Shown: piece after piece, positions 1 to 64,000 of the stretch
How positions within the stretch are numbered: position 1 is the first letter of the stretch
How the letters are laid out: each line of letters begins with the position of its first letter
Origin: Candidatus Levyibacteriota bacterium
GTDB taxonomy: Bacteria > Patescibacteriota > Microgenomatia > Levybacterales > UBA12049
NCBI GenBank assembly: GCA_963722305.1
Contig: CAVRKE010000001.1
Span: forward strand, 181,529 to 245,528
Direction of reading: 5' to 3'
DNA: 64,000 nucleotides
The notes under the pieces: model-generated
Seen by the model: the letters and a program-made list of their open reading frames with translations, nothing else
The model's database searches: none
What the model was told of the DNA's origin: nothing
Made by a program: the position numbers and the translations under genes

Positions 1-34
1 TGGAGACGCGAGTTCGATTCTCGTATCCCGCTCT
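1..34 (+). tRNA. 3' end of a tRNA gene truncated by the window edge (T-arm GCGAG-TTCGATT-CTCGT, acceptor 3' strand ATCCCGC plus discriminator)
   Basis: Canonical T-loop TTCGATT with a 5-bp stem followed by a 7-nt acceptor strand. The 5' half lies outside the window, so the identity is unknown. Confidence 0.45.
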
Positions 35-147
35 GAAGGTCGTCATGATTGGAATTCGGATTTCGTATTCACATTATTGACAAGTGTCTAACCATCACTA
101 TTGCATTTTCTTATTGACGATTTGTAAAACTTTTGATAATATAAGTC

Positions 148-1827
148 GTGCCCACTAATAAATCGAATACACAGTCTACGAAATACATCTTTGTCTCCGG
201 AGGAGTCATTTCAGGCATCGGTAAAGGCACCACATCGGCTTCTATCGCGTTTTTACTTCAATCTGCCGGGTATAACGTGGTCCCATTAAAATTTGAAAAT
301 TACCTCAATTTGGACGCCGGTACCATTAACCCAATCGAGCATGGCGATCCATTCCTTTGTGAAGATGGCACCGAAGCCGACATGGATATTGGGACTTACG
401 AAAAATTTTTAGATGAGAACATGGGCAAAGATAATTTTGTCACTATGGGAAACATCTATCAAACCGTTATTGACCGAGAAAGAAGATTTGAGTATAACGG
501 CGAAGACGTTGAGGCAATTCCTTATATTACCGATGAGATCATTTCCCGTGTCGAGGGTTTAGGCAGAAAAACCGGAGCCGATATTGTGATGATTGAGCTG
601 GGCGGAACAGCCGGGGAATACCAAAATGTATTTTATTATGAAGCCTCGCGCATGATGACATTAAAAAAACCGCACGACGTACTACATGTACATGTCAGCT
701 ACGTTCCGACCCCCGGACATTTGGGTGAACCAAAAACTAAACCGGCGCAGCTTTCGGTGAGAACCTTAAACTCGATGGGAATTCAACCCGATTTTGTCAT
801 TACCCGCGGTGAGAAATATTTGGACCAAAGAAGAAAAGACAGACTCGCCCTTTTCTGCAATATGCATAAAGAAGATATTATTTCCAGCCCGGATTTACCA
901 TCCGTTTACGAAATCCCTATGGTATTACATAAACAGGAATTAGAAAAGAAAATTATGGTTAAACTGGGACTGGAAGTAAGGGAACCAAATCTTAAGGACT
1001 GGGAGAAGTTTGTCGAAAGCACCAGGAGTACTGCAAAAACAGTCGAAATTGCTATTGTCGGTAAATACTTCGGAACGGGCGAATATCAATTGCGCGATTC
1101 CTACGCCGCTTTGTTTGATGCTATTGACCACGCCGCTTGGAAAATCGGTGTTAATGTTAAAACCAAATGGGTTGATGCCGAAAAAGTCGAAGCAGAAGGA
1201 GCGGAAAAAGTAATTGGAAAACCCTGCGGCATAATTGTGCCAATCGGGTGGGGCGAAAGGGGCGCCGAAGGGATGATTGCAGCTGCCTCTTATGCCAGAA
1301 AAAATAAAATTCCGTATCTAGGACTTTGCTATGGAATGCAGATGGCAACGATTGCTTTTGCCAGGGACGTTATCGGATTTAAAGATGCCAATACCGAAGA
1401 GAACGATAAGAATACCAAACATCCCGTTGTCCATCTTATCCCAAGTCAAAAAGCCTTAATCGAAAGAAGAGCCTATGGCGGCACAATGCGGCTTGGCAAC
1501 TGGGATGCTAAAGTCAAACCGGGGACAAGAGCTTATGAAATTTATAAAAAATACCACAGTTTTAAGAATGAAAAAGATGGCTTAACCGGCGAAAGACACA
1601 GGCATAGGTATGAATTTAATGACGACTATGCTAAGGATTTCGAAAAAAATGGAATGTCGATTTCCGCACGGTCGGTCATCGAAAATTTAGCGGAGATTGT
1701 TGAGCTGGGAAAAGATGTTCACCCCTTTTATCTGGGCACTCAGGGACATCCGGAATATAAAAGCAGGCCCTTACATCCCCACCCCATTTTCTTGGAATTT
1801 ATTAATGCCTGCAAAAGTAATTCTTGA
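148..1827 (+). CDS. pyrG: CTP synthase
   Basis: 559 aa. The N-terminal synthetase motif YIFVSGGVISGIGKG and the C-terminal glutamine amidotransferase domain (GLCYGMQ, HRHRYE) are both present. The ORF starts with GTG. Confidence 0.95.
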   Translation: MPTNKSNTQSTKYIFVSGGVISGIGKGTTSASIAFLLQSAGYNVVPLKFENYLNLDAGTINPIEHGDPFLCEDGTEADMDIGTYEKFLDENMGKDNFVTMGNIYQTVIDRERRFEYNGEDVEAIPYITDEIISRVEGLGRKTGADIVMIELGGTAGEYQNVFYYEASRMMTLKKPHDVLHVHVSYVPTPGHLGEPKTKPAQLSVRTLNSMGIQPDFVITRGEKYLDQRRKDRLALFCNMHKEDIISSPDLPSVYEIPMVLHKQELEKKIMVKLGLEVREPNLKDWEKFVESTRSTAKTVEIAIVGKYFGTGEYQLRDSYAALFDAIDHAAWKIGVNVKTKWVDAEKVEAEGAEKVIGKPCGIIVPIGWGERGAEGMIAAASYARKNKIPYLGLCYGMQMATIAFARDVIGFKDANTEENDKNTKHPVVHLIPSQKALIERRAYGGTMRLGNWDAKVKPGTRAYEIYKKYHSFKNEKDGLTGERHRHRYEFNDDYAKDFEKNGMSISARSVIENLAEIVELGKDVHPFYLGTQGHPEYKSRPLHPHPIFLEFINACKSNS

Positions 1828-1860
1828 GTAATTCTTACTGTTACGCTATAATAGTTAGCT

Positions 1861-2145
1861 ATGATTTCATTAATTGATTTTGTTCCTGGAGACGTGGTTA
1901 AGGTCTACCAAAAAATTCAAGAAGGAGAAAAAACCAGAACTCAAATTTATGAAGGGATTGTCCTCGGAATTAAAGGACGGGGAGAAAACAAAATGTTCAC
2001 CGTCAGAAAATTGGTTGGGGACGTGGCAGTCGAAAGAATCTTTCCGCTTAATTCTCCGAGTATCGAAAAAGTAGCAATAAAAACCCACTCAAAGAAAAAA
2101 ATCCGACAAGCAAAACTGTATTATCTTCGCAAAACCCAAAATTAG
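1861..2145 (+). CDS. rplS: 50S ribosomal protein L19
   Basis: 94 aa with the L19 signature FxxGDxVxV...EGxxxRxQxxEGxV...FTVRK...GVERxFPxxSP...AKLYYLR. Confidence 0.85.
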   Translation: MISLIDFVPGDVVKVYQKIQEGEKTRTQIYEGIVLGIKGRGENKMFTVRKLVGDVAVERIFPLNSPSIEKVAIKTHSKKKIRQAKLYYLRKTQN

Positions 2146-2148
2146 AGT

Positions 2149-2511
2149 ATGATAATTTCTAATCCGACTGCCAAATTCGGAGAGGATGTTGCTACAAATT
2201 ACCTCCAAAAAAAGGGCTATCAGATTATTGAAAGAAATTTTCGCAAAGGTTACGGCGAAATTGATATTGTATCGATATACGGAAACATTTTAGTGTTTAT
2301 TGAGGTCAAAACAAGGACGACCGCACTTTACGGCGGGGCAATTGAAGCCATCAGTTATGGGAAAATGCAAAAACTAATCAGAACCTGCCAGTACTACAGA
2401 ATGCTACATCCGAAACTACCTGCTGCAATGCGGATCGATGCAATTCTGATTGACCTAGAAAACAATGATGCCAAAAACATCGAACACATTGAAAATATCA
2501 GCGGATTTTAA
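2149..2511 (+). CDS. YraN-family (UPF0102) endonuclease
   Basis: 120 aa with GEDxAxxYLxxKGYxIxxRNxR...GEIDIV...FIEVKTR, typical of YraN-type PD-(D/E)xK proteins. It sits downstream of rplS, as is common. Confidence 0.7.
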   Translation: MIISNPTAKFGEDVATNYLQKKGYQIIERNFRKGYGEIDIVSIYGNILVFIEVKTRTTALYGGAIEAISYGKMQKLIRTCQYYRMLHPKLPAAMRIDAILIDLENNDAKNIEHIENISGF

Positions 2512-2524
2512 TAGAATTGACGTA

Positions 2525-3046
2525 ATGGAACTGATTGAGGTTTTAAAAAAAAGAAGATCTGTCAGAAAATATTTAGATAAGGATGTCCCTGCTGCATTGA
2601 TAAGGGAAATTATTGAACAAGCTAATTTGGCTCCATCGGCCGGCAACATTCAGGCGCGCAGTGTGGTAATTGTGAAAGACCAATTTATAATTGAAAAAAT
2701 AAGAAGTGTTGCGAAAGGTTTTAGTCGCTTTGAAGGGAAAATTCCCGTAATTTTAATTATTTTGGCAAAGCTTGATGAATCTGCCCAAAGGTACGCGGAA
2801 CGTGGCCGAAGTCTTTATGCATTACAAGACGCAACAATCTTTGCGGCCTATCTTCAGTTGGTCGCAACAGAAAAAGGTTTGTCAACAGGTTGGGTAGGCA
2901 ATCTCGATGAAAAAAAATTGGCAAAAATCGTAGATCTTTCAAAAGAGGTCTTACCAGTAGCGATAATTCCTTTGGGATATGCTACGCTTGAACCAAGCGT
3001 AAGAGAAAGAAAAAGCTTAAACGAAATTATCCTCAAACAGATATAA
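2525..3046 (+). CDS. nitroreductase-family protein
   Basis: The RRSVRKY motif opens a nitroreductase fold. The start is moved to an internal ATG (MELIEVLKKRRSVRKY) to avoid overlap with the upstream gene. Confidence 0.65.
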   Translation: MELIEVLKKRRSVRKYLDKDVPAALIREIIEQANLAPSAGNIQARSVVIVKDQFIIEKIRSVAKGFSRFEGKIPVILIILAKLDESAQRYAERGRSLYALQDATIFAAYLQLVATEKGLSTGWVGNLDEKKLAKIVDLSKEVLPVAIIPLGYATLEPSVRERKSLNEIILKQI

Positions 3047-5032
3047 TTAATGCTTCAACAGTTTGATTTGGTCGCGTAAAATTGTGGCTGTTTCAAAATC
3101 AAGTTCTTTGGCGGCTTCACGCATTTCCTTAGTTAATCTTTTGATTATTTTTTCCTTTTCATCCGGGAGAATAACCTCTTTTTTGCTTAAAGTCAAAAGA
3201 TAATTAATCTCCTCTGCCTTTTGTTGATTTGCAATCAGCTTTGCCCGGATGCTCTTTTCAATCGAGCGGGGTGTGATATCGTGTTTCTGATTGTAAGCGA
3301 GTTGAACTTCCCGGCGTCTTTCAACTTCGTCTATGGCTGCTTTCATTGAACCGGTAACAACATCTGCATACATTATCACCTCTGCATCAATATTTCTGGC
3401 GGCTCTTCCCATCGTCTGAATTAGCGATGTCCGGCTTCGCAAAAATCCCTCTTTATCCGCATCTAAAATTACCACTAAGGAGACTTCAGGCAAATCCAAT
3501 CCTTCTCGCAAAAGATTTATCCCGACCAAAACATCAAATTCTCCGCTCCTTAAACTATCCAAGACATCCTGCCTTTTCAAGGTTTCAATATCCGAATGCA
3601 AATAGGAAATTTTAATCTCTCTTTCTTCCAAATAGCTCGAAAGGTCCTCAGCCATTCTTTTGGTCAGTGTCGTCACCAAAACTCTTTGTTTTTTTGCAAC
3701 TCTTTTTTCAATTTCCTTAATTAAATCCTCTATTTGTCCCTGCGTTGGCCGCACAGAAACCCTTGGGTCAACCAATCCGGTCGGTCTGATTAGCTGTTCC
3801 GTGACCGCATTGTTTTGTTTGGCAAGGCTTATTTCATATTCATCCGGAGTCGCACTAACATAAACCGCCTGGTTTATCCGGCGCATAAACTCTGCAAACC
3901 TTAATGGACGATTATCCAAAGCGGAAGGCAATCGAAATCCGTAATCAATTAAAGTTTCCTTTCTGGCTCGGTCACCGTTATACATCCCCCGAATTTGCGG
4001 AATAGTGATGTGAGATTCATCAATAATGGTCAAAAAATCTGCAGAGCACTCCTTTAGGTAATTCACGAGTGTGTAGGGAGGCTGTCCCGGCTCTCTGCCG
4101 TCAAAATAGCGAGAATAATTTTCAATGCCGTTAACATAACCAATTTCCTGAATCATTTCCAAATCAAAATTGGTGCGTTGATTAAGCCGGTGTGCCTCCA
4201 GAACTTTTCCTTGTAGTTTTAACTCGTTGACCCGAATTGCCAGGTCTTTTCTAATTTGCGGAAAAACATCTTTGTAGGTTTGCGGATTAGTCATATAGTG
4301 CTTTGCCGGGTAAATGACAGTTGAAGGCAAAACTTTAATCACATCACCGGTGAGCGGGTCAAACTCCAGCAGTTTTTCCAGATAACCGTTTTTGACAATC
4401 ATTCTTATCCCCTGATCCAAATAAGCCGGAAATAAATCGATATCTTCGCCCCTGACCCGGAAGCTACCTCTGGTAAAGCCGTAGTCGTTTCTTTCGTACT
4501 GTAAATCGGTCAGTCTGGTTAGGATACTTCTTTGGTCAAGTTTGACTCCTTCGGCCAGCTCCATCACGAATTTGCCGTACTCGATAGGTGACCCAAGATT
4601 ATAAATACAGGAAACAGAAGCCACCACAATTACATCTTTTCTCGTCAAAAGGTTAGTGGTAGCCGCCAGCCTTAATTTGTCGATTTCTTCATTAATTTCC
4701 ACTTCTTTTTCAATATAAGTATCGCTTTGTGGAATATATGCTTCGGGTTGGTAGTAATCGTAATACGAAACAAAGTAGGAGACTGCGTTGTTTGGGAAAA
4801 AATCCCGAAATTCCTGATAAAGTTGAGCCGCTAAGGTTTTATTGTGGGAAATAATTAAAGTTGGCTTTTGGATTTTTTCAATCACGTTTGCCATGGTAAA
4901 AGTTTTTCCACTACCGGTTACGCCAACTAACACCTGGTGGTCATACTTTTTGAGAACCCCTTCTGTCAATTTCTCGATTGCCTGCGGTTGGTCTCCGGTT
5001 GGCTTAAAATCAGATTTAAGTTTAAATTTCAT
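3047..5032 (-). CDS. uvrB: excinuclease ABC subunit B
   Basis: 661 aa with the helicase motif GVTGSGKTF, the UvrB beta-hairpin region and a C-terminal UVR domain (ATILRDQIKLLK). Confidence 0.95.
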   Translation of the reverse strand: MKFKLKSDFKPTGDQPQAIEKLTEGVLKKYDHQVLVGVTGSGKTFTMANVIEKIQKPTLIISHNKTLAAQLYQEFRDFFPNNAVSYFVSYYDYYQPEAYIPQSDTYIEKEVEINEEIDKLRLAATTNLLTRKDVIVVASVSCIYNLGSPIEYGKFVMELAEGVKLDQRSILTRLTDLQYERNDYGFTRGSFRVRGEDIDLFPAYLDQGIRMIVKNGYLEKLLEFDPLTGDVIKVLPSTVIYPAKHYMTNPQTYKDVFPQIRKDLAIRVNELKLQGKVLEAHRLNQRTNFDLEMIQEIGYVNGIENYSRYFDGREPGQPPYTLVNYLKECSADFLTIIDESHITIPQIRGMYNGDRARKETLIDYGFRLPSALDNRPLRFAEFMRRINQAVYVSATPDEYEISLAKQNNAVTEQLIRPTGLVDPRVSVRPTQGQIEDLIKEIEKRVAKKQRVLVTTLTKRMAEDLSSYLEEREIKISYLHSDIETLKRQDVLDSLRSGEFDVLVGINLLREGLDLPEVSLVVILDADKEGFLRSRTSLIQTMGRAARNIDAEVIMYADVVTGSMKAAIDEVERRREVQLAYNQKHDITPRSIEKSIRAKLIANQQKAEEINYLLTLSKKEVILPDEKEKIIKRLTKEMREAAKELDFETATILRDQIKLLKH

Positions 5033-5077
5033 GTAAGTAATTTTACCACAATTCGGATTTTGATACAGTTTGTGGTC

Positions 5078-5119
5078 TTGACAAAGTTCTAATTTTTTTC
5101 GTATAAAATAATAGTATAC
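5078..5119 (+). promoter_or_regulatory. lexA promoter (TTGACA, 18-nt spacer, TATAAAAT) overlapped by the palindrome GTATA-N9-TATAC, a candidate LexA operator in the uvrB/lexA divergent region
   Basis: Read directly: sigma70-like -35 and -10 hexamers about 35 nt upstream of lexA. A perfect 5+5 inverted repeat (gtataaaataatagtatac) spans the -10 element. Confidence 0.35.
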
Positions 5120-5153
5120 CGATTTTTGTCAAAATGGCTGATCGGAGTGAATT

Positions 5154-5783
5154 ATGGCAGGAGTTTTATACCGAAAAGAAAGAGAAGTACTGGAGTTTTT
5201 AGCCCAATTTCAAAGGCAGTATGGTTACTCACCGACTTTGTCCGAAATTGCCCAGGGAACAGGACATAAAAGTAATTCTACCGTTCATACCTTAATTAGG
5301 TCTTTAGTTGAGAAAGGTTATGTCCAAAAAGTTGACGGCAACACCCGAGTGCTTAAAATCGTCGATGAAAAAGTAACTCTGTCCTTGATGGGGAGTAAAC
5401 CGGCCATTGAGCTACCCCTGATGGGCTTTATTGCTGCAGGGCAACCCTTAGAACCGTACACCGACCCAAACGCCACTTTCTTCGTCTCCGCCTCGCTGTT
5501 ATCGGGCAAAAATACTGCTTATGTTTTGCAGGTAAAAGGCCGCTCAATGATTGAGGATGGAATTTTGGACGGAGATTATGTGGTGATTGAAAAAATAGCC
5601 GAGCCGGTTAATGGCGACATTGTCGTGGCGATTGTTGATGATAACCTGGCAACGCTTAAAAAGTATTTTCATGAAAACGGTCGGGTAGTTTTAAAACCGG
5701 CCAATGCCGAAATGTCACCGATATACCCGGAGCATTTGGTGGTACAAGGAAAAGTGGTGGGACTAGTGCGCAAATTCCAGTAG
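5154..5783 (+). CDS. lexA: LexA repressor (S24 peptidase)
   Basis: 209 aa with an N-terminal winged HTH, an Ala-Gly cleavage region (FIAAGQP) and the S24 catalytic Ser/Lys region (VKGRSMIEDGILDGDYVV...LKKY). It is divergent from uvrB. Confidence 0.85.
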   Translation: MAGVLYRKEREVLEFLAQFQRQYGYSPTLSEIAQGTGHKSNSTVHTLIRSLVEKGYVQKVDGNTRVLKIVDEKVTLSLMGSKPAIELPLMGFIAAGQPLEPYTDPNATFFVSASLLSGKNTAYVLQVKGRSMIEDGILDGDYVVIEKIAEPVNGDIVVAIVDDNLATLKKYFHENGRVVLKPANAEMSPIYPEHLVVQGKVVGLVRKFQ

Positions 5784-5786
5784 CAG

Positions 5787-6410
5787 CTATTTTTTAAATT
5801 TAACAATCTTCAATTTGTAGTTAATATACAGCAAGCCCGCTAGAACAAGCAAAATAATAATTATCAGTTCGAATTTTCTAAAATAGCCACCAAGAACATT
5901 CCATTTGCTCCCCAAATAATAACCGACATAGGTAACAAATGAAACGTAAATAATTGCCGCTAAAACATTACTAATAATAAATTTTTTGAATTTTACCTCG
6001 GTGATTCCGGCGGCCACCGCCACAAACGATTTTACTCCCGGGAACATTTTTCCAACAAAAACAAACGGGATACCGTACTTTTTAATCAAGCCGGTTATCT
6101 TTTGGTAATCGTCTTCTGTGACTAAAATAAATTTTCCAAATTGTTTAATTAGACCCAGTAATAAATTCTCTTCAAGTAAAAATCCGATTGCGTAACCGAT
6201 TATAGAGCCGACAAAGTCGCCTAAAATTCCGGTGATAATTATCAGTATCAATGAAAGCAAACCCTGGCTGGCTAGAAACCCGGAGAACGGAAGCGTTACT
6301 TCTGAAGGAATTGGGATAGCCGTGGCGTTTAATATCATTAGTCCGAATATCCCTAAATATCCCGAAGATTGAATTAAATGAATGACTAATCCGGAAAGCT
6401 GTTCTAGCAT
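5787..6410 (-). CDS. DedA/SNARE-associated family membrane protein
   Basis: 207 aa polytopic membrane protein with the DedA core (YGIPFVFVGKMFPGVKSFVAVAAG). Confidence 0.7.
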   Translation of the reverse strand: MLEQLSGLVIHLIQSSGYLGIFGLMILNATAIPIPSEVTLPFSGFLASQGLLSLILIIITGILGDFVGSIIGYAIGFLLEENLLLGLIKQFGKFILVTEDDYQKITGLIKKYGIPFVFVGKMFPGVKSFVAVAAGITEVKFKKFIISNVLAAIIYVSFVTYVGYYLGSKWNVLGGYFRKFELIIIILLVLAGLLYINYKLKIVKFKK

Positions 6411-6441
6411 TTTTACATTGTAGCAGATATTAAATAATTAT

Positions 6442-7701
6442 TTAAAGAGATTTTATTTGCCTTTGGATCTGCGAAAGCCGATTGTATTTGGCCACTCTTT
6501 CACCTCTGGCCGGAGCACCGAATTTAACGTAATCAGCCGAAGCGGCCACGGCAAAGTCAGCAATAAAATCGTCATTGGTTTCACCGGAGCGGTGTGAAAC
6601 GGTAATTTTTAGTCCGGCATCCCTAGCCATTTCAACCACTGCCAACGCTTCCATCACCGTACCGATTTGGTTTGGCTTAATAATAATTCCGGTGATAGTT
6701 TTTTTGTCCAACGCCATCTGCAATCTGTAAGGATTTGTCACCGTTAAATCGTCTCCGATAATCAGGGTTTGCTGAGAAAGCTCGCTACAAAGATTTGTCC
6801 AGCCGTCCCAATCATCCTCGGAGAGCCCGTCTTCAAGATACAAAAAATGAAAATCATTGTTTAAAGTTTTATAAAAAGCAATTAAATCTTTCGACGATAA
6901 TCCGACTGCTTTATCATGAATATGATACTGCTGGTTGTTATAAAAATTACTGGCGGCGGCGTCCATGCCCAAAAATACGTCAAAACCAAGTCTTAAATTA
7001 ATTCCCTCGATTACTTCCTTTAGTATCAAAAGCGCATCTTGATTTGAGGACACTTTAGGCGAATACCCACCTTCGTCACCGATTAAAGTCGAAAGATTGT
7101 TTGTTTCCAAATGTTTTTTCAGCGCAGCATAAACGTTTGTACCGATTTGTAAATCTTCGTCGTATTTTTTGGATGTTGCCGGAATTACCAGAAACTCCTG
7201 AAAATCAAGTGAACCTTCCGCATGCAGACCGCCATTAATGAGGTTAAAAGCCGGGGTAGGCAGTTTAAGTGGTAGATTTTCCCTTTTGACAAACTCTCGC
7301 AGGTATAAAAATAGCGGCAAAACCGAACTTTTTGCGGCCGCTTTGGCAACGGCCATCGAAACCGAGAGAATCGCATTAGCACCAAGCCTGGATTTGTTGT
7401 TGGTTCCGTCAAGGGCAATCATTTTTTTATCAATATCCTGTTGTCTGCTTGCTTCCATTCCCAACAGGTTCGGGGCGATTATTTCTTCAATATTCATAAT
7501 CGCGTTTAATACTCCCAAACCCTGAAATCTTTTTTCGTCTTTATCTCTAACTTCAATTGCCTCATATTTTCCGGCAGAAGTGCCGGTTGGGCAGGAAGCA
7601 ATTCCCACCGCACCGTCGGTTAAGATAACAGCGGTTTCAATTGTCGGATGACCTTTGGAGTTTAAAATTTCTGTGGCTGAGATTTGTTTAATTTTTGCCA
7701 T
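6442..7701 (-). CDS. eno: enolase
   Basis: 419 aa with the enolase N-terminal (EILNSKGHPTIE) and C-terminal TIM-barrel signatures (SHRSGETNDDFIADFAVA). Confidence 0.95.
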   Translation of the reverse strand: MAKIKQISATEILNSKGHPTIETAVILTDGAVGIASCPTGTSAGKYEAIEVRDKDEKRFQGLGVLNAIMNIEEIIAPNLLGMEASRQQDIDKKMIALDGTNNKSRLGANAILSVSMAVAKAAAKSSVLPLFLYLREFVKRENLPLKLPTPAFNLINGGLHAEGSLDFQEFLVIPATSKKYDEDLQIGTNVYAALKKHLETNNLSTLIGDEGGYSPKVSSNQDALLILKEVIEGINLRLGFDVFLGMDAAASNFYNNQQYHIHDKAVGLSSKDLIAFYKTLNNDFHFLYLEDGLSEDDWDGWTNLCSELSQQTLIIGDDLTVTNPYRLQMALDKKTITGIIIKPNQIGTVMEALAVVEMARDAGLKITVSHRSGETNDDFIADFAVAASADYVKFGAPARGERVAKYNRLSQIQRQIKSL

Positions 7702-7706
7702 AGTAC

Positions 7707-9686
7707 TTATCTATTTAACAATTCTTTTTCCGATTGTGCAAGTAGTTTCCTTGTGCGTTCAATCAAAGCGGGTGGTACCGAAATACTCGATACCCCCCAG
7801 GATATTAAATTTCTTACCAGTTCGGGATAATCAGATACAGTTTGTCCAAAGATTGAGGAACTAATTCCGTGTTTATCCGCAGTTTTGACAACATGTTCAA
7901 ACGCCCACATAACCGGGGGGTACATCTCATTAAATTCACTGGTTACTTCGGGATTTTCCCGATCCGCACCCATAATTAAAGTCACTAATTCATCCGCAGC
8001 AATTGCTAATCCGTCAAGACCTGCCCCGATAAAGTTTTCCAGCATAATTAAGTTAGAAGGAATGCCTACGCTCATCCATAATTTAAAGTTTGGAGACTTT
8101 TCCAGTCCTATTTGCGCAAGGATTTGTTTTAGCTGAGTCAACTCCTCAACCGTTCTGACAAACGGTAGCATTAACGATAAATTCTGATAACCATAGTCGT
8201 TTCTGACAATTTTGATGGCTTCCAATTCTAAACGAAAAACTTCAGGGTCGTGAATGTGGCGTAAAGCCCCTCTAAAACCCAGTGCCGGATTTTGCTCCAA
8301 GGCTTCGAATTGTTTTCCACCGGCAAGTTTTCGGTACTCATCCGTTTTCAAATCCGAAATTCTGTAAACAACCGGCAGATCTTTAAAGTCTTTACTCACC
8401 TTAGCTAAATAGTAAACCAGTTTAGAAATATATTCGTTGGATTTTCGGTCATGGATTATTTGTTTCGGGTGAATTCCAATTCTTTCGATTATCAATTCCG
8501 AACGTAGTGGTAAAACTCCGTCGACATTTTGCTCAGCAATCTTTTCTGCCAACTCGGTCTCGGCAAAGTTAACATACAACTTAGTGGCGGTTTTTAAATT
8601 TGCTTTTGCATCCTGATTAATGTTTTCTTGAAGCGTAGTTTTGTAATATTGCTGCACAATATTTGTTTGGGAAATGTTCGCTGTGTTTATCCCCGAATTC
8701 TCGATAGAAAGCGGCTTTGTCTGAATAAGGTAAATTTGGCCGTCTGCTATGGACCATTCCGCGCCTTGCGGAAAATAATAATGTTTTTCTAAAGTGTTAG
8801 CCAGTTTAGCCAGTGCAATTATCTCTGCATCGCTTATTTTTTGTTTTTTTCCAAGACCATTTGGCAGCTTGACCGGTTTTTCACGGTAACCTGTTTTTTT
8901 AAACATTACCTTTTGCAAAGAAATTTTCTTGTTTAAGATTAAAAGGCTGCTTTTGCTAACTTCATAACGGTCCGGAATTTCCTTACCTTGGGCAATGACG
9001 CTGCTTAGTCCGTAAACTGCTTCAACCACTGTTTTGCCTTTATCATTGGTTAAGGTATCAAATGTCAATATGACCCCGGATTTTTCCGGTTCGAGGATTT
9101 TTTGGACAACCAAAGCTATTCTCGCCTTTGCGTGGTCAAATTTTCGCTGCTGCCGGTAAAGAATTGCCTCATGGTCAAAAAGAGACGCCCAGACCTGTTT
9201 GATTTTTTCCAAAAGGGCCGCATCGCCTTTGACGTTTAGAACGCTTTCTTTATTTCCGGCAAAAGCAGTAATCAAATCTTGAACAGTTACCGATGCTCTG
9301 ACTGCTACCAGCGGGTATTCAATTAAACCGCCCAGTTTGTTATAAGCAGTTGTAATTTCTTTAATCAACTTTTCGGACATTTGGCTTTCTTGAATGTGTT
9401 TCTGAATGTGTCTTGAAACATCCGAGACGGATTTTTCACTGTCAAAATTTACGGTCGAGAGTAAATGTTTAATTTTTATATCCAGCTTATTTTCCTTAAC
9501 AAAATCAAAGTAAGCATGGGAGGTAATTACAAATCCGTCGGGAATAGGAAAGCCGGCATTAGCCATTTCGCCAAGGTTTGCCGCTTTTTCGCCAACCAGC
9601 TGAATGTCATTTTTATCAATTTCCTCAAAACCAACAACAAATTTAGGCATTAAGCTTATTATGGAAGGATTTTCCCAAATTATCAA
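7707..9686 (-). CDS. PEP synthase / pyruvate,water dikinase-like protein that appears to lack the central phosphohistidine swivel domain
   Basis: 659 aa. An N-terminal PPDK_N-type ATP-grasp domain (GEKAANLGEMANAGFPIPDGF) and a C-terminal PEP-utilising TIM barrel are present. No GGxTSHAAI-like phosphohistidine motif occurs between them. Confidence 0.65.
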   Translation of the reverse strand: MIIWENPSIISLMPKFVVGFEEIDKNDIQLVGEKAANLGEMANAGFPIPDGFVITSHAYFDFVKENKLDIKIKHLLSTVNFDSEKSVSDVSRHIQKHIQESQMSEKLIKEITTAYNKLGGLIEYPLVAVRASVTVQDLITAFAGNKESVLNVKGDAALLEKIKQVWASLFDHEAILYRQQRKFDHAKARIALVVQKILEPEKSGVILTFDTLTNDKGKTVVEAVYGLSSVIAQGKEIPDRYEVSKSSLLILNKKISLQKVMFKKTGYREKPVKLPNGLGKKQKISDAEIIALAKLANTLEKHYYFPQGAEWSIADGQIYLIQTKPLSIENSGINTANISQTNIVQQYYKTTLQENINQDAKANLKTATKLYVNFAETELAEKIAEQNVDGVLPLRSELIIERIGIHPKQIIHDRKSNEYISKLVYYLAKVSKDFKDLPVVYRISDLKTDEYRKLAGGKQFEALEQNPALGFRGALRHIHDPEVFRLELEAIKIVRNDYGYQNLSLMLPFVRTVEELTQLKQILAQIGLEKSPNFKLWMSVGIPSNLIMLENFIGAGLDGLAIAADELVTLIMGADRENPEVTSEFNEMYPPVMWAFEHVVKTADKHGISSSIFGQTVSDYPELVRNLISWGVSSISVPPALIERTRKLLAQSEKELLNR

Positions 9687-9691
9687 GCAGA

Positions 9692-10735
9692 CTATTTTTT
9701 AAGTTCTTGTTTGAAGTAGTCGACCCAGGGGTTGACTGCCGGGTTTTGGCCATAAATGAGTCCAAGATAAAGAGTGAGATAGCTTCCAAAAACCATCACG
9801 TTTAGAAAATCTTCGTAAACATTTGCGCCGTTAGCCTCGTATTCAAAAACTTCGCGTTTATTCTGTTCGATAACTGTTTTTGTCAACACCATTCTTTTTT
9901 TAATCTTGTCCGAATAGTTAGCGGAGTTTAATAAAATAAAAATCAGGTTACTTTCGCTAGGGAATTGTAAGCCTTCCATCAAGTGGTGGTTTAAATCCGG
10001 TACGAGATAAAGCGCGGAAAACGTTTTGCTGGTTTCGTTAAACTGGTTTCTTAAAATCTGGGCATTGCCGGCCAAATGCTCGGCCGCAATCACAATCGGG
10101 ATTTTGTTTTCAAACTGTTTGACTGTGTCCAAGGCTTGTTTTTTAATGGTTGTTTTATTGTTGATGATATTTTCCAGCGCGGCTTTTAACTTCACTTCGT
10201 CAATATCAACGATTCCGGCTTTAAAAAGCAATCCTAATAATCCTAAGACCGAATAGCCATTGCCGAGTCTTGGTACTCCGGCCGGGTTTAACTTGGCATC
10301 AAAAATATAAGCAGGGATATTGTTTGTTTTGGCAAATTCGGCTAAGTCTCCGCCTTTAGTCAAGACTAACATCTTCGCGTTTTTTTCTTTAGCTTCTTTG
10401 GCGCACGATAGAACTTCTTCGGTTGTTCCGGAATAGCTAGTGAGAATAACTAATGTTTTCTCGTTAACATATTTTGGCAAATGGTAATCGCTGACCAGTT
10501 CAAACGGGTATTTCATTTCCGGGCCGACCAACGCACGCGTGACCAAAGCTCCGTAAATTGAAGCGCCCATGCCGCAGCAAACAATATTGGCAATTTGCTT
10601 ATAGTCGTTTGGGACATTTATAAGATTTACTTGCTTCCACGCTTCCTGACATTGTTTGGCTAAAAGTTCGGTTGAACCGAGGGTGTCACGGGGATCAAGC
10701 TTTTTAATCGCGTCAATATTGGTTAAATCAATCAT
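9692..10735 (-). CDS. bifunctional phosphoglucose/phosphomannose isomerase (archaeal-type SIS-domain PGI/PMI)
   Basis: 347 aa with two SIS-like halves (CCGMGASIYGA...SYSGTTEE) and a length typical of PGI/PMI. Confidence 0.65.
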   Translation of the reverse strand: MIDLTNIDAIKKLDPRDTLGSTELLAKQCQEAWKQVNLINVPNDYKQIANIVCCGMGASIYGALVTRALVGPEMKYPFELVSDYHLPKYVNEKTLVILTSYSGTTEEVLSCAKEAKEKNAKMLVLTKGGDLAEFAKTNNIPAYIFDAKLNPAGVPRLGNGYSVLGLLGLLFKAGIVDIDEVKLKAALENIINNKTTIKKQALDTVKQFENKIPIVIAAEHLAGNAQILRNQFNETSKTFSALYLVPDLNHHLMEGLQFPSESNLIFILLNSANYSDKIKKRMVLTKTVIEQNKREVFEYEANGANVYEDFLNVMVFGSYLTLYLGLIYGQNPAVNPWVDYFKQELKK

Positions 10736-11169
10736 TCTTCTCCTCTTTCGATTTTCCTTTGTTCGGGTGTTTCATCCGGACGTTTATAATCGTCTTCGAG
10801 CCGCAGTGTTGTTCCGGCTTCCGGACTGGAAACTTCCACAATATCGCAATCCGTAACCGCTTGATGGCGGTGCTTCTGCCCAACATGTGTCATATAGCCC
10901 AATCCTTTCTGCATCTGCACTGTTTCTATTTCACCATGCTTATTTTCGATAAGTAGATTACATTCACCGCTAAGTAACCAATAAGATTCTTGTTTTTGAT
11001 CATGAACTTGAAGCGAAAGTCTTTGTCCGGCATTGATATGTAAAATTTTGCCCATATATGACATCCCTTCAGGTACCCAATGTAATTCGTAACCCCAAGG
11101 TTTTTCAACTTTTTTAACGTAACCATCATTATTAAATTTTGACCTATCAATATTTTTTAAATCAATCAT
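10732..11169 (-). CDS. cupin-domain protein (mannose-6-phosphate isomerase type II C-terminal-like)
   Basis: Cupin motifs (KPWGYELHW...LHINAGQRLSLQVHDQKQESYWLL) are present. It overlaps the PGI/PMI stop by 4 nt (ATGA), consistent with an operon. The start is trimmed to an internal Met to remove overlap with pgm. Confidence 0.5.
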   Translation of the reverse strand: MIDLKNIDRSKFNNDGYVKKVEKPWGYELHWVPEGMSYMGKILHINAGQRLSLQVHDQKQESYWLLSGECNLLIENKHGEIETVQMQKGLGYMTHVGQKHRHQAVTDCDIVEVSSPEAGTTLRLEDDYKRPDETPEQRKIERGEE

Positions 11170-11173
11170 TTTA

Positions 11174-12568
11174 TTAACGGCCGGATGTGTCCCAGTCTTT
11201 GCTGACAACCTCGAATTTATTAAGCTTCTGTTTAAATAAAGCCTCTAATTTTTCCAGTCCTACTTGAGTTTTTGATTCAAATCTTAACACCAACGTAGGG
11301 GTGTTTGAAGAGGCACGTACAAGACCCCAACCGTCACCCGTATAAACACGAGCCCCATTGATGTCAATGACTTTGTAGCCTTCGTCTTTAAACTGCTTGG
11401 TAAGCGCGTCAACAACTTTATATTTGTCCTCGTCGGTTGTTTTGACCTGAATAGTCGGAGTTGAAATATAGTAAGGGGTGGTTGCGATGACTTGTGATAA
11501 AGTTTTATCCTGGGTTGAAAGGTATTCAAGCATTTTAAGCGCCGCAAATAATCCGTCATCAAATCCGTAAAAGTCGTCAACAAAAAAGATATGTCCGCTC
11601 ATTTCTCCGGCCATAGCCGCTTTCTCTTCTGCCAGCTTCGATTTTATGTATGAGTGTCCTGTTTTCCACATAATTGGAATTCCGCCATGTGCTTTAATAT
11701 CTTCGGGCAAAGCTTCAGAAACCTTGACATCAAAAACTATTTTGGCACCCGGGTGTTTTTGCAGAACCAATCTTGATAATAAGATTATGTATCTGTCCGG
11801 CCAAATCGTATTACCTTTCTCATCAACTAATCCCAGTCTATCGCCATCTCCATCAAAGGCAAATCCAAAATCACATTTGTTTAAAACTGTCTGTTTTCCG
11901 GTATCTTCCATCATTGCTGTCCCGTCGGGATTAGGCGTATAGTTTGGATACGAGGAATCAACGTTGGTAAAATGTTCAACAATCTCAGAACCGGTTTGTT
12001 TTAAAGCCTTAACGTAGACCGGACCAGCCGTTCCATTGCCTGAATTAACGAGAATTTTAAATTTCCGGGTTATTTTGGCCCGTGACAATAAATCTTTAAT
12101 GTAGGCATCTGTAATTTCTGCTTTTTTCACAGAACCGCTACCAACAGCAAATTCATCCTTGGCGATTAGGTCATACACTTCTTGCAGTTCAGCAGTTAAG
12201 AGTGTATAGGATAAATCGGAACCTAACTTAACACCGTTCCAACCGACCGGATTATGCGAAGCAGTTACGGTTAACAAACCTTTAACCTTTAGATAATATT
12301 GCGCCCAATAGCCCATCGGAGTTGTCACTGTCCCAATATCTACGACATTAATACCGCACTCGATAAGGCCTTTGATAGCGTTGGCATGAAAACTTTCTGA
12401 GGTGCGACGCGCGTCATGTCCGACGACTGCTGTATCAATTTTACGCTTGCGAAGAAATGTGCCAAATCCCCGGCCAATGTAATACATCGAAGTGTCATTG
12501 AGTTCGTCATCTGCTTCGCGACCGCGGAGATCATATTCACGAAACATGGTTTTTTTAAGAATTGGCAT
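11174..12568 (-). CDS. phosphoglucomutase/phosphomannomutase
   Basis: The active-site loop TASHNPVGWNGVK and the Mg-binding FDGDGDR are present. The start is taken at MPILKK.. because the upstream extension is low-complexity. Confidence 0.85.
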   Translation of the reverse strand: MPILKKTMFREYDLRGREADDELNDTSMYYIGRGFGTFLRKRKIDTAVVGHDARRTSESFHANAIKGLIECGINVVDIGTVTTPMGYWAQYYLKVKGLLTVTASHNPVGWNGVKLGSDLSYTLLTAELQEVYDLIAKDEFAVGSGSVKKAEITDAYIKDLLSRAKITRKFKILVNSGNGTAGPVYVKALKQTGSEIVEHFTNVDSSYPNYTPNPDGTAMMEDTGKQTVLNKCDFGFAFDGDGDRLGLVDEKGNTIWPDRYIILLSRLVLQKHPGAKIVFDVKVSEALPEDIKAHGGIPIMWKTGHSYIKSKLAEEKAAMAGEMSGHIFFVDDFYGFDDGLFAALKMLEYLSTQDKTLSQVIATTPYYISTPTIQVKTTDEDKYKVVDALTKQFKDEGYKVIDINGARVYTGDGWGLVRASSNTPTLVLRFESKTQVGLEKLEALFKQKLNKFEVVSKDWDTSGR

Positions 12569-12581
12569 AATACATTTAATC

Positions 12582-13271
12582 TTATAGACACAACAGAAAA
12601 AAGTCAATTGACTTTTCCATCGAGTAGGGAACCTTGCCTGTTTTTTGGTTGATTTCAATTTCGAACAACTGGTTATATGTCGCCAGTAGCTTTGCTTTGC
12701 CAAAAGCAGCCGCTTGGCTTCTAAATTTTGACAGCTGCCACGGAGCCAATCTTTTTACCTCGTCAATTTGCATCTCGCCGTTTCCCAGACTCAACATAAT
12801 CCGCAGCTGCCGGGTAATCATGAAAAAAACCAATTCCGGTGCCATGGTTTTTAAAAGTTGATGGAAAAGTTTAATCAAATTTTGTCCGTTTCTCGGCTTA
12901 ATGTTATCTAAAAAGGTAAACAAACCTTGTGGATAAGAAAAAACCTTGACTGTTGCATTTTTAAATGGATTTAGGGATGTTTTTGAAATTTCATCATCTT
13001 CCCAAAAAATAACGTCAATCGTTTTATTAGAATCCAAATATGAGATAATTTTTTTGAATTCAGCGTTATTGGTTTTATTTTTGGAAAAGAAATTTTCAAT
13101 CAGAATTACTATCTTTTCTTCAAAAAAAGTCTTATTTTCCGCTGTCTGAAAAATCTGGTCAAAGGTTATTCCGTCGCCACTAATAAAAACCGGATTCTGC
13201 AATTTATTCTTTTCGGCGAAGTAAAAATTTCGTGAAGACTCAATATCATTTCCGTGAATAATTGTAATCAT
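12582..13271 (-). CDS. DNA polymerase III delta subunit-like protein (short HolA)
   Basis: 229 aa. The N-terminus (MITIIHGND..S) and a C-terminal helical region resemble minimal HolA. Similarity is weak. Confidence 0.4.
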   Translation of the reverse strand: MITIIHGNDIESSRNFYFAEKNKLQNPVFISGDGITFDQIFQTAENKTFFEEKIVILIENFFSKNKTNNAEFKKIISYLDSNKTIDVIFWEDDEISKTSLNPFKNATVKVFSYPQGLFTFLDNIKPRNGQNLIKLFHQLLKTMAPELVFFMITRQLRIMLSLGNGEMQIDEVKRLAPWQLSKFRSQAAAFGKAKLLATYNQLFEIEINQKTGKVPYSMEKSIDFFLLCL

Positions 13272-13744
13272 AGTTTTTTCGTCAAACGTTTGTAATCGTT
13301 AAAAAGTACGTTGGCTGTTCTTCCCAAGTGCCTACTCCGTGTGACATGCGGAACCAAAGCTCCGGAAAAATTTTTGGGAATATGCAGTAGTTCGTGGATT
13401 AAGACTTTTATTTTTTCTTCATCATTTAATTTGTCATAGTGGCGGGATAAAACCTCGATTACATAGGCCGGTTCCAAACTCAGAGCGTCCTGAAAAATTT
13501 TAGGAAAAGACCAAATCCGGGCATATGACCTTGATTTTGAAGCTTGGGTACGGTAACAAAATATTCTTGCTGATTTTACATGTGGCATCTCCAAAACCCG
13601 AAGAATCTTATTAATATCTTTCTTGACATCCGGTGCCTTTTCCCAACCAAGTCCTGAGATTTGATTTTTAATTTTAGTTGTCTTTGGTCTTTGTTGCCTG
13701 TTTTTATAATTGTGAATTGTGAATTGTGAATTGTGAATTATCAT
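13268..13744 (-). CDS. hypothetical HExxH protein (putative metallopeptidase-like)
   Basis: HELLH motif in a 158-aa protein. The first 50 codons run through an (AATTGTG)n tandem repeat, so the real start is probably at MPHVKSARIF. Confidence 0.3.
   Translation of the reverse strand: MIIHNSQFTIHNYKNRQQRPKTTKIKNQISGLGWEKAPDVKKDINKILRVLEMPHVKSARIFCYRTQASKSRSYARIWSFPKIFQDALSLEPAYVIEVLSRHYDKLNDEEKIKVLIHELLHIPKNFSGALVPHVTRSRHLGRTANVLFNDYKRLTKKL
13708..13740. repeat. heptanucleotide tandem repeat (AATTGTG), about 4.5 copies
   Basis: Read directly: ataattgtgaattgtgaattgtgaattgtgaatta, between two minus-strand genes. Confidence 0.8.
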
Positions 13745-14271
13745 TAGGTGTGTTTATCCGCAACGTAAGAGGCAGCATAGGCATCAGGCTTGGTTTTAGC
13801 GACGAAGCCGTTTCCCGTCACCATACCGACCACTTCCTTAATCATCTCCCTGGTATCACCGTGCTCGCCGACATCAACATGGATTTCCAAATTATAATGA
13901 GGAGATTTACCGTTTAAATGTTTTTTAAACATCGGCACAAAACCGGTCGCGAAATTCAAGGAGGTCATCGTTTCAGCATAAATTTTTTCTCGCAGCGAAT
14001 GGATATTCCCAACGCTGACTCTTCGCCAAAAATATTTTCCGCCGAAACCTTTGCGGTGGATTAGAACCGCCGTCACCAAATTAATCTCCCTGGTGCCTTT
14101 TTTAATTTTGGTGCTGTCCGTCTTTTCGTGTGAATCCGTACCAATCACCAAACTATACTCGGCTTTGGAATCTTCTTCCAAAAATTCCTGAATCTTGACG
14201 ATTATTTCATCAACTTTCAGATTTCCGTGGGTTAGGCTATGGAATATTTCGTCCTCTAAGTCGCTATTCAT
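13744..14271 (-). CDS. DUF458/YkuK-like RNase-H-fold protein
   Basis: 175 aa with an IGTDS motif and overall YkuK-like pattern. Low certainty. Confidence 0.35.
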   Translation of the reverse strand: MNSDLEDEIFHSLTHGNLKVDEIIVKIQEFLEEDSKAEYSLVIGTDSHEKTDSTKIKKGTREINLVTAVLIHRKGFGGKYFWRRVSVGNIHSLREKIYAETMTSLNFATGFVPMFKKHLNGKSPHYNLEIHVDVGEHGDTREMIKEVVGMVTGNGFVAKTKPDAYAASYVADKHT

Positions 14272-14350
14272 AAACTGATACGCAGGTTTAGATTATACCA
14301 TAATTTGTCACGCTCTCAGCTTTTCGATCTCAAGCTTCAAATCTTGCTTC

Positions 14351-15523
14351 TCAAGCTTTGAGCAGCCACTTGAAAAAGCCGGTCGTTGATTTATTCAATT
14401 GCTCAAAAATTGTCTGAATCGCTTCATTGGCTTTAAATTTTTTGGTCGGAAGAGAGAGATTTTGATTTTGGATTGAAACGGCAAAGTCTTTAGCCAACAA
14501 CGGGGCTCCTTTAACTTTTGGAAAATTTTTATAACCGGTATAAAGCGGCGTCTGGTTGCCGTTTTGTAAAAAAGACAAATTGTTAAATGACCCCGTGCCG
14601 GCATTCAAAAGAAAAGGCGTAATCGCCACAATGTTTGCATCATTCCAGTAATTGTTGAGAGCCTGATTATAATAGCTGACCTGTAAATTATAGGGAACTT
14701 GGTCGGACGACCAGCCTGTTTCGGTAATAAACACCGGCAACTCCTTGCCCGTCAACTCGTAAACAAGATTATTCTGATAATAAAAACTGTCAATCCCTTC
14801 CCGAAAATCCGACGGGGGAGCGGAAAATCCCGGATTTGGATATGAGTGGCTGCCTAACCCGTCGATTTCGGAAAATATACCGGGCACCGCATCATTCATT
14901 TGTTGCATATAGGTAAATTCGTCGATTGCCAAGGCGTTTAGTTGGTTAATCGAAGCATTATCCAAGCCCGCCGAAATGATAAAAAAGTCAGGGTTCTCCT
15001 GCTTAAAACGGTGGACTGCGTAATCAAGAATTTGGGCATAAGAAGTAGCATCGGGTGTTCCGCCCCATTCGTCACCGCGGTTTGGTTCGTTGTAGACAAC
15101 AATGTAACGGTTTTGCGTTGGCCAGCTAAGCGAATCCAAAAAATTGGCAAAATCAACTATATCGTTGTCGGACGGCTCCGACCACGAAGCGGTGCTAAAA
15201 TAATCTCCGTCGGTTGCCAAGCGAATGATTGGAATAAGATGGTATCGTTTGCAATCGTCCATAAATTTTTGCCATTTATCAAGGTTTTTATCGGAAGCCT
15301 GAATCGGGATGGTCACATATCCCCAGTCGCCGCCTGAAGAATTAACCAAATCGGCCGCCTTACTTAACTCTTCCGGAAAGAGAATGTGGATGCCGAATTT
15401 GTTGTTGGCCACCGATAGCGGAGCGTAAGCGGCAAGTGCTTGTGCTGAAAGAACTTTTGGTGAAAACAACAGTAACGCCGTACTAATAATTACCGCGAAG
15501 CAAACAACTTTTACAATTTTCAT
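14351..15523 (-). CDS. secreted clan GH-A (GH5-like) glycoside hydrolase
   Basis: N-terminal signal peptide (MKIVKVVCFAVIISTALLLFSPKVLSAQA). Acid/base NEP (VVYNEPNRG) and nucleophile ITETGW are typical of (beta/alpha)8 clan GH-A enzymes. Confidence 0.5.
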   Translation of the reverse strand: MKIVKVVCFAVIISTALLLFSPKVLSAQALAAYAPLSVANNKFGIHILFPEELSKAADLVNSSGGDWGYVTIPIQASDKNLDKWQKFMDDCKRYHLIPIIRLATDGDYFSTASWSEPSDNDIVDFANFLDSLSWPTQNRYIVVYNEPNRGDEWGGTPDATSYAQILDYAVHRFKQENPDFFIISAGLDNASINQLNALAIDEFTYMQQMNDAVPGIFSEIDGLGSHSYPNPGFSAPPSDFREGIDSFYYQNNLVYELTGKELPVFITETGWSSDQVPYNLQVSYYNQALNNYWNDANIVAITPFLLNAGTGSFNNLSFLQNGNQTPLYTGYKNFPKVKGAPLLAKDFAVSIQNQNLSLPTKKFKANEAIQTIFEQLNKSTTGFFKWLLKA

Positions 15524-15552
15524 ATCTTTCTATTTTACACCAAACAGCAAAG

Positions 15553-16425
15553 CTAAATCGAGGAAAACCTGGCGAAGATACCGGTGGAGAGTAGTCTTGA
15601 ATTGGATTTTTCCTGTAAAGCCAATTCTCCGTATTCGATTTGTTCGCTATTGAAGTCCAAATAATCTTCCAGCACATTTTTGAGCATTAAGGCTGAAGCG
15701 GAAATTGCATAAGCATTGACAATCACAAACACCGGACGCGGGTTGAGGATTTTTCGGCAGTTTTCTAACAGCTGAGGAAAACTTTGGTTAAAATCCCAAA
15801 TTTCGCCGTTTGGCCCATGGCCGTAAACCGGCGGGTCCATAATAATGGCATCATAAACGTTGCCCCGCCTTGATTCACGGGCAGTGAATTCAACCGCATC
15901 ATCCAAAATCCAGCGAATTTGTTTGTCAGACAGTCCTGAAAGTTCTTGATTTTCTCTGGCCCAGGCAATTGCCGGTTTTGATCCATCCAAATGGGTAACT
16001 TTTGCCCCGTTTGCCGCACAGACAAGACTAGCAATACCTGTATAACCGAACAAATTGAGTACATTGATTTGTTTTTCGCCATCTTTTTTTTGTTTTTTGT
16101 TTATTGTCTTTTGAATAAATTCCCAATTTAACATCTGTTCGGGAAAAACTCCGGTATGTTTAAAAGGAGTCAGTTTGGCATAGAATTTAAGGTTTTGATA
16201 ACTTAACTGCCATTTATCCGGCATATTCGACTTTTTCTTCCAGGCTTCGTTCTCAAAAATTCCATCCGCCATTTGCCATTTGCTATCAACCAATGATGGT
16301 TTCCAGATGGCCTGCGGGTCGGGCCGTGAGATAACATATTTTCCGAATCTTTCCAAGCGCCGTCCGCTACCACTGTCCAGCAGTTCGTAATCTTCAAAAC
16401 CTGATGTTGATAAAATTATCATCAT
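15553..16425 (-). CDS. class I SAM-dependent methyltransferase (RlmI/RlmL-like RNA methyltransferase)
   Basis: GYTG SAM-binding motif (LNLFGYTGIASL) and IIMDPPVYG. Confidence 0.55.
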   Translation of the reverse strand: MMIILSTSGFEDYELLDSGSGRRLERFGKYVISRPDPQAIWKPSLVDSKWQMADGIFENEAWKKKSNMPDKWQLSYQNLKFYAKLTPFKHTGVFPEQMLNWEFIQKTINKKQKKDGEKQINVLNLFGYTGIASLVCAANGAKVTHLDGSKPAIAWARENQELSGLSDKQIRWILDDAVEFTARESRRGNVYDAIIMDPPVYGHGPNGEIWDFNQSFPQLLENCRKILNPRPVFVIVNAYAISASALMLKNVLEDYLDFNSEQIEYGELALQEKSNSRLLSTGIFARFSSI

Positions 16426-16433
16426 TGTCTTTT

Positions 16434-16470
16434 TGAATCATAAATCATAAATCATAAATCTTCAATCATT
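16434..16470. repeat. heptanucleotide tandem repeat (AAATCAT), 3 copies with degenerate flanks, in the divergent promoter region between the methyltransferase gene and obg
   Basis: Read directly: gaatcataaatcataaatcataaatcttcaatcatt. Confidence 0.75.
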
Positions 16471-16490
16471 AGATTTGATAGAATATAAAC

Positions 16491-17456
16491 ATGTTAATCG
16501 ACGAAGCCACAATTACGGTCAAGGCCGGCAACGGCGGAAAAGGTGCGGTCAGCTTTAAAAGGAATGCCCAAACCGCCAAAGGCGGTCCTGACGGAGGGAA
16601 CGCGGGTAATGGCGGAAATGTTTATGTCGTGGGAATTAATGATTTTACCACGCTGACTGAGTTTCGTTATAAAAAAAACGTCAGGGCGGAAGACGGAGTA
16701 AATGGCGGCAGACAAAACCTGTATGGCAGAAACGGCAAAGATTTGACGATACAAATTCCTGTTGGTACCCAAGTCACCAATCTGGATACTCATGAAAGTT
16801 TTGAGGTTACGGATACTGTTTCCAAGATTTTAATCGCCAGTGGCGGTAAAGGCGGAAGAGGCAACAACGAATTTAAATCTGCTACCAATCAAACGCCTTT
16901 TTACGCCGAAAAAGGCGAACCGGGGGAGCAAAAAAGATTTTTTCTTGAGTTGAAACTAATTGCCGACGTTGGCTTAATTGGCCTGCCAAACTCGGGAAAG
17001 AGTTCGCTGTTGAGTGTTTTGACCAACGCCCACCCTAAAATCGGTGATTATCCGTTTACTACTCTTGAACCCAATTTAGGAGTGCTCTCGGGATTGGTAA
17101 TTGCCGATATTCCGGGACTGATAGAGGGCGCATCACAGGGCAGGGGATTGGGAGACAAATTTTTAAAGCACGTTGAGAAAACCCGGATTCTCATCCACTG
17201 CCTTGACTGCCTATCAGATGATTTAAAAAAGGATTACCAAACTATCCGTAATGAATTAGGAGTTTACAACCCGGATTTACTGAATAAGCAAGAACTATTG
17301 GTTTTGACAAAATCCGATTTGGTTGATGAAAAAATTCTCAAAAAAAACATAAAGATTGCGGAAAAATTCAATCAAAATTATTTGACAGTTTCTATTTATG
17401 ACGACCAAAGTCTGGAAACACTCAAAACTAAAATCCTCGCACTGGCTGAAAAATAA
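16491..17456 (+). CDS. obg: GTPase Obg (short form without the C-terminal domain)
   Basis: 321 aa with a glycine-rich N-terminal Obg fold and G1-G4 motifs (GLPNSGKSS, DIPGLIEGA). Confidence 0.9.
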   Translation: MLIDEATITVKAGNGGKGAVSFKRNAQTAKGGPDGGNAGNGGNVYVVGINDFTTLTEFRYKKNVRAEDGVNGGRQNLYGRNGKDLTIQIPVGTQVTNLDTHESFEVTDTVSKILIASGGKGGRGNNEFKSATNQTPFYAEKGEPGEQKRFFLELKLIADVGLIGLPNSGKSSLLSVLTNAHPKIGDYPFTTLEPNLGVLSGLVIADIPGLIEGASQGRGLGDKFLKHVEKTRILIHCLDCLSDDLKKDYQTIRNELGVYNPDLLNKQELLVLTKSDLVDEKILKKNIKIAEKFNQNYLTVSIYDDQSLETLKTKILALAEK

Positions 17457-17460
17457 ACGC

Positions 17461-17486
17461 AAAAAAACCCCTTACGGGGTCTTTTC
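17461..17486 (+). terminator. rho-independent terminator after obg
   Basis: Hairpin CCCC-TTAC-GGGG followed by TCTTTT, immediately after the obg stop. Confidence 0.7.
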
Positions 17487-17649
17487 GGGGTGACTTTCTT
17501 ACGAAGGTCTCCTGCCTTTTTAATACTTGCGTATCTGAAGGTAAAAATTAGTATATACTCCTATACGGTCTATGTCAACTGGGACAATGTGGTACAAACT
17601 AGACCAATATTGGCATATATGTAGTTTGAGCACGTAACGAATGACTCAC

Positions 17650-17988
17650 TTACTCTCTTTCGGAAGAACGCATCATTTCTCCAAAGTCTAAGTCCATATG
17701 ATAGTCCGGATGTAATCTTTGTAGGATTTTCCCCGTTTCTATTCTTGCCAACATGCTATCAGGATCTCCTAAGACCGCGATAGCCTTATACTGTCTGTCA
17801 GCAACGAACCGTCCGTGATCAATAGTACTTGAAGCATGTATTCTCCCATATGTTTCCAGTGGGGGAATTAAGTCATGCTTTGTAGCAAGAGTCACATCGG
17901 TCACCTCATAATCGTCGTTCCTACCAATCGCTACCAGATCTCCGATTCTTACAAATGGAACATCATTGATAACATTTATTTGTCCCAC
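17650..17988 (-). CDS. hypothetical protein (orphan, GC-richer than its surroundings)
   Basis: 112-aa ORF with no recognised motif. It lies between the obg terminator and the IS30 left end, and its composition differs from flanking DNA. Confidence 0.25.
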   Translation of the reverse strand: MGQINVINDVPFVRIGDLVAIGRNDDYEVTDVTLATKHDLIPPLETYGRIHASSTIDHGRFVADRQYKAIAVLGDPDSMLARIETGKILQRLHPDYHMDLDFGEMMRSSERE

Positions 17989-18010
17989 ATAAATTGGGTA
18001 GGTTCTAAAA

Positions 18011-19087
18011 CGAAGTGCAACACTTGAGGTAAAATCAATTACCGAAAGGAGGTGTTGCGCTATGTATAATCATTTAACTCTTGTAGAGCGGGAAGAGCTT
18101 TATGCGCTTAAGCATGCAGGACTAAGTCTGGGAGATATTGCAGATAAATTAGGACGAAACAAAGGCACTCTGTCTCGTGAACTCAAAAGAAACAGAACAT
18201 ATACCAAGGGATTGGAGAAAACTTCAGCCGTATATATTCCCTGCCGTGCACAACAAAAAGCTGATAAGAGAGCAGCTATTCAACGCTCTCAAGCATCCTG
18301 GAAAGGACCGGAGGTCTACTCTTATGTTAAAAAGAAACTAATAGAGAAACAGTGGTCTCCTGAAACAATTGCCGGAAGATTGTCAAAAGATCATCCCGAT
18401 CTTTCAATTGTCCATGAAACTATTTATCAGGCAATCTACAAACCACAGAACAAGCAATTTAAGCTCTGGCAATATCTAACAGTAAAACGCAAGAAAAGAA
18501 TGAAAAAGCTGGGAAGAAGGGTTAATAGAGATAGCCGTATTCCTGAAGCTATTTCGATTGATAGTAGACCCAAATCGATTGACACAAGATTACAACTTGG
18601 CCATTGGGAGACAGATAATGTGATAGGCCGCCAAACTGACAAGACTGCCCTGTCAGTAACGGTTGAAAGAAAACTAAGGCTTACTGTTATGTCAAAGCTA
18701 GCTGCTAAAACAGCAGATGAAAAAACTAAGAAACTGTTTGCTAGAATGAGTCGTTTTCCTGACAAAATCAGAAAAACTCTGACTGCTGACAATGGAGCTG
18801 AAAATACCAAACATAAACAAATTACGGAGAGCTTAGACATGTCTGTATATTTCTGTCATGCATATCACTCCTGGGAAAAAGGAACGGTTGAAAATATGAA
18901 TGGAAGAATCAGGCGTTTTATTCCTAAAGGCATAAGCATGGATCTAATTACCGAAAGAGACGTTGCTTTAATTGAATGGGAACTGAATAATACGCCCAGA
19001 AAATGTTTGGATTGGAAAACACCACTTGAAGTTTTAGGAGAAATCATGCAGAATACAAAAACCTCAAATCGTTGCACTTCGAGCTAG
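18011..19087 (+). mobile_element. IS30-family insertion sequence (about 1.07 kb) with imperfect terminal inverted repeats
   Basis: IRL cgaagtgcaacacttgaggt (18011-18030) matches IRR acctcaaatcgttgcacttcg (19052-19072) in 18 of 20 positions with one indel. A single DDE transposase ORF lies between them. Confidence 0.8.
18062..19087 (+). CDS. IS30-family DDE transposase
   Basis: 341 aa with an N-terminal HTH (LSLGDIADKLGRNKGTLSRELKRN) and an IS30-type catalytic region (HWETD...ADNGAENT...YFCHAYHSWEKG). Confidence 0.85.
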   Translation: MYNHLTLVEREELYALKHAGLSLGDIADKLGRNKGTLSRELKRNRTYTKGLEKTSAVYIPCRAQQKADKRAAIQRSQASWKGPEVYSYVKKKLIEKQWSPETIAGRLSKDHPDLSIVHETIYQAIYKPQNKQFKLWQYLTVKRKKRMKKLGRRVNRDSRIPEAISIDSRPKSIDTRLQLGHWETDNVIGRQTDKTALSVTVERKLRLTVMSKLAAKTADEKTKKLFARMSRFPDKIRKTLTADNGAENTKHKQITESLDMSVYFCHAYHSWEKGTVENMNGRIRRFIPKGISMDLITERDVALIEWELNNTPRKCLDWKTPLEVLGEIMQNTKTSNRCTSS

Positions 19088-19223
19088 AATGTACCTTGAC
19101 ATATGTTGAAGCAAAGTATAATCTTATAGTGAATTAAAGTCAACCCATTACTTGCTTAAACTACATAAGAGCCACAATATTGCATCTTTCAAATTGATTG
19201 CAAATAATGCTATTATATTTTTT

Positions 19224-19760
19224 ATGACAGAAGATGTTTGTCCGAAGTGCGGATCACCACTGGCGCCGGTTACCGAAACATCCAGTGGACGAAAATTACA
19301 GCGTTGTTCAACCGGCAGTTGGGATCCTAAAACCAGAACTAATGAAGGCTGCGACTACGTTAAATGGCTTCCGTTTGAACCGCAGGAGTTGGACGAAAAA
19401 TGCCCCAAATGCGGCGCTCCTTTGGTAATGCAGATGACCCGTTTTGGCAAAAAAATGAAAAAGTGCAGCGCTGGCACCTGGAATAAGGAAACCAAAAAAG
19501 CCGAAGGCTGCGACTACGTCGAATGGATTAACGGCACTACCCAAGCCACCGACGAGCTATGCCCACAATGTAAAAGTCCGCTGGTTTTATTTACCACTAA
19601 TGCCGGAAAGCGGATGAAAAAGTGTTCAACTGCCGGCTGGGACAGGGAAAAAAGAGTCGCCACCGGTTGTACGTACATAGAATGGCTTAAACCGGAAGCA
19701 AAAGCCAAAGAAGACAGTGGCGGCGAAGAATTTTTACCCCCTGAACCACAAGGTGAATAA
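19224..19760 (+). CDS. stand-alone protein made of three tandem topoisomerase-type C4 zinc-ribbon repeats
   Basis: Three repeats of about 45 aa with the pattern CP(K/Q)C-x-PL-x8-12-K(K/R)MKKCS-x-W-x9-GC-Y(V/I)EW, resembling the Zn-ribbon repeats at the C-terminus of topoisomerase I. The start is moved to MTEDVCPKCG. Confidence 0.5.
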   Translation: MTEDVCPKCGSPLAPVTETSSGRKLQRCSTGSWDPKTRTNEGCDYVKWLPFEPQELDEKCPKCGAPLVMQMTRFGKKMKKCSAGTWNKETKKAEGCDYVEWINGTTQATDELCPQCKSPLVLFTTNAGKRMKKCSTAGWDREKRVATGCTYIEWLKPEAKAKEDSGGEEFLPPEPQGE

Positions 19761-19825
19761 AACCCTGATATTGATTTGTAAGTTAGCTCACCGATTATTA
19801 GTATTGGCTATTCGATAATTAATCT

Positions 19826-21565
19826 ATGTTTTTACTATTGGCGTTTGCTTTTTTATCCGGTTTTGTCACTATCTTAACCCCCTGCATTTGGCCGCTCCTG
19901 CCGATTGTCTTATCCTCAAGCGTTACCGGAACCAGCCATCAGCGACCGCTGGGGGTGACCCTCGGTATTATGCTGAGCTTTGGCATTTTTACCTTAGTTA
20001 TTTCTTCATTGGTCAAACTACTAAATTTCGACCCGAATATTTTGCGCTTAATCTCGGTGGTTGTCATCGCAGTTTTAGGCATTAGCTTAATTATTCCGGC
20101 CGCCGGTGCCAAATTGGAATTGCTTATCAGCCGCTTATCCGCCATGTTTGGCGTTAAAACTCAACAGCAGGGAAACGGTTTTTGGCCGGGATTTATCACC
20201 GGTGTGGCTTTGGGAATTGTCTGGTCTCCATGTGCCGGACCGATATTGGCTGCCATCGCCGCGCTGGCCGCTACCGGAAAAATTACTTTTGACGCCGTTT
20301 TGGTAATTATTTTTTATGTTTTCGGTATTGGCTTACCGTTGTTTGTTTTTGCCTACGGCGGCCAGCAATTATTTGTCAGAACCAGATTTATCTCCCGTTA
20401 TACCGGCCGTATTCAACAAGTTTTCGGCGTAATTATGCTGTTAACTGCCTTGGCAATTTATACCAACTATGATGTGGCTTTTGAAACAAAACTCCTTGAT
20501 GCTTTCCCGGGGCTAAATACGACCTTAAACAACTTTGAAAATAACTCAACTGTTACTAATCAGCTGAATGTTTTAAAAGGCACAAGCCAATCAACGCCGC
20601 AAGCGACAAATAACAATACAGACCTATTTAACAGTAACTTACCTGCTCCGGATTTTTCGGGAGGCACAAATTGGCTTAATTCAAAACCGCTCACTATCGC
20701 CGAATTAAAAGGGAAAGTAGTGCTGGTTGATTTTTGGACTTACACCTGTATTAATTGTATCCGCACTTTGCCGCACATTACAGCTTGGTACGAAAAATAT
20801 AAAAATTTAGGGTTTGTGGTCATCGGAGTGCATACTCCGGAATTTCAGTTTGAACACGACACCGGCAACGTCCAAAATGCCATAAAAATGTTTGGCATTA
20901 ACTATCCGGTTGTTCAGGACAACAATTACGCTATTTGGAACGCTTACAATAACCAGTACTGGCCGGCCGAATATTTAATTGATTCAAACGGCAACATTCG
21001 CCGGGAAAATTTTGGCGAAGGAGATTACGACCAGACCGAAACTGCAATCCAAACGCTATTACAACAAGCGGGGAAAACCGTTCCGAAATCGATACTGAAA
21101 ATTCCTGACCAGACGCCGCAGGAACAAATCTCGCCGGAAACATATCTAAATTCCCAGCGTATGCAATATTATTATCCCGGTGGCAACACCGGTAACACCA
21201 GTGCCAATTTTACCTTATCCAATAATTTGCCGGTTAATGCTTTTAGTTTCGGTGGGAAATGGACAATCGATGCTAATAGCGCTACTGCCGGGAATAATGC
21301 AAGTTTAAATTATAATTTTTATGCTAACAAAGTGTTTTTAGTCTTAAATCGGGGTTCAACAAACCAGGCTAAAATAAAAATATTTTTGGATGGCCATTTG
21401 GTCGATAAAACCTTTGCAGGAGGAGATGTCGTCAATGGGGAAGTTGTAATTGATTCGGATCGTCTTTATAATTTAATCGATTTAAAAGGCAATCCCGGCA
21501 ACCATATTTTAGAGATTCAATTTGAAACTCAGGGAATAAAAGCTTTTGCCTTTACTTTTGGCTAG
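19826..21565 (+). CDS. fused CcdA/DsbD-type membrane domain and TlpA/ResA-like thioredoxin domain, with a C-terminal extension of unknown function
   Basis: 579 aa. N-terminal polytopic region with paired Cys (LTPCIWP, WSPCAGP). Redoxin domain with CxxC (FWTYTCINCIRTLP). About 150 aa of unassigned C-terminus. Confidence 0.7.
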   Translation: MFLLLAFAFLSGFVTILTPCIWPLLPIVLSSSVTGTSHQRPLGVTLGIMLSFGIFTLVISSLVKLLNFDPNILRLISVVVIAVLGISLIIPAAGAKLELLISRLSAMFGVKTQQQGNGFWPGFITGVALGIVWSPCAGPILAAIAALAATGKITFDAVLVIIFYVFGIGLPLFVFAYGGQQLFVRTRFISRYTGRIQQVFGVIMLLTALAIYTNYDVAFETKLLDAFPGLNTTLNNFENNSTVTNQLNVLKGTSQSTPQATNNNTDLFNSNLPAPDFSGGTNWLNSKPLTIAELKGKVVLVDFWTYTCINCIRTLPHITAWYEKYKNLGFVVIGVHTPEFQFEHDTGNVQNAIKMFGINYPVVQDNNYAIWNAYNNQYWPAEYLIDSNGNIRRENFGEGDYDQTETAIQTLLQQAGKTVPKSILKIPDQTPQEQISPETYLNSQRMQYYYPGGNTGNTSANFTLSNNLPVNAFSFGGKWTIDANSATAGNNASLNYNFYANKVFLVLNRGSTNQAKIKIFLDGHLVDKTFAGGDVVNGEVVIDSDRLYNLIDLKGNPGNHILEIQFETQGIKAFAFTFG

Positions 21566-21646
21566 TACCGCAAACGTTTCCGCCTAGCCTTGGAACAGCT
21601 CTCCAGCTTAAATGCCATTGGAGAATAAAAAAACAATCAGTTCGAA

Positions 21647-21850
21647 TTACTTTTGTGCAATTTCATCAATAATCAAATAAAGATCATTGATTTTATCCGC
21701 TAACATTTTCTCTATAACTGCCCTTTTTGTATCGAGATCGGGATAACGTATACTTTCGTAGTCATCAAAAGAAATCTTAAAATTATTAAAATAACTATTG
21801 GCTGATTGTTTGGCTTTTGCTGATTTCGGTTTGAAATTTTTTATCTTCAA
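21647..21850 (-). CDS. hypothetical small protein
   Basis: 67-aa ORF with no motif, at the island boundary. Confidence 0.2.
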   Translation of the reverse strand: MKIKNFKPKSAKAKQSANSYFNNFKISFDDYESIRYPDLDTKRAVIEKMLADKINDLYLIIDEIAQK

Positions 21851-22004
21851 GTGTATACACCTCTTTTCGCAGATAAATTTAGTTAAATTTAATCTTGCCG
21901 ATTATTAGTGGGAAAGTATAGCAGAAATGTGCAAATTTGTCAACTATAGGTCTTTGCACTCGAGGTTTCAGATAATGATCCTTAGGTTAAACCAGTTTTT
22001 CAGC

Positions 22005-22256
22005 TTAATTGCTAGTAGGGAGTGGAGTTTCTTCCGTTAAGTCAGAGATTGCAATCTCCATCCTTGCCATTATTTCATCTGGTTCGTTAGGGTCACAAAA
22101 TCCATTATATTGAATTTCAACGGATGCTATACCATTATATCCATGAGTATGTCTTGTTGCTGGTCTTTTAAAAGTATCATAAAAGATATCACCATCAGGT
22201 TCTATGAAAGCATGGGATGGACCTATTTTGTAGGGACGTTTTTCGTATTCTGGCAT
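22005..22256 (-). CDS. hypothetical small protein (weak resemblance to the UPF0150/HicB-like antitoxin fold)
   Basis: 83 aa. FIEPDGDIFY...DPNEPDEIMARMEIAISDLTEE loosely resembles the HicB N-domain pattern. It is flanked by two copies of the motif TTGTCAACTATRGG. Confidence 0.25.
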   Translation of the reverse strand: MPEYEKRPYKIGPSHAFIEPDGDIFYDTFKRPATRHTHGYNGIASVEIQYNGFCDPNEPDEIMARMEIAISDLTEETPLPTSN

Positions 22257-22334
22257 AAGTGGATTATAATTACGAGTGTAAGAATTGTCAACTATGGGAC
22301 TTAGTACCGCGTGCGCACTTTATCAAGTACGTCG

Positions 22335-22380
22335 CTCCGATGAGCTCCGGGAGTCGAACCCACGATCTTCTCAGGATTCT
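22335..22380 (-). pseudogene. degenerate tRNA fragment (T-arm region identical over 18 nt to tRNA-Glu at 27582-27655)
   Basis: The minus strand reads ATCGTGGGTTCGACTCCC, identical to the tRNA-Glu T-arm. The T-stem 3' strand is mutated (CCCGG instead of CCCAC) and there is no intact acceptor or 5' half. Confidence 0.4.
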
Positions 22381-22434
22381 CCTACCATTCCGATAAGAAA
22401 CTTTTTCAAAGCAAAAAGCCAATGGGATTTTTCA

Positions 22435-22545
22435 GTGAGCTATATGGTTCCAGCCTGGAACCCCTGTTTAAAAGTCTCACAAAAATATACTTTAAATTAC
22501 TTGAACTAGGCTTAGTATATCATGAAAAGGAGGTAAAATGAACCC
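22435..22545 (+). repeat. 111-bp repeat, copy 1: promoter/RBS/start-codon cassette with the internal palindrome GGTTCCAG-N-CTGGAACC; an inverted copy lies at 45691-45802
   Basis: About 95% identical to the reverse complement of 45691-45802. Contains TTTAAA-16nt-TAGTAT, GGAGG and ATGAACCC, the start of the PLD-like gene. Confidence 0.85.
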
Positions 22546-22987
22546 TTTCCCCTCATCAAGGTTATATGACGAAAAGACGTTTTACCAAGCCTTCTTAAGA
22601 GACCTAGAGGGTTGTAGGAGTGAGGTAATCATCGAAAGCCCGTATATTACCAGTAAAAGAGCTGAAATGTTAATTCCTATATTCGACGACCTTTTAACTA
22701 AAGGTGTCAAAATCTATGTCATTACCAGGGATCCTCAAGAACATGAGGAAAATATGGAATATCAGTCCGAAGAGGCTATATCGTTATTTGAACATATGGG
22801 AATACAAGTCTTACTTTGTATTGGCAATCATCACCGAAAACTGGCCATATTAGACAGAAAAATACTTTGGGAAGGAAGTTTAAATATTCTTTCGCAGAAT
22901 CACAGTCGGGAAATAATGAGAAGGATTGAGAGCAAACAGTTGGCAATAGAGATGTTTGAGTTTTTGAGACTTTATAGATTTATATAG
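22538..22987 (+). CDS. phospholipase D (HKD) superfamily nuclease-like protein
   Basis: 149 aa with a single HxK(x)4D motif (NHHRKLAILD) plus the downstream GSxN (EGSLNI), typical of small Nuc-type PLD nucleases that act as dimers. Confidence 0.65.
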   Translation: MNPFPSSRLYDEKTFYQAFLRDLEGCRSEVIIESPYITSKRAEMLIPIFDDLLTKGVKIYVITRDPQEHEENMEYQSEEAISLFEHMGIQVLLCIGNHHRKLAILDRKILWEGSLNILSQNHSREIMRRIESKQLAIEMFEFLRLYRFI

Positions 22988-23003
22988 GAACTCAAGATGT
23001 ACG

Positions 23004-23477
23004 CTACCTGAGAGGTAGTTCATGTGGTAGTTTCAGTTCCTTAGCAATTACGCTAGCTTGTTTTTTTGTTTCCTCAATCCGTTGTTTGTTATCTGACGCA
23101 ATTGCTTTCCAGTAAGCAATTTTTATGTCAACATATCTTTGTCGAAGCTCTTCATAGTGTACCTTTTCAACGAGGTGTATTTTTTGCTTTTCAAGTAATT
23201 TTATTTGTTCATCTGCAGCATCTGGACCTATGCTGCGATTCTTGAGGTATGTTCGCATATCTTCAATTGATAATCCTGTCGCATTAAGGCAGGCGACAGA
23301 AATTACAAGGTTAACATCGTCTTCCGTGTATGTTCTGTGTTTGCTGCTTTCGTCACGATGGATTGGGTGAATTAATCCTATTGTTTCGTAATAACGAAGA
23401 GTGCTTTCAGGAAGCCCACTTAACTTGGCAGCTTCTCTAATTGTATATGTTTGTGAATTATTTCTTTGCATGTTCAC
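23004..23477 (-). CDS. MerR-family transcriptional regulator
   Basis: N-terminal MerR HTH (YTIREAAKLSGLPESTLRYYETIGLI) and a C-terminal coiled-coil dimerisation helix. Confidence 0.8.
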   Translation of the reverse strand: MNMQRNNSQTYTIREAAKLSGLPESTLRYYETIGLIHPIHRDESSKHRTYTEDDVNLVISVACLNATGLSIEDMRTYLKNRSIGPDAADEQIKLLEKQKIHLVEKVHYEELRQRYVDIKIAYWKAIASDNKQRIEETKKQASVIAKELKLPHELPLR

Positions 23478-23480
23478 TTA

Positions 23481-24137
23481 TTATACATCCGCTTTAAGTT
23501 TCTCAAATGCTTCGCTCCAATTATCAATTTGATTATCTCCGCTATACAGTTCGAAAGTTTTTCCTAGTGATTGTGGGTTTTCTAATGCGGCCACAATGAC
23601 TTTACCAAGTGTAACCCCGGATATATCATTTCTTCTGCCGGTATACTGATCACCCTGTTCTAAAGATATACCTTCCCCATTTTCTTCATCTCCAATAACC
23701 CATGCAGGACGGATAATAGTGTATAAGAATCCTGATTGCCGTATTAGTTCTTCTGCTTTAAGTTTTGCCTTGTTATAATCTGGCATTCTTTCAATTTCTG
23801 TAATTCCAATATGACCCATAAAAATAATATGAGCATTTCGCGGTGCTACCTTTAGGACATTTTTTACACCTTCAACGTAAACTTCATTAAGCTGTTCTGG
23901 ATCCCGGCTTGATTCGACGCTAATTACGATTCCCATTGCGTTTTGAAGTGCTGGTTTTAAAGATTCAATATTAGTAATACTTCCTATAACATACGAAATA
24001 TTACCTTCATCCGGTTGAGTATGTCTTGCCAATACTGTAACAAGTGCTCCTTTTTTAGCTGCCTGCCTAACTGAATTATGTCCAAGCCATCCGGTACCTC
24101 CTATGACGACGATTTTTTCGCCTTTAATAGATTTCAT
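23481..24137 (-). CDS. NAD(P)H-binding oxidoreductase (NmrA/atypical SDR-like)
   Basis: Rossmann motif IVVIGGTGWLGHN at the N-terminus. 218 aa. Confidence 0.6.
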   Translation of the reverse strand: MKSIKGEKIVVIGGTGWLGHNSVRQAAKKGALVTVLARHTQPDEGNISYVIGSITNIESLKPALQNAMGIVISVESSRDPEQLNEVYVEGVKNVLKVAPRNAHIIFMGHIGITEIERMPDYNKAKLKAEELIRQSGFLYTIIRPAWVIGDEENGEGISLEQGDQYTGRRNDISGVTLGKVIVAALENPQSLGKTFELYSGDNQIDNWSEAFEKLKADV

Positions 24138-24155
24138 ATTTATAAATGATTTGAG

Positions 24156-25001
24156 TTATTTTTTAGGATTAAGTTCTCCAAACCAATATGAAGCTGTAAC
24201 ACCGCCATCAATTAAAAAGTCGCTTCCTGTAATAAATCCTCCCTCAGGCCCCATGATAAAAGCTGCAAGACTAGCTACTTCTTCCGGAGTGCCACTTCGT
24301 TTTGCGGATGATAATTCAATCATTCTTCGGTATCCTTCTCCCCTTGGCCCTTTTAGTTCATCATTAGCAAGTGGCGTCATAATGATTCCCGGGCTAATAG
24401 TATTTACTCTGGCTCCACGCTTTCCCCAGAGGACCGCTTCTGCCATTACTCTAAGCGAGTTTCCTCGTTTTGAGATTTGATAAGCATGAAGTGAGTCAGT
24501 AATTTTATCTAACTGAAGAAAGGGAAGCGAAAGTAATTCTTCAATTGGGGTTGTTGCCAAGGCCTTATCCTCTTCTGGTGTTAGTGCGGGAAGACGATGT
24601 CCTGACATTGAAGAGATAACAACACCACTACCACCATTTGCTATAATTTTTCCAAATTCTTCAAGAACAACAGCGGTTCCATACAAATCAACATGTAATA
24701 TTGCTTCGGGTGATGCTTGAGACGGAGAAACTCCAGCAGCATGGATAACATGAGTAATTTCACCAATTTTTTTTGCGGTTTCAACAAGTTGGCGTACTGA
24801 GTCACGGGAAGAGACATCTACTGTTGCTGTGCTTACTTCAAATCCTGTATCACTAAATTCCTTTGCTGCCTTTTCAACACTTTCCTGACGTCTGCTAGCC
24901 AGTAATACATGTTTACCCGCACCAACTCTTCTTGCAATTGCTTGCCCAATTACTCCTGCTCCAACAACAACTACTACATTTTTTAAATCTGGATTTTTCA
25001 T
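24156..25001 (-). CDS. short-chain dehydrogenase/reductase (SDR) family oxidoreductase
   Basis: Glycine-rich cofactor site (VVVVGAGVIGQAIA) and a YxxxK catalytic motif (YQISKRG). Confidence 0.75.
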   Translation of the reverse strand: MKNPDLKNVVVVVGAGVIGQAIARRVGAGKHVLLASRRQESVEKAAKEFSDTGFEVSTATVDVSSRDSVRQLVETAKKIGEITHVIHAAGVSPSQASPEAILHVDLYGTAVVLEEFGKIIANGGSGVVISSMSGHRLPALTPEEDKALATTPIEELLSLPFLQLDKITDSLHAYQISKRGNSLRVMAEAVLWGKRGARVNTISPGIIMTPLANDELKGPRGEGYRRMIELSSAKRSGTPEEVASLAAFIMGPEGGFITGSDFLIDGGVTASYWFGELNPKK

Positions 25002-25005
25002 ACAC

Positions 25006-26037
25006 CTAATTTTTAATTTGTACTTTTATAGCTTTACGTTTGTCCATTGCCTCATATCCTTTTGCCAAATCAGAAAGCGGCAGCGTCAAATCAAATATTG
25101 GAGATGGGTCAAGTTTGCCTGAAAGAACATCTTTCAATAATTCTGGCGTATACGATGCGGTTGGTGCAATGCCGCCTCCGATTGTAACGTTTCTCCAAAA
25201 TATATCATTTACTTTTATATCAGGTACATCTTCAGGGATTCCTACGCATCCGATTCTTCCACCGGGTCTTACCATGCCCATTGCCATACTTCGAGCATCT
25301 TTTCCTCCCACACATTCCAAAACACAATCAGCACCAACCTCTGTTAGCTCTTTGACTTTGTCTATGCCTTCTTGTCCACGTAATGCGACAATATCTGTTG
25401 CGCCGAAGAGTTTTCCTACCTTTTGACGATCTTTGTGTCTACTCATCAAAATTATCTTTTTGGCGCCAAGTCTTTTACTCGCAAGTACTCCACAAAGACC
25501 AACCGCTCCATCTCCAACAACTGCAACAGTTTTTCCTTTTGAAACTCCTGCTGAAACAGCTGCATGATGACCGGTTCCCATCACATCAGATAACGCGAGA
25601 ATTGCCGGTATTAGTTTTTTATTTGTTTTTTTGGGAAAAGTGAAGAGATTAGCATCTGCAAAGGGAACCCTTAGTTTTTCTGCTTGGCAACCGGTTGTGC
25701 CTTTATTACCCCAATTACTTCCGTTGATACATTGACTGCTCATCCCTTTTTGACACAAAATGCATTTTCCGTCACACCATGAGAATGGACCAACAGCTAA
25801 ATCTCCAACCTTAACATTTTTAACGTCTTTTCCAACTTCAATAACCTCTCCCATGAACTCATGACCGATTCTCGTACCTGCTTCTCTTTTGAGAATGCCA
25901 CGATACCACCATAGATCAGACCCGCAAATGCAGGTATTAGTTATCTTAATAACCGCATCAGTTGAATTTTCAATTTTTGGGTCCGGTACCTCTTCTACTC
26001 GAATGTCATGGGGTCCGTAAAATATCCCTGCTTTCAT
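25006..26037 (-). CDS. zinc-dependent alcohol dehydrogenase (MDR superfamily)
   Basis: GHEFMGEVIEVG zinc-binding signature, a structural-Zn Cys cluster (CDGKCILCQKG...C) and the GxGxxG motif (VVGDGAVGL). Confidence 0.8.
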   Translation of the reverse strand: MKAGIFYGPHDIRVEEVPDPKIENSTDAVIKITNTCICGSDLWWYRGILKREAGTRIGHEFMGEVIEVGKDVKNVKVGDLAVGPFSWCDGKCILCQKGMSSQCINGSNWGNKGTTGCQAEKLRVPFADANLFTFPKKTNKKLIPAILALSDVMGTGHHAAVSAGVSKGKTVAVVGDGAVGLCGVLASKRLGAKKIILMSRHKDRQKVGKLFGATDIVALRGQEGIDKVKELTEVGADCVLECVGGKDARSMAMGMVRPGGRIGCVGIPEDVPDIKVNDIFWRNVTIGGGIAPTASYTPELLKDVLSGKLDPSPIFDLTLPLSDLAKGYEAMDKRKAIKVQIKN

Positions 26038-26423
26038 GATCGGTATACCTCCTCAGATACTGGTTCTAGCCAGGTAACATCTCCATAAGTAATTGCTAAG
26101 TGACACATTTTATTTTGCTCGTCGGGATGTGCTCCATGCCAGTGTTCTGTGTTAGCGGGAATATATACGACATCACCCGGATCAGCATTGACTATTTCTT
26201 GCCCCTTTAATTGAACTCGTCCTAGCCCCTCAAGAAAATAGAGTACTTGCTCTCCACTATGTTTATGCCATACCGTACGTGCGCCCTTTTCAAAAGTTAC
26301 CCGTCCTACCATTGATGATCCGGAATCTGCTTTAGTAACGTATTGAATATGAGTTGTACCGGTAAAATTTTCCAGCGCTCCTTGTTGTTCTGGAATATCT
26401 GTAGCGTGAATATGTTTTGTCAT
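26034..26423 (-). CDS. cupin-domain protein
   Basis: 129 aa with two cupin motifs (HKHSGEQVLYFLEG ... GDVVYIPANTEHWHGA). It overlaps the ADH gene by 4 nt, suggesting an operon. Confidence 0.65.
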   Translation of the reverse strand: MTKHIHATDIPEQQGALENFTGTTHIQYVTKADSGSSMVGRVTFEKGARTVWHKHSGEQVLYFLEGLGRVQLKGQEIVNADPGDVVYIPANTEHWHGAHPDEQNKMCHLAITYGDVTWLEPVSEEVYRS

Positions 26424-26496
26424 AAGGTTATACTAACAACTTAAAGTACTTTAAGTCAAGTACTCAATACACTCTAACTTTTTTATAATGTCTCAT

Positions 26497-26540
26497 TATT
26501 GGGTTCGAATCCCAAACGGCGTGAGGCTAGAAATATAGGA
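26497..26540 (+). repeat. tRNA-3'-end-like fragment (TTGGG-TTCGAAT-CCCAA-ACGGCGTG plus 18 nt); an inverted near-identical copy lies at 43171-43211
   Basis: About 39 of 41 nt identical to the reverse complement of 43171-43211. It contains a perfect T-arm but has no tRNA 5' half upstream. Confidence 0.8.
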
Positions 26541-26617
26541 TGCGATAGGATTTTAAGGCAATATCTGGAACTTGTTTTAGCTTCAATTCTGAGGATAATA
26601 CCAAGATGCGTAAAAAG

Positions 26618-26689
26618 TGAGCCGGGTGGGATTCGAACCCACGACCAAGAGCTTAAAAGGCTCCTGCTCTACCGCTGAGCTACCGGCCC
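26618..26689 (-). tRNA. tRNA-Lys (anticodon TTT)
   Basis: Hand-folded cloverleaf: acceptor GGGCCGG/CCGGCTC with one G-U pair, D-arm GCTC-AGCGGTA-GAGC, anticodon loop CTTTTAA, T-arm GTGGG-TTCGAAT-CCCAC, discriminator A. Confidence 0.8.
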
Positions 26690-26864
26690 CAAATGGGATA
26701 AACCTCACGGTTTTTCCCAACGATTTCCCTCTAGGGATAGCAAAATCGGCACTCACAATCCAACAATTTTGCTCGTCTTATTATAGCAACCCATGTTCTC
26801 CTTGACAAGCGAAAGGTAGCGGGTATAGACTGACGTTAGTTTAAAAAAAGAGGGGAGGTGAAAA

Positions 26865-27527
26865 ATGCCTAACATTGGAGTTACTCTAACTGCCTCCTTT
26901 AACAGCGCTTTCTACGCGGTTGTAAATTTTATCCCCAAATTCCTGGCCGGTGCAATTATCTTAATTGTTGGAATAATAATTGCTTCGATATTAAGACAAC
27001 TGATTGTCACTTTATTTAAAGTGTTAAAAGTTGAAAAATATCTGAAAAAATATGGCGTGCCGGAAGCAGGGGAAGCATTTACCTGGACAAACATTCTGGC
27101 GGAATTAGTGAGGTGGTTTGTCATTATTCTTTTCTTAATTCCGACAGCAGATGTTTGGGGTTTGCCGCAAATAATCGCTGTTTTAAATGAATTCCTGACC
27201 TATCTGCCAAATGTTTTTGTCGCTGCGGTGATTGCGATGGTCGGTTTTGCTTTTGCCAGGCTCGCCCATGACATAATTTTGGCGTCGGCAAAAGGAGTTG
27301 ATAATCAAACGGCCGGAACAATTGCAAACGTTACCCGCTGGGCAATCAGCGTTTTTGTCGTTTTGGCAGTTTTAAGCCAACTCGGAGTAGCAACAGACCT
27401 GATTAGAATCTTATTCACAGGATTAGTTGCGATGTTGGCGATTGCCGGAGGAATCGCGTTTGGCTTTGGCGGTCAAAAAACCGCTCAGGATATTGTTGAA
27501 GGAATCAGAAAAAGACTGACCAAATAA
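26865..27527 (+). CDS. membrane protein with repeated conserved TM-helix modules (MscS-N-terminal-like)
   Basis: 220 aa made of two similar halves, each with paired TM helices. A GGAGG ribosome-binding site lies upstream. Confidence 0.4.
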   Translation: MPNIGVTLTASFNSAFYAVVNFIPKFLAGAIILIVGIIIASILRQLIVTLFKVLKVEKYLKKYGVPEAGEAFTWTNILAELVRWFVIILFLIPTADVWGLPQIIAVLNEFLTYLPNVFVAAVIAMVGFAFARLAHDIILASAKGVDNQTAGTIANVTRWAISVFVVLAVLSQLGVATDLIRILFTGLVAMLAIAGGIAFGFGGQKTAQDIVEGIRKRLTK

Positions 27528-27581
27528 GGTTTGCCCTAAGAATGGGTTTAAGGTATAATATTGGTGCTGTTACTAACTAAT

Positions 27582-27655
27582 GGCGCCATCGTCTAGTGGT
27601 CTAGGACACAGGGTTTTCATCCCTGGAATCGTGGGTTCGACTCCCACTGGCGTCA
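27582..27655 (+). tRNA. tRNA-Glu (anticodon TTC)
   Basis: Hand-folded: acceptor GGCGCCA/TGGCGTC with one G-U pair, anticodon stem CAGGG/CCCTG with loop TTTTCAT, T-arm GTGGG-TTCGACT-CCCAC, discriminator A. Confidence 0.8.
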
Positions 27656-27705
27656 CATAATCCTATAGTTGAACTTCTCCCAATTTTCTGCTAGACTCTC
27701 CAATT

Positions 27706-28578
27706 ATGAATTACGAAAATACTCCCACACCTGCTTCCACATGTGAACATACTGAACGTAACTTCCGACATTTTACGCTTTATAAGGATAAACCGCTAGA
27801 TTCAATAAGACATCCTATTCCAGTATTGATTGTGCCCGGCTTTGCCAGCAGCGCAGAATCTTTCGCATTACTGGCTAAAACACTCAATGAGCACGGTTTT
27901 ACAACAATCCGGATTGAGTATGAATTTGGGAGACCCGGTGAACCTAAGAAATGGTTAGTGCTTCCTGATGTTGATAGATTAAAACGAGAGTCAATTATTG
28001 CCGCAATTCAGGCCGAGGGAAAATCTCTTAATGAAGACGGACCAAAACAAGTGATTACGCTTACCCATTCCAAGGGGGCCATGGATGTAGCTCAAGTAGC
28101 AGCTGATAATCCTGAGTTTTTCCAAGGTCAAATCATTTTTATGGATGCTCCCAGTAATTTACGCCCGAGACCTAGTCTAGTAGACGCAATAAGAATGTTA
28201 AGAAACAGTAACTGTCAAGACAAATTAGATAAAGCGAAATTAGCGGCCGAGCGCGGCGAAATAGTCGCCGAGCTGGTACGAGCAAACGATGCTTACGCGC
28301 ACCGGTACGGAGGAATACACCGTCTAATGGACATCGCATCTTCGGCTTGGGGATCAGTGTATGATATTCTTCCCAAACTAACTGAAAAGCGTATTGGGAC
28401 TATCGTTATTGCCCATACGGAAGATGCCTTCAATTCTGTAAAATCTTTTACAGTTGTGCAGAAGCGCGTGGGTGGAATCATTGCGTATCCGGGTATCCAT
28501 AGTGCAATAAAATTTTCACCTGAAGAATGCGAAAGAATTGCCCAATTATTGGAACAACACGAGCCAGTGGCGGCTTAA
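27706..28578 (+). CDS. alpha/beta-hydrolase (lipase-like) protein
   Basis: PVLIVPGFASS is typical of lipase class 2 or PGAP1-like alpha/beta hydrolases. The candidate nucleophile is in LTHSKGA. Confidence 0.45.
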   Translation: MNYENTPTPASTCEHTERNFRHFTLYKDKPLDSIRHPIPVLIVPGFASSAESFALLAKTLNEHGFTTIRIEYEFGRPGEPKKWLVLPDVDRLKRESIIAAIQAEGKSLNEDGPKQVITLTHSKGAMDVAQVAADNPEFFQGQIIFMDAPSNLRPRPSLVDAIRMLRNSNCQDKLDKAKLAAERGEIVAELVRANDAYAHRYGGIHRLMDIASSAWGSVYDILPKLTEKRIGTIVIAHTEDAFNSVKSFTVVQKRVGGIIAYPGIHSAIKFSPEECERIAQLLEQHEPVAA

Positions 28579-28623
28579 TTGATGGTAAAACGTTGGATAT
28601 TCCAGTATAATTAGAATTACCTT

Positions 28624-30381
28624 ATGTGCGGAATTTTTGGTTACATCGGGGAAAAACAAAATGCGGCGGAAATTGTTTTTGAGGGACTAAAGCTTCTTGA
28701 CTATAGAGGTTACGATTCTTGGGGAGTAGCAGTTAAAGTCGGCAGTAAAATTGCCATTGAGAAAAAGACCGGCAAAATCGGAGACAATCAGATTTCCTTG
28801 CCATCAAGTTCACTTGGCATCGGACATACCCGCTGGGCAACCCACGGAGGTGTCACTACCACTAATGCCCACCCGCATTTGGATTGCAGCGGAGAAATTG
28901 CGGTCCTGCATAACGGCATTATTGAAAACTTTCAGGAACTTAAAGATAAACTATCAAAAAACGGTCATAAATTTATATCAGAAACCGATACGGAAGTTGT
29001 AGCCCACTTGGTAGAAGATTTCCTCAAGAAAGAAGACTTCGTCAATTCCGTTAAGGACGCCTTCGGCCTTCTTAAAGGTTTAAGTGCAATTGTGGTTATT
29101 CATACACAGTCTAACCAAATAGTGGTGGCCAAAAATGGCTCGCCGATTGTGATTGGAAAAGGAGAGAACGAATTTTTTGTCGCCTCGGACACCGCCGGAA
29201 TACTGCCTTATACAAAAGACATTCTGTTTCTAAAAGATAACGAGCTGGCCAGTCTTTCCAGCGTTATTGAACTTTATTCTCTGCCTGATTTTAGAAAGAT
29301 TTCTCCGATTTTTGAAAAAATTAACTGGAAAATCGAACAGGCGCAAAAAGGAAATTATCAGCACTTTATGCTTAAGGAAATTCATGAACAGCCAACGGTC
29401 CTCAGAAACCTGGCGACTACTTATGCCGACCAGATTAGCGATCTGGCCGACGCCATTAAACAATCCAAAGGCGTATTTCTGATCGGCAGCGGCAGTGCTT
29501 CGTATGCTTGTCTGGCCGGCACATATTTATTCTCTAAAATTGCCAAAAGACATGTTAACACCGCTGTTGCTTCCGAATTTAATTATCTTGAAGATTTCTT
29601 AAACAAGGATAGTCTGATTATTCCGCTTTCGCAATCCGGAGAGACAATTGATGTTATCGAACCCTTAACCCGCGCCAAGAAAAAGGGAAGTAAGATTATG
29701 GCCTTGGTCAACGTTTTGGGCTCAACTATTTATCGCATGGCAGACTACAAATTGCTGCTGGGTGCCGGGCCGGAAAAAGCAGTCGCCTCGACCAAGGCTT
29801 ACCTCGCCAAAATCGGCATTTTGGTGATGCTCGCTTTTGCTCTGGACGAAAAAATAGAAATCGCCCGCGACATTTTACTCAAAAGCGCGGATGAAATCGA
29901 TAGGTTATTGACGTCTGATAATTTACAAACAATTCAAACCATCGCCCAAAAATTGTCTCAACAAGAACATATCTATCTGATTGGTAGGGGAATGTCTTAT
30001 CCGACCGCTTTAGAAGGAGCAATGAAAATAAAGGAAGTCAGTTACATGCACGCCGAAGGCCTGGCCGGAGGGGAAATCAAGCATGGTCCGATTGCCCTGA
30101 TTGACAAGGGGACTCCCTGTATTGTGTTGGCGCCCAGCGATGAGACCTTTGACGCAATTATGTCTAACGCCATCGAAATTAAATCACGCGGAGGTTATAT
30201 TATCGGCATTTCCTCAAAAGAATCTGCGGTTTTTGATGCATGGATAGAGGTTAAAGAAACCGGCTTACCGCTTTTAACTCATGTTGTACCGATGCAACTT
30301 TTGGGCTACTATCTGGCACTGGTCAAAAATTTTGACCCGGATAAACCCCGCAACCTGGCCAAAAGCGTCACGGTAAAATAA
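28624..30381 (+). CDS. glmS: glutamine--fructose-6-phosphate aminotransferase
   Basis: 585 aa starting MCGIFGY, with an N-terminal Ntn amidotransferase domain and two SIS domains. Confidence 0.95.
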   Translation: MCGIFGYIGEKQNAAEIVFEGLKLLDYRGYDSWGVAVKVGSKIAIEKKTGKIGDNQISLPSSSLGIGHTRWATHGGVTTTNAHPHLDCSGEIAVLHNGIIENFQELKDKLSKNGHKFISETDTEVVAHLVEDFLKKEDFVNSVKDAFGLLKGLSAIVVIHTQSNQIVVAKNGSPIVIGKGENEFFVASDTAGILPYTKDILFLKDNELASLSSVIELYSLPDFRKISPIFEKINWKIEQAQKGNYQHFMLKEIHEQPTVLRNLATTYADQISDLADAIKQSKGVFLIGSGSASYACLAGTYLFSKIAKRHVNTAVASEFNYLEDFLNKDSLIIPLSQSGETIDVIEPLTRAKKKGSKIMALVNVLGSTIYRMADYKLLLGAGPEKAVASTKAYLAKIGILVMLAFALDEKIEIARDILLKSADEIDRLLTSDNLQTIQTIAQKLSQQEHIYLIGRGMSYPTALEGAMKIKEVSYMHAEGLAGGEIKHGPIALIDKGTPCIVLAPSDETFDAIMSNAIEIKSRGGYIIGISSKESAVFDAWIEVKETGLPLLTHVVPMQLLGYYLALVKNFDPDKPRNLAKSVTVK

Positions 30382-30382
30382 A

Positions 30383-31078
30383 TCAGATTTGAGTTAAACC
30401 AGTCAGTATCCCATCTAGCTTAGGAGGTAAGGGTCCAGGACTTCTTGTAAAGATCGTCCTTAAACCAGTTTCTCGCATTACATCTTGAATCATTAGTTCT
30501 CTTGCTGGGTCTAGCAAAAGCCAGTAGGCGTTTACTAGCTCAGGATCCGATTCAGGGTGCTCTCTTAATTGTTGTAGATGTTCAAGATGATGTTTAAGCC
30601 CAATAACTAGTCCTTCTGCGTTTAGATATGAATAAGGTGACTGTATTCGCAGGATGTCATAAAAGTACGCTGGCTTTGATTCAAATGGAACTCCATGAGG
30701 ATTTTGAACCGTATAAGAGGCAGGGGCAACTAGTTTTCCGGTTTCACAATCTACCCATACACTATATGCACCTTGGTGATTTTGAACAGCTGTGATTTCT
30801 ACTGGATAGTAACCGAAAATATATGGAGGAAGTCTGTAGCCTACGGCTTTATCTTCCTCGGTTAGTGGTCTAACTCTATCGTCTGTTAGTAATTTTAAGT
30901 AAGGATATTGTCGCCAATAGTCAACTCTACTTACCGAATACTCCTCAACCATTCTGGCATAGACTATAGCTGGTTCATGCCAGTCTAAAAATGCGTGGTC
31001 TAATCCGATTTCAACAGGGCTTCTCACCATATTTGTAGGCAGTTTTGCTATTCTACTTTTGCTAGGCTTAATTGTCAA
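30383..31078 (-). CDS. hypothetical protein
   Basis: 231-aa ORF with no recognisable motif. It abuts the glmS stop on the opposite strand. Confidence 0.3.
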   Translation of the reverse strand: MTIKPSKSRIAKLPTNMVRSPVEIGLDHAFLDWHEPAIVYARMVEEYSVSRVDYWRQYPYLKLLTDDRVRPLTEEDKAVGYRLPPYIFGYYPVEITAVQNHQGAYSVWVDCETGKLVAPASYTVQNPHGVPFESKPAYFYDILRIQSPYSYLNAEGLVIGLKHHLEHLQQLREHPESDPELVNAYWLLLDPARELMIQDVMRETGLRTIFTRSPGPLPPKLDGILTGLTQI

Positions 31079-31145
31079 ACTAACTCTCTTCCTAACGGTT
31101 GCTATCTCTTGAAAATCGAACTATAATATATTGCTAAAAAAATCT

Positions 31146-34049
31146 ATGGATAAGATTATTATTAAAGGTGCCAGGGAAAATAACCTGAAAAATATTGATA
31201 TTGAGATACCTAAAAATAAACTGGTAGTTTTTACCGGACTGTCCGGCAGCGGTAAATCATCGCTGGCTTTTGACACCATTTACGCCGAAGGACAGCGCAG
31301 GTATGTGGAAAGTTTGTCTTCTTACGCCCGGCAATTTTTGGGGATTATGAAAAAGCCGGATGTCGACTTAATCGAGGGATTGTCGCCGGCAATTTCGATT
31401 GACCAAAAATCGGCCTCGCATAATCCGCGCTCAACTGTCGGCACGGTGACGGAAATTTATGACTATCTCCGACTGCTTTTTGCCAGAATCGGCCATCCGC
31501 ATTGTCCGAAATGCGGCCGGGAAATAAGCAGGATGACCAAAGAGCAGATTACCAATTCCGTCTTCGAGCTTTTGGACAGACAAACTGCCAAAAACCTAAA
31601 AATTCTAATCTTAGCGCCGATTGTTAAAGACCGAAAAGGCGAATACAGCGAACTGTTTGTGGACCTAAAAAAGCGCGGCTACAAAAAAGCCAGGATTGAC
31701 GGCCAGGTTTTTGATTTTGACGATAATTTTGTTTTGATTAAAACCAACAAACATACCATCGAAACCATTATTGACCAAGTAGTCTTAACTAAAGACACCG
31801 ACAGGGGAAGAATTGCCGCGGATATTGAACAAGGATTGAAATTAGGCAGCGGCGAAATAATTATTTCTATCATTAAAGATAGCGGCTTTACCATTCCCGA
31901 CAAACCGAAAAAAATGGAGGACGAGTTTTTTTCCGAAAAGTTTGCCTGTCCGGTCTGCAATATATTTTTACCGGAAGTAGAACCGCGTATTTTTTCGTTT
32001 AACACACCCCACGGCGCTTGCCCCACCTGCGACGGTTTGGGCACCATCTTAACGGTTGACAGGGATTTGGTGTTTAATAAAAATTTGACAATTAATGAAG
32101 GCGGGATTATGCCGTTGGAAACCGCTTTATCCCACGAAACCTGGTTTTCGCGAACTTTTAAGACTTTTTGCGAAGAAAACGGCATTTCCCTGCAACAGAG
32201 GTTTTCCGACATGCCCGAAGAAAAAAAGGAACTGCTCTTAAACGGAACTGGGGAACAACTCTATTATGTCGAAGGTCAAAACAGGTGGGGCAGAGACACC
32301 GCCATCCAAGAACCATTCAAAGGCGTCCTCTCTTACCTTAAAGAAAAGTATCAGTCAACCGACTCGATGTTTTTAAGATCACAAATTGAAAAATACATGC
32401 GCTACGAAACCTGCAGTGAATGTAAGGGCGCAAGACTTAAAAAAGAAGCCTTGTCGATCACTATTAACAACCAATCGATTGTCGGAGTTTCGGATATGTC
32501 TATTACTGATACCTATCAGTTTTTTAATAACTTAACAAAATTTATCTCCGAGCGGGAAACTAAAATCGGCAATTTAATTTTGAAAGAAATTAAACAAAGG
32601 CTGTCGTTTTTACTGGATGTCGGATTGGATTATCTGACCCTTTCCAGAGGAGCACAAACGCTGGCCGGCGGGGAAGCACAAAGAATACGCTTAGCTTCAC
32701 AAATCGGCAGCGGTTTGACCGGTGTGTTATACGTTTTGGATGAACCCTCAATCGGACTGCACCAAAGAGATAACCAAAAACTAATCGACACTTTAAAAAA
32801 GTTAAGGGATTTGGGTAACACGGTTTTAGTGGTCGAACATGACGAGGAGACCATGAAACAAGCAGACTATATTATCGATTTCGGACCGGGAGCCGGAGAA
32901 AACGGCGGAAAAATAGTTTTTAAGGGAGAGCTTAATGAAATTAAGCATGACTCTTCGTCTCTTACCGGACAATATTTGTCCGGCAAAAAACAGATCAGAT
33001 TAATCGGCAGCGGTCAGGAGAAAATTACTGCCGCCAGTGCCAACGGTAGGGTGTTAAGAATTGAAGGGGCAAGACAACATAACCTTAAAAACATTAATGT
33101 CAACTTTCCCCTTAATAATTTAATCGTTGTGACCGGCGTCTCCGGTTCGGGCAAATCGACCCTCGTCAACGATATTTTATATCACGCGTTGATGCAAAAA
33201 AATAATCCGTACCACCGGCAAAAACCCGGTAAATATACCAACCTCAACGGCTTTGAACACATTAAAAACATTTTTATGATTGACCAATCACCGATTGGCA
33301 GAACTCCACGCAGTAATCCGGCCACCTACATCGGCGCCTTCAGCTATATTCGGGACTTATTTGCCAATACCAAAGATGCCAAAATAAAAGGCTACGGACC
33401 GGGAAGGTTTTCGTTTAACGTCAAGGGCGGGCGGTGTGAAGCCTGTGAAGGAGAAGGCAGAATTAAAATCGAAATGCAATTTCTACCGGACGTTTATATC
33501 ACTTGCGAGGTTTGTAACGGGCTGCAGTATAACCACGAAGCTTTGGAGGTTGAATTTAACCATAAAAATATCGCCGACGTTTTAGACATGAGCGTTTCGG
33601 AAGCGGTTAATTTTTTTGAGTTTGTTCCCGGACTTTCGCATAAGCTCCAAACTTTAAATGACGTCGGGCTTTCCTATATCAAACTTGGCCAGCCCGCACC
33701 GACCCTCTCCGGTGGGGAAGCACAACGCGTCAAACTGGCTGCCGAACTTTCCAAAAAAGGCTCCAATGCCTTATACCTTTTGGACGAGCCGACCACCGGG
33801 CTGCACTTTGCGGACCTGGAGAAACTACTGCATGTGTTAAGAAGACTGGTAGACCTAGGTAATACCGTCATTGTGATTGAGCATAATTTGGATGTGATTA
33901 AAAATGCCGATTACATTATTGACCTAGGCCCTGAAGGCGGAGAAAAAGGCGGAGAGCTGGTGGCCACCGGAACACCAACTGAAATTTCCAAATATGCCAA
34001 TTCTTACACCGGGCAGTTTTTGAAAAAAAGGCTTTACCCTGTTAAATAA
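31146..34049 (+). CDS. uvrA: excinuclease ABC subunit A
   Basis: Two ABC ATPase modules ([18 protein letters not shown]) and Zn-finger Cys clusters. The start is taken at [12 protein letters not shown]. Confidence 0.95.
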
Positions 34050-34111
34050 CCGAGGGTCAATCCCGCTAAACGGGATTATTTAACAGAGTTAAAATACGCT
34101 ATAATGTTTTA

Positions 34112-35956
34112 ATGAGAAAGACATTACTTGCACTTTTCGTCTTTGTCTTATTTTACTTATTTCCTAAACAAACAACTTTTGCTGACTCAAGTTTTTCCAC
34201 CGCTTACAACGTTACTTATACGGTTAACAGCAATGCTGTCACCCGCGTCAACATTGACGCCACCCTGACAAACCTTACCACCAATTATTACGCCTCTTCC
34301 TACAGTATTGAAGTTGGCTTTACCGACCTTAAAAACATCTCCGCTCACGATTCAGATGGCTCGATTACTCCAACCATTACGAGAACAGCTAAGGGCAGTG
34401 ACATTACGCTTAAATTTAATGAACAATCGGTTGGGTTGAACAATAAATTACAGTTCAGTGTGGCTTTTGATACCAGCCAAGTAGCGGAAAACCTTAACAG
34501 TACTTGGAATATTAATATTCCCGGCATTTCCAACCAACAAGATTTTTCGGTGTTTAACAGTACAGTTATCTATCCTTCGTTTTTAGGTAAACCGACTTAC
34601 ATCAAACCGACGCTTTTAAACAAGACTATTTCGACCAACGGGAACAGTTTGTTATTTACCAAAGATGACATGGGCGGTTCGGGTATCTCCATCGCCTTCG
34701 GAAATTTTCAAATTTATAATCTTAATCTGACCTACCATCTGGAAAATAATAATCTTTTTCCGATTTCAACCGAAATAGCCCTTCCGCCGTCAACTAATTA
34801 TCAGGATGTGGAAATTAATAATATTAACCCAAAACCAACCAATGTCACAATGGACGGTGACGGTAACTGGTTAGCGCAATATATTCTGACTGCCCACCAA
34901 AAAATGGACATCACGGTTTTAGGTAAAATAAAAGTTTATTTAAGCCCCAAACAAGATAACCTCGATAATAATTCCCTCCAAACCTACTTAAAGCCCCAAA
35001 CCTATTGGGAATCGAATAATCCAAAAATAATTAGTCTGGCCCAAGATTTAAAAACTCCTTACGCTATTTACCAGTATGTTGTCAAAACTTTAAGTTATGA
35101 TTTTAGCCGGGTGGAATCGGATAGTCCGAGATTAGGTGCATTAAAAGCCTTAAGTGACCCCAATTCCGCCGTCTGCCTTGAATTTACGGATTTATTTATC
35201 GCCCTATCCAGAGCCGCCGGAATTCCCGCCAGGGAAATTGACGGTTACGGGTATACCAATAACACTAACCAAAGGCCGCTATCATTAACCGAAGACGTTT
35301 TGCACGCCTGGCCCGAATATTATGATTTTGACAAGCAGGCCTGGATAATGGTCGACCCGACTTGGGGCAATACTACCGATGGCATTGATTATTTCAATGC
35401 TTTGGATTTTGATCATATAGCTTTTGTCGTAAAAGGCTTAAGCAGTACTTACCCTGTTCCGGCCGGCGGATATAAATTATCCAAAGACCAGAAAACAAAA
35501 GACGTCGATGTAACCATGGGCACAGCCTTTGGTGAAACTGCGGATAAACTCACCACGACTGTTTCTCTTCCAAATGAAATTATTGCCGGGCTGCCAATCG
35601 ATGGTCAAATTAAACTGTCTAACCTTGGTCCGTCACTTTCGGGAAAACAGGCAATCACCGTTTCAACCAATTCTCTTGCGCCGAATAACCAATCCCTTGT
35701 GGACCAGGACATACCTCCTTACGGTTTTGTACTTGTTCCTGTTTCATTTAATAAAACTTCGCTTTTGACAAATGAACAGGATACAATTAAAATTACCGTT
35801 GGCAATAACACTGTTTACAAAAACATTAAGCTAATGCCGTTTTTTATAAACAGGTTTTTTGTCTTTGGAGGAATAACAATTGTTAGTTTCGGTATCATCC
35901 TATCGCTTACTGCCTACTTATTCAGGCGTCTATCTCTTTCTAAACAAGAAGAGTGA
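34112..35956 (+). CDS. secreted/membrane-anchored transglutaminase-like domain protein
   Basis: Signal peptide and a C-terminal TM helix. The transglutaminase-like core has a Cys-His-Asp arrangement (AVCLEFTDLF ... HAWPEYYD ... MVDPTW). Confidence 0.6.
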   Translation: MRKTLLALFVFVLFYLFPKQTTFADSSFSTAYNVTYTVNSNAVTRVNIDATLTNLTTNYYASSYSIEVGFTDLKNISAHDSDGSITPTITRTAKGSDITLKFNEQSVGLNNKLQFSVAFDTSQVAENLNSTWNINIPGISNQQDFSVFNSTVIYPSFLGKPTYIKPTLLNKTISTNGNSLLFTKDDMGGSGISIAFGNFQIYNLNLTYHLENNNLFPISTEIALPPSTNYQDVEINNINPKPTNVTMDGDGNWLAQYILTAHQKMDITVLGKIKVYLSPKQDNLDNNSLQTYLKPQTYWESNNPKIISLAQDLKTPYAIYQYVVKTLSYDFSRVESDSPRLGALKALSDPNSAVCLEFTDLFIALSRAAGIPAREIDGYGYTNNTNQRPLSLTEDVLHAWPEYYDFDKQAWIMVDPTWGNTTDGIDYFNALDFDHIAFVVKGLSSTYPVPAGGYKLSKDQKTKDVDVTMGTAFGETADKLTTTVSLPNEIIAGLPIDGQIKLSNLGPSLSGKQAITVSTNSLAPNNQSLVDQDIPPYGFVLVPVSFNKTSLLTNEQDTIKITVGNNTVYKNIKLMPFFINRFFVFGGITIVSFGIILSLTAYLFRRLSLSKQEE

Positions 35957-37151
35957 CGTCATTTATGTTGGCAAAGCCAAGAACCTTCGAAGCCGTGTTT
36001 CCTCATATTTTTCCAACAAAGATTTGGGTGAAAAAACCCGGATTCTTGTTTCCCAAATTGCCAAAATCAAAACCCTCGGTGTTACTTCGGAAATTGAGGC
36101 ATTTTTGTTGGAAGAAAGATTAATTAAAAAGTATAAGCCCCATTACAACCTGAAATTAATTGACGATAAGCGTTACCCGAGCTTAAAAATTACCGTCAAA
36201 GATGAATATCCAAAAGTGCTTTTGATAAGAAAACAGTCCGAAGGCGACGGGTCCTTGTATTTTGGCCCGTTCACCAGCACGCAATCACTCAGAAGTGTTT
36301 TAAAAATACTGAGGAGAATTTTTCCTTATCAGGCAGTTGCAAATCATCCTCACAAGCTTTGTTTGTATTATCATTTGGGCCTTTGTCCGTGTCCTTCGGT
36401 GACAAAAGACAAAACTTACAAACAAACAATTAGCCACATTATTGATTTTCTAAACGGCAATACCAAAAAAGTTATCAAAGACTTGGAAAAAGAAAGAAAT
36501 GCCTTTAGTAAAGAGGAGCTCTACGAAGAAGCAAAGGGCAGACAAAGAAAAATCGATGCCATCAAATTAATTACCAGTACTGTTTATCAGCCGTTTGAAT
36601 ACGAGTTAAATCCAAATTTGCGTTTCGACGTTATTCAAAAGAACTTAAATGAACTCAAAGATATTTTAAATAATCATGGCGTTGGAGTTAAGGACTTAAA
36701 ACGGATTGAATGCTACGATATTTCAAATACCTCCGGGCTAAACGCCACCGGCTCGATGGTAGTGTTTAGTAACGGCGAAAAAGATTCTTCCGCTTACCGC
36801 AGATTTAAAATCCGCAAGGACTATGCTAAAAAACCAAACGATTTTGCCATGCTACAGGAAGTGCTGCAAAGAAGGTTAAAACACGCCGAGTGGCCAACCC
36901 CTTCCTTAATTATCGTTGACGGCGGAAAAGGACAAGTTTCATCGGCCAGAGAGGTGATTGCCCAAAACGGAAAAATTCCTTTAATCGGCCTGGCCAAAAG
37001 AGAAGAAACGATTATCACCGAAGATTTACAGGAAATAAGCATCCCGAAAAGTTCAAAGGCTCTGCGCTTAATCATGCAGCTTCGGGATGAGGCGCACCGT
37101 TTCGCCATTACTTACCACAAGAAATTAAGAGCCAGTTTCATTTTCTCGTAA
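35880..37151 (+). CDS. uvrC: excinuclease ABC subunit C (short form)
   Basis: 423 aa with the GIY-YIG domain (GVYLFLNKKSDVIYVGKAKNLRSR), a Cys-rich region and an RNase-H-like endonuclease domain (GLAKREE...DEAHRFA). The C-terminal (HhH)2 domain is absent. It uses an alternative TTG/GTG start and overlaps the preceding gene. Confidence 0.8.
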   Translation: MLVSVSSYRLLPTYSGVYLFLNKKSDVIYVGKAKNLRSRVSSYFSNKDLGEKTRILVSQIAKIKTLGVTSEIEAFLLEERLIKKYKPHYNLKLIDDKRYPSLKITVKDEYPKVLLIRKQSEGDGSLYFGPFTSTQSLRSVLKILRRIFPYQAVANHPHKLCLYYHLGLCPCPSVTKDKTYKQTISHIIDFLNGNTKKVIKDLEKERNAFSKEELYEEAKGRQRKIDAIKLITSTVYQPFEYELNPNLRFDVIQKNLNELKDILNNHGVGVKDLKRIECYDISNTSGLNATGSMVVFSNGEKDSSAYRRFKIRKDYAKKPNDFAMLQEVLQRRLKHAEWPTPSLIIVDGGKGQVSSAREVIAQNGKIPLIGLAKREETIITEDLQEISIPKSSKALRLIMQLRDEAHRFAITYHKKLRASFIFS

Positions 37152-38505
37152 CGTCATATTCGTAAGGAAAGTAGAGGAAAGTGGCAGGTGAATCATCAAG
37201 CAAGTATTTTTGAAAATCCGCATAGATTTGCTTTCGTTCACCAATATCAGTCGTTTGTCTGCCGTCCTCTAGCAATTTATCGATCCTTAAATTTTTGTAA
37301 TTGGTGATATTGTTCATGTTTATCTGCGAAGAGTGCCAAAGAGTATACTGGTCGGGATCGTTGGCCACATTAAATTCCCCCAAATAAACTTGAAAATTAG
37401 CAGGAAAAGAATCAACTATCTTGACGTTGGTTTCTATCCCGACTTTTTTCCATAAAGCTTTTATTTGGTAAGCAAGATTTCGATATTTTCGCAAAGCTTT
37501 CATTTCCAAGACGATTCCGCCGCTTTGTGTAGAACTTTCCGACTCACTAAGTAACAGCTTTGCATGATCAAAATCCTGCTGGTAAGTAGTTAGACCATCT
37601 TCAGAGACCCAAGATAGAGGCGAAAACGGACCGTAATTCCGTTGACCGCTTACAAAGCTATCCGGCATGGTATACGACATTGCTTCCCTTAAGCGCTTAT
37701 CGGACAACATTTTGTCTTGGATGTTATAGAAAATAGTTACTAAATCAGAGTAATTAGTATTTTTAGTAATGCCTGCATTGGCAAAAGAAGCTAAATTACT
37801 ATTCATTACTTTTAAGTCTTTTACTCCGACAATTTTATCAACTTCACCCAGAGCAAAGGCCGTTTTTAAAGACTCTTCCGTCGGGTAGAACTGATAAACA
37901 ATTTCGTTACTTTTTCCCTTGACTGAAACGAGGCTGATTGACTGAACAAAATTGCCGTTAAGATTAACCGACTGTACGCGGTAATCGCCAATTCCGACAA
38001 AACCGTTTTTAAATATCGGCCTCGAAACGGTTACTAAAAAAGGCGAGTAAGCTTCTTTTAAGTTAAAAACGATGGTATAAGCGTTGGGTTTTTCTACCGA
38101 AACATCTAAGAAATTATACCTGACCTGATCGGAATTAAAAGCAGTACCGTCGCTAAACACCACACCCTTTTTCAAGTGGAACACGTAAGTTTTGCCATTG
38201 TTCTCTATTTCCCAGGACGAAGCCAGATCGGGCTTAACAGTATCATCCTTGGCAATAGAAGTTAACCCTTGAGAAACTTCGCTCAGAATTGATGAGGGTA
38301 AAGTATCAATGGTATAGGCGCCGGTCATCCCAACCGTTCTTTGCTGCGTAAACGGAATTAGGGGAATAAAGTAATTTACCCCAAATCTCAAAATAAAAAA
38401 AACCGCCAGTCCCAAGACAAAAGAAATGAAAATGGTTTTTCGCCATTTCTTTAAATATGCTTTTAAAAGCCACGTTATTAAACGCCTTCTTTTCAGAAAA
38501 ATCAT
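37138..38505 (-). CDS. solute-binding protein family 5-like (peptide/nickel ABC-type SBP), membrane-anchored
   Basis: 455 aa with an N-terminal TM anchor and SBP_bac_5-like pattern. No cognate permease or ATPase lies adjacent. Confidence 0.45.
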   Translation of the reverse strand: MIFLKRRRLITWLLKAYLKKWRKTIFISFVLGLAVFFILRFGVNYFIPLIPFTQQRTVGMTGAYTIDTLPSSILSEVSQGLTSIAKDDTVKPDLASSWEIENNGKTYVFHLKKGVVFSDGTAFNSDQVRYNFLDVSVEKPNAYTIVFNLKEAYSPFLVTVSRPIFKNGFVGIGDYRVQSVNLNGNFVQSISLVSVKGKSNEIVYQFYPTEESLKTAFALGEVDKIVGVKDLKVMNSNLASFANAGITKNTNYSDLVTIFYNIQDKMLSDKRLREAMSYTMPDSFVSGQRNYGPFSPLSWVSEDGLTTYQQDFDHAKLLLSESESSTQSGGIVLEMKALRKYRNLAYQIKALWKKVGIETNVKIVDSFPANFQVYLGEFNVANDPDQYTLWHSSQINMNNITNYKNLRIDKLLEDGRQTTDIGERKQIYADFQKYLLDDSPATFLYFPYEYDVTRK

Positions 38506-38508
38506 AAT

Positions 38509-38727
38509 CTACTTTAAGGGGAGAAGAAGAAGCAGAGAAATCAAGGCAAAAATTACAGCCGTTGCAACCGTTGCCCACATCAGTAATTTCTCTAAACTTC
38601 TTTTGCTTCGGTAAAACTCGCCTGTTCCGCCAAAAGCACCGGACAATCCGCTTCCCTGCATTTGCAATAAAATAAGAGTGATAAGTATAACTGCGGCAAC
38701 AATTTCAAGAATATTGAGAATTATCAT
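38509..38727 (-). CDS. secG: preprotein translocase subunit SecG
   Basis: 72 aa with two TM helices flanking the Gly-rich loop LLQMQGSGLSGAFGG. Confidence 0.6.
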   Translation of the reverse strand: MIILNILEIVAAVILITLILLQMQGSGLSGAFGGTGEFYRSKRSLEKLLMWATVATAVIFALISLLLLLPLK

Positions 38728-38869
38728 TAAGCTTAATTATAACTTTTTTAGCACGGCTTTTGCAAGTTGAGCGAGCTTAAAGCGAAGCGAAATGGTTTGG
38801 CGAAGCCAAATCCATATTTAATAAAGTTTTTAGAAGAGTAAATAATAAGCCAAAGAGTTTCGAAATGTC

Positions 38870-39271
38870 TTATTTAATTAGCCAACCAAGTAGCGTTACA
38901 ATCAGCGACTGGAGAAGTGATACCAAGACAAAAGCAAAAAAAGTATTAAAGTAAATTTTGGGTACTACAAATCCGGCAAAAGAAATTCCGGAAAAAGTGA
39001 ATGAAGAAATCACTATCCCGACCACCAAAACAGTCAAAACGTAAAAAATTATGACATTAATCACAAAAGAAAATAAACCCAAAGTAATAATATTCAAAGG
39101 TAAAGAAAGAAGACTTAAAACCGGCTTTAGGATTTTTAGAAGCAGGGTCAAGACAAAACCGGCAACCAGCAATGTGATTAAACCACCATAAATCTTCATG
39201 CCGGAAATGAACTGTGAGATTAAAAATATCGAAAAAGCATTGAACAGGGTATTCCTTAAAAGTCCTTTCAC
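38870..39271 (-). CDS. DUF360 / phage-holin-4-like small membrane protein
   Basis: 133 aa with four predicted TM helices and a size and topology typical of the family. Low certainty. Confidence 0.35.
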   Translation of the reverse strand: MKGLLRNTLFNAFSIFLISQFISGMKIYGGLITLLVAGFVLTLLLKILKPVLSLLSLPLNIITLGLFSFVINVIIFYVLTVLVVGIVISSFTFSGISFAGFVVPKIYFNTFFAFVLVSLLQSLIVTLLGWLIK

Positions 39272-39357
39272 TCTAAATTCATGCTAGCAGATGAAGAAAA
39301 TAGTGTCAATTATTTGTGGGTTGCATTGAATCGCTTTTGAGCGTATATTATTGTCTT

Positions 39358-40464
39358 ATGAACGATATCAAATGCCCTTATTGTCACAAAACTTTTGAAT
39401 TGTCTGCGGCGTTAAAGCACGCATTTGAAGAAAAAGCGAGAAATGAAGAAAAAGCAAAAGCAAAAGAAGAAATTGAAAAAATTAGAATTCAAACGCAACA
39501 AGATTTAGAGAAAAAGCTACGTGTAGAATTCGAAAATAGAAATAAATCATCAAAGTTACTTCTCGAAGAGGCAGAAAAAAAGCGCAAAGCAGCCGAGGAA
39601 AAACTAATAGAAAGCGAAAAGGAAAGATTAGGAAGAGAAGAAAAAATAAAACTAGAAGCTGAAAAAAATGTATCTGATAAGGCTAGGTTGGAAAAGCTTG
39701 AGTATGAAAAGAAACTTAACGACATGCAAAAAGCTTTAGAGGTTGCTCAAAGCAAGGGTAAGCAAGGATCACAACAACTTCAAGGAGATGTGTTAGAAAA
39801 AGACCTCGAAGAACGATTGAGAACTGCGTTTCCAAATGATGATTTCAGGCCTGTTCCTACCGGAATAAGAGGAGGAGATATTATCCAAGAAGTAAAGAAT
39901 AAACACGGTAACAGCGCAGGCCTTATTCTTTGGGAGGCAAAAAGAACTAAAGCCTGGCAAAAAGATTGGTTAGCAAAACTTAAGGAAGATATGAGGAATA
40001 TAAATGCCAGTGATTGCATTCTAGTATCTGATGTCTTACCAACGGGCGTTAAAATTTACGATAGAATAGAAAATGCTTGGGTAACATCTTATGAATATGC
40101 AATAAAACTTGCCTCAGTTGTTCGTTTCGGTTTGTTGAACGTTGCAATCGCAAAATCATCTGCTTCCCACACGGATGAACAGCTAAAAGAACTTTATGAC
40201 GTCATCACCAGTGACTCTTTCAGGCAGATGTTTGAGGCAAGAGACGAGATCATTGATGCTTTAAAGCAAGAGCTCGATGCAGACAAAAGAAGCGCGGAAA
40301 AACGTTGGAAAAGACAGGGAGCATATATAGAGAAACTTGCAAGAAATAATAGTCAACTATATGGAGAGCTAGAAGCTCACATACCATCTCTTAAACCCCT
40401 GAAAGAACCTAACAATCTAAGAATCGAAAGCGGAAATGAAGAAGAACAGGAAACCCTCGTATAA
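39358..40464 (+). CDS. DUF2130-like protein: N-terminal zinc ribbon, long coiled coil and a C-terminal PD-(D/E)xK-like module
   Basis: CPYCHKTF opens a Zn ribbon. Residues 30-170 form an E/K-rich coiled coil. The C-terminus has GGDIIQEV...ILWEAKRTK, compatible with a D...ExK nuclease core (inference). The start is taken at MNDIKCPYC. Confidence 0.45.
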   Translation: MNDIKCPYCHKTFELSAALKHAFEEKARNEEKAKAKEEIEKIRIQTQQDLEKKLRVEFENRNKSSKLLLEEAEKKRKAAEEKLIESEKERLGREEKIKLEAEKNVSDKARLEKLEYEKKLNDMQKALEVAQSKGKQGSQQLQGDVLEKDLEERLRTAFPNDDFRPVPTGIRGGDIIQEVKNKHGNSAGLILWEAKRTKAWQKDWLAKLKEDMRNINASDCILVSDVLPTGVKIYDRIENAWVTSYEYAIKLASVVRFGLLNVAIAKSSASHTDEQLKELYDVITSDSFRQMFEARDEIIDALKQELDADKRSAEKRWKRQGAYIEKLARNNSQLYGELEAHIPSLKPLKEPNNLRIESGNEEEQETLV

Positions 40465-41065
40465 GTTTGAACGCGAACTTCTGGAAAGCGGTTATGATTT
40501 GGTTTTTGGTCTGGATGAAGTGGGCAGGGGCAGTTTTGCCGGACCGTTGGTGGCTTCGGCTGTTGCTTTTGAAAAGGAGTTTCGAACAACATGGTTTAAA
40601 GAATTGAATGACTCAAAACTTTTGACAGCCAAAAAGCGCGAGCATTTGTCAAAATTGATCTTGAACAACGCCAAATGCTTTACGGAAATTATTGAGGTTG
40701 AAACAATTAATAAAATCGGAGTAGGGGAGTGTAATCGGTTAATTTTTGAAAGACTGATAAAAAGGGTATTAAGTGAACATAAAGGGAATATTCACTTTTT
40801 AATTGACGGTAATCGAAAAAAAATCAGCAGAAAGAATTTACATTTTATTGTCAAAGGGGACCGAAAAATTATTTCCATTGCCGCTGCTTCAATCGTTGCC
40901 AAAGTTCATCGGGATAAATTGATGAGAAAGTTAGGTAAAGAATTTCCGGGCTACAATTTTGCCAAAAATAAGGGCTACGGCACCAAATTCCACCGTGAAG
41001 CAATCAAAAAACTGGGGTTATGCGAAATGCATAGGAAGTCGTTTAACCTCACAAAATTTACCTAA
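40436..41065 (+). CDS. rnhB: ribonuclease HII
   Basis: The DLVFGLDEVGRGSFAGPLVASAV catalytic N-terminus is present. 209 aa. Confidence 0.9.
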   Translation: MKKNRKPSYKFERELLESGYDLVFGLDEVGRGSFAGPLVASAVAFEKEFRTTWFKELNDSKLLTAKKREHLSKLILNNAKCFTEIIEVETINKIGVGECNRLIFERLIKRVLSEHKGNIHFLIDGNRKKISRKNLHFIVKGDRKIISIAAASIVAKVHRDKLMRKLGKEFPGYNFAKNKGYGTKFHREAIKKLGLCEMHRKSFNLTKFT

Positions 41066-41071
41066 AATTAA

Positions 41072-42670
41072 TTACCTAACGTTCGGACTTTCAAACTTTA
41101 CCCTAGGAATAACAAGATGTATTGTTTCTTTGGTTTTGGGATTTGTGTACTCAACTATTTCAAGTATCTTCTTTGCATCTTTTGCGTAGCCGTTAATGAG
41201 CGCGTCCATATCCCAAATTCTAATTAGAACCTTTCCACTGGATGGCATAGTATCCAAAGCCTGCTGTAATCCATATTGAAAATTATGAATTCCAAAATTT
41301 GGATTTTTCCATCCCTTGCCCTGAAGCTCCGTGTACTCAACCCCGATACCATATTTCTTTCTAAATTCATCAACTTTTGCAAATTTTCCACCAATGGGAG
41401 CAAACATTCCGAACGGGCTAAGTATTTCATCCCAGGTCTCCGGCCCCATTTGCCCAACTACGGGAGCATTCAACAAATCAGCTTTACCAACCAGTGTATT
41501 TACTGAAGCAATGTCCGTATAAATGTCCCAACCAAAAATAAGTTTCTTTGGATCTACGCCTTCGTTTATCAACTCTTCAAACAAATTCAAAACTGCATCA
41601 ACGTTAAGAGGACCGGCGGAATTTACTAATACCTTTGCGTTAGGGAATGTTTCCATTCCTTGGTATATCAATTCTTTCATATACTCCTTATCTATTGTCC
41701 AACCACGGTTCCCAAAGCTTTGGAACGGTTCGTTTTCTGGCTGGATAATTTTTATTGCGTTTAATTGTTCCTGAGTATAATTTTGCTTCAAATAACTAAA
41801 TAGTTTTTTAGTGTAATCGATTCCGGCTTTTGCTAATGCACTGTCTTTTGTAATAACACCGCCGTCAGGCGGAACATCAACGCTTTCCAGTACTTCATCC
41901 GGTTGAAAAGTCTCGGGATTATTCGGATTTTTATCTGGACCGTAAGCTAAAGCAATATTAATATTATTGGCAATCATGTAATCGAAAAACGGTTTGTAAT
42001 AACCGAAGTCTATATTTCCGTTTGCATCAACTGCATTTTGCCAACGAATTCCAATACGAATATCGTTGAAGTTATATTGCTCATGCATTTTCCGCAGCAT
42101 TACCATTGCTTTTTCCGGAGTTGCGAATATTTCCGGAATGAAGGTCGTACCGAAATCTACTCTAGAAAGAGCTTCCTGGTTTTCCTTTATGAAATCCTGC
42201 GTAAAAAGTTGCGATGTCCTCAGCTCCTGACTGTTCTTATCTAAGGCCGGTTTTACAATACCAAATGTATAAGTAAGCGCCAAGCCGACGCTGGCAAGTG
42301 TCGCAATAACTTTTTTCGTTTTTAACTTATTTTTAAGGAATTCGACTACTGTGTTTACTTTTGTTTCAAAAACGTTATTATCGATGCTTTTGTCTGCAAC
42401 ATATAGAACTTCTTCTCCCGCCTCCCAGGGTATCGGTTTTTCCCGTAGATCTTGTTGGGGATTAGATGGCAATTCCACAATAACAACTTCCGAAAAATCG
42501 CCTGCTATCCGCGCCAAAGCTGCTTCTCCAGTTTGGCCAAAAGAAACGTCCGAACTGTTACGCCAACGAAAAGGAAATATTCTTGCGGATGGCGTTTCCG
42601 AAACGTTTTTTCTCGGCCCAGCATACAGATGGTGTTGGTTAAACCGGGGTAGACGAATTATGTTTGGCAA
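41072..42670 (-). CDS. clan GH-A glycoside-hydrolase-like protein with an N-terminal membrane anchor (paralogue-like to the gene at 14351-15523)
   Basis: ENEP acid/base-like motif (IIQPENEPFQSFGNRGW) and an N-terminal hydrophobic anchor (KKVIATLASVGLALTYTF). The annotated N-terminus is probably over-extended. Confidence 0.4.
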   Translation of the reverse strand: MPNIIRLPRFNQHHLYAGPRKNVSETPSARIFPFRWRNSSDVSFGQTGEAALARIAGDFSEVVIVELPSNPQQDLREKPIPWEAGEEVLYVADKSIDNNVFETKVNTVVEFLKNKLKTKKVIATLASVGLALTYTFGIVKPALDKNSQELRTSQLFTQDFIKENQEALSRVDFGTTFIPEIFATPEKAMVMLRKMHEQYNFNDIRIGIRWQNAVDANGNIDFGYYKPFFDYMIANNINIALAYGPDKNPNNPETFQPDEVLESVDVPPDGGVITKDSALAKAGIDYTKKLFSYLKQNYTQEQLNAIKIIQPENEPFQSFGNRGWTIDKEYMKELIYQGMETFPNAKVLVNSAGPLNVDAVLNLFEELINEGVDPKKLIFGWDIYTDIASVNTLVGKADLLNAPVVGQMGPETWDEILSPFGMFAPIGGKFAKVDEFRKKYGIGVEYTELQGKGWKNPNFGIHNFQYGLQQALDTMPSSGKVLIRIWDMDALINGYAKDAKKILEIVEYTNPKTKETIHLVIPRVKFESPNVR

Positions 42671-42829
42671 TTCTCCTTTTCCATGTACCCAGGGGACTTG
42701 TCTTCCTGCCCGTCTTTCCGCTGCTACTAGATTATTCCTCCCCGCAAAACCAATAAGTTCTTATGTTTACACATAACGTTTTGGGCAAGATAATTCGATT
42801 GGGGCAACAAATATAACCATTGGCTTTTG

Positions 42830-42903
42830 CACGCCTGAGAGGACTCGAACCCCCAACCCCTTCGTCCGAAGCGAAGTGCTCTATCCAATTGAGCTACAGG
42901 CGC
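42830..42903 (-). tRNA. tRNA-Arg (anticodon TCG)
   Basis: Hand-folded: acceptor GCGCCTG/CAGGCGT, D-arm GCTC-AATTGGATA-GAGC, anticodon stem CTTCG/CGAAG with loop CTTCGGA, T-loop TTCGAGT. The T-stem uses G-U pairs. Confidence 0.7.
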
Positions 42904-43058
42904 ATGCTGTTAGTATACTAAATTTATAATTGTTTATAAAGTTCGGTAGAAGATTTTTAAAAAGTAGGATATAATATGGTATCAATGATTTTGCAATTGC
43001 AAAGCTTGTGTGCGGGCCCGCCCGACACGCAAGACGAGCTTGTGAAGTCGTTGCGGGC

Positions 43059-43131
43059 GGGCCGCTAGCTCAACTGGCAGAGCAATTCCCTCTTAAGGAA
43101 TAGGTTCAGGGTTCGACTCCCTGGCGGCTCA
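43059..43131 (+). tRNA. tRNA-Lys (anticodon CTT)
   Basis: Hand-folded: acceptor GGGCCGC/GCGGCTC, D-arm GCTC-AACTGGCA-GAGC, anticodon stem ATTCC/GGAAT with loop CTCTTAA, T-arm CAGGG-TTCGACT-CCCTG. Confidence 0.8.
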
Positions 43132-43170
43132 CTAATTTTACCATCGTTAATTTAGCCTCGAATTGTAGCA

Positions 43171-43211
43171 AATTTATCCTATATTTCTAGCCTCACGCCG
43201 TCTGGGATTCG
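43171..43211 (-). repeat. inverted copy of the tRNA-3'-end-like repeat found at 26497-26540
   Basis: The reverse complement reads GTTCGAATCCCAGACGGCGTGAGGCTAGAAATATAGGAT, about 39 of 41 identical to the copy at 26.5 kb. It lies 40 bp downstream of tRNA-Lys-CTT. Confidence 0.8.
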
Positions 43212-43274
43212 AACACACCAAAGATATGCCCTATAGTTTGACAATACTGCACATTATGTGATAAAATTTGTCAT

Positions 43275-44228
43275 ATGTTAAATCAATCACCTGAAGGATA
43301 TAGACAAGGAATTCCAATAGAAACACCTGGTTTTAGCGGAGATGCTTCTTCGCATACAGATGGTGTTGTAACCAGAATTAATCGTAGAGATTATATGCCT
43401 GGATTTTTAGAAACTACCCCAGTCACAATAATTCAACATAATCCTAATGGACAACTTGTTTTTAGCACAGAATATGATAAACGGCAGCTTACGCCCGAAG
43501 AAAATATGGCAATTGATGAACAACTTAAAGGTCCTGATACCATAGTTGAGATACTTCCTGACGGTGAAATTAGCATAGATCGCGGTTCAGCTCTTGAAAA
43601 TGGGTCACCAGCTTGGTTCACTCAGTGTAAAGAATTAGGTGTTAAAAGAGCCTTAAAAGAAGCAGCAGTTTTAGAAGCATTAACTGGATTCCAGAACGTA
43701 TTTTGGGGACCACATATTGGAAAAATAACTCCAATTATGGTCGTAGATCCTGATTCTGGTATTGAATATCAGACAGGCATCAGATTAAGTCATGATTTTC
43801 CTTGGACTACTACTGAAAAAAGAAAATTTAGAAGACCGAAAGCTATTCCGATTGTGGGCAAAAATGTTGTAGACATTACCTATAAAGCAACTGAAGCTAC
43901 TAAAGATTCAGGAGTTTTAGATACTGGTAACATATATTATCGTGAGAAATCAGCTGTAATAAGTATTCTTGCATTTCTTGATCCAAATGAACTTGAAGGT
44001 ATAGAAAATCCAACCACTTATAACCCTGATGATTTAAGATTTTTAAGTAAATTAGGAATTGGTTTAAATTTAGCTTTTGATCCGCAGCGTTTTAAACCGG
44101 ATAAAGATTTGACCTTAAAAATAGATGGAATTTTACAACGATTCGGAGATTTTACCGTATCACTGGGAACAAATGCTCCGCAACTAATCGAAAGGGGAAC
44201 AGAAAGAGCTAAAACATCTGTTAAGTAA
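43275..44228 (+). CDS. hypothetical protein
   Basis: 317-aa ORF with no recognisable motif, immediately upstream of the Fic gene. Confidence 0.3.
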   Translation: MLNQSPEGYRQGIPIETPGFSGDASSHTDGVVTRINRRDYMPGFLETTPVTIIQHNPNGQLVFSTEYDKRQLTPEENMAIDEQLKGPDTIVEILPDGEISIDRGSALENGSPAWFTQCKELGVKRALKEAAVLEALTGFQNVFWGPHIGKITPIMVVDPDSGIEYQTGIRLSHDFPWTTTEKRKFRRPKAIPIVGKNVVDITYKATEATKDSGVLDTGNIYYREKSAVISILAFLDPNELEGIENPTTYNPDDLRFLSKLGIGLNLAFDPQRFKPDKDLTLKIDGILQRFGDFTVSLGTNAPQLIERGTERAKTSVK

Positions 44229-44455
44229 TTAAAATTTTTGTAACTAACCTATAAAAAGCTTTTTAATTTAAGAAAATCAAACATTTCCAGAGCCACTGTT
44301 TCGTTTTCAATCCTTCTCATAATCTCCCGGCTTTTGTTTTGAGAGAAGATATTTAAACTTCCTTCCCAAAGGAATTGACTTTCTCATAGCTTTTTGCTAA
44401 ACTAGATTTAGACTAATTATTAGACCAATAGCTAGACTAATAATAGACTGATTTT

Positions 44456-45664
44456 ATGAACAAAATAGCTTCAAAACCATTCGCACACACTTTTTTATCA
44501 CAGTTTGTTCTTATACAAAAGCTGCTGCCTTTTTCTGATGATGAAATCAAAAATATAGATGCAGAACTGGCAGAGTATGAACAAGTATTCTTAAATCCGG
44601 ATATAGAGAAGAACTTGATTAGCAGAAATGAGCTTTTAGCTTCTTTTGCTATCTCTAAAGCGGAAAACTCAACCCTAACGCTTCAAGAGGCGCAAGATGT
44701 TTATAACTTACTGCTTACAAATGAAGAGTACACTTTTATTTCGGATAAACTTAAAAAAAAAGAAAAATTAACGCAGAAAGATTATGACAAGCTGGAGTTT
44801 TATAATATCGCCAAAACTTTTCGTAGTCTTAATGAAACACCGTTTAGTATCGATAATATCACGGCTGACGACATACGCAGACTCCACCAAAGCTTAAGCC
44901 TTGGATTAGATGTGTTTGAAAAGTATTTACTTGATTTTACTGTTTATAAATCCGGTAAGTTTCGCGATAATGATACGATTAGAGTTGGCAGCTATATACC
45001 GGCTCCTTTTGAAGCGATAGAGAAAGGAGTTGAAGAGCTTCTTTTGTATCTTAAAACCAACAAAACCATTACCGGAGTGGCTGTTTTTCATACTGGTCTT
45101 TATGCTCTTCATCCATTTAACAATGGGAATAAGCGAGTTTGTCGAATCTTAGAACACATTTTCTTTCGGGATCTTGGTTTAAATCAGAAAAATCTTTACA
45201 GTACTTCATATTATTACCATAAGCAAAAACAAAGGTATTATAAATACTTACTCTATTCCCTTGAGCGAAGAAATCTAAACCATTTTGTTTCCTTTGTCCA
45301 AGAAGCGCTTGTATTGTCTATGATTGGAGTTTTAAAATTAAGTCTTTCAGCAAAACGAAGTGAATTTTTAAGTAATCAAACAAGCGATGAGCAAATACGT
45401 CTTGTTTTAAAATCTTTGATTAAAAGACGTGAATTACAGTTTAAAAACCTGTTTGTAGCAGTCAGGGGTAAAATGGCCAGACAAACTTTTGTAAATCAGT
45501 TACAAAAAGCCACAGATGAAAAGATTATTCTAAAACGTGAAGCAGGACGAACTACCTATTATTGTCTTAATTTTAATACGCCCGAGGAAGAAGCACTGAA
45601 TAGATGGCTTACTTTTGCCAAGAAGAAACTATCCTACATACCCGATGAGATAAAATTGTTATAG
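44456..45664 (+). CDS. Fic/Doc-family protein with a variant active-site motif
   Basis: HPFNNGNKRVCR matches the Fic core HPFx(D/E)GNGRxxR except for N at the D/E position and K at the second G. The C-terminus looks like a winged helix. Confidence 0.7.
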   Translation: MNKIASKPFAHTFLSQFVLIQKLLPFSDDEIKNIDAELAEYEQVFLNPDIEKNLISRNELLASFAISKAENSTLTLQEAQDVYNLLLTNEEYTFISDKLKKKEKLTQKDYDKLEFYNIAKTFRSLNETPFSIDNITADDIRRLHQSLSLGLDVFEKYLLDFTVYKSGKFRDNDTIRVGSYIPAPFEAIEKGVEELLLYLKTNKTITGVAVFHTGLYALHPFNNGNKRVCRILEHIFFRDLGLNQKNLYSTSYYYHKQKQRYYKYLLYSLERRNLNHFVSFVQEALVLSMIGVLKLSLSAKRSEFLSNQTSDEQIRLVLKSLIKRRELQFKNLFVAVRGKMARQTFVNQLQKATDEKIILKREAGRTTYYCLNFNTPEEEALNRWLTFAKKKLSYIPDEIKLL

Positions 45665-45690
45665 TATATATCTCATATTCGTATTTTTTA

Positions 45691-45802
45691 GGGTTCATTT
45701 TGCCTCCTTTTCATGATATACTAAGCCTAGTTCAAGTAATTTAAGATACGTTTTTGTGAGACTTTCAAATAGGGGTTCCAGGCTGGAACCATATAGCTCA
45801 CT
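45691..45802 (-). repeat. 111-bp repeat, copy 2 (inverted copy of 22435-22545), oriented to fire antisense into the 3' end of the Fic gene
   Basis: The reverse complement is about 95% identical to copy 1 and includes the palindrome GGTTCCAGNCTGGAACC, the promoter hexamers, GGAGG and ATGAACCC. The downstream minus-strand ORF is only 13 codons. Confidence 0.85.
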
Positions 45803-45807
45803 ATTTT

Positions 45808-46050
45808 ATGAAGCAAAAGTTTGACAAGGCAACACAAGTTCTACTTCCAACCCTAACTGCCACCGGATTTTTAATCACCAGTCTCAAACGGCCGGACATT
45901 GGGTTGACTGTTAGTCTTGTTTCACAAATATTCTGGATGTATACCAGTTGGCAAGCCTGGAAAAAAGCCGGACAAATTGGAATATTTATCTCCTCCATAA
46001 TCGTTACGGTCATTTTACTCTTCGGGGTTATTAACTACTGGTTCCTCTAA
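45808..46050 (+). CDS. hypothetical small membrane protein
   Basis: 80 aa with two predicted TM helices. It starts 6 nt after repeat copy 2. Confidence 0.25.
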   Translation: MKQKFDKATQVLLPTLTATGFLITSLKRPDIGLTVSLVSQIFWMYTSWQAWKKAGQIGIFISSIIVTVILLFGVINYWFL

Positions 46051-46062
46051 AAATCACTAAGG

Positions 46063-46917
46063 TTAGGCAATTTTATTTAGGTCAATTTTAATATCCGTAG
46101 CGGGATAAAATAAACATTGCCTTGCCACAGCGTTTGCAAACTTTCCTGCCTCTTTTAAATTTCCAGTTTTCTTATATTTATAAATGAATGCGGCGCTAAA
46201 AATCTCCCCTGAACCAACCGAATCAATTACCTTATTCTCCGGAACCGGAATTGTCGGCAACATAATTTCTTTGCCACCCTTAAAAGCCATTGCTCCTTTT
46301 TCTCCAAGCGTTACAATCGGAATTACATCTGTATCCAGTGACCATTTTTTTGCCTGGGCAAGCATTGTTGAAGAATCACGCTGAGAAACAATTACAATAT
46401 CCAACAAAGGCAGTATTCCTTTTGCTTCTACAAATTTCCTGACTAAAACATTATTCTTGGAATCAAATTTTCTGTAAAACCCTTGCGGAAGAATAACTGT
46501 TAAAGCTCCCTTCTTTAAATTTGCAACAACTGATTTAATATATTCTTTATTATAAATCGGTAGCAGGGGAGCAAAAAAAACAATGTCAGTCTGGCGTAAA
46601 ATAGCTATCATAGAGCTGTCTAGCTCGACTGAGAAAGCTTTGTCCCGGTTGTAAGCTTTCTGTGTCCTAACGCCGGGCTTGGAAACATTTTCGTAAACTA
46701 ACGTTTTTTCGGTATTTGGTTGAGGAGGAAAAATATTAAAGTCTGCTACGTATTGAACAAAATCCGCTCCGTAAGAGGAAATGACATTTACATCGCAATC
46801 ACTAAATTGTTTAAAAACTTTATTTAAAAATATAGCCGGACTTCCAGCCGAAATGTAAGCGGAATGTTCCGAAACGTTCTTATCGATACAAACCGTGGTA
46901 ATAATGCAAATATTCAC
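46063..46917 (-). CDS. PfkB-family carbohydrate kinase
   Basis: C-terminal anion-hole/ATP motif (VGSGEIFSAAF) in a ribokinase-like fold. 284 aa. Confidence 0.55.
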   Translation of the reverse strand: MNICIITTVCIDKNVSEHSAYISAGSPAIFLNKVFKQFSDCDVNVISSYGADFVQYVADFNIFPPQPNTEKTLVYENVSKPGVRTQKAYNRDKAFSVELDSSMIAILRQTDIVFFAPLLPIYNKEYIKSVVANLKKGALTVILPQGFYRKFDSKNNVLVRKFVEAKGILPLLDIVIVSQRDSSTMLAQAKKWSLDTDVIPIVTLGEKGAMAFKGGKEIMLPTIPVPENKVIDSVGSGEIFSAAFIYKYKKTGNLKEAGKFANAVARQCLFYPATDIKIDLNKIA

Positions 46918-47027
46918 TTAAACATTATAACAAACTAATTATTATCCTACATCGAACATCTCGACACCCCAAAACGTTCGGACTTCCCCTATTTACATCG
47001 ATTACATTATTTTAGTAGTATAGTTAT

Positions 47028-48092
47028 GTGGGGAAAATAAAAAACTTTTCTTCCAGGCTGAAAAAAATAATCCTCGAACATAAAAGGATTTCAATCGTTG
47101 TCTTTATAGTTTTACTGCTAATCGGATTCGTTGTTTGGCCAAAGGGGTCAAAACAAGTCCTCACGGAAGTAGCGAGCAAGCAGGACGTGATTAAAATGGT
47201 CTCCGTAACGGGGAACGTCGACGCTCAAAAATCTGTCAATCTAACCTTCCAAACTCCCGGAACTTTGGCGTATTTGGGGGTTAAAACCGGAGACAGCGTC
47301 AAAGCTTACCAAACTATTGCCACGCTTGACCAAAGAACTGTGCAAAAAAACCTACAAATTGCTTTAGCTAATTATGCCGAACAAAGAAATAGTTTTGACA
47401 CAACCGAAGATACTTACGGAGACGCGACCTCTCAACAGGCCACCAGCAATCAAATGCGCAGGATTTTAGAGGATAATCAGTACGACCTAAATAAAGCTGT
47501 TGCATCGGTTGAGCTCCAGGACCTGGTCAGACAACAATCTATCTTAACCACTCCGATTGCCGGAATCGTCACCCGGGCAGATGCCGTAGCCGCCGGAGTA
47601 AATGTTACACCGGCCACCACTTTTACAATCACCGATCCCAGTTCCTTGGATTTTAAAATGGAGGTTGACGAGTCGGACATCGGCCAGGTAAAAGTAGGTC
47701 AGAATGTTAACGTCTCGCTTGACTCCTTTCCCAACCACACACTTAAATTAAAAGTCAACCAAATAGACTTTGTCAGCCATGTAACCTCTTCGGGAGGAAA
47801 TGCTTTTTACGTTGAGGCGATGCTTCCTCAACCAAACAACTACAGAGTGGGAATGTCAGGCAACGCCGATATTATTATTGACGCAAGACATAATGTGTTA
47901 AGTATACAATCTACCGATATCTTTGATGATAATTATGTCTATGTCAAAACGCCTAAGGGTTTTGACAAAAGAAAACTAAGCTTGGGACTGCAAAGTGACA
48001 CGCAAGCACAAGTTCTGTCAGGTCTGTCCGCAGGAGATATTGTGGCAATTGATCCAACTTCAGTTCCTCAAAACTTAGTAGCCAAAAATTAA
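47028..48092 (+). CDS. efflux transporter periplasmic adaptor subunit (HlyD/MacA-like)
   Basis: N-terminal TM anchor, biotin-lipoyl-like and beta-barrel segments, and coiled-coil hairpin. Sits in an operon with the ABC ATPase and permease. Confidence 0.65.
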   Translation: MGKIKNFSSRLKKIILEHKRISIVVFIVLLLIGFVVWPKGSKQVLTEVASKQDVIKMVSVTGNVDAQKSVNLTFQTPGTLAYLGVKTGDSVKAYQTIATLDQRTVQKNLQIALANYAEQRNSFDTTEDTYGDATSQQATSNQMRRILEDNQYDLNKAVASVELQDLVRQQSILTTPIAGIVTRADAVAAGVNVTPATTFTITDPSSLDFKMEVDESDIGQVKVGQNVNVSLDSFPNHTLKLKVNQIDFVSHVTSSGGNAFYVEAMLPQPNNYRVGMSGNADIIIDARHNVLSIQSTDIFDDNYVYVKTPKGFDKRKLSLGLQSDTQAQVLSGLSAGDIVAIDPTSVPQNLVAKN

Positions 48093-48097
48093 CCTGG

Positions 48098-48805
48098 ATG
48101 AAAACAACAGACAACATTATAAAAATGTCCAACATCACCAAAGTTTATCGCACCGAAGAGGTGGAAACCGTTGTTTTAAGGGATATTGATTTAGTCGTTA
48201 AAAAGGGCGATTTCTTGGGAATTACCGGAAGATCCGGCTCCGGTAAATCAACTCTGATGCACATTATCGGACTTTTGGATACGCCGACATCCGGAGAATA
48301 TATTTTAAACGGAACCGATGTCTCAAAATTGAATGAGGACGAACAGGCTTTTCAAAGAAATAAAGAAATCGGTTTTGTTTTTCAACAATTTAATTTGCTG
48401 CCAAAAATTAGTGCACTTGAAAATGTCATACTACCGGCAATTTATGCGGGAACCAATAATAAAGAAAGGACCGAAAAAGCCGATATGCTGTTAACAATGT
48501 TGGGCCTGGAAGAGCACATCCACAAAAGGCCAAACCAAATGTCCGGTGGACAACAGCAAAGAGTGGCCATTGCCAGAGCCTTAATGAATGACCCCGAACT
48601 CATCCTTGCGGATGAGCCCACCGGAAATTTGGATACAAAATCCGGTGACGATGTAATGAGAACCTTAAAACAATTAAATAAAGAGGGTAAAACAATTGTC
48701 CTAATTACCCACGAACACGATATTGCGGTTCAGGCAAAAAAATTAATTCAGCTTGAAGACGGACGATTAGTCCATACCGAAAAAAAGGAGGTGGGCAACG
48801 TCTAA
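48098..48805 (+). CDS. ABC transporter ATP-binding protein (MacB/LolD-like)
   Basis: Walker [10 protein letters not shown], signature [15 protein letters not shown] and Walker [12 protein letters not shown]. Confidence 0.85.
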
Positions 48806-49993
48806 ATGAACCTTGAGGAATTAATTACTCTGGCTATTAGAGCCATCTTTGCCAACAAGCTCAGAAGCTTTCTCACTACACTCGGGATCACCATCGGTGT
48901 TTTCGCGATTATCGTTTTGGTTTCGATCGGTTCGGGTTTACAAAGTTACATCACTAACGAAATCTCCTCGCTTGGGTCAAACGTTATTTTTGTTTTACCC
49001 GGCGGATCTGGCGGTTTGGGTGCGCTTTTAAGCAATAAACTTAACCTTCAGGATTGGAAAAATATTCAAAGAAAAACAGTATTAACGGCCAAATCTACAC
49101 CTGAAATAAGACAGCTCGATACTCTAAAATATAAAAACCTAAAATCAAAAGGTGCTTTTGTGTTTGGCGTTTCTTCAAGCTATCCGGAAGTTGTAGGAAC
49201 TACCAGTAAAATAGCCGAGGGTAATTTTTTTACCGCCGGGCAAGAACAATCGGGTTCGAATGTCGTAGTTATCGGACAGACGGTTTCCACCAAGCTTTTT
49301 AAAGGCCAAAATGCGATTGGGAAAAGAATTTTTGTCGGAAATAAACTTTATACAATTGTCGGCGTTTTTGCTAAGATCGGCTCTTTTGCCGGAGTGGATG
49401 CGGATAATATTGCCGCAATCCCGGTTGAAACGGCAAGTGTGCAATATGGCACAACTTCCGTGTCAAGAATTGACGTTGCCGCAGACAACCCCGATCTGGT
49501 CCAGATTGTGCTTCGGCAGATAAACCAAACACTATTAAAAAGGCTTACCTCGGATGACTATTCCATCCAAACCGCCGACTCTCTGGAATCTACCATCTCC
49601 AGTATTACCGGTATGCTGTCTCTTGCATTGGGAGGAATTGCGGCGATCTCTCTTCTGGTTGGAGGGATTGGTGTTGCCAACATAATGCTGGTTTCTGTTA
49701 CCGAAAGAACTAAGGAAATCGGTTTGAGAAAAGCCCTAGGCGCAAAGAGAAATGACATTTTGAAACAATTTTTGTTGGAAGCGGTAATGCTTTCGGTCAC
49801 CGGCGGAATTGTCGGAATAATTTTGGGGATGGGAGTATCAATTATTATTGCCATTTTGTTAGTTTCGACTGTCACATTATGGTCGGTGGTTTTAGCCTTT
49901 GGATTTTCGGTAGCAGTTGGTATAATATTCGGCATGGCACCGGCGATTAGGGCTTCCAAACTTAGCCCCATCGACGCCTTGAGATACGAGTGA
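48806..49993 (+). CDS. ABC transporter permease (MacB_PCD plus FtsX domain)
   Basis: 395 aa with one N-terminal TM helix, a periplasmic domain and a C-terminal FtsX-like three-TM bundle. Confidence 0.8.
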   Translation: MNLEELITLAIRAIFANKLRSFLTTLGITIGVFAIIVLVSIGSGLQSYITNEISSLGSNVIFVLPGGSGGLGALLSNKLNLQDWKNIQRKTVLTAKSTPEIRQLDTLKYKNLKSKGAFVFGVSSSYPEVVGTTSKIAEGNFFTAGQEQSGSNVVVIGQTVSTKLFKGQNAIGKRIFVGNKLYTIVGVFAKIGSFAGVDADNIAAIPVETASVQYGTTSVSRIDVAADNPDLVQIVLRQINQTLLKRLTSDDYSIQTADSLESTISSITGMLSLALGGIAAISLLVGGIGVANIMLVSVTERTKEIGLRKALGAKRNDILKQFLLEAVMLSVTGGIVGIILGMGVSIIIAILLVSTVTLWSVVLAFGFSVAVGIIFGMAPAIRASKLSPIDALRYE

Positions 49994-50044
49994 CAACGAA
50001 GTCCTGAGCGAAGTCGAAGGACGAATAGTATCGAAATACTGAGC

Positions 50045-53000
50045 ATGTCGAGGTACTTCGTTATGAGTAACAAATTTTTTTCAACCTTGAAATTTTTAAT
50101 CGGCTGGCCTTTGTCGATTATTGCCCTTCTATTTATTCTGAGAATTATTACTCCGAATATAAAAGTTGTTTTTGAAAATTTATCAAGAATCAATTTTGCA
50201 TATCTATGTTTTGCTTTATTGAGTTTTTTTACGTATTTTTTACTGCGCAGTTTTTTATGGAAGAGCATCGTTGACCGGAAAGGCAATAAACTAAACTTTA
50301 AAAAAATTTCTTACCTTTGGGCGTTTTCCGAATTAAAAAGGTATATTCCCGGAAATGTTTGGTCAATATTGGCCAGAGGGACGTCGTCTTTAGAAGCCGG
50401 CTTAGACAAAAAAGCGATTGCCAATGCATTAATTATTGAGGTTGAACTAATAATCATTGCCGGTTATATCCTTTCTCTTCCGTTTATGCTTTATTTCTCT
50501 TGGGGAACTGTTTTTAACATCCTTTTTTTGCTGCTTGGAATCATTCTAATTTTATTGTTTATTTTTGGCAGCATGATTAAGATCGGTAAGCTGTCTATTC
50601 TTTTTCCCGGAATCAATTACTCCGAAAATGCAAAAATATTCCTAATTTCACTGGTAACTTTTTTTATGTTTGGTCTCGGCACATTTTTTGCCATCGTTTC
50701 TTTATTCTACTTCGACCCGAATCTTATCTGGATTATTGTCAGTCTTTCCGTTTTCTCCCTTTTGGCCGGATACGTATCATTAATAACGCCGATGGGGCTG
50801 GGCGTTAGGGAAGGAGTAATGACTTTTTATCTTTCGCGGTTTATTCTAACATCCTCAGCCGGTCTGGTTTCAATTTTTTCCAGAATAGTACTAATTATTT
50901 CCGAAATTATTTTTTTGCTGTTCGTTTTTTGCTGGAATCAAATTAAAAACAAGCTTCTAACCAACATTGAAGATTTTATCTCAACACACAAGTACGCACT
51001 TTGTTTGGGATTATTTATTCTTGCTTATATCCTTTACTTTACTGCAGCCAGCTTTTTAAGATATGACAATTTTTTTACCGGACGGTTTGACCTTGGAAAC
51101 ATGGACCAAACTGTCTGGAATACAATTCACGGAAGAATTTTTCAAACAACAGACGCAAACGGTACTGCGATTATTTCAAGACTCGCTTATCACGCCGATT
51201 TTATTTTAATTCTTATCGCACCACTATACCTTATTTGGTCAAACCCGGGAATGCTACTGCTATTACAAACCGTCGTCTTGGGATTGGGCGCGGTGTTTAT
51301 TTATTTTATTGCCACTAATCTCTTGAAGAACAAAAATCTGGCTTTGGTTTTCTCCGCCATTTATCTTTTAAATCCGTCTCTACAGTTTACCAATCTTTAT
51401 GATTTTCATGCGGTAGTTTTGGGCACAACATTGCTACTTGGAACTTTTTATTTTTTTCTCAAAAAAAACTATCTATTTTTTATTTTGTTTGCCGTTTTAT
51501 CAGGATTAACTAAAGAAGATATTTGGGCAATAATTGCAATCTTCGGTTTGGCAATAATTACACGCGCAATCATAGAAAATAAATTAAGCATAAACTTATC
51601 TAAAAAACGATTGTTGGAAGTTCTGCTTGGACTAACTGTTTTTCTATTATCAAGTTTTATTTTTTACCTTTTAATCTGGATTATAATCCCTTATTTTAAC
51701 GGCGCACAACACTTTGCAATTTCTTATTTTTCAGATTACGGTGGTACCGCTTCCGATATTTCTAAAAATATCGTTTTTATGCCTCTAAAAACTCTCTCTC
51801 TATTATTCACTGTACAAAATATTCATTATCTCTTTCAATTGTTTTTGCCATTTGGATTTATTTCTCTTATTTCTCCGCTTTACTTGATTTTTGCCGTACC
51901 GGATTTACTGATTAATCTACTGGGCACAAATTTGGGATTTCACGAAATTTATTACCAATATACTGCCGCGATAACACCGTTTATCGCAATCTCTTCTATT
52001 TATGCTGCCTTTTTTTTGAAAAAACATTTTTCGCTAATCAACAATCGGATAATAATTACTTACCTTATTATTGCGGCTTTAATTTCTGTCTATCTTTATG
52101 GGCCGCTGCCGGGAACTTTGCATGCAAATGTAGACATGTTTAAAAAGCAACTGGTTAACAGTAAGATTATTGATAATTTTATTTCAACTATTCCAACCAG
52201 GTTTAGCATTGCGGCTACCAATAATTTGGGCTCTCATCTTTCCCGAAGACAAAAAATTTATACCATTCCTGTCGGCATTGACCAAGCCGACGTGGTGCTG
52301 TTTTTGCTAAACGACCCATTCGCCCAGCCATCGCTTCAGGCTCAAAAAAACATGGCTATGCAAATGAAGAATGATAAAAGATATATCCAGGTTTTTAAAG
52401 ACGGTGATTTCATTGCTTTCGAAAAAAGAACTCTTTACACCCAGGCCAATGCAAAGCCCAAAAAAGGACTGGTTAATCTTTTCCCGTATTCCATCACTGC
52501 TCTTTCCAACCGCAGCTACCAAAAAAGTGACATTACCGTTGAACGACAGGCCCATGGTGACGGAAATTTCCAGAGTTTTGTAATTTCTTTTATTTCCGAC
52601 GGCTTAAAAGAATATGCTTTAATGAATATACCGAATTCTCCAATGCCGGCAGGCGGATTTCCGGTGTTAATTCTTGACCACGGCTATATTCAGCCCAGTG
52701 CTTATGACACCGTCAATTCTTATAAATCCGAATCCGATTACTTTGCCAATCAAGGCTTTTTAGTTTTGAAGCCTGACTACAGAGGCAACGGTAATTCGGA
52801 AAACACCGACCAAGCCCTGATGCGTTTTGCTTATCCGATAGATGTCTTAAACTTATTGTCATCTGTCGCAAATATTTCAGCTGCCAATCCTAATCAAATT
52901 TTCTTCTGGAGTCATTCCATGGGTGGGGAAGTAACACTTGAGGTTTTGGAAGCCGCAGCCAAAAATAAAGATCTGGCTGGAAAAATAAAAGGCGCAATCT

Positions 53001-53380
53001 TTTGGGCACCGGTTACGGACCCGGTAAAATGGTTTTCGAAAAGCCATCTGCCGGCTCTCCCCGAAGCAATTATCACACCCTATCCTTATACGCAAACTTT
53101 TCAAATCTTAGGTACTCCAGACAAAAACCCGCAGCTTTGGCAATCACTTTCGCCCTTAAACTATCTAAATAGTATTAACGTTCCAATCCTTCTGCAACAC
53201 GGAACCGGGGATACAACCGTTCCTTATTCATGGTCGGTTGAGTTAAACCAAGATTTACTGACACTAAAGAAAACAATCACTTTTATCTCTTATCCTAACG
53301 ACACGCATAACCTACCGCTGTTTTGGTCTAAAGCGGTTAACGACGACTTAAATTTTTTAAATCACCTTTTAGGTAAATAA
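50045..53380 (+). CDS. 1111-aa fusion: flippase-like (UPF0104/LPG-synthase TM-like) membrane domain, DUF2079 membrane domain and a C-terminal alpha/beta-hydrolase (S9/esterase-like)
   Basis: The N-terminal ~300 aa are polytopic. The middle has the DUF2079 hallmark RYDNFFTGRFDLGNMDQTVWN. The C-terminus has the nucleophile elbow SHSMGG and the LLQHGTGDTTVP acid/His region. Confidence 0.55.
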   Translation: MSRYFVMSNKFFSTLKFLIGWPLSIIALLFILRIITPNIKVVFENLSRINFAYLCFALLSFFTYFLLRSFLWKSIVDRKGNKLNFKKISYLWAFSELKRYIPGNVWSILARGTSSLEAGLDKKAIANALIIEVELIIIAGYILSLPFMLYFSWGTVFNILFLLLGIILILLFIFGSMIKIGKLSILFPGINYSENAKIFLISLVTFFMFGLGTFFAIVSLFYFDPNLIWIIVSLSVFSLLAGYVSLITPMGLGVREGVMTFYLSRFILTSSAGLVSIFSRIVLIISEIIFLLFVFCWNQIKNKLLTNIEDFISTHKYALCLGLFILAYILYFTAASFLRYDNFFTGRFDLGNMDQTVWNTIHGRIFQTTDANGTAIISRLAYHADFILILIAPLYLIWSNPGMLLLLQTVVLGLGAVFIYFIATNLLKNKNLALVFSAIYLLNPSLQFTNLYDFHAVVLGTTLLLGTFYFFLKKNYLFFILFAVLSGLTKEDIWAIIAIFGLAIITRAIIENKLSINLSKKRLLEVLLGLTVFLLSSFIFYLLIWIIIPYFNGAQHFAISYFSDYGGTASDISKNIVFMPLKTLSLLFTVQNIHYLFQLFLPFGFISLISPLYLIFAVPDLLINLLGTNLGFHEIYYQYTAAITPFIAISSIYAAFFLKKHFSLINNRIIITYLIIAALISVYLYGPLPGTLHANVDMFKKQLVNSKIIDNFISTIPTRFSIAATNNLGSHLSRRQKIYTIPVGIDQADVVLFLLNDPFAQPSLQAQKNMAMQMKNDKRYIQVFKDGDFIAFEKRTLYTQANAKPKKGLVNLFPYSITALSNRSYQKSDITVERQAHGDGNFQSFVISFISDGLKEYALMNIPNSPMPAGGFPVLILDHGYIQPSAYDTVNSYKSESDYFANQGFLVLKPDYRGNGNSENTDQALMRFAYPIDVLNLLSSVANISAANPNQIFFWSHSMGGEVTLEVLEAAAKNKDLAGKIKGAIFWAPVTDPVKWFSKSHLPALPEAIITPYPYTQTFQILGTPDKNPQLWQSLSPLNYLNSINVPILLQHGTGDTTVPYSWSVELNQDLLTLKKTITFISYPNDTHNLPLFWSKAVNDDLNFLNHLLGK

Positions 53381-53427
53381 ACTGAACATTCATTGCAAAA
53401 ACCATTGTTAAGTTTTAACATTAAATT

Positions 53428-54234
53428 ATGGTTAACGTATTAAAGGCTAACGGCAGTGTCGAACCATTCAGCGAGGAAAAACTGCGGGATTCTATCGGGC
53501 GTGCCGGCATTCCGACTAGCGTCCAAGAACAAGTTGTTTCCCAGGTCAAAGCAAAAGTTTACGAAAATATTCCCACTTCCGAAGTTTATGAGCATGTCAC
53601 TAAATCTTTGGAAAGCGAACCTCACCTGACAAAATTTCGCTACTTTTTAAAGCGGGCGCTGATGGAACTTGGTCCAACCGGCTATCCATTTGAAGATTTA
53701 GTTGCCGAAATTTTGCAGTCAAAAAGCTATACTACACAAGTCCGCTCTACTCTGATGGGCAAATGTGTCAACCATGAAATTGACGTTATCGCCCAAAAAG
53801 AGACTGAAAAACTGCTGGTCGAAGCAAAATTTCATAACGCCCCGGGCATCCACACCGATTTACACGTTTCTTTATATACCAACGCCAGATTTGAGGACCT
53901 TCGGGAAAAACATGCGTTCACTAAAGCCTGGCTCTTTACCAATACAAAAATTACCCCGGACGCACTTTCCTATGCACTTTGCGTCGGCATGCAGGTGACC
54001 GGCTGGAACTACCCGCAAAACGAAGGACTCAGAGATTTAATTGGAAAGGAGAGACTCTATCCAATCACTATTTTGGCCTCGCTTTCCCAAAGCGAAAAGC
54101 AGACGCTTTTGGAAAACCACATTGTTTTGGTAAACCAAGTTTTGAAAAACGAACAGATGCTTGATGTCTTGGGAATTCCGCCCGATAAAAAAACAAAAAT
54201 AGCTGAAGAAGCTAAGCTAATTCTAAATGAATAA
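53428..54234 (+). CDS. ATP-cone domain fused to an Mrr-like (PD-(D/E)xK) restriction-endonuclease-fold domain
   Basis: N-terminal ATP-cone (VLKANGSVEPFSEEKLRDSI). Mrr_cat-like core FEDLVAEIL...GKCVNHEIDVIA...LLVEAKFH (D...E-x-K). Confidence 0.45.
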   Translation: MVNVLKANGSVEPFSEEKLRDSIGRAGIPTSVQEQVVSQVKAKVYENIPTSEVYEHVTKSLESEPHLTKFRYFLKRALMELGPTGYPFEDLVAEILQSKSYTTQVRSTLMGKCVNHEIDVIAQKETEKLLVEAKFHNAPGIHTDLHVSLYTNARFEDLREKHAFTKAWLFTNTKITPDALSYALCVGMQVTGWNYPQNEGLRDLIGKERLYPITILASLSQSEKQTLLENHIVLVNQVLKNEQMLDVLGIPPDKKTKIAEEAKLILNE

Positions 54235-54535
54235 AAAAATTATACTTGCCCTAATTATACCTCCACTCGTTGTACTTATTTGGAATATTATTTACTTTAG
54301 CCTACAAGATCAACCAGCTATAAATGGATATTTACCTTCGATTAGCAATCATGTAGGTTTAATAATCATAATACTTTCACTTTTGTTTGACTCTCTTGCA
54401 TGCTTAAATAGTAAAAATGCAGTTAGTAATTTCTTTAAATTAGCGTTCGCATCAATGGCTGGTTTTGTAATAACGATGTTTATTTTTTTATTTCTTTTGC
54501 TACTTTATTATCCTAAGGGACAAGCTCTTTTTTAA
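54227..54535 (+). CDS. hypothetical small membrane protein
   Basis: 102 aa with three hydrophobic helices and no motif. Confidence 0.25.
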   Translation: MNKKIILALIIPPLVVLIWNIIYFSLQDQPAINGYLPSISNHVGLIIIILSLLFDSLACLNSKNAVSNFFKLAFASMAGFVITMFIFLFLLLLYYPKGQALF

Positions 54536-55782
54536 GCAAATTTTGCAGTAGTTTCTTTGGCTAATTTTGACCGTTCGAATTTGTCCGCCATAAAACCGTT
54601 CGGGACAGTCTTGAGGCTTGGGGCATTGAGCAAAAATCCGTTTCTAATAGTGTGGTCGCCGAACTTTTCGTTAATTTTATCCCTGACTTTTTTAAGCTTC
54701 TCCTGTTTATCGTCTTGTTCAAATAAAGACATGGTCAGATTTTTATTATCGTTAAGATTTCCGACGGAAATCGAAATTTGCCTAACCATTGAATGCCAGT
54801 TCCACTCATCCATCAACTGCTTACAAAGTTTGAATATCTCTGCACCGCTGTCAAAGTATTCTTGAACAGTTTTCCTGCCGTGTCCCAACCTTTCCCCACC
54901 AAGATAGAGATGAACGGTTCTGCCTTTCTTGTTTAATCTTCTAAGCTTGATTGAGATTTCCTCACAAAGCTCATAAATGTTTTGCAAGATCAAACGTTGG
55001 TCGTAAGTATTGGCAGGTAAACAATAACTCCGGCCGACCGATTTTGTTTCAGAGAGAAAATAGTAGGGGATAACCGGTGAATCATCCTGTCCCTGACCGA
55101 GATTGTAAAGAAAGTGACCTTCAACGTCCTTAAATTCACGCATGAGAACGCTTAACGAGGCTTTATGCAGCTCCATCGGCGTATGAATTCTTAAATTGTT
55201 TAATCTATTTTCAATCCTTCTGCCGATACCGCAAAAATCCGTCAGTTTGGTTTTGGCGTAAATCTCTAAAATATTTTCCGGCGTTATCTCAAGTATTCCA
55301 TTGGGTTTATTGATGCCGGATCCCAATTTGGCTAAGAGCTTGTTATACGAAATCCCAACCGAGACAGTGATGTATTCGCCGATTTCGTTTTTAATACGCT
55401 CTCTTATTTTTTCTATTAATGAATATTTTCCGCCGAATAGTCCCTCAGTTACAGTAATATCCATAAACACTTCGTCCAAAGAAAATAATTCGACATACGG
55501 TGAATAATCTTTGCAAATATCCAAAAACTTTTGGGTAATTTCCCAATACTGCTCAAAATGCGCCGGCACAAAAATCATGTTGGGAACAATTTTTAAGGCA
55601 TCAAAAGTCCGGCTCGGGGATTTTACTCCCAAGCGCTTTGCTTCACGACTGGCGGCAATAACCGCTGTCCGGCCGTTTTGCGCGGTTACACCGATCGGTT
55701 TACCACGCAGTTTAGGATTGAATTGTTGCTCGCAGGAAGCAAAATATGAGTCAAAATCGATGTGAAGAATTACCTTTTTCAT
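54532..55782 (-). CDS. dinB: Y-family DNA polymerase IV
   Basis: IMPB/MucB/SamB N-terminus (VILHIDFDSYFASCEQ) with palm, fingers and little-finger layout. The start is taken at MKKVILHID. Confidence 0.85.
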   Translation of the reverse strand: MKKVILHIDFDSYFASCEQQFNPKLRGKPIGVTAQNGRTAVIAASREAKRLGVKSPSRTFDALKIVPNMIFVPAHFEQYWEITQKFLDICKDYSPYVELFSLDEVFMDITVTEGLFGGKYSLIEKIRERIKNEIGEYITVSVGISYNKLLAKLGSGINKPNGILEITPENILEIYAKTKLTDFCGIGRRIENRLNNLRIHTPMELHKASLSVLMREFKDVEGHFLYNLGQGQDDSPVIPYYFLSETKSVGRSYCLPANTYDQRLILQNIYELCEEISIKLRRLNKKGRTVHLYLGGERLGHGRKTVQEYFDSGAEIFKLCKQLMDEWNWHSMVRQISISVGNLNDNKNLTMSLFEQDDKQEKLKKVRDKINEKFGDHTIRNGFLLNAPSLKTVPNGFMADKFERSKLAKETTAKFA

Positions 55783-55861
55783 AGGCATTATCTCTAGAAT
55801 AGTAGAAAAATAGTCGTAAATCAATAGAACAAAATACGACAATCGATGTCAGTTTTACAGC

Positions 55862-56809
55862 CTATAGTCCATAATAGGCCAAAGAAGTATTACCAACGCG
55901 GGTACGATGCAAAGTCATAATAAAACTGTCACACTGCCATTGACCGGGAATTTCGGTAAATGCCCCCAGGTAACCTTTTCGTTGCAAAGTTTGAATGGCG
56001 TTGCTATTAAATGAACCGTAAGGGTAGGTAAAAATGTTCACCGTTTGTCCTGTGTATTGTTGGATTTGGTTTTGCGCCGTAACGATTTCGCTTTCTATTT
56101 TAGCCTGAGAGCCATTCGTGATTGGCCAGTGGGACCAGGTATGGTTAGTGAGATAAACTCCGTTATTCTTTAGATCATTGACCTGCCCCCAGGTAAGCAT
56201 GTCGGAATTTGCGCCGACCAAACCCGAAGCCAGCATTAAATTTGCCTTAAAACCATACTTTTTTAATATGGGCAAGGCGTAAATATCATTATCGGCATAT
56301 CCGTCATCCATGGTAATTACAATCGGTTTTCCCGGCAGTCCCGAATGAGTAAGCAGTGCATTAACTAATTCGTTCGCCCAAACCGGAGTATAGCCGTGGG
56401 AAACCAGGTAGGCCATTTGCTGGTCAAAAATTCCGTTGTCCACCGTTAATGATGTCTGACCTAAGCTTTTAGCCGCTGCTTCCGGCTGGATATGGTGATA
56501 CATTAAAACCGGCACATGCAAGCAATAACCGACTAAAGGAGCAGGGGTTGGAGTATTGGTAATTGTCTGGTAAGGCGTAATCAAATTGACATTTTTTATC
56601 GCATCTTTTTTTAAGGAAACGTCCGCAGGCAATTGATAAGTTACTTCCTCGCTGTTGCCTTTTCCCCAAAAAAAATATCCCAAACAAATCAGAAGCAAAA
56701 CTCCAATTAGGAATATCAATGTCAAAAGTCCGCTGGGTTGTTGCTTAACATGCCGTTTTTTGATCACTTTTGACCGGCGACTTACTGTTTTACGCTTAAC
56801 TTTTACCAT
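55862..56809 (-). CDS. polysaccharide deacetylase (NodB homology domain), membrane-anchored
   Basis: N-terminal TM helix followed by the NodB motifs ITMDDGY and YGFKANL. Confidence 0.7.
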   Translation of the reverse strand: MVKVKRKTVSRRSKVIKKRHVKQQPSGLLTLIFLIGVLLLICLGYFFWGKGNSEEVTYQLPADVSLKKDAIKNVNLITPYQTITNTPTPAPLVGYCLHVPVLMYHHIQPEAAAKSLGQTSLTVDNGIFDQQMAYLVSHGYTPVWANELVNALLTHSGLPGKPIVITMDDGYADNDIYALPILKKYGFKANLMLASGLVGANSDMLTWGQVNDLKNNGVYLTNHTWSHWPITNGSQAKIESEIVTAQNQIQQYTGQTVNIFTYPYGSFNSNAIQTLQRKGYLGAFTEIPGQWQCDSFIMTLHRTRVGNTSLAYYGL

Positions 56810-56893
56810 TTTTTAAGTATACCATTAAAAATAAATTTAATGCAATTGTGCTATAATTCATAAACAGCTTCCAAAACAGGGCTGTTTTTTATT

Positions 56894-58723
56894 ATGGACC
56901 AATTCACGTCCGAAAAAATCAGGAACATTGCGGTAATTGCCCATGTTGATCATGGCAAAACTACTTTAGTTGATTTTATGCTCAAACAATCGCACACCTT
57001 TCGGGAAAATGAAGCCGAAATGCAACAAACTACTATTTTGGACTCCAATCCTCTGGAGCGGGAAAGAGGCATCACCATTTTGGCCAAAAATACCGCCATT
57101 TATTATAAAAATTATAAAATCAATATTATTGATACTCCGGGACACGCCGATTTCTCCGGTGAGGTGGAAAGAACCTTAAACATGGCCGACGGTGCACTCT
57201 TAATAATTGACGCCCAGGAAGGACCGATGCCGCAAACCAAATTTGTTTTAAAAAAAGCCTTGGAACTGGGACTGAAAATAATTGTCGTCATTAATAAAAT
57301 CGACAAACAACTGGCTAACGTCAAAACCACTCTTGAAAGGACAAACGACTTATTTTTAGAATTGGCAACGCATCATGAGCAACTGGAATTTCCTATTTTT
57401 TATGCTATCGGCAGAGAGGGGAAAGCGGCTCTCTCACTGGAAGAATTACAGCAAAGCCAAAATCTGGAACCGATTCTAAACTCCATCATTGAATTTATCC
57501 CGGCACCCAAAGTGGAGAAGGGAAGTTTTCAAATGCTGGTTTCCAATCTTGACTACGACGTCCATAAAGGCAAACATGCCATTGGCAGAATCAGAAGGGG
57601 CAATATTAAAAAAGGGCAGAACTTAATTTTAATTGACGCTTTCGGTAAAAAAATTGCGGGTAAAGCGGAAAGTATCCGTTTAAGCCACGGGTTAAAAAAG
57701 ATTGAAGTTGATGAGGCTTTTGCCGGAGACATTGTTGACATCACCGGTTTACCAAACGTTGCCATTGGCGACACCATTACGGACTCACAAAGTCCTGAAC
57801 CACTGCCAAGGATAATGCTTGAAGAACCAACTATTAAAATTGCCATCTCGGCCAACACCTCACCCTTTGCCGGTAGGGAAGGAAGATTTACCAACTCTCG
57901 GCAAATACTGGAAAGACTGACACATGAATTGGAAACAAACATCAGTTTGAAACTGGCCAAAGAAGGAGAAAAAATGGTTGTCTCGGGCAGAGGCGAGCTG
58001 CATTTATCAATTCTGATTGAAACTTTAAGGCGCGAAGGATACGAATTTCAGGTTGAAAAACCGGAAGTGATTACAAAGTCCGTAGATGGAGTCGTAATGG
58101 AACCGGTGGAAATTGCCATGATTGATGTTTCCGATCAGTTTTTGGGGATAATTACCGCCGAAATGGGCGCCAGAAAGGGAAAAATGCTTAACATGCAATC
58201 CGACGGCAAAGGCAATACCCGGTTTGAATTTAAGATTCCTTCCAAAAATTTGTTTGGCATCAGAAACGATTTACTAACCAACACCAAAGGTACGGCCATC
58301 GTCAATACTATTTTTTTCGATTACGAACCGATGAGCCCAACCATTCCGCAAATTAGGAACGGTGTTTTAATCGCTTCGGAGGCGGGTTCGGCATTAAAAT
58401 ATGGCTTGAACAACGCCCAAGGCCGGGGAATTACTTTTATTGAGCCGGGAACCATGGTTTACGAAGGGATGATTGTCGGCGAAAATACCCGGCAGGACGA
58501 CATTGAAATTAACGTCACCAAAGAAAAAAAACAAACCAATATGCGCGCCTCAACGTCAGATGTCACGCTTGGCGCTTTAACTCCGGCCACTGTTTTGAGC
58601 CTTGAGGAATGTATCGACTTTCTGGAAGATGATGAATTACTGGAAGTGACACCCAAAAGTTTAAGGCTGCGCAAAAAATTGTTAACCCATCTTGATCGAG
58701 TAAGGAAAACGCGAAGTTTATAA
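56894..58723 (+). CDS. typA: translational GTPase TypA/BipA
   Basis: 609 aa with G-domain motifs AHVDHGKTT and DTPGHADF, an EF-G-like domain layout and a BipA C-terminus. Confidence 0.95.
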   Translation: MDQFTSEKIRNIAVIAHVDHGKTTLVDFMLKQSHTFRENEAEMQQTTILDSNPLERERGITILAKNTAIYYKNYKINIIDTPGHADFSGEVERTLNMADGALLIIDAQEGPMPQTKFVLKKALELGLKIIVVINKIDKQLANVKTTLERTNDLFLELATHHEQLEFPIFYAIGREGKAALSLEELQQSQNLEPILNSIIEFIPAPKVEKGSFQMLVSNLDYDVHKGKHAIGRIRRGNIKKGQNLILIDAFGKKIAGKAESIRLSHGLKKIEVDEAFAGDIVDITGLPNVAIGDTITDSQSPEPLPRIMLEEPTIKIAISANTSPFAGREGRFTNSRQILERLTHELETNISLKLAKEGEKMVVSGRGELHLSILIETLRREGYEFQVEKPEVITKSVDGVVMEPVEIAMIDVSDQFLGIITAEMGARKGKMLNMQSDGKGNTRFEFKIPSKNLFGIRNDLLTNTKGTAIVNTIFFDYEPMSPTIPQIRNGVLIASEAGSALKYGLNNAQGRGITFIEPGTMVYEGMIVGENTRQDDIEINVTKEKKQTNMRASTSDVTLGALTPATVLSLEECIDFLEDDELLEVTPKSLRLRKKLLTHLDRVRKTRSL

Positions 58724-59395
58724 TCCCTTGAGAATTTCCCGAAGGCTTGTTAAATCCGGTATTACAAACTTTGCTCCGGCAGCAATTAATTTTTTCTTTG
58801 ACAGCGACCCGATTCTGATAATATTTACCACACTACATTCATTTGTAATTCTGATATCTTCAGGGGTATCTCCTACAAACACTAGCTCTTGAAGAAACGT
58901 TTTATAATTTACCCCAAAGTGCCCTGCCGCTGTTTTAAAATGCGTAGGACCTTTTTTAAATTCCGGCTGACCGGGACGTATACCCATAAATAGATCCAGG
59001 TATTTAATTAGGCCCGTTCTTTCTAAATCGTTTTTAACTACTGTTTCTTGGTGATTGGAGGAAACAAATATTAAATATCCTTGTTCTTTTAATTGTTTTA
59101 TAACCCCCAATACTTCCGGAAATAATTCTCCCTTAATCGCCTTGCCTAAGCGGCTGGCGATTTCATTTCCTTTCTTAAATAACTCTGCTTTTGAAAAAGA
59201 AATATTATGTCGCTTAAGCGTCAAGGCAGGTTGCAAATAAGTTGGTTGGCCCGGAGCGACTACGGCAAAAATTTTCCTCGCTTCGTTTGCATCAATGCCG
59301 AAATCTTCGTGAATAATTTTTCCCCACCATCTTCTTTTGGCCGGTTCGACATCAAATAATGTTCCATCTTTATCAAAACCAATATACTTAATCAT
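58718..59395 (-). CDS. HAD-superfamily hydrolase
   Basis: Motif I FDKDGTLFD near the N-terminus and a C-terminal GD motif (FVGDTPEDI). Confidence 0.55.
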   Translation of the reverse strand: MIKYIGFDKDGTLFDVEPAKRRWWGKIIHEDFGIDANEARKIFAVVAPGQPTYLQPALTLKRHNISFSKAELFKKGNEIASRLGKAIKGELFPEVLGVIKQLKEQGYLIFVSSNHQETVVKNDLERTGLIKYLDLFMGIRPGQPEFKKGPTHFKTAAGHFGVNYKTFLQELVFVGDTPEDIRITNECSVVNIIRIGSLSKKKLIAAGAKFVIPDLTSLREILKGL

Positions 59396-59473
59396 CGCGA
59401 TAATGATACCAAACAATTTACTTATTGCCAATCTCGCCTTGCTGTATAACGTCGACTTGTTTATAATTAAATC

Positions 59474-60292
59474 ATGACCGCTTACATCTTCGATATTGAC
59501 GGAGTAATCACCGACCCGCAGAAAAGAACAATTACACGGCCAGAATTAGTCTTACGCATTATTAAAATTCTTCAAGACCAAAGTCCGATCGCGTTTATAA
59601 GCGGGAGAGCTCTGTCTTGGCTTAAAGAACGGGTAGTGAACGAATTTTATGAATATATCAAAAATAATAATTTAGACACCGGCATTCTTGACAATGTTTT
59701 TATTTCCGGTGAGTTTGGTGGAAGCTCACTTATTTTTGACCACGGACAGGAAAAACAAACGGTTAATCCCGATATACACTTGAGCGAAGAGCTTATACAA
59801 CAATTAACGGAAGCTAGCAAAAATTATTTGGATATAGTTTTTATTGATAAACATAAACAAACACAGTTCACTGTTGAAATGCAACCGAATTTAACCGTAG
59901 ATGAATTCGTGAAAAAAGAACGAGAAATTGCTGACATTTATAGAGACCTTGTCAAAAGATTAAGCCTCGAAAATTTAATTGAAGTACATGAAGACAGAAT
60001 CGCCATCAATGTTAAATATAAAACTTCCAACAAAATGTTTGCTACCAAAGAGTTTTTAAATTTGCTTAACAAAAGAGACATTAATCCGGATAGCTTTAAA
60101 GTTTTTGGAGATAGCGCATCGGATCTTGAGATTTGCGAGCAGTTAAAACAAACCAAATCAAAATTCGATTTGATTTATGTGGGAAATCCCAACGATATAA
60201 AAAATAAAACAGATTTTCCGATTATTTTTACACTGGAAAAATTTAGCAAAGAAACCGACGAGGGAACGTTAGAGTATTTAAAAGCCGAGTAA
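59474..60292 (+). CDS. HAD-IIB-like hydrolase
   Basis: Motif I IFDIDGVITD and a C-terminal FGDSASD. Confidence 0.5.
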   Translation: MTAYIFDIDGVITDPQKRTITRPELVLRIIKILQDQSPIAFISGRALSWLKERVVNEFYEYIKNNNLDTGILDNVFISGEFGGSSLIFDHGQEKQTVNPDIHLSEELIQQLTEASKNYLDIVFIDKHKQTQFTVEMQPNLTVDEFVKKEREIADIYRDLVKRLSLENLIEVHEDRIAINVKYKTSNKMFATKEFLNLLNKRDINPDSFKVFGDSASDLEICEQLKQTKSKFDLIYVGNPNDIKNKTDFPIIFTLEKFSKETDEGTLEYLKAE

Positions 60293-60406
60293 AAGTGCTA
60301 CAATAGCTCCTGCCCGCCAGGCAATTGCTCCATGAGCCGTATTCGAATCGAGTCTGACTCGACGAATAGAATTGAAAAGGCAAATGGCAGAATGCGGCGG
60401 GACGCA

Positions 60407-61609
60407 ATGAATTTGGCATTTCGTTTAAGGCCGCAAAATTTTTCGGAGTTTGTCGGACAAGAACACTTGGCCGGAGAACAGGCTATTCTTCGCCGGATTA
60501 TTCAGTCACAAACTCCGTTTTCCTTGATTCTTTGGGGGCCGCCGGGCAGTGGCAAGACTACTCTGGCCTACATTATTGCCAATGAACTGAATGCCGATTT
60601 TCACGCCATGTCGGCAGTCGAAGCCGGTAAAGCAGACCTGCATAAAATAATTGAGCAAGCAAAAGAAAATTTGCAGAAAGATATCCGAACCATTCTATTT
60701 ATTGACGAAATCCACCGCTGGAACAAAGCCCAGCAAGACGCGCTTTTACCTTATGTGGAAAACGGCACTTTGAATTTAATCGGAGCCACCACCGAAAACC
60801 CCTCATTTGAAGTGATTTCCGCACTTTTATCGCGTTCGAAAGTGTTGATTTTGAAGAGCTTAAGTTTTGAGCAGCTGGAAATAATTTTAGATAGGGCATT
60901 AAAAGACAAAACCAACGGTTTGGGAAAGTTAAAAAAGACACTTGATAAGGATGCCAGAGAACTCTTAATTAGACTTTCCGGCGGAGATGCCAGAATTATG
61001 CTTAATGCCTTGGAAATTGCCGCCAATACTTTTAAAACCCAAAAAATTACCACTGAAATTGTTAAGGAAGTTTTTCAAACCAAGTCAGCCGGGCTTTACG
61101 ATAAGAAAGCCGACGAACATTACAACATTATTTCCGCTTTTATCAAATCGATGCGGGGCAGTGACGTTGACGCCGCGCTTTATTACATGATGCGGATGTT
61201 GGAAAACGGCGAAGACCCCAAATTTATTGCCAGAAGAATGATAATTTTTGCCGCCGAAGATATTGGCATGGCAGATAGGGGAGCCCTAATTCAGGCCGAT
61301 GAAGCTTTCGAGGCGGTCAATAAAGTCGGCATGCCGGAAGCGCAATTGATTTTAACTTATGTTGTCATTTATCTTGCCAAAGCGCCAAAGTCACGGGCAG
61401 TGCCAAATGCCATGGCTAAAGCCAGGGAAGCAGTTTATGAATTTCCTAATGAAGCGGTCCCGTTGCACCTTCGCAATGCACCGACAAAATTGATGAAGAA
61501 AATTGGTTATGCTCGTGATTATTCGTGGGGCGAAAAATACGTCGGTCCAAAATCCAATCTGCCATTCTTACCAAAAAAGCTTGCCGGCCGCAAATTCTAC
61601 GATAAATAA
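60407..61609 (+). CDS. rarA: replication-associated recombination protein A (AAA+ ATPase)
   Basis: Walker A WGPPGSGKTTLA and the MgsA/RarA C-terminal helical domains. The start is taken at MNLAFRLRPQNF. Confidence 0.85.
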   Translation: MNLAFRLRPQNFSEFVGQEHLAGEQAILRRIIQSQTPFSLILWGPPGSGKTTLAYIIANELNADFHAMSAVEAGKADLHKIIEQAKENLQKDIRTILFIDEIHRWNKAQQDALLPYVENGTLNLIGATTENPSFEVISALLSRSKVLILKSLSFEQLEIILDRALKDKTNGLGKLKKTLDKDARELLIRLSGGDARIMLNALEIAANTFKTQKITTEIVKEVFQTKSAGLYDKKADEHYNIISAFIKSMRGSDVDAALYYMMRMLENGEDPKFIARRMIIFAAEDIGMADRGALIQADEAFEAVNKVGMPEAQLILTYVVIYLAKAPKSRAVPNAMAKAREAVYEFPNEAVPLHLRNAPTKLMKKIGYARDYSWGEKYVGPKSNLPFLPKKLAGRKFYDK

Positions 61610-61624
61610 ACCATCATTTTCTTC

Positions 61625-62020
61625 TTGAAAAGCAAAAAAATGTGGAGTAATATGAATAACATGGATGATACAAAATTGTTGGGAAAAATTGGCATATTAA
61701 TTGACGAAAAGCTTCTACCCCTTAAGAAACAACTTGATACTGTAGAAACAAAAGTGGGGGCTCTAGATGAAAAAGTGGGGGCTCTAGATGAAAAAGTGGG
61801 GGCTCTAGATGAAAAAGTGGGGGCTCTAGATGAAAAAGTGGGGGCTCTAGATGAAAAAGTTGAGTCATTGGATAGAAAAATTGAAATTGTAAACAACAAA
61901 ATTGATAAAGCGCAAGAAGAAACGATTGATACCCTTTCCGAACTAATTGCATCCGGATATAATAACCATGAACGAAGAATTAAAAGAATAGAAAATCACT
62001 TAGAACTTCCCCAAATTTAA
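61625..62020 (+). CDS. small coiled-coil protein containing a perfect heptad (VGALDEK) tandem repeat
   Basis: 131 aa with heptad periodicity throughout (LDTVETK, VGALDEK x5, VESLDRK, IEIVNNK). Confidence 0.4.
   Translation: MKSKKMWSNMNNMDDTKLLGKIGILIDEKLLPLKKQLDTVETKVGALDEKVGALDEKVGALDEKVGALDEKVGALDEKVESLDRKIEIVNNKIDKAQEETIDTLSELIASGYNNHERRIKRIENHLELPQI
61751..61876 (+). repeat. 21-bp tandem repeat (AAAGTGGGGGCTCTAGATGAA): 5 perfect copies plus 1 degenerate, in-frame within a coding region
   Basis: Read directly. Each unit carries an XbaI-like TCTAGA. Confidence 0.9.
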
Positions 62021-62093
62021 TAAGTAAAATTAGCGGGCCGTAAATTTTACGAAAAATAGGCTATAATTCCATGTCATGTTAAAATGAACTATT

Positions 62094-62432
62094 TTATCCA
62101 AGAATTCGTCCATGTAACCGAAGGCCTAATAATGCTCTTAATTCTACTGCTCTTAAAACTTTTGCTCCTAGTAATGTTCTGTATGCTACTCTTGCTGCCA
62201 GCGGATTGTTTATCGCTAATATAGCAAATGCTTCCGTAACTCCCGTTAGTTCGTGCTGTGGCGCATTAAGTATTTCAACTGCTAATTTTACAGACTCTCT
62301 TTGTACTTCTCTTCTCTGTCCTAAATCCTGTAAGCGTTCTGCTTTGGACATCATTCGTAACATATCATAAAAATTACCCTCCGCAATTGGATCATGATGT
62401 TCGGCTTTTATCCAACGTTCATTTCTGTACAT
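62094..62432 (-). CDS. hypothetical protein (GC-richer, Arg/Leu-rich)
   Basis: 112-aa ORF with composition atypical for this genome and no firm motif. Confidence 0.25.
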   Translation of the reverse strand: MYRNERWIKAEHHDPIAEGNFYDMLRMMSKAERLQDLGQRREVQRESVKLAVEILNAPQHELTGVTEAFAILAINNPLAARVAYRTLLGAKVLRAVELRALLGLRLHGRILG

Positions 62433-62568
62433 ATGGGTTGTATTATATATCCTTGAGGCAAGTTTTGTGGGTATTTTGGGTAGTTTAGCACACGATGTCA
62501 GGAGTTACTATAGCTCGCTCCAACTTCAGGAATTAGTATTTTACAGAACGGCGTTTGCGACTTTATAG

Positions 62569-63072
62569 TTACTCAGAAATCGCATTTACATAATTAACAC
62601 ATTTTTTCATTATTGGAAGAACATTTAATGCGTCATATTTCTTCTTTCCAGCAAACCACATATGTGGATTTTCTGTAACTGGAAACTTTTCTATTCTTTT
62701 AACTTCTTCCTTAAGAATATTTACAGATGTTACATCCAATGTCATGCCCTTCGTTAATTCATAAATATTTATATGCATATAGGGATTGCGAATGTTTTCA
62801 TTAAATTCAATAATATCTTCTTTCTGCGTTTTAGTTATAACCTTAGATTTTTCAAGTGCCCCAGCGAGAGGTCTGATTAGTAGTCCGGCAATGGGCTCCC
62901 ATTTTGCGTTTGGATCTGTTTTTTTACGCTCCTTATATACCCTTATTCTCATTGCATATTCTAAAAGCAGGATCGAGTGCATTATCGCGGATGAAAATAT
63001 TCCAAGCGTTAAACTATCTCTCATTTCTTCGTAAATTGACTGAAGTATAGCGCTACCTAAATCGTCCCTCAT
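62569..63072 (-). CDS. hypothetical protein with a HEPN-like R-x4-H motif
   Basis: 167 aa. IRNPYMH fits the HEPN Rx4-6H RNase motif inside a predicted all-helical protein. It lies downstream of an ImmA/IrrE-like gene. Confidence 0.3.
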   Translation of the reverse strand: MRDDLGSAILQSIYEEMRDSLTLGIFSSAIMHSILLLEYAMRIRVYKERKKTDPNAKWEPIAGLLIRPLAGALEKSKVITKTQKEDIIEFNENIRNPYMHINIYELTKGMTLDVTSVNILKEEVKRIEKFPVTENPHMWFAGKKKYDALNVLPIMKKCVNYVNAISE

Positions 63073-63086
63073 TTTTGGGATTGGTG

Positions 63087-63281
63087 TTACAGTTGAAGCG
63101 CGACTGCTCTTTTCCTTTTAAACAAATCCTCAATATATTCTTCATAGGTAATAAATCTTTCCTTTACCTTTTCTCCTTTATCATTCATTGTCTTAATCAT
63201 ATTTGGGTTTGCAACTATTACAGTCGCAATTTTTGTGGCTTCCGCAAGGTCTTTTTTAAATTTTATCGATTTGTTGTTCAT
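63087..63281 (-). CDS. hypothetical small protein
   Basis: 64-aa charged ORF between the ImmA-like gene and the HEPN-like gene. Confidence 0.2.
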   Translation of the reverse strand: MNNKSIKFKKDLAEATKIATVIVANPNMIKTMNDKGEKVKERFITYEEYIEDLFKRKRAVALQL

Positions 63282-63314
63282 TTTACTATTGAACGAGCCT
63301 CACAACTTTATAAA

Positions 63315-64000
63315 TTATCGCGAATACTTTTCATAAAATCTGAGCGTTTTAAGCCTTATATCCATTGCCTGCTCGCTCACTTGATATAGTTCTACAAGTT
63401 TTTGAATATTCAACCCAATCGTTGATAAATCTCTCTTTAAAAAATCTGCGGGCATTAATAATTCCGCAGAAAAAGCATCTGCCTCTCTTTCTTGTTGAAA
63501 GTGATGATTATAATATCTTGACTCGTCTTCAATGAATAGATTGTCTTCGTGTTGGTGTCCGTTAACAAAATGTCCAAATTCGTGTCCAATAGTATAACGC
63601 TGCAAGGCTAATGGATGATTTCTCATTGATACCAATTGCTCTTACTCCGGCTTCTATAAACACCATGCCTTTACGCTTATCTGGGAAGGGATAAGGGATT
63701 ATTGTAAAACCTAATAGTTTCGCGATTTTATTTAAGTCTACCGGGGCTTGCTTTATGGCTGTTGCTTTAAGGAGACTTTGAGCTTTTTCCCTGGTTCTGA
63801 AGCTGACATTTTCATTTGTCTTTTTGTTCTTTAGCAAGGTTGCGGGCAAGTGTTATAAAATCATTTGCAACTTTATCAGCTGCTTCTTTTTCTTTTGGAG
63901 TAATATCTTTTGCGTCTCTGCTCTGAACAAAGTAAGGCACATTTTTCGTTTCCGAATTTAGAAATTCCGTGATAGGCACACTAAAAAAAGCTGCAATAAC
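63315..64000 (-). pseudogene. XRE-linker plus ImmA/IrrE (DUF955) zinc-metallopeptidase gene disrupted by at least two frameshifts, continuing past the window edge
   Basis: Three consecutive minus-strand frames carry an XRE-type linker (...ITPKEKEAADKVANDFITLARNLAKEQKDK*), the ImmA N-part (VDLNKIAKLLGFTIIPYPFPDKRKGMVFIE) and the ImmA C-part with HExxH (YTIGHEFGHFVNGH). The frames overlap at 63562-63635 and around 63840. Confidence 0.55.

Follow-up and report, generated by a model that had tools for sequence, protein, structure and literature searches.

The question raised by this locus is what a small protein with a single HKD motif does behind a DNA block that occurs twice in the window, i.e. 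in the whole stretch of 64,000 nucleotides from a Candidatus Levyibacteriota bacterium that was analysed here. The preliminary description had taken the gene for a Nuc/BfiI-type endonuclease read out by a duplicated promoter/operator cassette. Our analysis favours, with a probability of about 70%, a cytosolic PLD-family phosphodiesterase of the Nuc fold, encoded behind the attachment site of serine-recombinase elements that target tRNA-Lys genes and that are represented in the window by two decayed copies. The gene and the block in front of it comprise the following features:

22423..22541, plus strand: "tail", a 39-aa frame (MGFFSELYGSSLEPLFKSLTKIYFKLLELGLVYHEKEVK, followed by the stop codon), detected with the tail HMM at E=1.2e-12
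22435..22440, plus strand: GTGAGC attachment core, left junction of element A, at which homology to copy 2 and to locus L001 begins
22446..22462, no strand assigned: perfect palindrome GGTTCCAG-C-CTGGAACC (GGTTCCAGCCTGGAACC) within the tail and likewise conserved in both L001 and copy 2
22529..22533, plus strand: GGAGG ribosome-binding site, 4 nt 5' of the PLD start codon ATG and invariant in alignment A1
22538..22987, plus strand: intact 149-aa single-HKD PLD-family gene, as judged from its ATG start, Pfam match, motif, structural model and dN/dS

The motif HxK(x)4D(x)6GSxN has one exact match in the protein, at residues 99-116 (HRKLAILDRKILWEGSLN), with H99, K101, D106, G113-S114 and N116 as catalytic residues. 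A scan of the whole translation revealed no second HxK, in agreement with the preliminary description. Pfam PLDc_2 matched residues 21-138 (E=2.1e-11; 44.3 bits against a gathering cut-off of 27 bits), so that the entire 149-aa protein corresponds to one PLD domain. Both marks of the PLD superfamily, the motif and a profile score above gathering, were thus present. Homologues of the protein formed 4732 clusters at 90% identity, and the best 120 of these clusters were 72-100% identical to it and 132-164 aa long; 1714 representatives of the family at 50% identity were obtained at E<=1e-3. The family consists of thousands of stand-alone proteins of 145-170 aa, nearly all of them from Patescibacteria/Microgenomates. 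The relatives in the fetched loci (n=89) were 145-193 aa long by longest-ORF call and shared a common core of ~145-150 aa as well as the same C-terminus. H99, K101, D106, G113, S114, N116, and E125 were invariant or nearly so in the diverse alignment of the family. These data confirm that the 149-aa ORF is a real gene, with a family far beyond chance. The dN/dS ratio of 0.04 against the L001 orthologue indicates strong purifying selection, which is long-term and not necessarily present-day. A signal peptide or hydrophobic N-terminal segment was absent from the protein (Kyte-Doolittle values <0 over the first 17 windows), and no membrane segment was found in it. The absence of a signal peptide points to a cytosolic location rather than a periplasmic or surface-bound one. 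Searches against NCBIfam and PHROGs returned nothing useful.

An AlphaFold (AF2) monomer model built from a diverse alignment had a pLDDT of 94.8 and was used in place of the model obtained with 47 close homologues only (pLDDT 60.9, HKD region <50). Foldseek matched the model to Zucchini (1.8e-10, 23% identity), NucT (2.6e-10), and Nuc (1e-9). The best global superposition was with Nuc (1byr; TM 0.76/0.75, rmsd 2.6 A, 146 columns); the TM value for NucT was 0.72. Nuc of the IncN plasmid pKM101/Salmonella (1byr) and NucT of Helicobacter pylori (6ehi) are likewise single-HKD proteins of ~150 aa with the PLD fold and, similar to the gene for Nuc, the PLD gene resides on a mobile element, often beside a type IV secretion (T4SS) cluster. 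However, the identity to Nuc and NucT is only 15-17%, and a profile of 47 PLD-family members searched against solved structures recovered no Nuc or NucT chains at E<=1, so that the likeness to Nuc is one of fold and not of sequence profile. Also, Nuc and NucT are periplasmic or surface-bound and possess the signal peptide that the PLD protein lacks. The best sequence match among solved structures was MitoPLD/Zucchini (PLD6; 4ggj, 4ggk, and 4gel) with E=7.5e-4. These top sequence and Foldseek matches are single-HKD nucleases as well, whereas the PLD protein is shorter, bacterial, and element-borne, and has no N-terminal membrane anchor. Designer-PPR matches in the PDB search were dismissed as repeat artefacts. 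BfiI has a single HKD domain that dimerises, but it also carries a C-terminal sequence-specific DNA-binding domain, whereas the 149-aa protein is a bare catalytic domain; BfiI was not among the top 50 fold matches. The proposed resemblance to Nuc therefore stands at the level of fold, and that to BfiI does not. According to the model, the protein is a stand-alone single-HKD phosphodiesterase of the Nuc/NucT/Zucchini fold. Fold and relatives suggest that its substrate is a nucleic acid.

A PADLOC search with the protein returned MkoC (3.7e-12) and MkoB (1.5e-4). Its nearest multidomain relatives are proteins of ~1060 aa, in which the same domain (40-53% identity) is located at about residues 800-947 and is combined with AAA_11/AAA_12 helicase and Top1 zinc-ribbon domains; these helicase-PLD proteins themselves match MkoA (9e-64) and MkoC (2.7e-43). 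The PLD nuclease domain of Mokosh (MkoC in type II, MkoB in type I) is of the same type as the 149-aa protein. Mokosh is defined as a system of a COG1112/Upf1-like RNA helicase and a PLD nuclease (bioRxiv 10.1101/2022.05.11.491447). Such a helicase, fused or adjoining, was absent from the window and from the conserved neighbourhood of 84 loci, so that the PLD locus is not a Mokosh system in the sense of that definition. DISARM was rejected as well; there was only a weak match to DrmC (3.2e-5), and DrmA, DrmB, or methyltransferase neighbours were lacking. The restriction, anti-plasmid or defence context envisaged earlier is thus plausible as far as a defence-like flavour goes, through the Mokosh-type relatives, but no features of restriction (a BfiI-type domain or a methyltransferase) were seen. 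The protein is a recognisable, as yet uncharacterised member of the single-HKD nuclease class. It merits biochemistry as the smallest free-standing version of the Mokosh/Zucchini-type nuclease domain, and also for its great abundance in Microgenomates.

The block in front of the gene forms one arm of an inverted repeat (22434-22546 and 45690-45802; 113 nt, 94% identical), which takes in the ribosome-binding site and the first three PLD codons. The repeat noted in the preliminary description is therefore real, but its composition is that of a recombination core followed by a recombinase remnant. Namely, the GTGAGC core is identical to the antisense of the tRNA-Lys 3' end, and the tail has a TGA that overlaps the PLD start codon (ATGA). 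Differences among the tails of relatives are distributed over the three codon positions as 4569/3006/6822, which is a coding-like bias. The tail is the in-frame C-terminus of the serine recombinases in L059 and P0125/L090, for which Pfam reports the domains Resolvase, Recombinase, and Zn_ribbon_recom. This homology identifies the tail as what is left of the coding sequence for the C-terminus of a large serine recombinase. The tail HMM matched directly 5' of the PLD gene in 36 of 84 genome loci, and a recognisable tail was absent in 48. In the former, GTGAGC was located 20-23 nt before the tail Trp codon, exactly in 22 of the 36 loci and with <=1 mismatch in 29. The sequence left of the core is unrelated between tail loci. 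A tRNA scar left of every tail was expected but found not to be general, in keeping with a serine recombinase that uses a short core. A sigma-70 scan of the upstream block gave no promoter-like site on the plus strand and no terminator; Rfam assigned the block to no family (a sub-threshold tmRNA-like match at 22346-22423 only), and its RNA fold was no better than that of shuffled sequences (z = -0.28). The promoter/operator reading of the repeat was abandoned given the lack of a sigma-70-type site and the fact that the second copy heads a destroyed PLD paralogue. The palindrome in the tail may be a recombinase-arm or operator site.

With the C-terminal 200 aa of the L059 recombinase as query, only five proteins were retrieved, but the C-termini of these proved decisive. 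The sister recombinases in L053, L091, and L092 diverge exactly after ...ATGTGAGCC and then enter antisense tRNA-Lys, and L053 contains a complete element of ~6 kb within one contig. In L059 and L090, no other gene separates the PLD gene from the preceding attP. A tail-only search gave 80 metagenome loci, and PLD was the next gene in 67 of the 78 with sufficient room (86%); Fic took this place in two others. The mover of these Microgenomates (CPR) elements would be a large serine recombinase that has attP within the 3' end of the recombinase gene, and tRNA-Lys genes would be the insertion target, at their 3' end GGCTCAC. On integration, the last ~40 recombinase codons would be cut off and remain as the tail beside the PLD gene, placing the latter directly behind the attachment site.

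The two copies in the window, decayed and recombinase-less, are inverted relative to each other and lie one at each of the two tRNA-Lys genes, and both display the GTGAGC core at one end and the GTGAGCC end of tRNA-Lys at the other. Element A, which carries the intact PLD gene, spans positions 22435-26623 from core to tRNA end. Its cargo block (23004..26423, minus strand) is convergent with the PLD gene. The SDR-like and Zn-ADH-like ORFs in the following list were recognised by inspection of their translations only:

23004-23477, minus strand: MerR regulator
23481-24137, minus strand: NAD(P)H-binding protein
24156-25001, minus strand: SDR-like ORF
25006-26037, minus strand: Zn-ADH-like ORF
26034-26423, minus strand: cupin
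26499..26678, plus strand: 59-aa frame running into antisense tRNA-Lys (...IIPRCVKSEPGGIRTHD...), similar to the last codons of L053-type recombinases (...LVPKCELAGIRT...)
26617..26689, minus strand: tRNA-Lys(ttt), with the 3' end GTGAGCC (plus strand, 26617-26623) as the right junction of element A

Element B (43126-45801) is inverted relative to element A and contains the destroyed PLD gene:

43059..43132, plus strand: tRNA-Lys(ctt), with the 3' end GGCTCAC (43126-43132) as the distal junction of element B
43176-43224: repeat I3b, between tRNA-Lys(ctt) and the PLD remnant
43275-44228: 317-aa ORF, likewise between tRNA-Lys(ctt) and the PLD remnant
44249..44388, minus strand: what is left of the 3' part of the second PLD gene (FLWEGSLNIFSQNKSREIMRRIENETVALEMFDFLKLKSFL, followed by the stop codon), a pseudogene fragment that follows a stop codon
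44456..45664, plus strand: 402-aa Fic-domain gene, SoFic-like (Pfam Fic 1.2e-14; PADLOC SoFic 3e-26)
45690..45698, minus strand: codons 1-3 (ATGAACCCT) of the second PLD gene, which is destroyed
45695..45801, minus strand: GTGAGC core (45801-45796) and tail, 94% identical to copy 1 and 98% to the L001 tail

In the second PLD gene, codons 4 to ~107 are replaced by the Fic gene, which has the opposite orientation; no simple inversion explains this replacement. The Fic gene is 95.5% identical to a Fic gene beside an intact tail-PLD pair in L110. The 59-aa frame of element A overlaps repeat I3a (26493-26541), and its resemblance to the last codons of L053-type recombinases suggests that it may be left over from the recombinase body that was deleted. 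A tblastn search with six recombinases detected no recombinase gene in the window, and elements A and B are accordingly regarded as relics. The usual companions of the PLD gene in relatives, a small downstream ORF (51/72 loci) and an XRE-type HTH gene (55/72 loci), are missing beside the window copy, as are a recombinase and any T4SS gene; the PLD protein may therefore have another role in this genome than it has in active elements. The PLD genes of L173 and L175 are flanked by housekeeping genes and the T4SS cluster, and no recombinase lies less than 10 kb away, which implies that the gene is not always demonstrably on a mobile element.

Known large-serine-recombinase elements also combine Resolvase, Recombinase, and zinc-ribbon domains with a short core and a tRNA gene as target, and cases are on record in which attP is within a gene and integration thereby alters the C-terminus of a protein, which gives alternative C-termini according to the state of integration. 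The present elements differ in that integration appears to split the recombinase's own gene and is directed to the very 3' end of tRNA-Lys; they occur in CPR bacteria, and the gene next to their att site is nearly always that of a PLD nuclease. No description of such recombinase-splitting tRNA-Lys elements was found in the searched literature. The context outweighs the protein in significance: it suggests a family of tRNA-Lys-targeting CPR serine-recombinase elements with attP inside the recombinase gene, carrying resistance and defence cargo, and with an att-adjacent module (PLD, small ORF, HTH) that is syntenic with the CPR T4SS cluster. Such a family would open a way to study horizontal gene transfer in organisms whose mobile elements are little known, and would yield candidates for compact serine integrases that have a defined target in tRNA-Lys.

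As for the chemistry, two copies of the PLD protein would come together as a dimer in which both HKD motifs contribute to a single active site, as the established chemistry of the family suggests. One H99 would attack a phosphodiester of the nucleic acid to give a covalent phospho-histidine intermediate, and the second histidine of the dimer would protonate the leaving group, with no need for a metal ion. The most likely role of the nuclease is to serve the element in defence, exclusion or maintenance, a tentative assignment with slightly less than even odds that is suggested by the kinship with Mokosh PLD effectors and by the presence of Fic in the same slot elsewhere.

Several other explanations were weighed against this reading. 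A restriction or anti-plasmid endonuclease of Nuc/BfiI type, with expression set by a duplicated promoter/operator cassette, would suit the Nuc-like fold, the single HKD and the real repeat with its perfect palindrome, and the HTH neighbour in relatives resembles R-M controllers (PADLOC Control_protein 5.5e-13). This is nevertheless unlikely, since the block begins at the att core, shares homology with the C-terminus of a recombinase, takes in the ribosome-binding site and three codons, and heads a pseudogene in its second copy, while a sigma-70-like plus-strand promoter, a BfiI-type DNA-binding domain, a methyltransferase nearby, and an HTH gene in the window are all lacking. A lipid-directed enzyme (a cardiolipin/phospholipid hydrolase or synthase), or a fragment of one, is very improbable, although the JGI label on relatives reads [quoted passage not shown] and the deposited entry for MitoPLD bears the name "mitochondrial cardiolipin hydrolase". 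Nucleases make up the top fold matches, the nearest relatives carry fused SF1 helicases and zinc ribbons of the topoisomerase type, which are nucleic-acid enzymes, and the family is full-length and stand-alone, with a single HKD and no membrane segment. Truncation of a two-HKD cardiolipin synthase/PLD, which had been named as the finding that would overturn the stand-alone nuclease, was rejected: one motif is present, 89/89 relatives are stand-alone proteins with the same ends, including the C-terminus, and the 3' flank is unrelated DNA. That the PLD gene is a functionless relic of a dead element is, like the lipid-directed enzyme, very improbable. Element A has indeed lost recombinase, small ORF, and HTH, and the PLD copy of element B is already destroyed, but the ORF of element A is intact, with all catalytic residues, the GGAGG site, and a dN/dS of 0.04 against L001.

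Two further explanations give the protein a part in the movement of DNA. If it were an accessory of the serine recombinase, acting as a directionality factor or as a helper in excision, it would be expressed by translational coupling once excision restores the recombinase frame. The overlap of the tail stop with the PLD ATG, the position of the gene directly after attP in L059 and L090, and its place after the tail in 86% of tail-selected loci speak for this, and serine integrase directionality factors are mutually unrelated and sometimes enzymes. We consider it improbable, because a protein-binding factor would not need strictly conserved catalytic HKD residues, the gene also occurs without tail or recombinase and has a strong ribosome-binding site of its own, and Fic or other genes can occupy its slot. 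The protein might also be a DNA-processing enzyme of the CPR T4SS, either a nickase replacing the missing relaxase or a nuclease handling transferred DNA, a task proposed for NucT in the transformation of Helicobacter. HKD enzymes act via a covalent enzyme-phosphate intermediate, which would suit such a task. A VirB4-like gene occurs <=8 kb downstream in 27 of 44 loci with enough sequence, in the conserved order PLD, HTH, M23 peptidase, VirB4, TraC-like, PrgI, VirB6/TrbL, and VirB2 pilin. Patescibacterial T4SS clusters are mostly devoid of relaxases (PMC12102498), and PMC5714352 links NucT to transformation. However, PLD gene and T4SS operon are convergent, the former being located outside the latter and separated from it by a variable cargo slot, and no T4SS was nearby in 17/44 loci, including this window. 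In addition, the protein has no sequence-specific DNA-binding domain and, without a signal peptide, cannot act outside the cell like Nuc and NucT, so that this role is doubtful too. Slightly less probable still is a combination of the two, in which the PLD protein would be the missing DNA-processing enzyme of relaxase-less CPR T4SS/integrative elements, its phospho-histidine nicking and carrying, or processing, the excised element, and in which excision would turn on the protein by restoring the recombinase frame. If this were true, the Microgenomates T4SS cluster, which the current literature takes as chromosomal and relaxase-free, would descend from, or still belong to, a tRNA-Lys-integrating conjugative element. 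The claim that the cluster lies inside the element was dropped after 10 kb beyond it in two genomes revealed no recombinase or tRNA-Lys junction.

With regard to the arrangement of elements A and B, an inversion around the origin or terminus as the source of the mirror-image copies was rejected, as the GC-skew showed no switch and housekeeping DNA lies between the copies. The order PLD-MerR-NAD of element A recurs on an independent Logan contig.

The gene for the single-HKD PLD-family protein (PLD gene) and its translation signal are located as follows:

22538-22987, plus strand, open reading frame of the PLD gene (149 aa)
22529-22533, ribosome-binding site GGAGG of the PLD gene

As stated in the preliminary description, the exact HxK(x)4D(x)6GSxN motif occurs in this protein once (residues 99-116), and a scan of the whole 149-aa sequence revealed no second HxK. 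Pfam PLDc_2 was matched at residues 21-138 with 44.3 bits (cut-off 27); a single PLD domain therefore makes up the entire protein. An identical protein is encoded on a 608,320-bp NCBI contig. A search of 5.8 billion proteins returned 4732 clusters of homologues at E ≤ 1e-3, the best 120 of which are 132-164 aa long and 72-100% identical. A scan of one genome per species yielded 165 relatives, with two copies in several genomes. Those with a meaningful organism label belong nearly all to Patescibacteria/Microgenomates (Levyi-, Davies-, Gottesman-, Roizman-, Woese-, Collier-, and Pacebacteria); the Gammaproteobacteria or Pseudomonadales labels carried by about one-third of the listed MAGs are probably unreliable.

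The homologue is a separate ORF with a common C-terminus in all 89 loci fetched from relatives' genomes (common core of ~145-150 aa; longest-ORF calls of 145-193 aa). The sequence likeness ends at the stop codon, and the dN/dS between the window gene and its orthologue in locus L001 (86% identical) is 0.04. Together with the single motif, these features rule out a truncated two-HKD cardiolipin synthase. The PLD family is genuinely stand-alone, as had been proposed.

A shallow alignment gave a poor structure model, and a diverse 64-sequence alignment was used instead (pLDDT 94.8, pTM 0.89). Single-HKD nucleases ranked first in the Foldseek comparison with the PDB, which bears out the suggested likeness to Nuc:

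mouse Zucchini/MitoPLD, E = 1.8e-10, 23% identity
H. pylori NucT, E = 2.6e-10, TM 0.72
Salmonella Nuc (1byr), E = 1e-9, TM 0.76/0.75, rmsd 2.6 Å

MitoPLD/Zucchini is the only solved structure detectable from the family by sequence (7.5e-4); Nuc was not detected in this search. Across the family alignments, residues H99, K101, D106, G113, S114, N116, and E125 show little or no variation. Since a hydrophobic N-terminal segment is absent, the protein should be cytosolic, unlike Nuc, NucT, and Zucchini.

A HMMER search run exhaustively over 1.8 billion representatives gave 1714 families at E ≤ 1e-3. With 40-53% identity, the same domain recurs inside proteins of ~1060 aa, at about residues 800-947. 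Among them, database protein P0132 combines AAA_11/AAA_12 (Upf1-like helicase), PLDc_2, and a topoisomerase-type zinc ribbon, and scores 9e-64 with Mokosh MkoA and 2.7e-43 with MkoC; the window protein scores 3.7e-12 with MkoC. By definition, Mokosh combines a COG1112 helicase with a PLD nuclease (bioRxiv 10.1101/2022.05.11.491447). The PLD protein is predicted to act in the manner of the Mokosh/Zucchini nuclease module, but Mokosh requires the helicase, and no COG1112-type helicase was found beside the PLD gene in the window or in the conserved neighbourhood of relatives' loci. The gene is therefore not a Mokosh system. A 202-aa protein at 19152-19760, whose DNA has an internal periodic repeat of 159 nt, consists of three topoisomerase-type C4 zinc ribbons; ribbons of this type also end helicase-PLD relatives such as P0132, which may be coincidence.

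The preliminary description placed the gene behind a duplicated promoter cassette. The repeat is real: 22434-22546 and 45690-45802 are inverted copies of 113 nt, 94% identical, which take in the ribosome-binding site and codons ATGAACCCT. A sigma-70 scan found no promoter on the plus strand of the block. Instead, the block is an open frame, ...SELYGSSLEPLFKSLTKIYFKLLELGLVYHEKEVK*, whose TGA overlaps the PLD ATG. It is homologous to a ~37-aa peptide, W-N-x-I-F-x-S-L-x-x-T-Y-x-K-L-K-x-L-G-F-T-Y-Y-N-G-K-V-x-I-I-E-x-x-E-E, which 36 of the 84 genome loci encode directly ahead of PLD (window copy, E = 1.2e-12). Differences among the copies are distributed over codon positions 1/2/3 as 4569/3006/6822, a coding signature. 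The block is thus coding sequence, the C-terminal remnant ('tail') of a large serine recombinase. A perfect 8+1+8 palindrome, GGTTCCAGCCTGGAACC (22446-22462 and 45790-45774), shared with L001, lies just inside the tail and off the crossover; it could be a binding site for a recombinase arm or a regulator. A 12/12 consensus sigma-70 promoter (TTGACA-17-TATAAT; 22263-22291, minus strand) precedes the first of two short ORFs; no family match was found for this first one:

22005-22256, minus strand, 83-aa ORF behind the consensus promoter
21647-21850, 67-aa ORF, next after it

In L059 the tail closes, in frame, a recombinase ORF of 459 aa that adjoins the PLD gene; in P0125/L090 another recombinase C-terminus bears it, followed by PLD, a small ORF, and HTH. 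The protein cluster of these recombinases contains the Pfam domains Resolvase, Recombinase, and Zn_ribbon_recom. Close homologues of the L059 recombinase are identical in pattern up to ...S-L-N-V-S and then read PEGFEPSTLSLRARCSTIELR, RLGFEPRTNSLKGYCSTVELP, or PTGVEPV, which is translated antisense tRNA; ARAGORN placed tRNA-Lys genes exactly at those C-termini in L091, L092, and L053. DNA alignment of five junctions showed ...ATGTGAGCC in common and divergence right after it, GTGAGCC being the antisense of the tRNA-Lys 3' end. An exact GTGAGC precedes the conserved Trp codon by 20-23 nt in 22 of 36 tails (29 with at most one mismatch), and the sequences to its left are unrelated from locus to locus. 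Given this shared core with diverging flanks, integration would fuse the recombinase body to tRNA-Lys, and the other end of the integrated element would read flank-GTGAGC-tail-PLD. A whole ~6-kb element is present on one contig in L053, in the order tail, PLD, small ORF, HTH, cargo, M23 peptidase, and recombinase body abutting tRNA-Lys. The reading frame crosses the recombinase's own element-side attachment site (attP) in five loci:

L059, 6623-8002
L090
L091
L092
L053, 4469-6019

The integration state sets their C-terminus, either the acidic tail or translated antisense tRNA-Lys, around the common core GTGAGCC. With their defined tRNA-Lys target, these proteins may be compact integrases. In L076 (7229-8008), an in-frame fusion joins the tail to ~220 residues from the start of an unrelated protein; the element end appears to have landed in, or become joined to, a host gene. 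A tRNA array (His, Arg, Gly, Pro, Leu) runs uninterrupted in L014, L018, and L066, and in L012 (7806-13700) several inserts break it up, one of them with a PLD gene; in these genomes, such arrays seem to be favoured sites of insertion.

Metagenome contigs were searched with the tail alone to avoid circularity. The PLD gene directly follows it in 67 of 78 loci with room downstream, and two of the 11 others hold a Fic gene in the same slot. The att-adjacent slot is thus usually occupied by PLD and sometimes by a SoFic-like gene. Fic genes of the window's cluster adjoin tail or PLD in L008, L046, L068, L072, L096, L097, and L110; in the last, a Fic protein with 95.5% identity to the window's own comes after tail-PLD. 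This sharing suggests element-borne defence or addiction cargo.

Clustering of ORFs at 84 loci, with Pfam naming, gave a conserved order: PLD (plus), a small helical ORF (51 of 72 loci), and, on the opposite strand, an XRE-type HTH (55 of 72) resembling R-M controller proteins. Then come 0-8 variable cargo genes (metal, redox, ABC, TM2-like), an M23 peptidase, VirB4-like ATPase, TraC-like, PrgI, VirB6/TrbL, and VirB2 pilin. Of the 44 loci having at least 7.9 kb downstream, 27 contain the VirB4-like gene. This type IV secretion system (T4SS) cluster is convergent with PLD in L030, L032, L040, L056, L173, L175, and ~25 other loci. According to a 2025 survey, patescibacterial T4SS are chromosomal, of monoderm-conjugation type, and mostly relaxase-less; PLD and recombinases are not mentioned there (PMC12102498). 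Within 10 kb beyond the T4SS, two genomes contained metal-resistance or restriction-like cargo and no recombinase, and their PLD side housekeeping genes (Lon, Gmk, KsgA, YidC). We therefore claim PLD only as a frequent convergent neighbour of the T4SS cluster.

The analysis establishes the fold, catalytic motif, purifying selection, and att-end position in a serine-recombinase element; the PLD protein is an uncharacterised member of the already known single-HKD nucleases of Nuc/Zucchini type. Judging from family chemistry, it would form a homodimer with a composite active site and cleave nucleic acids metal-independently via a phospho-histidine intermediate. Its kinship and the slot-sharing with Fic suggest, with a probability of about 45%, that it serves the element in defence, exclusion or maintenance. 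We consider it improbable that it is a recombination directionality factor, or a DNA-processing enzyme linked to a T4SS; a lipid enzyme is similarly unlikely, and so is a functionless relic. The element architecture is more novel than the protein: attP lies within the recombinase gene, the target is the 3' end of tRNA-Lys, the PLD gene is nearly always the one beside att, and the hosts are ultra-small CPR bacteria. No published description of the attP-in-recombinase, tRNA-Lys, PLD architecture was found in the literature searched.

The window contains two relics of such elements, in neither of which a recombinase gene was found; T4SS genes were absent from the window:

22435-22440 (GTGAGC) to 26617-26623 (GTGAGCC, 3' end of tRNA-Lys(ttt)), element A
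45801-45796, minus strand (GTGAGC), to 43126-43132 (3' end of tRNA-Lys(ctt)), element B, mirror image of A
44456-45664, plus strand, Fic gene (402 aa; Pfam Fic; PADLOC SoFic 3e-26)

Besides the tail and the intact PLD gene, element A has a MerR regulator convergent with PLD, four redox-type genes, and a cupin. A short frame at 26499-26678 reads into the tRNA and, by its likeness to the last codons of L053-type recombinases, is a putative recombinase-end remnant. Element B holds the tail, a Fic-disrupted PLD gene, and a 317-aa ORF. A second repeat, 22848-22988/44248-44388 (73%), corresponds to the 3' end of the PLD gene; 45801 to 44249 (minus) is a second, destroyed copy, with the tail, first three codons, and last ~41 codons left and codons 4 to ~107 replaced by a 1.3-kb segment carrying the oppositely oriented Fic gene. 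The 16.5 kb between the elements are housekeeping (GlmS, UvrA, UvrC, and others). The element B tail shares 98% identity with the L001 tail and differs in allele from that of element A, so the two elements probably arrived separately and not by local duplication.

Element A is immediately bordered on its left by the degenerate 3' half of a tRNA-like sequence (22346-22423, minus strand; GGGTTCGACTCCC T-arm, end ...GAGCTCAT), which received no ARAGORN call and a weak tmRNA model match (E = 0.036). An older integration may have left it as a scar; if so, 18-22.4 kb would be older element cargo. To judge from its translation, a 341-aa ORF at 18062-19087 is a putative transposase of the IS30 family; a DsbD-TM/thioredoxin fusion follows at 19826-21565. 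An inverted repeat of 49 nt (26493-26541/43176-43224; 90%), with a tRNA T-arm-like stretch and GGCGTGAGGCTAGAAATATAGGAT, lies inside both elements, 45-75 nt from each tRNA-Lys 3' end. It is weakly similar to stretches next to tRNA-Arg(tct) in L012 and L018 and may be left over from the end of the recombinase. Finally, six to eight tandem 21-nt units (CTCTAGATGAAAAAGTGGGGG) in a coding region at 61719-61886 give a heptad-like peptide repeat.

Follow-up and report, generated by a model that had tools for sequence, protein, structure and literature searches.

Inverted tRNA-derived repeats mark the inner edges of two probable decayed islands at tRNA-Lys genes in a Levybacteria genome

Several known systems resemble the locus described here. 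First, the tRNA-associated islands of Islander (PMC4383910) are located at tRNA 3' ends, with tRNA-derived fragments at their edges, strain-variable cargo and recombinase-bearing versions at the same site in relatives, all of which our locus shares; in the classical case, a distal direct-repeat fragment of the target tRNA is accompanied by a tRNA-adjacent integrase. Second, the streptococcal CIMEs, ICE and IME at the tRNA-Lys(CTT) 3' end (PMC5704250) share with our locus the target, a tRNA-Lys 3' end, the decayed state with loss of integration and transfer genes, candidate att-like bounds and, in relatives of our genome, tandem arrays (three PLD-bounded units in contig L049) and T4SS genes (L013 and L049). 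The streptococcal elements have tyrosine integrases, defined att sites and experimentally shown excision (PMC5704250). Third, Prochlorococcus tycheposons (bioRxiv 10.1101/2020.12.28.424599) likewise combine a streamlined host genome, tRNA-adjacent islands with scattered partial tRNAs and degraded remnants, and tyrosine or large serine recombinases, newcomers pushing older elements inward. Finally, Hin/Gin invertases and shufflons also involve inverted repeats around a DNA segment, and a tRNA-bounded 1-kb cassette of our locus was clearly inverted in evolution. Genome plasticity and mobile elements have been little described in CPR bacteria (Patescibacteria).

Here, we analysed a 64-kb stretch of a Levybacteria genome (hereafter the window), which has housekeeping genes in its core and accessory genes in both flanks. 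The assignment to Candidatus Levybacteria (Patescibacteria) follows from the MS-channel-like protein. An earlier note on this DNA had described a 41-nt inverted pair with 2 mismatches, arranged as a mirror image with two tRNA-Lys genes and nested inside a larger inverted pair, and this description was confirmed in each respect. The pair (I3L and I3R, Table 1) has a best-conserved core of 42 nt with 2 mismatches (26500-26541 / 43176-43217), which was extended by repeat search to 49 nt at 90% identity. Exact copies of its 38-mer TTCGAATCCCARACGGCGTGAGGCTAGAAATATAGGAT are limited to two sites, 26504-26541 (+) and 43176-43213 (-); no match arose in dinucleotide shuffles, and none is expected by chance. 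On the left, the plus-strand fragment is followed after 75 nt by tRNA-Lys-TTT on the minus strand, and on the right, tRNA-Lys-CTT on the plus strand is followed after 43 nt by the minus-strand fragment. The larger pair, I1, was measured as 113 nt with an identity of ~93-94%, and a third pair that the earlier note did not contain, I2 (22848-22988 / 44248-44388, 141 nt, ~73-76% identity), corresponds to the 3' end of a PLD-family gene. Together, the three nested pairs delimit two mirror-image islands.

Table 1 Features of the two islands and their surroundings in the window.
Feature	Position	Strand	Remarks
Decayed tRNA-Glu	22340..22400	-	18-mer ATCGTGGGTTCGACTCCC at 22349-22366 identical to tRNA-Glu gene
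Left island	22434..26616		begins directly 3' of tRNA-Lys-TTT; without recombinase
I1L, conserved leader of PLD gene	22434..22546	+	candidate distal att scar; outer end GTGAGC
I1L leader, within left island	22434-22537		
PLD-family gene, left island	22538-22987	+	
MerR, left island	23004-23477	-	
NAD(P)-binding gene, left island	23481-24137	-	
SDR, left island	24156-25001	-	
Zn-ADH, left island	25006-26037	-	
Cupin, left island	26034-26423	-	
I3L, left repeat copy	26493..26541	+	repeat search, shuffles, Rfam, tRNA comparison
Left spacer, I3L to tRNA-Lys-TTT 3' end	26542..26616		
tRNA-Lys(TTT)	26617..26689	-	ARAGORN; convergent with I3L
Cassette tRNA-Lys-TTT(-) / MS-channel-like gene / tRNA-Glu	26617..27656		
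MS-channel-like gene, cassette	26865-27527	+	
tRNA-Glu, cassette	27582-27656	+	
tRNA-Lys(CTT)	43059..43132	+	convergent with I3R; 3' terminus ...CGGCTCAC
Right island	43133..45802		begins directly 3' of tRNA-Lys-CTT; without recombinase
Right spacer, 43 nt	43133..43175		
I3R, right repeat copy	43176..43224	-	T-stem degenerate; repeat search, shuffles, Rfam
Orphan ORF317, right island	43275-44228	+	
PLD 3' remnant, right island	44248-44388	-	
Fic/SoFic-like gene, right island	44456-45664	+	replaces PLD gene middle
I1R, second leader copy, right island	45690..45802	-	PLD start codon retained; outer end ...AGCTCAC at 45796-45802

The repeat consists of a tRNA-derived part and a non-tRNA part. In I3L, a T-arm-like hairpin (TTGGG-TTCGAAT-CCCAA) is followed by ACGGC, GTGA and the box GGCTAGAAATATAGGAT. 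The segment from TGGGTTCGAATCCCA to CGGC matches the 3' part of tRNA-Lys-TTT, from the T-stem to CGGC, at 19/21 positions (z ~9, 0/3000 shuffles), with z of 6.5 for tRNA-Glu and ~4 for tRNA-Lys-CTT and tRNA-Arg, and the proposed origin from a tRNA 3' end is thereby upheld. The T-loop motif GTTCRANTCC has 7 occurrences in the window, where 1.1 would be expected, namely in the four tRNA genes, the two I3 copies and the decayed tRNA-Glu (site at 22350), at whose place contig L013 has an intact tRNA-Glu on the minus strand. Beyond this part, I3L and I3R have 18 nt of non-tRNA sequence and a homologous spacer in common, as the ~43 tRNA-proximal nt of the left spacer align to the entire right spacer (z 5.3, 1/2000). 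A tRNA gene or pseudogene detectable by model was rejected for I3: ARAGORN gave no tRNA at either copy, and the Rfam tRNA model gave no match for I3R and only a 17-nt T-arm for I3L (11.4 bits, E 8.7), below the gathering score of 29.

The two I3 copies lie at the inner edges of two distinct decayed islands, a common type of genome scar. With a little over even confidence, we consider these islands to be integrase-less, decayed remnants at a tRNA-Lys hot spot, with I3 as their tRNA-proximal end module. In this lineage, integrative elements would insert just downstream of tRNA 3' ends and then decay, and the two islands in the window would be such remnants, one at each tRNA-Lys gene. Read from the tRNA, both follow a common plan of ...CGGCTCAC (the tRNA-Lys(TTT) 3' terminus being the proximal boundary of the left island), spacer, I3, variable cargo, and PLD gene with I1 leader, ending at an outer ...GCTCAC. 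In this plan, I3 is a reverse-oriented, tRNA-Lys-TTT-like 3' relic (T-arm to CGGC) fused to a conserved GAGGCTARAAATATAGGA box. The islands would have entered by site-specific integration at the tRNA-Lys terminus that they have in common, carrying I3 along. Against such an integration, no recombinase was detected among the island genes by Pfam, NCBIfam, PHROGs and PADLOC scans or by tblastn with the recombinase of contig L003. Neither island retains transfer genes; with recombinase and transfer genes both missing, the islands resemble decayed, cis-mobilizable remnants. In the rest of the window, the one exception to the lack of recombinases is an IS30-like transposase (18062-19087).

At their distal ends, the islands are bounded by I1, which always begins at GTGA (window, GTGAGC; L013, GTGAGCC; L037, GTGAGCCGG; L010, GTGAAC), and outward of this start the DNA is unrelated. 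The leader and its PLD gene are located at island edges in L010-L015, L037 and L049. The outer GTGAGC of I1L repeats the tRNA-Lys 3' terminus as its reverse complement, giving a candidate distal direct repeat of only 6-7 nt in the window (6-9 nt across window and relatives), and over 50 nt the outer end has no significant tRNA likeness (z < 2.6). Two sites are candidates for classical direct-repeat scars, the 3' terminus of tRNA-Lys and the outer end of I1 (GTGAGC...), rather than I3, which is inverted and proximal and hence does not serve as a distal direct repeat of the tRNA 3' segment. As a counterpoint to the island model, a reverse tRNA relic at 43-75 nt from a tRNA is unpredicted by the classical model. 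In L010-L014, the PLD gene is in a syntenic position after the Obg block, so part of I1/PLD could be chromosomal and not mobile. I1L and I1R (93% identity), and likewise the two PLD 3' ends (76% identity), are as diverged from each other as from copies in other genomes, and the right I3 module is closer to that of another strain (L016) than to the left one; these divergences argue for independent origins of the two islands.

The relatives also bear out the proposed position of I3 at the edge of variable DNA in a hot spot of integration at tRNA genes. Every relative differs in the DNA 3' of tRNA-Lys-TTT: in two contigs (L003, L040), the ORF of a large serine recombinase (LSR) terminates within tRNA-Lys-TTT, three (L005, L006, L037) have remnants of an LSR there, and L026 has an LSR at the tRNA-Glu 3' end. 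In L037, a complete 3.3-kb example is seen, with a 9-nt repeat, an I1-like leader, PLD, the LSR remnant and tRNA-Lys-TTT. The island at tRNA-Lys-TTT is polymorphic for presence and absence, as L017, L018, L036 and L043 have a core gene (glmS or hydrolase gene) directly at the tRNA end and no I3. For the tRNA-Lys-CTT island, no empty-site relative was found, and the sole available contig, L048, has a different flank. Scars of the classical kind do occur in the same lineage, since L046 and L047 have an 11-nt tRNA-Arg 3' fragment where L048 has intact genes. Relatives with an LSR have the recombinase gene, in place of I3, as their tRNA-proximal end; no homology is detectable between the two types of end, and they may therefore belong to different element families.

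We next consider whether the I3 fragments could be att scars of a tyrosine integrase, made inverted by a possibly still reversible inversion of the 26.5-43.2 kb block, as had been proposed. The fragments are indeed tRNA-derived and located at island edges, homologous inversion could proceed between inverted repeats of 42-113 nt, and the lineage has rearrangements with breakpoints at tRNA 3' ends. However, the block between the I3 copies proved collinear with relatives: in the chained relatives L048, L046, L005/L007 and L017, the segment from tRNA-Lys-CTT to the hydrolase gene matches the window, and the 16.6-kb block of housekeeping genes has the same orientation with respect to the flank on the Obg side. 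The one difference is the ~1-kb tRNA-Lys-TTT/MS/tRNA-Glu cassette, which is inverted relative to its flanks when compared with all related contigs. Support for both orientations was likewise not obtained: in one independent assembly of the same strain (a single sample), no branch is present where Logan contigs L050 and L051 pass the two I3 copies into the window's own flanks, L052 is unbranched across the tRNA-Glu/hydrolase junction, and there are no I3-to-I3 recombinant junctions. A tyrosine-integrase origin is also unsupported, as no serine or tyrosine recombinase was found anywhere in the window and the relatives' recombinases at this site are large serine ones. Moreover, no intact parent tRNA with the I3 3' end was found in 185,579 species-representative genomes, and the copies have non-tRNA sequence in common and recur in other genomes. 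This explanation is therefore very improbable and already largely refuted. The I3 copies are mutually inverted only because the two tRNA-Lys genes that set their orientation point in opposite directions, and this opposition is derived because the ~1-kb cassette flipped relative to all relatives; the flip occurred in this lineage with breakpoints at tRNA 3' ends. An invertible DNA segment was rejected, given the collinear core, the unbranched contigs of one sample and the lack of an invertase gene in the window.

The known sample of I3 comprises only four copies in three genomes. I3R and the right spacer are 96% identical to L016:1801-1885 (also delimited as 1804-1883), where the module abuts tRNA-Lys-TTT in another strain with cargo unrelated to that of the window. 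A fourth, diverged copy (L049:12429-12472; nhmmer 41.6 bits, E 4e-11) is located at the junction between two PLD-bounded islands, one with T4SS genes, and no tRNA is present there. Since the module recurs beside a different tRNA-Lys and at a tRNA-less junction, the copies in the window are not independent local scars. These occurrences also bear on an unlikely alternative, in which I3 is a one-time aberrant by-product at the tRNA-Lys-TTT 3' end and belongs to chromosomal trailer DNA instead of a mobile-element terminus. An inverted partial tRNA copy would have been left beside the gene, either when the T-arm palindrome led to a fold-back or template switch or when site-specific exchange took place in the wrong orientation at a TCAC crossover. 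Gene conversion or horizontal exchange would later have carried the trailer with the relic to tRNA-Lys-CTT and into other strains. Such an event is consistent with the exact end of the identity to tRNA-Lys-TTT at CGGC, after which the tRNA has TCAC and I3 its reverse complement GTGA, with TCAC recurring as minimal repeat at every I1 end and at the cassette-flip junctions, and with the decayed tRNA-Glu and the Lys-like relic flanking the left island in the ancestral-cassette orientation. The motifs TAGCCTC and CCTATA of the spacer and I3 box are also present in native tRNA-Lys trailers (L022, L036, L038), but they are short and in part generic promoter features. Furthermore, 61-93 nt of non-palindromic DNA separate fragment and tRNA, close relatives with a 98-100% identical tRNA-Lys-TTT have no relic, the I3 of L016 stands beside a cassette in ancestral orientation, and the L049 copy is at a PLD island junction without tRNA.

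We also consider it unlikely that I3, rather than being a decaying scar, is a functional cis element of the islands maintained by selection. It would then be bound by a recombinase or accessory protein (as an arm-type or pseudo-att site that imitates the T-arm of tRNA-Lys), or function as an origin of transfer or in regulation. Consistent with this, TTCGAATCC and GAGGCTARAAATATAGGA are the most conserved parts across the four copies and the acceptor-like segment is altered in L049, the module is 94-96% identical between genomes where the adjacent coding (MS) gene is only 84% identical, and GAGGCTA is repeated within the spacer and, in L049, recurs in inverted form 30 nt downstream. However, there are just these four copies, and recent transfer could explain the high identity equally well; no consistent RNA structure (z -2.0 to +0.8) and no consistent promoter or terminator prediction was obtained for I3, no partner protein was identified, and the left-copy spacer is without a second box. 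Further, we propose as a quite improbable extension that I3 is a putative docking or recombination site on the tRNA-proximal end of CPR integrative elements, combining a reverse-oriented tRNA-Lys T-arm/acceptor mimic with a GAGGCTA-type box for protein binding, and that the LSRs of the lineage could act on it, crossing over at TCAC, and in this way swap cargo among tRNA-Lys genes, accrete islands or flip tRNA-bounded cassettes. If so, it would represent a modular island-exchange system in ultra-small genomes.

In conclusion, tRNA-Lys/tRNA-Glu genes form a busy integration hot spot in Levybacteria, with LSRs reading into the tRNA and with PLD-bounded islands, some with T4SS genes, whose remnants have stress- or defence-type cargo (oxidoreductase operon, Fic gene). 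For annotation, mirror-image tRNA relics need not mean that the DNA between them is inverted, as they can come from two insertions whose orientation was set by the target genes. Compared with the classical Islander case, the relic I3 is proximal and reversed, the candidate distal repeat is only 6-9 nt, and the relatives carry LSRs where the window has no integrase. Compared with Hin/Gin and shufflons, the window has no invertase gene, no population heterogeneity was detected in one independent assembly, and the 16.6-kb housekeeping segment is uninverted in relatives. Unlike tycheposons, with which there is no sequence relationship, the islands are without a replication/integration module, and in them an inverted relic is joined to a conserved box of non-tRNA sequence. 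Compared with the streptococcal CIMEs, the putative att sites here are deduced from short repeats and conserved end modules, the host is a CPR bacterium, and the distal end is marked by a PLD gene with a highly conserved leader.

I3, a repeat pair made up of a tRNA-like part and a conserved box, is present in the window as the earlier note described it: there are exactly two copies of the 38-mer TTCGAATCCCARACGGCGTGAGGCTAGAAATATAGGAT, at 26504-26541(+) and 43176-43213(-), with no match in shuffled sequence, and the pair can be extended to 49 nt at 90% identity. Its nesting inside an outer pair was likewise borne out; there are in all three inverted pairs, one inside the other (I1, I2 and I3, from the outside in). 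Neither copy has a tRNA 5' half, as had been claimed; no anticodon arm lies upstream and similarity between the copies begins only in the T-stem, which also rules out I3 as the 3' exon of an intron-split tRNA. Only four tRNAs were found in the window by ARAGORN and Rfam, and neither I3 copy is among them. When a permissive Rfam search was used, the left copy gave a match limited to the 17-nt T-arm (11.4 bits, E 8.7), and the right copy gave none. The T-loop motif GTTCRANTCC occurs seven times in the window against 1.1 expected; the four tRNAs and both copies of I3 account for six of these, a decayed tRNA at 22350 for the seventh. Several other identities were examined and rejected for I3: structured RNA (folds not consistently better than shuffles), terminator (none predicted) and promoter (promoter-like matches unlike between the copies). 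Neither I3 nor the spacer between it and the tRNA-Lys 3' end showed similarity to a decayed C-terminus of a serine recombinase gene by tblastn or shuffled local alignments, and a phage origin was not supported, as the I1 and I3 patterns were not found in IMG/VR. A CCTATAG motif lies directly 5' of the TTGAC-type -35 in several promoters of the lineage (window 27661-27675 and 43228-43243; trailers in the relatives' contigs L036, L038 and L032), and a variant of it is found inside the I3 box on the opposite strand (CCTATATTTCTAG).

Features of the window and of relatives' contigs (prefix L); positions without prefix are window positions
Feature	Position	Strand	Remarks
I1 pair	22434-22546 / 45690-45802		113 nt, 94%; inverted, outermost
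I2 pair	22848-22988 / 44248-44388		141 nt, 73%; inverted, middle
I3 pair	26493-26541 / 43176-43224	+ / -	
Left island	22434-26616		I1, PLD, MerR / NAD-binding / SDR / Zn-ADH / cupin operon, I3, 75-nt spacer
Right island	43133-45802		43-nt spacer, I3, orphan ORF317, PLD remnant, Fic, I1
tRNA-Lys-TTT	26617-26689	-	ARAGORN, Rfam
tRNA-Glu-TTC	27582-27656	+	ARAGORN, Rfam
tRNA-Arg-TCG	42829-42903	-	ARAGORN, Rfam
tRNA-Lys-CTT	43059-43132	+	ARAGORN, Rfam
Decayed tRNA-Glu	22340-22400	-	internal deletions
PLD gene	22538-22987		149 aa
PLD pseudogene	44248-45802		
I1 leader (non-coding)	22434-22537, 45699-45802; L010; L013 ~9897-10000		
Inverted cassette	26617-27656		~1 kb; tRNA-Lys-TTT, MS, tRNA-Glu
ORF317	43275-44228		
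Palindrome	26439-26456		18 nt, perfect; within 26430-26459
IS30-like transposase	18062-19087		HTH_38 + rve
DsbD/thioredoxin fusion gene	19826-21565		
Direct repeat	19791-19802, 21898-21909		12 nt
Tandem repeat	61719-61886		21-nt unit, x6
I3 + 43-nt spacer in relative	L016:1801-1885		
Fourth I3 copy	L049:12429-12472		E 4e-11
Large serine recombinase genes	L003:228-1775; L040:3812-5362; L026:4552-5817(-)		3' ends enter or converge on tRNA-Lys-TTT or tRNA-Glu 3' end
T4SS-like clusters	L013:10470-19124; L049:13083-18689		directly downstream of PLD gene
Region just 5' of the 571-aa protein gene	L046:640-700; L047; L048:1090-1170		

I1 consists of the leader and start codon of a PLD-family gene (PLD) and I2 of the 3' end of the same gene, and on the right side a Fic (SoFic-like) gene stands in place of the middle of PLD; the nested pairs and their gene content therefore define two mirror-image islands in the window. 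Both islands adjoin a tRNA-Lys gene, beginning right behind its ...CGGCTCAC terminus, and end in I1, the last bases of which are again ...GCTCAC; they are separated by 16.5 kb of housekeeping DNA with genes such as glmS, uvrA, uvrC, rnhB and one for an SBP. Genes for serine or tyrosine recombinases were found neither in the islands nor elsewhere in the 64 kb. PLD on the right survives as a pseudogene, of which the leader with the first three codons (I1R) and the last ~140 nt remain, and the Fic gene in it encodes 402 aa on the opposite strand. PLD as a homologue of pKM101 Nuc had no sequence support, the sole relevant PDB match, to mitochondrial cardiolipin hydrolase/MitoPLD, being weak. The idea that ORF317 is a hidden recombinase was rejected for want of any family, PDB or PHROG match; ORF317 is an orphan (no Pfam, NCBIfam, PHROG, PADLOC or PDB match; only 5 homologues among 1.8 billion representative proteins), and with about 7 nt from the end of its predicted -10 to the ATG, its transcript may be leaderless. 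The cupin-ADH-SDR-NAD-binding-MerR operon is preceded by the palindrome ACTTAAAGTACTTTAAGT, flanked by a TTGACT -35 and a TAGTAT -10 that are 18 nt apart, which is the layout of a MerR-type operator. Outside the islands, the 18-mer 22349-22366 of the decayed tRNA-Glu is identical to functional tRNA-Glu, and the only transposase or recombinase gene of the window is the IS30-like one between the Obg block and a Zn-ribbon gene. The DsbD/thioredoxin gene has no counterpart at the relatives' loci; the direct repeat that brackets it (CCGATTATTAGT) is about what chance would give for a 12-mer in 64 kb. Farther away, six tandem copies of CTCTAGATGAAAAAGTGGGGG inside an ORF give a 7-residue protein repeat.

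The earlier note had likened the I3 copies to tyrosine-integrase att scars and had asked whether the 26.5-43.2 kb block between them is inverted. The chained relatives (L048, L046, L005/L007 and L017) are collinear with the window over the stretch that runs from tRNA-Lys-CTT past uvrA up to the hydrolase gene, and its orientation relative to the Obg-side flank is unchanged; this shows that the block has not been inverted. It is the small cassette of tRNA-Lys-TTT, the MS-channel-like gene (MS) and tRNA-Glu that is inverted, as seen relative to its flanks against L005-L008, L016-L019, L035, L036 and L043, with junctions exactly at both tRNA 3' ends (shared TCAC). In the window the tRNA-Glu 3' end abuts the hydrolase promoter region (...caactataggat), which in L036 and L017 is joined to the 3' end of tRNA-Lys; beyond tRNA-Glu, contigs L016, L019 and L035 continue with the window's sequence from ~19760 downward in reverse complement. 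Since the two tRNA-Lys genes of the relatives share a strand, the mirror layout of the window is the derived state. An independent Logan assembly of the same strain (ERR11594402) was also used: contigs L050 and L051 run unbranched through both I3 copies into the window's own flanks, and L052 is unbranched across the tRNA-Glu/hydrolase junction, so that there is no sign of I3-mediated inversion or cassette flipping in that sample. The coexisting orientations of the I3-bounded block that the note proposed to look for were not seen in the contigs of this one sample. A cassette-flip polymorphism, hinted at by L051 ending exactly at TCAC, was not supported, the partner junction in L052 being unbranched. 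Inversion of a 16.6-kb block is largely refuted, and we regard it as very improbable.

Instead, we lean towards reading the locus as two island remnants, independent of each other, decayed and lacking a recombinase, each at the 3' end of a tRNA-Lys gene, with I3 as the conserved tRNA-proximal end module of the family; the I3 copies would be inverted because the target tRNA-Lys genes are oppositely oriented. The window was assigned to Candidatus Levybacteria via homologues of the MS-channel-like protein, and among relatives the unit tRNA-Lys-TTT(-), MS(+) and tRNA-Glu(+) is conserved, the DNA 3' of tRNA-Lys-TTT being different in every one. A large serine recombinase (Resolvase + Recombinase + Zn_ribbon_recom), with its ORF end inside tRNA-Lys-TTT, is found there in L003 and L040, C-terminal remnants of such a gene in L005, L006 and L037, and unrelated genes in L007; in L026 a large serine recombinase converges on tRNA-Glu. 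The closest relatives (L017, L018, L036 and L043; 93-95% MS identity) have no I3, and a hydrolase gene or glmS lies directly at the tRNA end. An 11-nt tRNA-Arg 3' fragment, a classical scar, is kept in L046 and L047, and the intact tRNA-Lys-CTT and tRNA-Arg genes are found in L048. These three contigs encode an identical 571-aa protein and differ in sequence just upstream of its gene, where L046 and L047 carry an HTH-gene element and the last ~11 nt of tRNA-Arg (TCAGGGGTGCA). Taken from these comparisons, tRNA 3' ends in this lineage are apparently integration hot spots. As for independence, identity is 93% between I1L and I1R and 76% between the PLD 3' ends, a divergence as between copies from other genomes, and the right I3 module is nearer to that of L016 than to the left module; judged by these identities, the islands did not arise by recent duplication. 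An inverted cassette duplication predicted a second MS gene copy in the islands, and none was found.

The I3 module is also found in other genomes. The L016 copy, 96% identical to the right module of the window, abuts tRNA-Lys-TTT and not tRNA-Lys-CTT, its cargo is two unrelated membrane-protein genes, and the adjoining MS gene is only 84% identical to that of the window. In the left spacer, about 43 nt of the tRNA-proximal part align with the entire right spacer (z 5.3). A fourth copy, detected in L049 with a profile built from the others, has no tRNA nearby; it is flanked on one side by an 897-aa gene and on the other by a diverged I1-like leader, a third PLD gene and a T4SS cluster. TTCGAATCC and GAGGCTARAAATATAGGA are conserved across the four copies, and the acceptor-like ACGGCGT is not kept in L049. 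Selection might also be keeping I3 as a cis element, for example a putative recombinase-binding site, which is compatible with the island reading and which we consider quite unlikely. The intact parent tRNA that the earlier note had suggested looking for did not turn up: an exact scan of 185,579 species-representative genomes gave no tRNA ending in TTCGAATCCCARACGGCGTG, the sole match being a chance one inside a coding region of a Bdellovibrionales MAG. Among the window's own tRNAs, the best match of I3 is tRNA-Lys-TTT (TGGGTTCGAATCCCA..CGGC, identical at 19/21 positions, z about 9), followed by tRNA-Glu (z 6.5) and by tRNA-Lys-CTT and tRNA-Arg (about 4). The identity stops at CGGC, after which the tRNA has TCAC and I3 its reverse complement GTGA, and TCAC is the shortest repeat common to all I1 ends; either may be coincidence. 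A chromosomal trailer relic, made once by an aberrant event at a tRNA-Lys 3' end and later spread, is an unlikely though still credible account of I3, and a tRNA ending in ...CCCARACGGCGTG, if present in the source genome, would alter its parentage.

At the distal end of the islands, PLD and the I1 leader form a module that borders variable cargo in L010-L015; L037 has it too, and L049 carries three of them in tandem. In L013 the cargo includes HTH, AAA, M23 peptidase, VirB4/TraG-like, TraC-like, PrgI, TrbC pilin and Fic genes, and an intact tRNA-Glu(-) lies beside I1 in the position equivalent to the window's decayed tRNA-Glu. The T4SS-like clusters of L013 and L049 (VirB4/TraG-like DUF87, TraC-like, PrgI, TrbC/T4SS pilins, M23 peptidase) have the look of ICE-like elements in Levybacteria. 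Between genomes, the I1 leader is 92-95% identical as against only 79-81% for the PLD coding sequence; it has a GTGAG...CTCAC stem around a near-perfect hairpin (GGTTCCAG-C-CTGGAACC) and may act as a structured leader or as a site of recombination. Conservation of I1 always starts at GTGA (GTGAGC, GTGAGCC, GTGAGCCGG or GTGAAC), with unrelated DNA beyond. L037 carries a complete 3.3-kb island running from GTGAGCCGG through an I1-like leader, PLD and a recombinase remnant to the GTGAGCCGG of tRNA-Lys-TTT, and from this layout the outer end of I1 can be read as a putative distal att-type repeat, which is short and not significantly tRNA-like over 50 nt. A long tRNA-Lys fragment at this end was ruled out, the match being limited to the terminal 6-11 nt.

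The locus fits what is known of tRNA-associated islands, where partial tRNAs lie scattered and decayed, cis-mobilizable remnants occur, as well as the known streptococcal tRNA-Lys hot spot (PMC4383910, PMC5704250, bioRxiv 10.1101/2020.12.28.424599). Compared with those islands, it is unusual in its CPR host, in a well-preserved relic that is proximal, reverse-oriented and fused to a conserved box, and in a distal marker, the PLD gene, that is less well conserved than its own leader.

Follow-up and report, generated by a model that had tools for sequence, protein, structure and literature searches.

The Fic locus and its surroundings

A single intact open reading frame coding for a Fic protein with a winged helix-turn-helix (wHTH) domain lies downstream of a tRNA-Lys gene in the window (the whole 64-kb stretch of DNA that was analysed). 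It is preceded by an ORFan, a promoter and a repeat array, and is flanked on both sides by pieces of a gene of the phospholipase D-like (PLD-like) type, an intact copy of which lies elsewhere in the window. The features are as follows.

22434-22987, + strand: intact reference copy, comprising leader, ribosome-binding site (RBS) and PLD-like (HKD) gene (149 aa, 22538-22987)
43238-43267, + strand: strong promoter-like site of the ORFan (TTGACA, 18 nt, TAAAAT)
43275-44228, + strand: 317-aa ORFan, between tRNA-Lys and the Fic gene
44248-44388, − strand: 3′ remnant of a PLD-like paralogue (last ∼41 codons, in frame, with stop), abutting the Fic promoter
44375-44403, + strand: sigma-70-type Fic promoter found by consensus scan (TTGACT, 17 nt, TAAACT; a TG precedes the −10 hexamer)
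44409-44448, + strand: four direct TAGAC boxes (44409-44413, 44421-44425, 44433-44437, 44444-44448)
44456-45664, + strand: Fic-wHTH ORF, intact, 402 aa
45690-45802, − strand: 5′ remnant of the PLD-like paralogue (upstream palindrome, leader, RBS AAGGAGG, ATG-AAC-CCT)

Homology with relatives begins at ∼44363-44375, around the −35 hexamer, and ends at the Fic stop codon. In 11 contexts the gene has unrelated neighbours, which frequently belong to TA or defence systems. A scan of genome contigs with the single protein returned two loci only, its patterns being too specific; contexts were taken from contigs that encode homologues. At four-fold sites the identity to syntenic L003 is 0.72 for Fic, compared with 0.22-0.46 for the flanking genes, and the GC content of the gene is 0.34 against 0.40 for the window. 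We show here that, judged by comparison of these contexts, the promoter, the four phased TAGAC boxes and the ORF behave as a single-gene mobile unit with no conserved partner gene, a compact arrangement that is open to direct testing. No Phd-type antitoxin gene adjoins Fic: the DNA upstream consists of promoter/operator and PLD remnant, and no neighbour is conserved in the 11 contexts. The first-pass annotation had seen no inhibitory partner gene. This holds for a separate gene, but the inhibitory element is located inside the protein, as discussed below. No transposase, integrase or terminal repeats were noticed in passing at the edges of the unit.

The upstream 317-aa gene had been called unannotatable, and the protein indeed matches no family in Pfam, NCBIfam, PADLOC or the PHROGs; an AF2 model built from the one sequence was too poor to use (pLDDT 34). 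The suggestion that it might co-occur with Fic in other genomes did not survive. Among 5.8 billion proteins the only match was to itself, and the gene is absent from all ten other contexts examined as well as from syntenic L003, where the tRNA-Lys flank and the Fic unit are ∼90 bp apart. On these grounds it was ruled out as a partner of Fic.

The inverted DNA downstream of Fic was originally read as a free-standing promoter cassette overlapping the 3′ end of the gene. A second, inverted copy does exist: the 113 nt of 45690-45802 are 94% complementary to 22434-22546, such a segment is present in exactly two copies in the window (none expected by chance), and a 33-nt core is identical in both and occurs only there. 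The segment is not a cassette, however, but the leader, RBS and first three codons of the PLD-like gene, with a breakpoint after codon 3. The remnant points into the 3′ end of Fic but does not overlap it; it begins 25 nt beyond the stop codon, and only a vestigial 29-codon frame from its ATG enters the gene. In 45690-45802 the consensus scan detected no sigma-70 promoter. On the other side of the unit, 44248-44388 is 73% complementary to 22848-22988, and its translation, LWEGSLNIFSQNKSREIMRRIENETVALEMFDFLKLKSFL followed by a stop, was compared with the C-terminus of the intact PLD-like protein. The latter matches Pfam PLDc_2 (44 bits), is similar to PADLOC MkoC and DrmC, and has 4,732 homologues, being widespread in Patescibacteria. 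These alignments place the Fic unit within a disrupted PLD-like paralogue, and the inverted copy is a by-product of this arrangement that is specific to this genome, since the relatives have no downstream homology.

These results leave very little room for a multi-part module in which Fic acts with the 317-aa protein under the control of an antisense promoter copy. The three parts do adjoin on one DNA; moreover, the remnant has the same leader, RBS and ATG as the expressed paralogue, and no terminator stands between it and Fic, so that antisense read-through into the 3′ end of Fic is possible in this genome. Yet the 317-aa protein is without a homologue anywhere, as opposed to hundreds for the Fic family, its gene is missing in L003, no relative shares sequence downstream of the Fic stop codon, and the supposed cassette is a fragment of a disrupted gene.

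The −35 hexamer and the spacing of the Fic promoter are conserved in eight independent genomic contexts. Between the −10 hexamer and the ATG, the TAGAC boxes sit at −47, −35, −23 and −12 from the start codon, phased by 12, 12 and 11 nt. This array is present in all eight contexts, down to 67% protein identity, with invariant boxes and variable spacers. Deeper clade members (38-44% identity) keep related arrays of repeats phased at 11-12 nt, one of them with another box, TTGCAGT. Within the 64-kb window this is the only cluster with at least three TAGAC in 40 nt. Each TAGACT also looks like a −10 hexamer, and the Fic ATG is not preceded by a Shine-Dalgarno sequence. A structured leader or riboswitch was ruled out: the leader RNA folds with z = −0.98, i.e. 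it is unstructured, and Rfam scans at gathering and E-value thresholds returned tRNAs only, with no match in the leader. We regard the array as a candidate operator to which the winged helix of the encoded protein would bind; autoregulation is a prediction.

Architecture of the Fic protein

The 402-aa protein matches Pfam Fic (PF02661) over residues 135-236 with 55.3 bits against a cut-off of 24, in agreement with the initial assignment of a Fic-domain protein to 44456-45664. The Fic core is all-α, and the catalytic His opens the loop between helices α4 and α5. The AF2 model has a pLDDT of 85.8 and, together with fold matches, supports the C-terminal winged helix. From the N-terminus, the parts of the protein are as follows.

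Residues 28-39: N-terminal helix
44651-44668, + strand: α-inh segment with the inhibitory-helix motif I66-S-K-A-E70-N71 (E70 codon GAA at 44663-44665)
∼Residues 176-181: β-hairpin flap in the Fic core
45110-45145, + strand: catalytic loop HPFNNGNKRVCR, H219-P-F-N-N223-G-N-K226-R227-V-C-R230 (residues 219-230)
45383-45580, + strand: C-terminal winged helix-turn-helix (∼residues 310-375), three helices followed by a β-hairpin wing

The PADLOC SoFic model PDLC03963 aligns over nearly the whole protein (90.7 bits, residues 30-370 against profile positions 28-350 of 361). The NCBIfam SoFic equivalog NF046030 gave 34.2 bits against a cut-off of 550, which places the protein outside the equivalog. 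A PDB search with the family profile matched FICD and SoFic but not Doc, the Fic core being closest in sequence to FICD (profile E 3e-9). The SoFic-type combination of Fic domain and winged helix, which the PADLOC score and the fold matches reveal, was missing from the earlier reading. We show here that the protein has the fold, domain order and class II status of the SoFic/CccR/CbFic2 type. These closest relatives are SoFic (Shewanella oneidensis SO_4266 / MloA, a single-gene defence system in PADLOC/DefenseFinder), CccR from Yersinia and CbFic2 from Coxiella. They share the N-terminal helix, a class II α-inh, a Fic core with flap and a C-terminal wHTH, and SoFic is likewise a single gene with no obligatory partner. 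SoFic is only ∼15-16% identical to the clade protein, however, and no AS1-like small downstream gene is conserved in the clade: an antitoxin like the AS1 of EcSofic was not found downstream of Fic, where conservation among the relatives stops at the stop codon.

The second point of comparison is FICD/HYPE, an ER-resident AMPylase/deAMPylase of BiP. It also has the flap and a class II α-inh (TVAIEGNTLTL compared with AISKAENSTLTL), but it differs in its DGNGR loop, its TPR and transmembrane parts and its lack of a wHTH. Doc is more distant. It is a single ∼125-aa domain with an incomplete six-helix core, no flap, no Arg at position 12 of the loop (Arg12) and a separate Phd antitoxin, whereas the clade protein has 402 aa, flap, wHTH, Arg12, an intramolecular Glu and no partner gene. 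Membership of Doc was ruled out, since there is no global sequence or structural match, the small single-domain core is absent, R230 is invariant and TIGR01550 gives only a weak local HMM match over the loop helices (E 0.0035); PHROG 577, 'Doc-like toxin', is a weak local match over the same helices (E 1.5e-4). A phage origin of the gene is unsupported: although PHROG 5978 (unknown function) matches the protein at 63.7 bits, a search of IMG/VR with clade-specific peptide patterns found no relatives on viral contigs.

Alignment of the segment ahead of the Fic core revealed the intramolecular inhibitory helix that the first-pass annotation had proposed to look for and had itself missed. I66, S67, K68 and E70 do not vary among 54 members of the family. 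In an alignment of 24 sequences (the NKR clade and its canonical relatives), E70 is invariant and stands in the column of the Glu of canonical S(S/T)xIEG(N/T). The S/T position of (S/T)xxxE(G/N) is an Ile in the close family and a Thr in deeper clade members (TAKIEG, TAVAEG). R230 is invariant across the aligned family members. In the AF2 model the α-inh segment is a low-confidence coil, and the N-terminal region alone gave no significant match against the PDB; the case for α-inh homology is made by the multiple alignment, together with the collinearity of protein and SoFic profile. Since E70 is invariant and aligned to the α-inh Glu, we assign the protein to class II, in which the motif lies N-terminal to the Fic core on one polypeptide, with the Ile deviation and the low-confidence model of this segment as qualifications. 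The inhibitory Glu corresponds to E73 in SoFic. In canonical Fic enzymes, it is the γ-phosphate that replaces this Glu as the pairing partner of the second Arg in the loop (PMC3667792).

The catalytic loop and its clade

Fic enzymes use one fold for several chemistries by means of small changes in one loop. The loop HPFNNGNKRVCR aligns column for column with HPFIDGNGRTSR of FICD, which bears out the original observation of Asn in place of the acidic residue (position 5) and Lys in place of the second Gly (position 8). The signature HxFx(D/E)GNGRxxR of the canonical Fic enzymes, which supports AMPylation, is lost at these two positions; His, Phe, Gly6, Asn7, Arg9 and Arg12 are kept. The first-pass annotation was right that such substitutions change the chemistry of Fic proteins, but it missed that the loop (H-P-F-N-N-G-N-K-R) is exactly the nine-residue Doc consensus and that Arg12 is retained. 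In Doc, whose consensus is HxFx(D/N)(A/G)NKR, the Lys at position 8 forces ATP into an inverted orientation and results in kinase chemistry (PMC4177925). The clade loop also corresponds to the Asn-5 sub-variant known within the Doc clade, and position 12 is by definition occupied by a residue other than Arg in the Doc motif classes (PMC4454073).

The motif is very strongly conserved. The NGNKR core and Arg12 are present in 120/120 close homologues, and NGNKR..R in all 42 K-type (motif-bearing) distant representatives, down to ∼26% identity. Among the 93 representatives with a readable loop, 42 have (N,K,R), 45 (D/E,G,R) and six (N,G,R), and none has a mixed K class. The first 39 motif-bearing matches are all K-type, followed by an abrupt switch to D/E and G outside the clade. 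His219, Asn225, Lys226, Arg227, Arg230, Glu70 and the flap-proximal Arg170 are invariant from 94% down to ∼20-30% identity. The co-occurrence of Asn5 and Lys8 in 42/42 representatives and the abrupt switch outside the clade argue for a coordinated change of the phosphate/metal site rather than neutral drift. As far as alignments can tell, we show here a strict three-way co-occurrence of Asn5, Lys8 and Arg12, and we read the HPFNNGNKRVCR motif as a selected feature, not decay. The loop of the clade is the Doc kinase loop combined with the second Arg of the canonical Fic enzymes, in contrast to the (D/E)GNGR..R loop of SoFic. Clade members are also longer (median 407 aa vs 347 aa), with a ∼20-residue insertion after α-inh.

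No PDB chain with an NGNKR..R loop was found; the solved structure 7xux and the nearest canonical relatives have Asn at position 5 and Gly at position 8. To our knowledge, the Lys-8 'kinase' loop has so far been known only from the minimal Doc toxins, flapless proteins that lack the second Arg and are held in check by an external antitoxin, and we know of no characterized AMPylase with the NGNKR..R loop. Here the Lys-8 loop is placed in a full class II, flap-bearing, DNA-binding scaffold with strict co-variation of N5, K8 and R12. The protein marks an uncharacterized and probably mis-annotated enzyme clade that is centred on the Patescibacteria.

Predicted chemistry, regulation and function

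The interpretation that we favour, tentatively and with slightly less than even confidence, is that of an autoregulated, autoinhibited class II Fic phosphotransferase of the SoFic/CccR type, probably a kinase, that would arrest growth or defend the cell as a toxin. Lys226 would take the place of the second Gly of the anion nest. Because this is the situation in Doc, we infer that the nucleotide is probably inverted and that phosphate, not AMP, would be transferred; the loss of the Mg-binding carboxylate (Asn223) would fit a changed phosphate geometry. As in other Fic proteins of class II, the retained Glu70-Arg230 pair may hold the enzyme in an inactive state that a signal would release. SoFic, as a dimer, binds DNA at most 100 bp ahead of its own start codon, and CccR is autoregulatory. 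The repeat array is found at the same place here, starting at ∼+1, and the winged helix is predicted to bind the TAGAC boxes and repress its own transcription in the manner of these two proteins. Once released, the enzyme might arrest growth by modifying an essential protein, and would thereby serve as a toxin or in abortive infection. Purely by analogy, the leading candidate target would be a translational GTPase, for instance EF-Tu, because both Doc and SoFic hit it; AMPylation of EF-Tu and phage protection characterize the SoFic defence family.

The same active site can be read against a kinase. Flap, second Arg and inhibitory Glu, none of which Doc has, are all retained in the clade. A site competent for AMPylation and deAMPylation is defined by these elements, and with them in place Lys226 does not have to turn the nucleotide round. 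FICD-type enzymes require the inhibitory Glu in order to deAMPylate. The protein could be a SoFic-type AMPylase/deAMPylase with the nucleotide in the canonical orientation, in which Lys and Asn only retune metal or nucleotide preference (for example towards metal-independent NMP transfer). We consider this unlikely, though it is the alternative that deserves most attention. The scaffold is SoFic-like over its full length, the Asn5/Gly8 combination of 7xux and the nearest canonical relatives shows that Asn at position 5 is already found with Gly at 8, and the flap, Asn225, Arg227, Arg230 and the Glu are the residues that hold the triphosphate in an AMPylation-competent state (PMC3667792). On the other hand, Lys at position 8 has meant kinase chemistry with inverted ATP wherever tested, that is, in Doc (PMC4177925). 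The strict pairing of N5 with K8 and its sharp boundary, described above, also speak against mere retuning, and the PDB offers no chain with this loop.

Loss of the Mg-binding acidic residue, the C-terminal wHTH and the conserved operator-like array would equally suit a pseudoenzyme whose Fic domain only senses a nucleotide or ligand, its winged helix making the protein purely a transcription factor; 3eqx, a structure of SoFic, was in fact deposited as a 'Fic domain containing transcriptional regulator'. We think this improbable. The invariance of His219, Asn225, Lys226, Arg227, Arg230, Glu70 and Arg170 is hard to explain without catalysis, the gene's own leader is the only conserved DNA target, and the gene resides in variable regions rich in TA and defence genes. 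Marginally less probable again is a donor other than ATP, from which a different phosphoryl-containing group would be transferred: CDP-choline, the source of phosphocholine for AnkX, for example, or another NDP-X bound in the inverted mode. The AnkX loop, the extra CMP-binding domain and the ankyrin repeats are absent, the loop matches Doc rather than AnkX, and the neighbourhood gives no hint of a special donor.

Starting from the growth-arresting phosphotransferase that we prefer, a bolder picture can be drawn, which is somewhat less probable. The proteins would form a new DNA-binding, self-inhibited Fic clade in which the Doc loop was acquired independently on a SoFic scaffold and the Glu-Arg latch was kept, giving a regulated 'Fic-wHTH kinase' that phosphorylates, and so inactivates, an essential GTPase and represses itself through iteron-like repeats. 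The clade is a natural experiment on what decides between AMP and phosphate transfer and on the role of the inhibitory Glu in a kinase-type site.

According to profile-based annotation, only one defence family is commoner than SoFic in aquifer genomes (PMC12259885). Such annotation will file the clade proteins as SoFic, from which their chemistry is predicted to differ, and the attached notions of 'AMPylation' or 'abortive infection' may not hold for candidate-phyla bacteria. Should the prediction be true, a considerable part of what has been counted as 'SoFic defence systems' in groundwater and candidate-phyla genomes would differ in chemistry from the family to which they are assigned.

Catalytic loop and scaffold of the Fic protein

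The 402-aa ORF on the + strand of the window (44456..45664) is uninterrupted, and Pfam Fic/DOC (PF02661) recognizes it with 55.3 bits (curated cut-off 24). In HMMER alignments its residues 219-230 (HPFNNGNKRVCR, nt 45110-45145) fall exactly on HPFIDGNGRTSR of human FICD. Because this puts the motif in register, both substitutions read by the first-pass annotation are real: the acidic residue is replaced by Asn223 and the second Gly by Lys226. The motif is correctly placed, no second, canonical one occurs in the 402-aa protein, and the catalytic His is intact. A search of 5.8 billion proteins returned 687 homologues, the best 120 of which are 398-406 aa long, show 67-94% identity and, where named, come from Patescibacteria (Levybacteria, Daviesbacteria); H-x-F-(N/H)-N-G-N-K-R-x-x-R is present in 120/120 of these. 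When 1.84 billion cluster representatives were scanned exhaustively with HMMER, only 316 matched at E ≤ 1e-3 (36 of them at E ≤ 1e-30). The loop was readable in 93 representatives among 150 listed of the 316: Asn5, Lys8 and Arg12 occur together in 42, the canonical (D/E)-G-R combination in 45 and N-G-R in six, with no mixed Lys class (0/93). All of the first 39 motif-bearing matches, down to ∼ 26-30% identity, are of the Lys type, after which the loops change abruptly to canonical. The NGNKR..R motif is a selected character of this clade.

The Doc consensus is HxFx(D/N)(A/G)NKR, and Lys at position 8 forces inverted ATP binding and hence transfer of phosphate, not AMP (PMC4177925). Arg at position 12 is absent from the Doc motif classes but present in the canonical Fic class (Khater and Mohanty, PMC4454073). 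Since our loop fits the Doc consensus over nine residues and yet retains the canonical second Arg, it is a hybrid. No PDB chain contains this combination, the nearest being 7xux with HPFGNGNGRTVR. Only the loop helices show similarity to Doc: TIGR01550 reaches 17.5 bits, under its cut-off of 38.65, and PHROG 577 gives E = 1.5e-4.

Judged from profiles and the predicted fold, the scaffold is SoFic-like rather than Doc-like. The PADLOC SoFic model covers the protein nearly end to end (90.7 bits, residues 30-370), and the family profile matched FICD and SoFic, and no Doc entries, in the PDB. An AlphaFold2 model from 54 family members (mean pLDDT 85.8, pTM 0.85) scored ∼ 12-13 against class I and III Fic proteins and 10.2 against AnkX in structural comparison; Doc is absent from its top 60 matches. 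The model has a strand pair at ∼ residues 177-180, where the FICD flap aligns, and the last ∼ 65 residues at its C-terminus fold into three helices plus a β-hairpin wing, resembling ArsR, MarR, Fur and MecI-type repressors. To our knowledge, the characterized Lys-8 proteins are all minimal Doc toxins, and the characterized Fic proteins with a winged helix (SoFic, CccR, CbFic2) all have a canonical loop. We found no description of the hybrid clade (Doc loop plus Arg12 on a Fic-winged helix protein) in the searchable literature, and neither NCBIfam nor Pfam has a dedicated model. SoFic is reported to rank second by frequency among the defence families of groundwater genomes (PMC12259885); SoFic profiles catch the Lys-type clade, which is of practical relevance for such counts.

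Inhibitory element, promoter repeats and proposed mechanism

The first-pass annotation saw no (S/T)xxxE(G/N) partner gene. A partner gene is indeed absent, but alignment located the element within the Fic protein itself, where I66-S-K-A-E70-N71-S-T-L-T-L resembles TVAIEGNTLTL of FICD. The family alignment shows no variation at I66, S67, K68 or E70. Across 24 sequences (12 of the Lys type, 12 from the closest canonical relatives) only ten columns are invariant (M1, E70, H144, R170, H219, F221, G224, N225, R227 and R230), and E70 coincides with the Glu in the canonical S(S/T)xIEG(N/T) motif; deeper clade members keep Thr at the S/T position (TAKIEG, TAVAEG). An inhibitory Glu inside the same protein, aligned with the canonical motif, places it in class II. 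The segment around E70 is low-confidence coil in the AlphaFold2 model, and the N-terminal region alone matched nothing in the PDB. The clade has a ∼ 20-residue insertion after the element and a median length of 407 aa, compared with 347 aa for the canonical neighbours. In canonical Fic proteins the inhibitory Glu takes the place of the ATP γ-phosphate, which pairs with the second Arg when the enzyme is competent (PMC3667792). Both latch partners, Glu70 and Arg230, are kept here.

Homology to five related loci begins at ∼ 44363-44375 and stops at the Fic stop codon (BLAST), with no conservation downstream in the alignments. Two features precede the ATG.

44375-44403: sigma-70-type promoter (TTGACT, 17 nt, TAAACT, TG preceding the -10)
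-47, -35, -23 and -12 from the ATG: four TAGAC boxes, spacing 12, 12 and 11 nt

The boxes are at the same positions in 8/8 contexts (two of which are paralogues of one assembly), down to 67% protein identity, with variable spacers between them, and such a cluster occurs nowhere else in the 64-kb window. T(A/T)GACT boxes with 11-12-nt spacing are still present in clade members at 42-44% identity. In L016, the locus of a 38%-identical member, three to four TTGCAGT(AATC) direct repeats (2930-3000) replace them; these are spaced 11-12 nt, the fourth 14 nt, and the phasing is kept. A changed box with kept phasing is what a protein-binding site co-evolving with its binder would resemble, and we take the conservation as evidence that the TAGAC boxes are a functional element. 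The leader shows no structure (z = -0.98), nor does any Rfam family match it.

CccR regulates its own expression, and dimeric SoFic binds the promoter of its own gene, < 100 bp from the start codon (bioRxiv 10.64898/2026.07.09.737422). We therefore favour autorepression through the C-terminal winged helix, at the candidate repeat operator, as the most economical reading. In a rival reading the protein would be a ligand-sensing transcription factor that has no catalytic function, against which stands the invariance of every catalytic residue. The mechanism we propose is given in falling order of confidence. The protein would repress its own promoter via the repeats, and a Glu70-Arg230 latch would hold the enzyme inactive until a signal arrives. 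Phosphoryl transfer, the reaction of Doc, would be the chemistry to which Lys226 and Asn223 convert the site. Last comes the target, which may be an essential protein; EF-Tu leads the candidates, being hit by both Doc (T382) and SoFic (switch I). Growth arrest or abortive infection would follow. Among the rival chemistries, an enzyme that is still an AMPylase or deAMPylase has support from the flap, Arg12 and Glu, all of them kept, and another donor might be used in inverted mode, as AnkX does.

Flanking sequences and mobility of the Fic unit

At the Fic 3′ end the first-pass annotation placed an 'inverted promoter cassette', an antisense promoter copy overlapping it. This sequence starts 25 nt past the Fic stop, with no overlap, and is a fragment of a PLD-like gene; a consensus scan finds no sigma-70 site inside it.

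22538..22987: intact PLD-like gene, 149 aa, Pfam PLDc_2 match
44248-44388, - strand: 3′ PLD-like remnant, 73% identical to the last ∼ 41 codons, in frame
45690-45802, - strand: the 'cassette', 94% identical to the PLD-like leader, RBS and first three codons (ATG AAC CCT)

The intact gene, with 4,732 homologues, is frequent in Patescibacteria; its product resembles MkoC and DrmC. Since remnants lie on both sides, the 1.3-kb Fic unit (promoter, boxes and ORF) sits antisense within a disrupted paralogue, replacing ∼ 300 bp of it. If the 45690-45802 remnant is still active, transcripts antisense to the Fic 3′ end would arise from it, in this genome only. At L003 and L004, two loci with relatives of the Fic gene, another, weak PLD fragment (codons 13-32) directly follows the Fic stop, which hints that the Fic-PLD association is older. 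Relative to the intact copy (22434-22988, +), the sharp contrast between the 5′ piece (94%) and the 3′ coding piece (only 73%, though in frame) suggests gene conversion or recent re-copying of the former, or selection on it. An inversion could be mediated by the two 113-nt copies, which lie in opposite orientation 23 kb from each other. Upstream of the RBS both contain a perfect 7-bp palindrome, GGTTCCA-GCC-TGGAACC, inside a GTGAG...CTCAC inverted repeat (45750-45790, -; 22445-22485, +; RNA fold -14.7 kcal/mol, z = -2.4), which could be an operator or the terminator of the upstream gene.

Upstream of the Fic unit lies an ORFan.

43275..44228: 317-aa ORF, sole match itself (NCBI contig of 608 kb)

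It is as unannotatable as first described, with no family in four libraries and no usable structure prediction. In L003 the tRNA-Lys flank is only ∼ 90 bp from the Fic unit, so the DNA holding the ORFan is missing there; on these comparisons it cannot be a conserved Fic partner. Nor does a multi-part system of Fic, 317-aa protein and antisense copy hold, the ORFan being unique and the remnant a PLD-like fragment. The ORFan has a near-consensus promoter (43238-43275; TTGACA, 18 nt, TAAAAT, with TG; 11/12 matches); from the end of its -10 hexamer to the ATG there are only 8 nt, so the mRNA would be leaderless or nearly so.

The neighbours of the Fic gene differ in all eleven other contexts examined, and the gene is a self-contained, mobile single-gene unit. 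Neighbour sets in other contexts were:

glycosyltransferases with an RHH/PIN pair
AAA/Lon-lid
TrmO, further Fic genes and ParE
PIN/MazE and BrnT/CopG
AbiEii
BipA
ankyrin-repeat genes

L003 is syntenic with the window, sharing the RNase HII to ABC-transporter interval, a variable hot spot. The order tRNA-Arg, tRNA-Lys, Fic, PLD fragment is common to both (window 42700-47000), with the segment inverted. Window and L003 are 72% identical at four-fold degenerate sites in Fic versus 22-46% in flanking genes, and GC is 0.34 in Fic versus 0.40 in the window; the gene has therefore been exchanged far more recently than the genomes diverged. No transposase, integrase or terminal repeats came to notice at the borders of the Fic unit, and no relatives were found on IMG/VR viral contigs. 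Other genes of the interval are a 532-aa no-family protein, the ORFan, an 80-aa membrane ORF and a PfkB kinase in the window, and DUF1801 and an MFS transporter in L003. For the 532-aa ORF (41072-42670, -), beside tRNA-Arg, Pfam, NCBIfam and PADLOC gave no significant match, only sub-threshold FliP/EscR-like ones over one hydrophobic segment. One Levybacteria assembly (GCA_030650175.1) has two Lys-type paralogues, at L012 (JAUSEF010000041.1, 1015-6226) and L010, which are 67% and 76% identical to the window protein; one of the two has another pair of Fic-domain genes and a ParE toxin less than 5 kb away, a notable Fic load for a small genome. L016 adjoins many ankyrin-repeat genes, which suggests a host outside the Levybacteria/Daviesbacteria group.

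tRNA-like fragments and a tandem array

A 49-nt fragment resembling a tRNA 3′ half (TTGGGTTCGAATCCCAAACGGCGTGAGGC...) occurs at 26493-26541 (+) and 43176-43224 (-), the copies being 90% identical, and is conserved in the related genome of L003 (5725-5828). Each copy is convergent with, and ∼ 50-100 nt downstream of, a tRNA-Lys gene (ttt, 26617-26689, -; ctt, 43059-43132, +). It has no ARAGORN or Rfam call; an old integration (att) scar is one possibility, an unannotated small RNA another. Shortly before the intact PLD-like gene, the minus strand of 22330-22400 (GGAGTCGAACCCACGATCTTC...) looks like the T-arm and acceptor of a tRNA; it received no ARAGORN call and may likewise be a tRNA fragment, at a hot spot of rearrangement. 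At 61719-61886 a 21-nt unit, CTCTAGATGAAAAAGTGGGGG, is repeated in tandem in approximately six to eight copies of up to 94-100% identity, presumably encoding a 7-residue repeat within a coding region.
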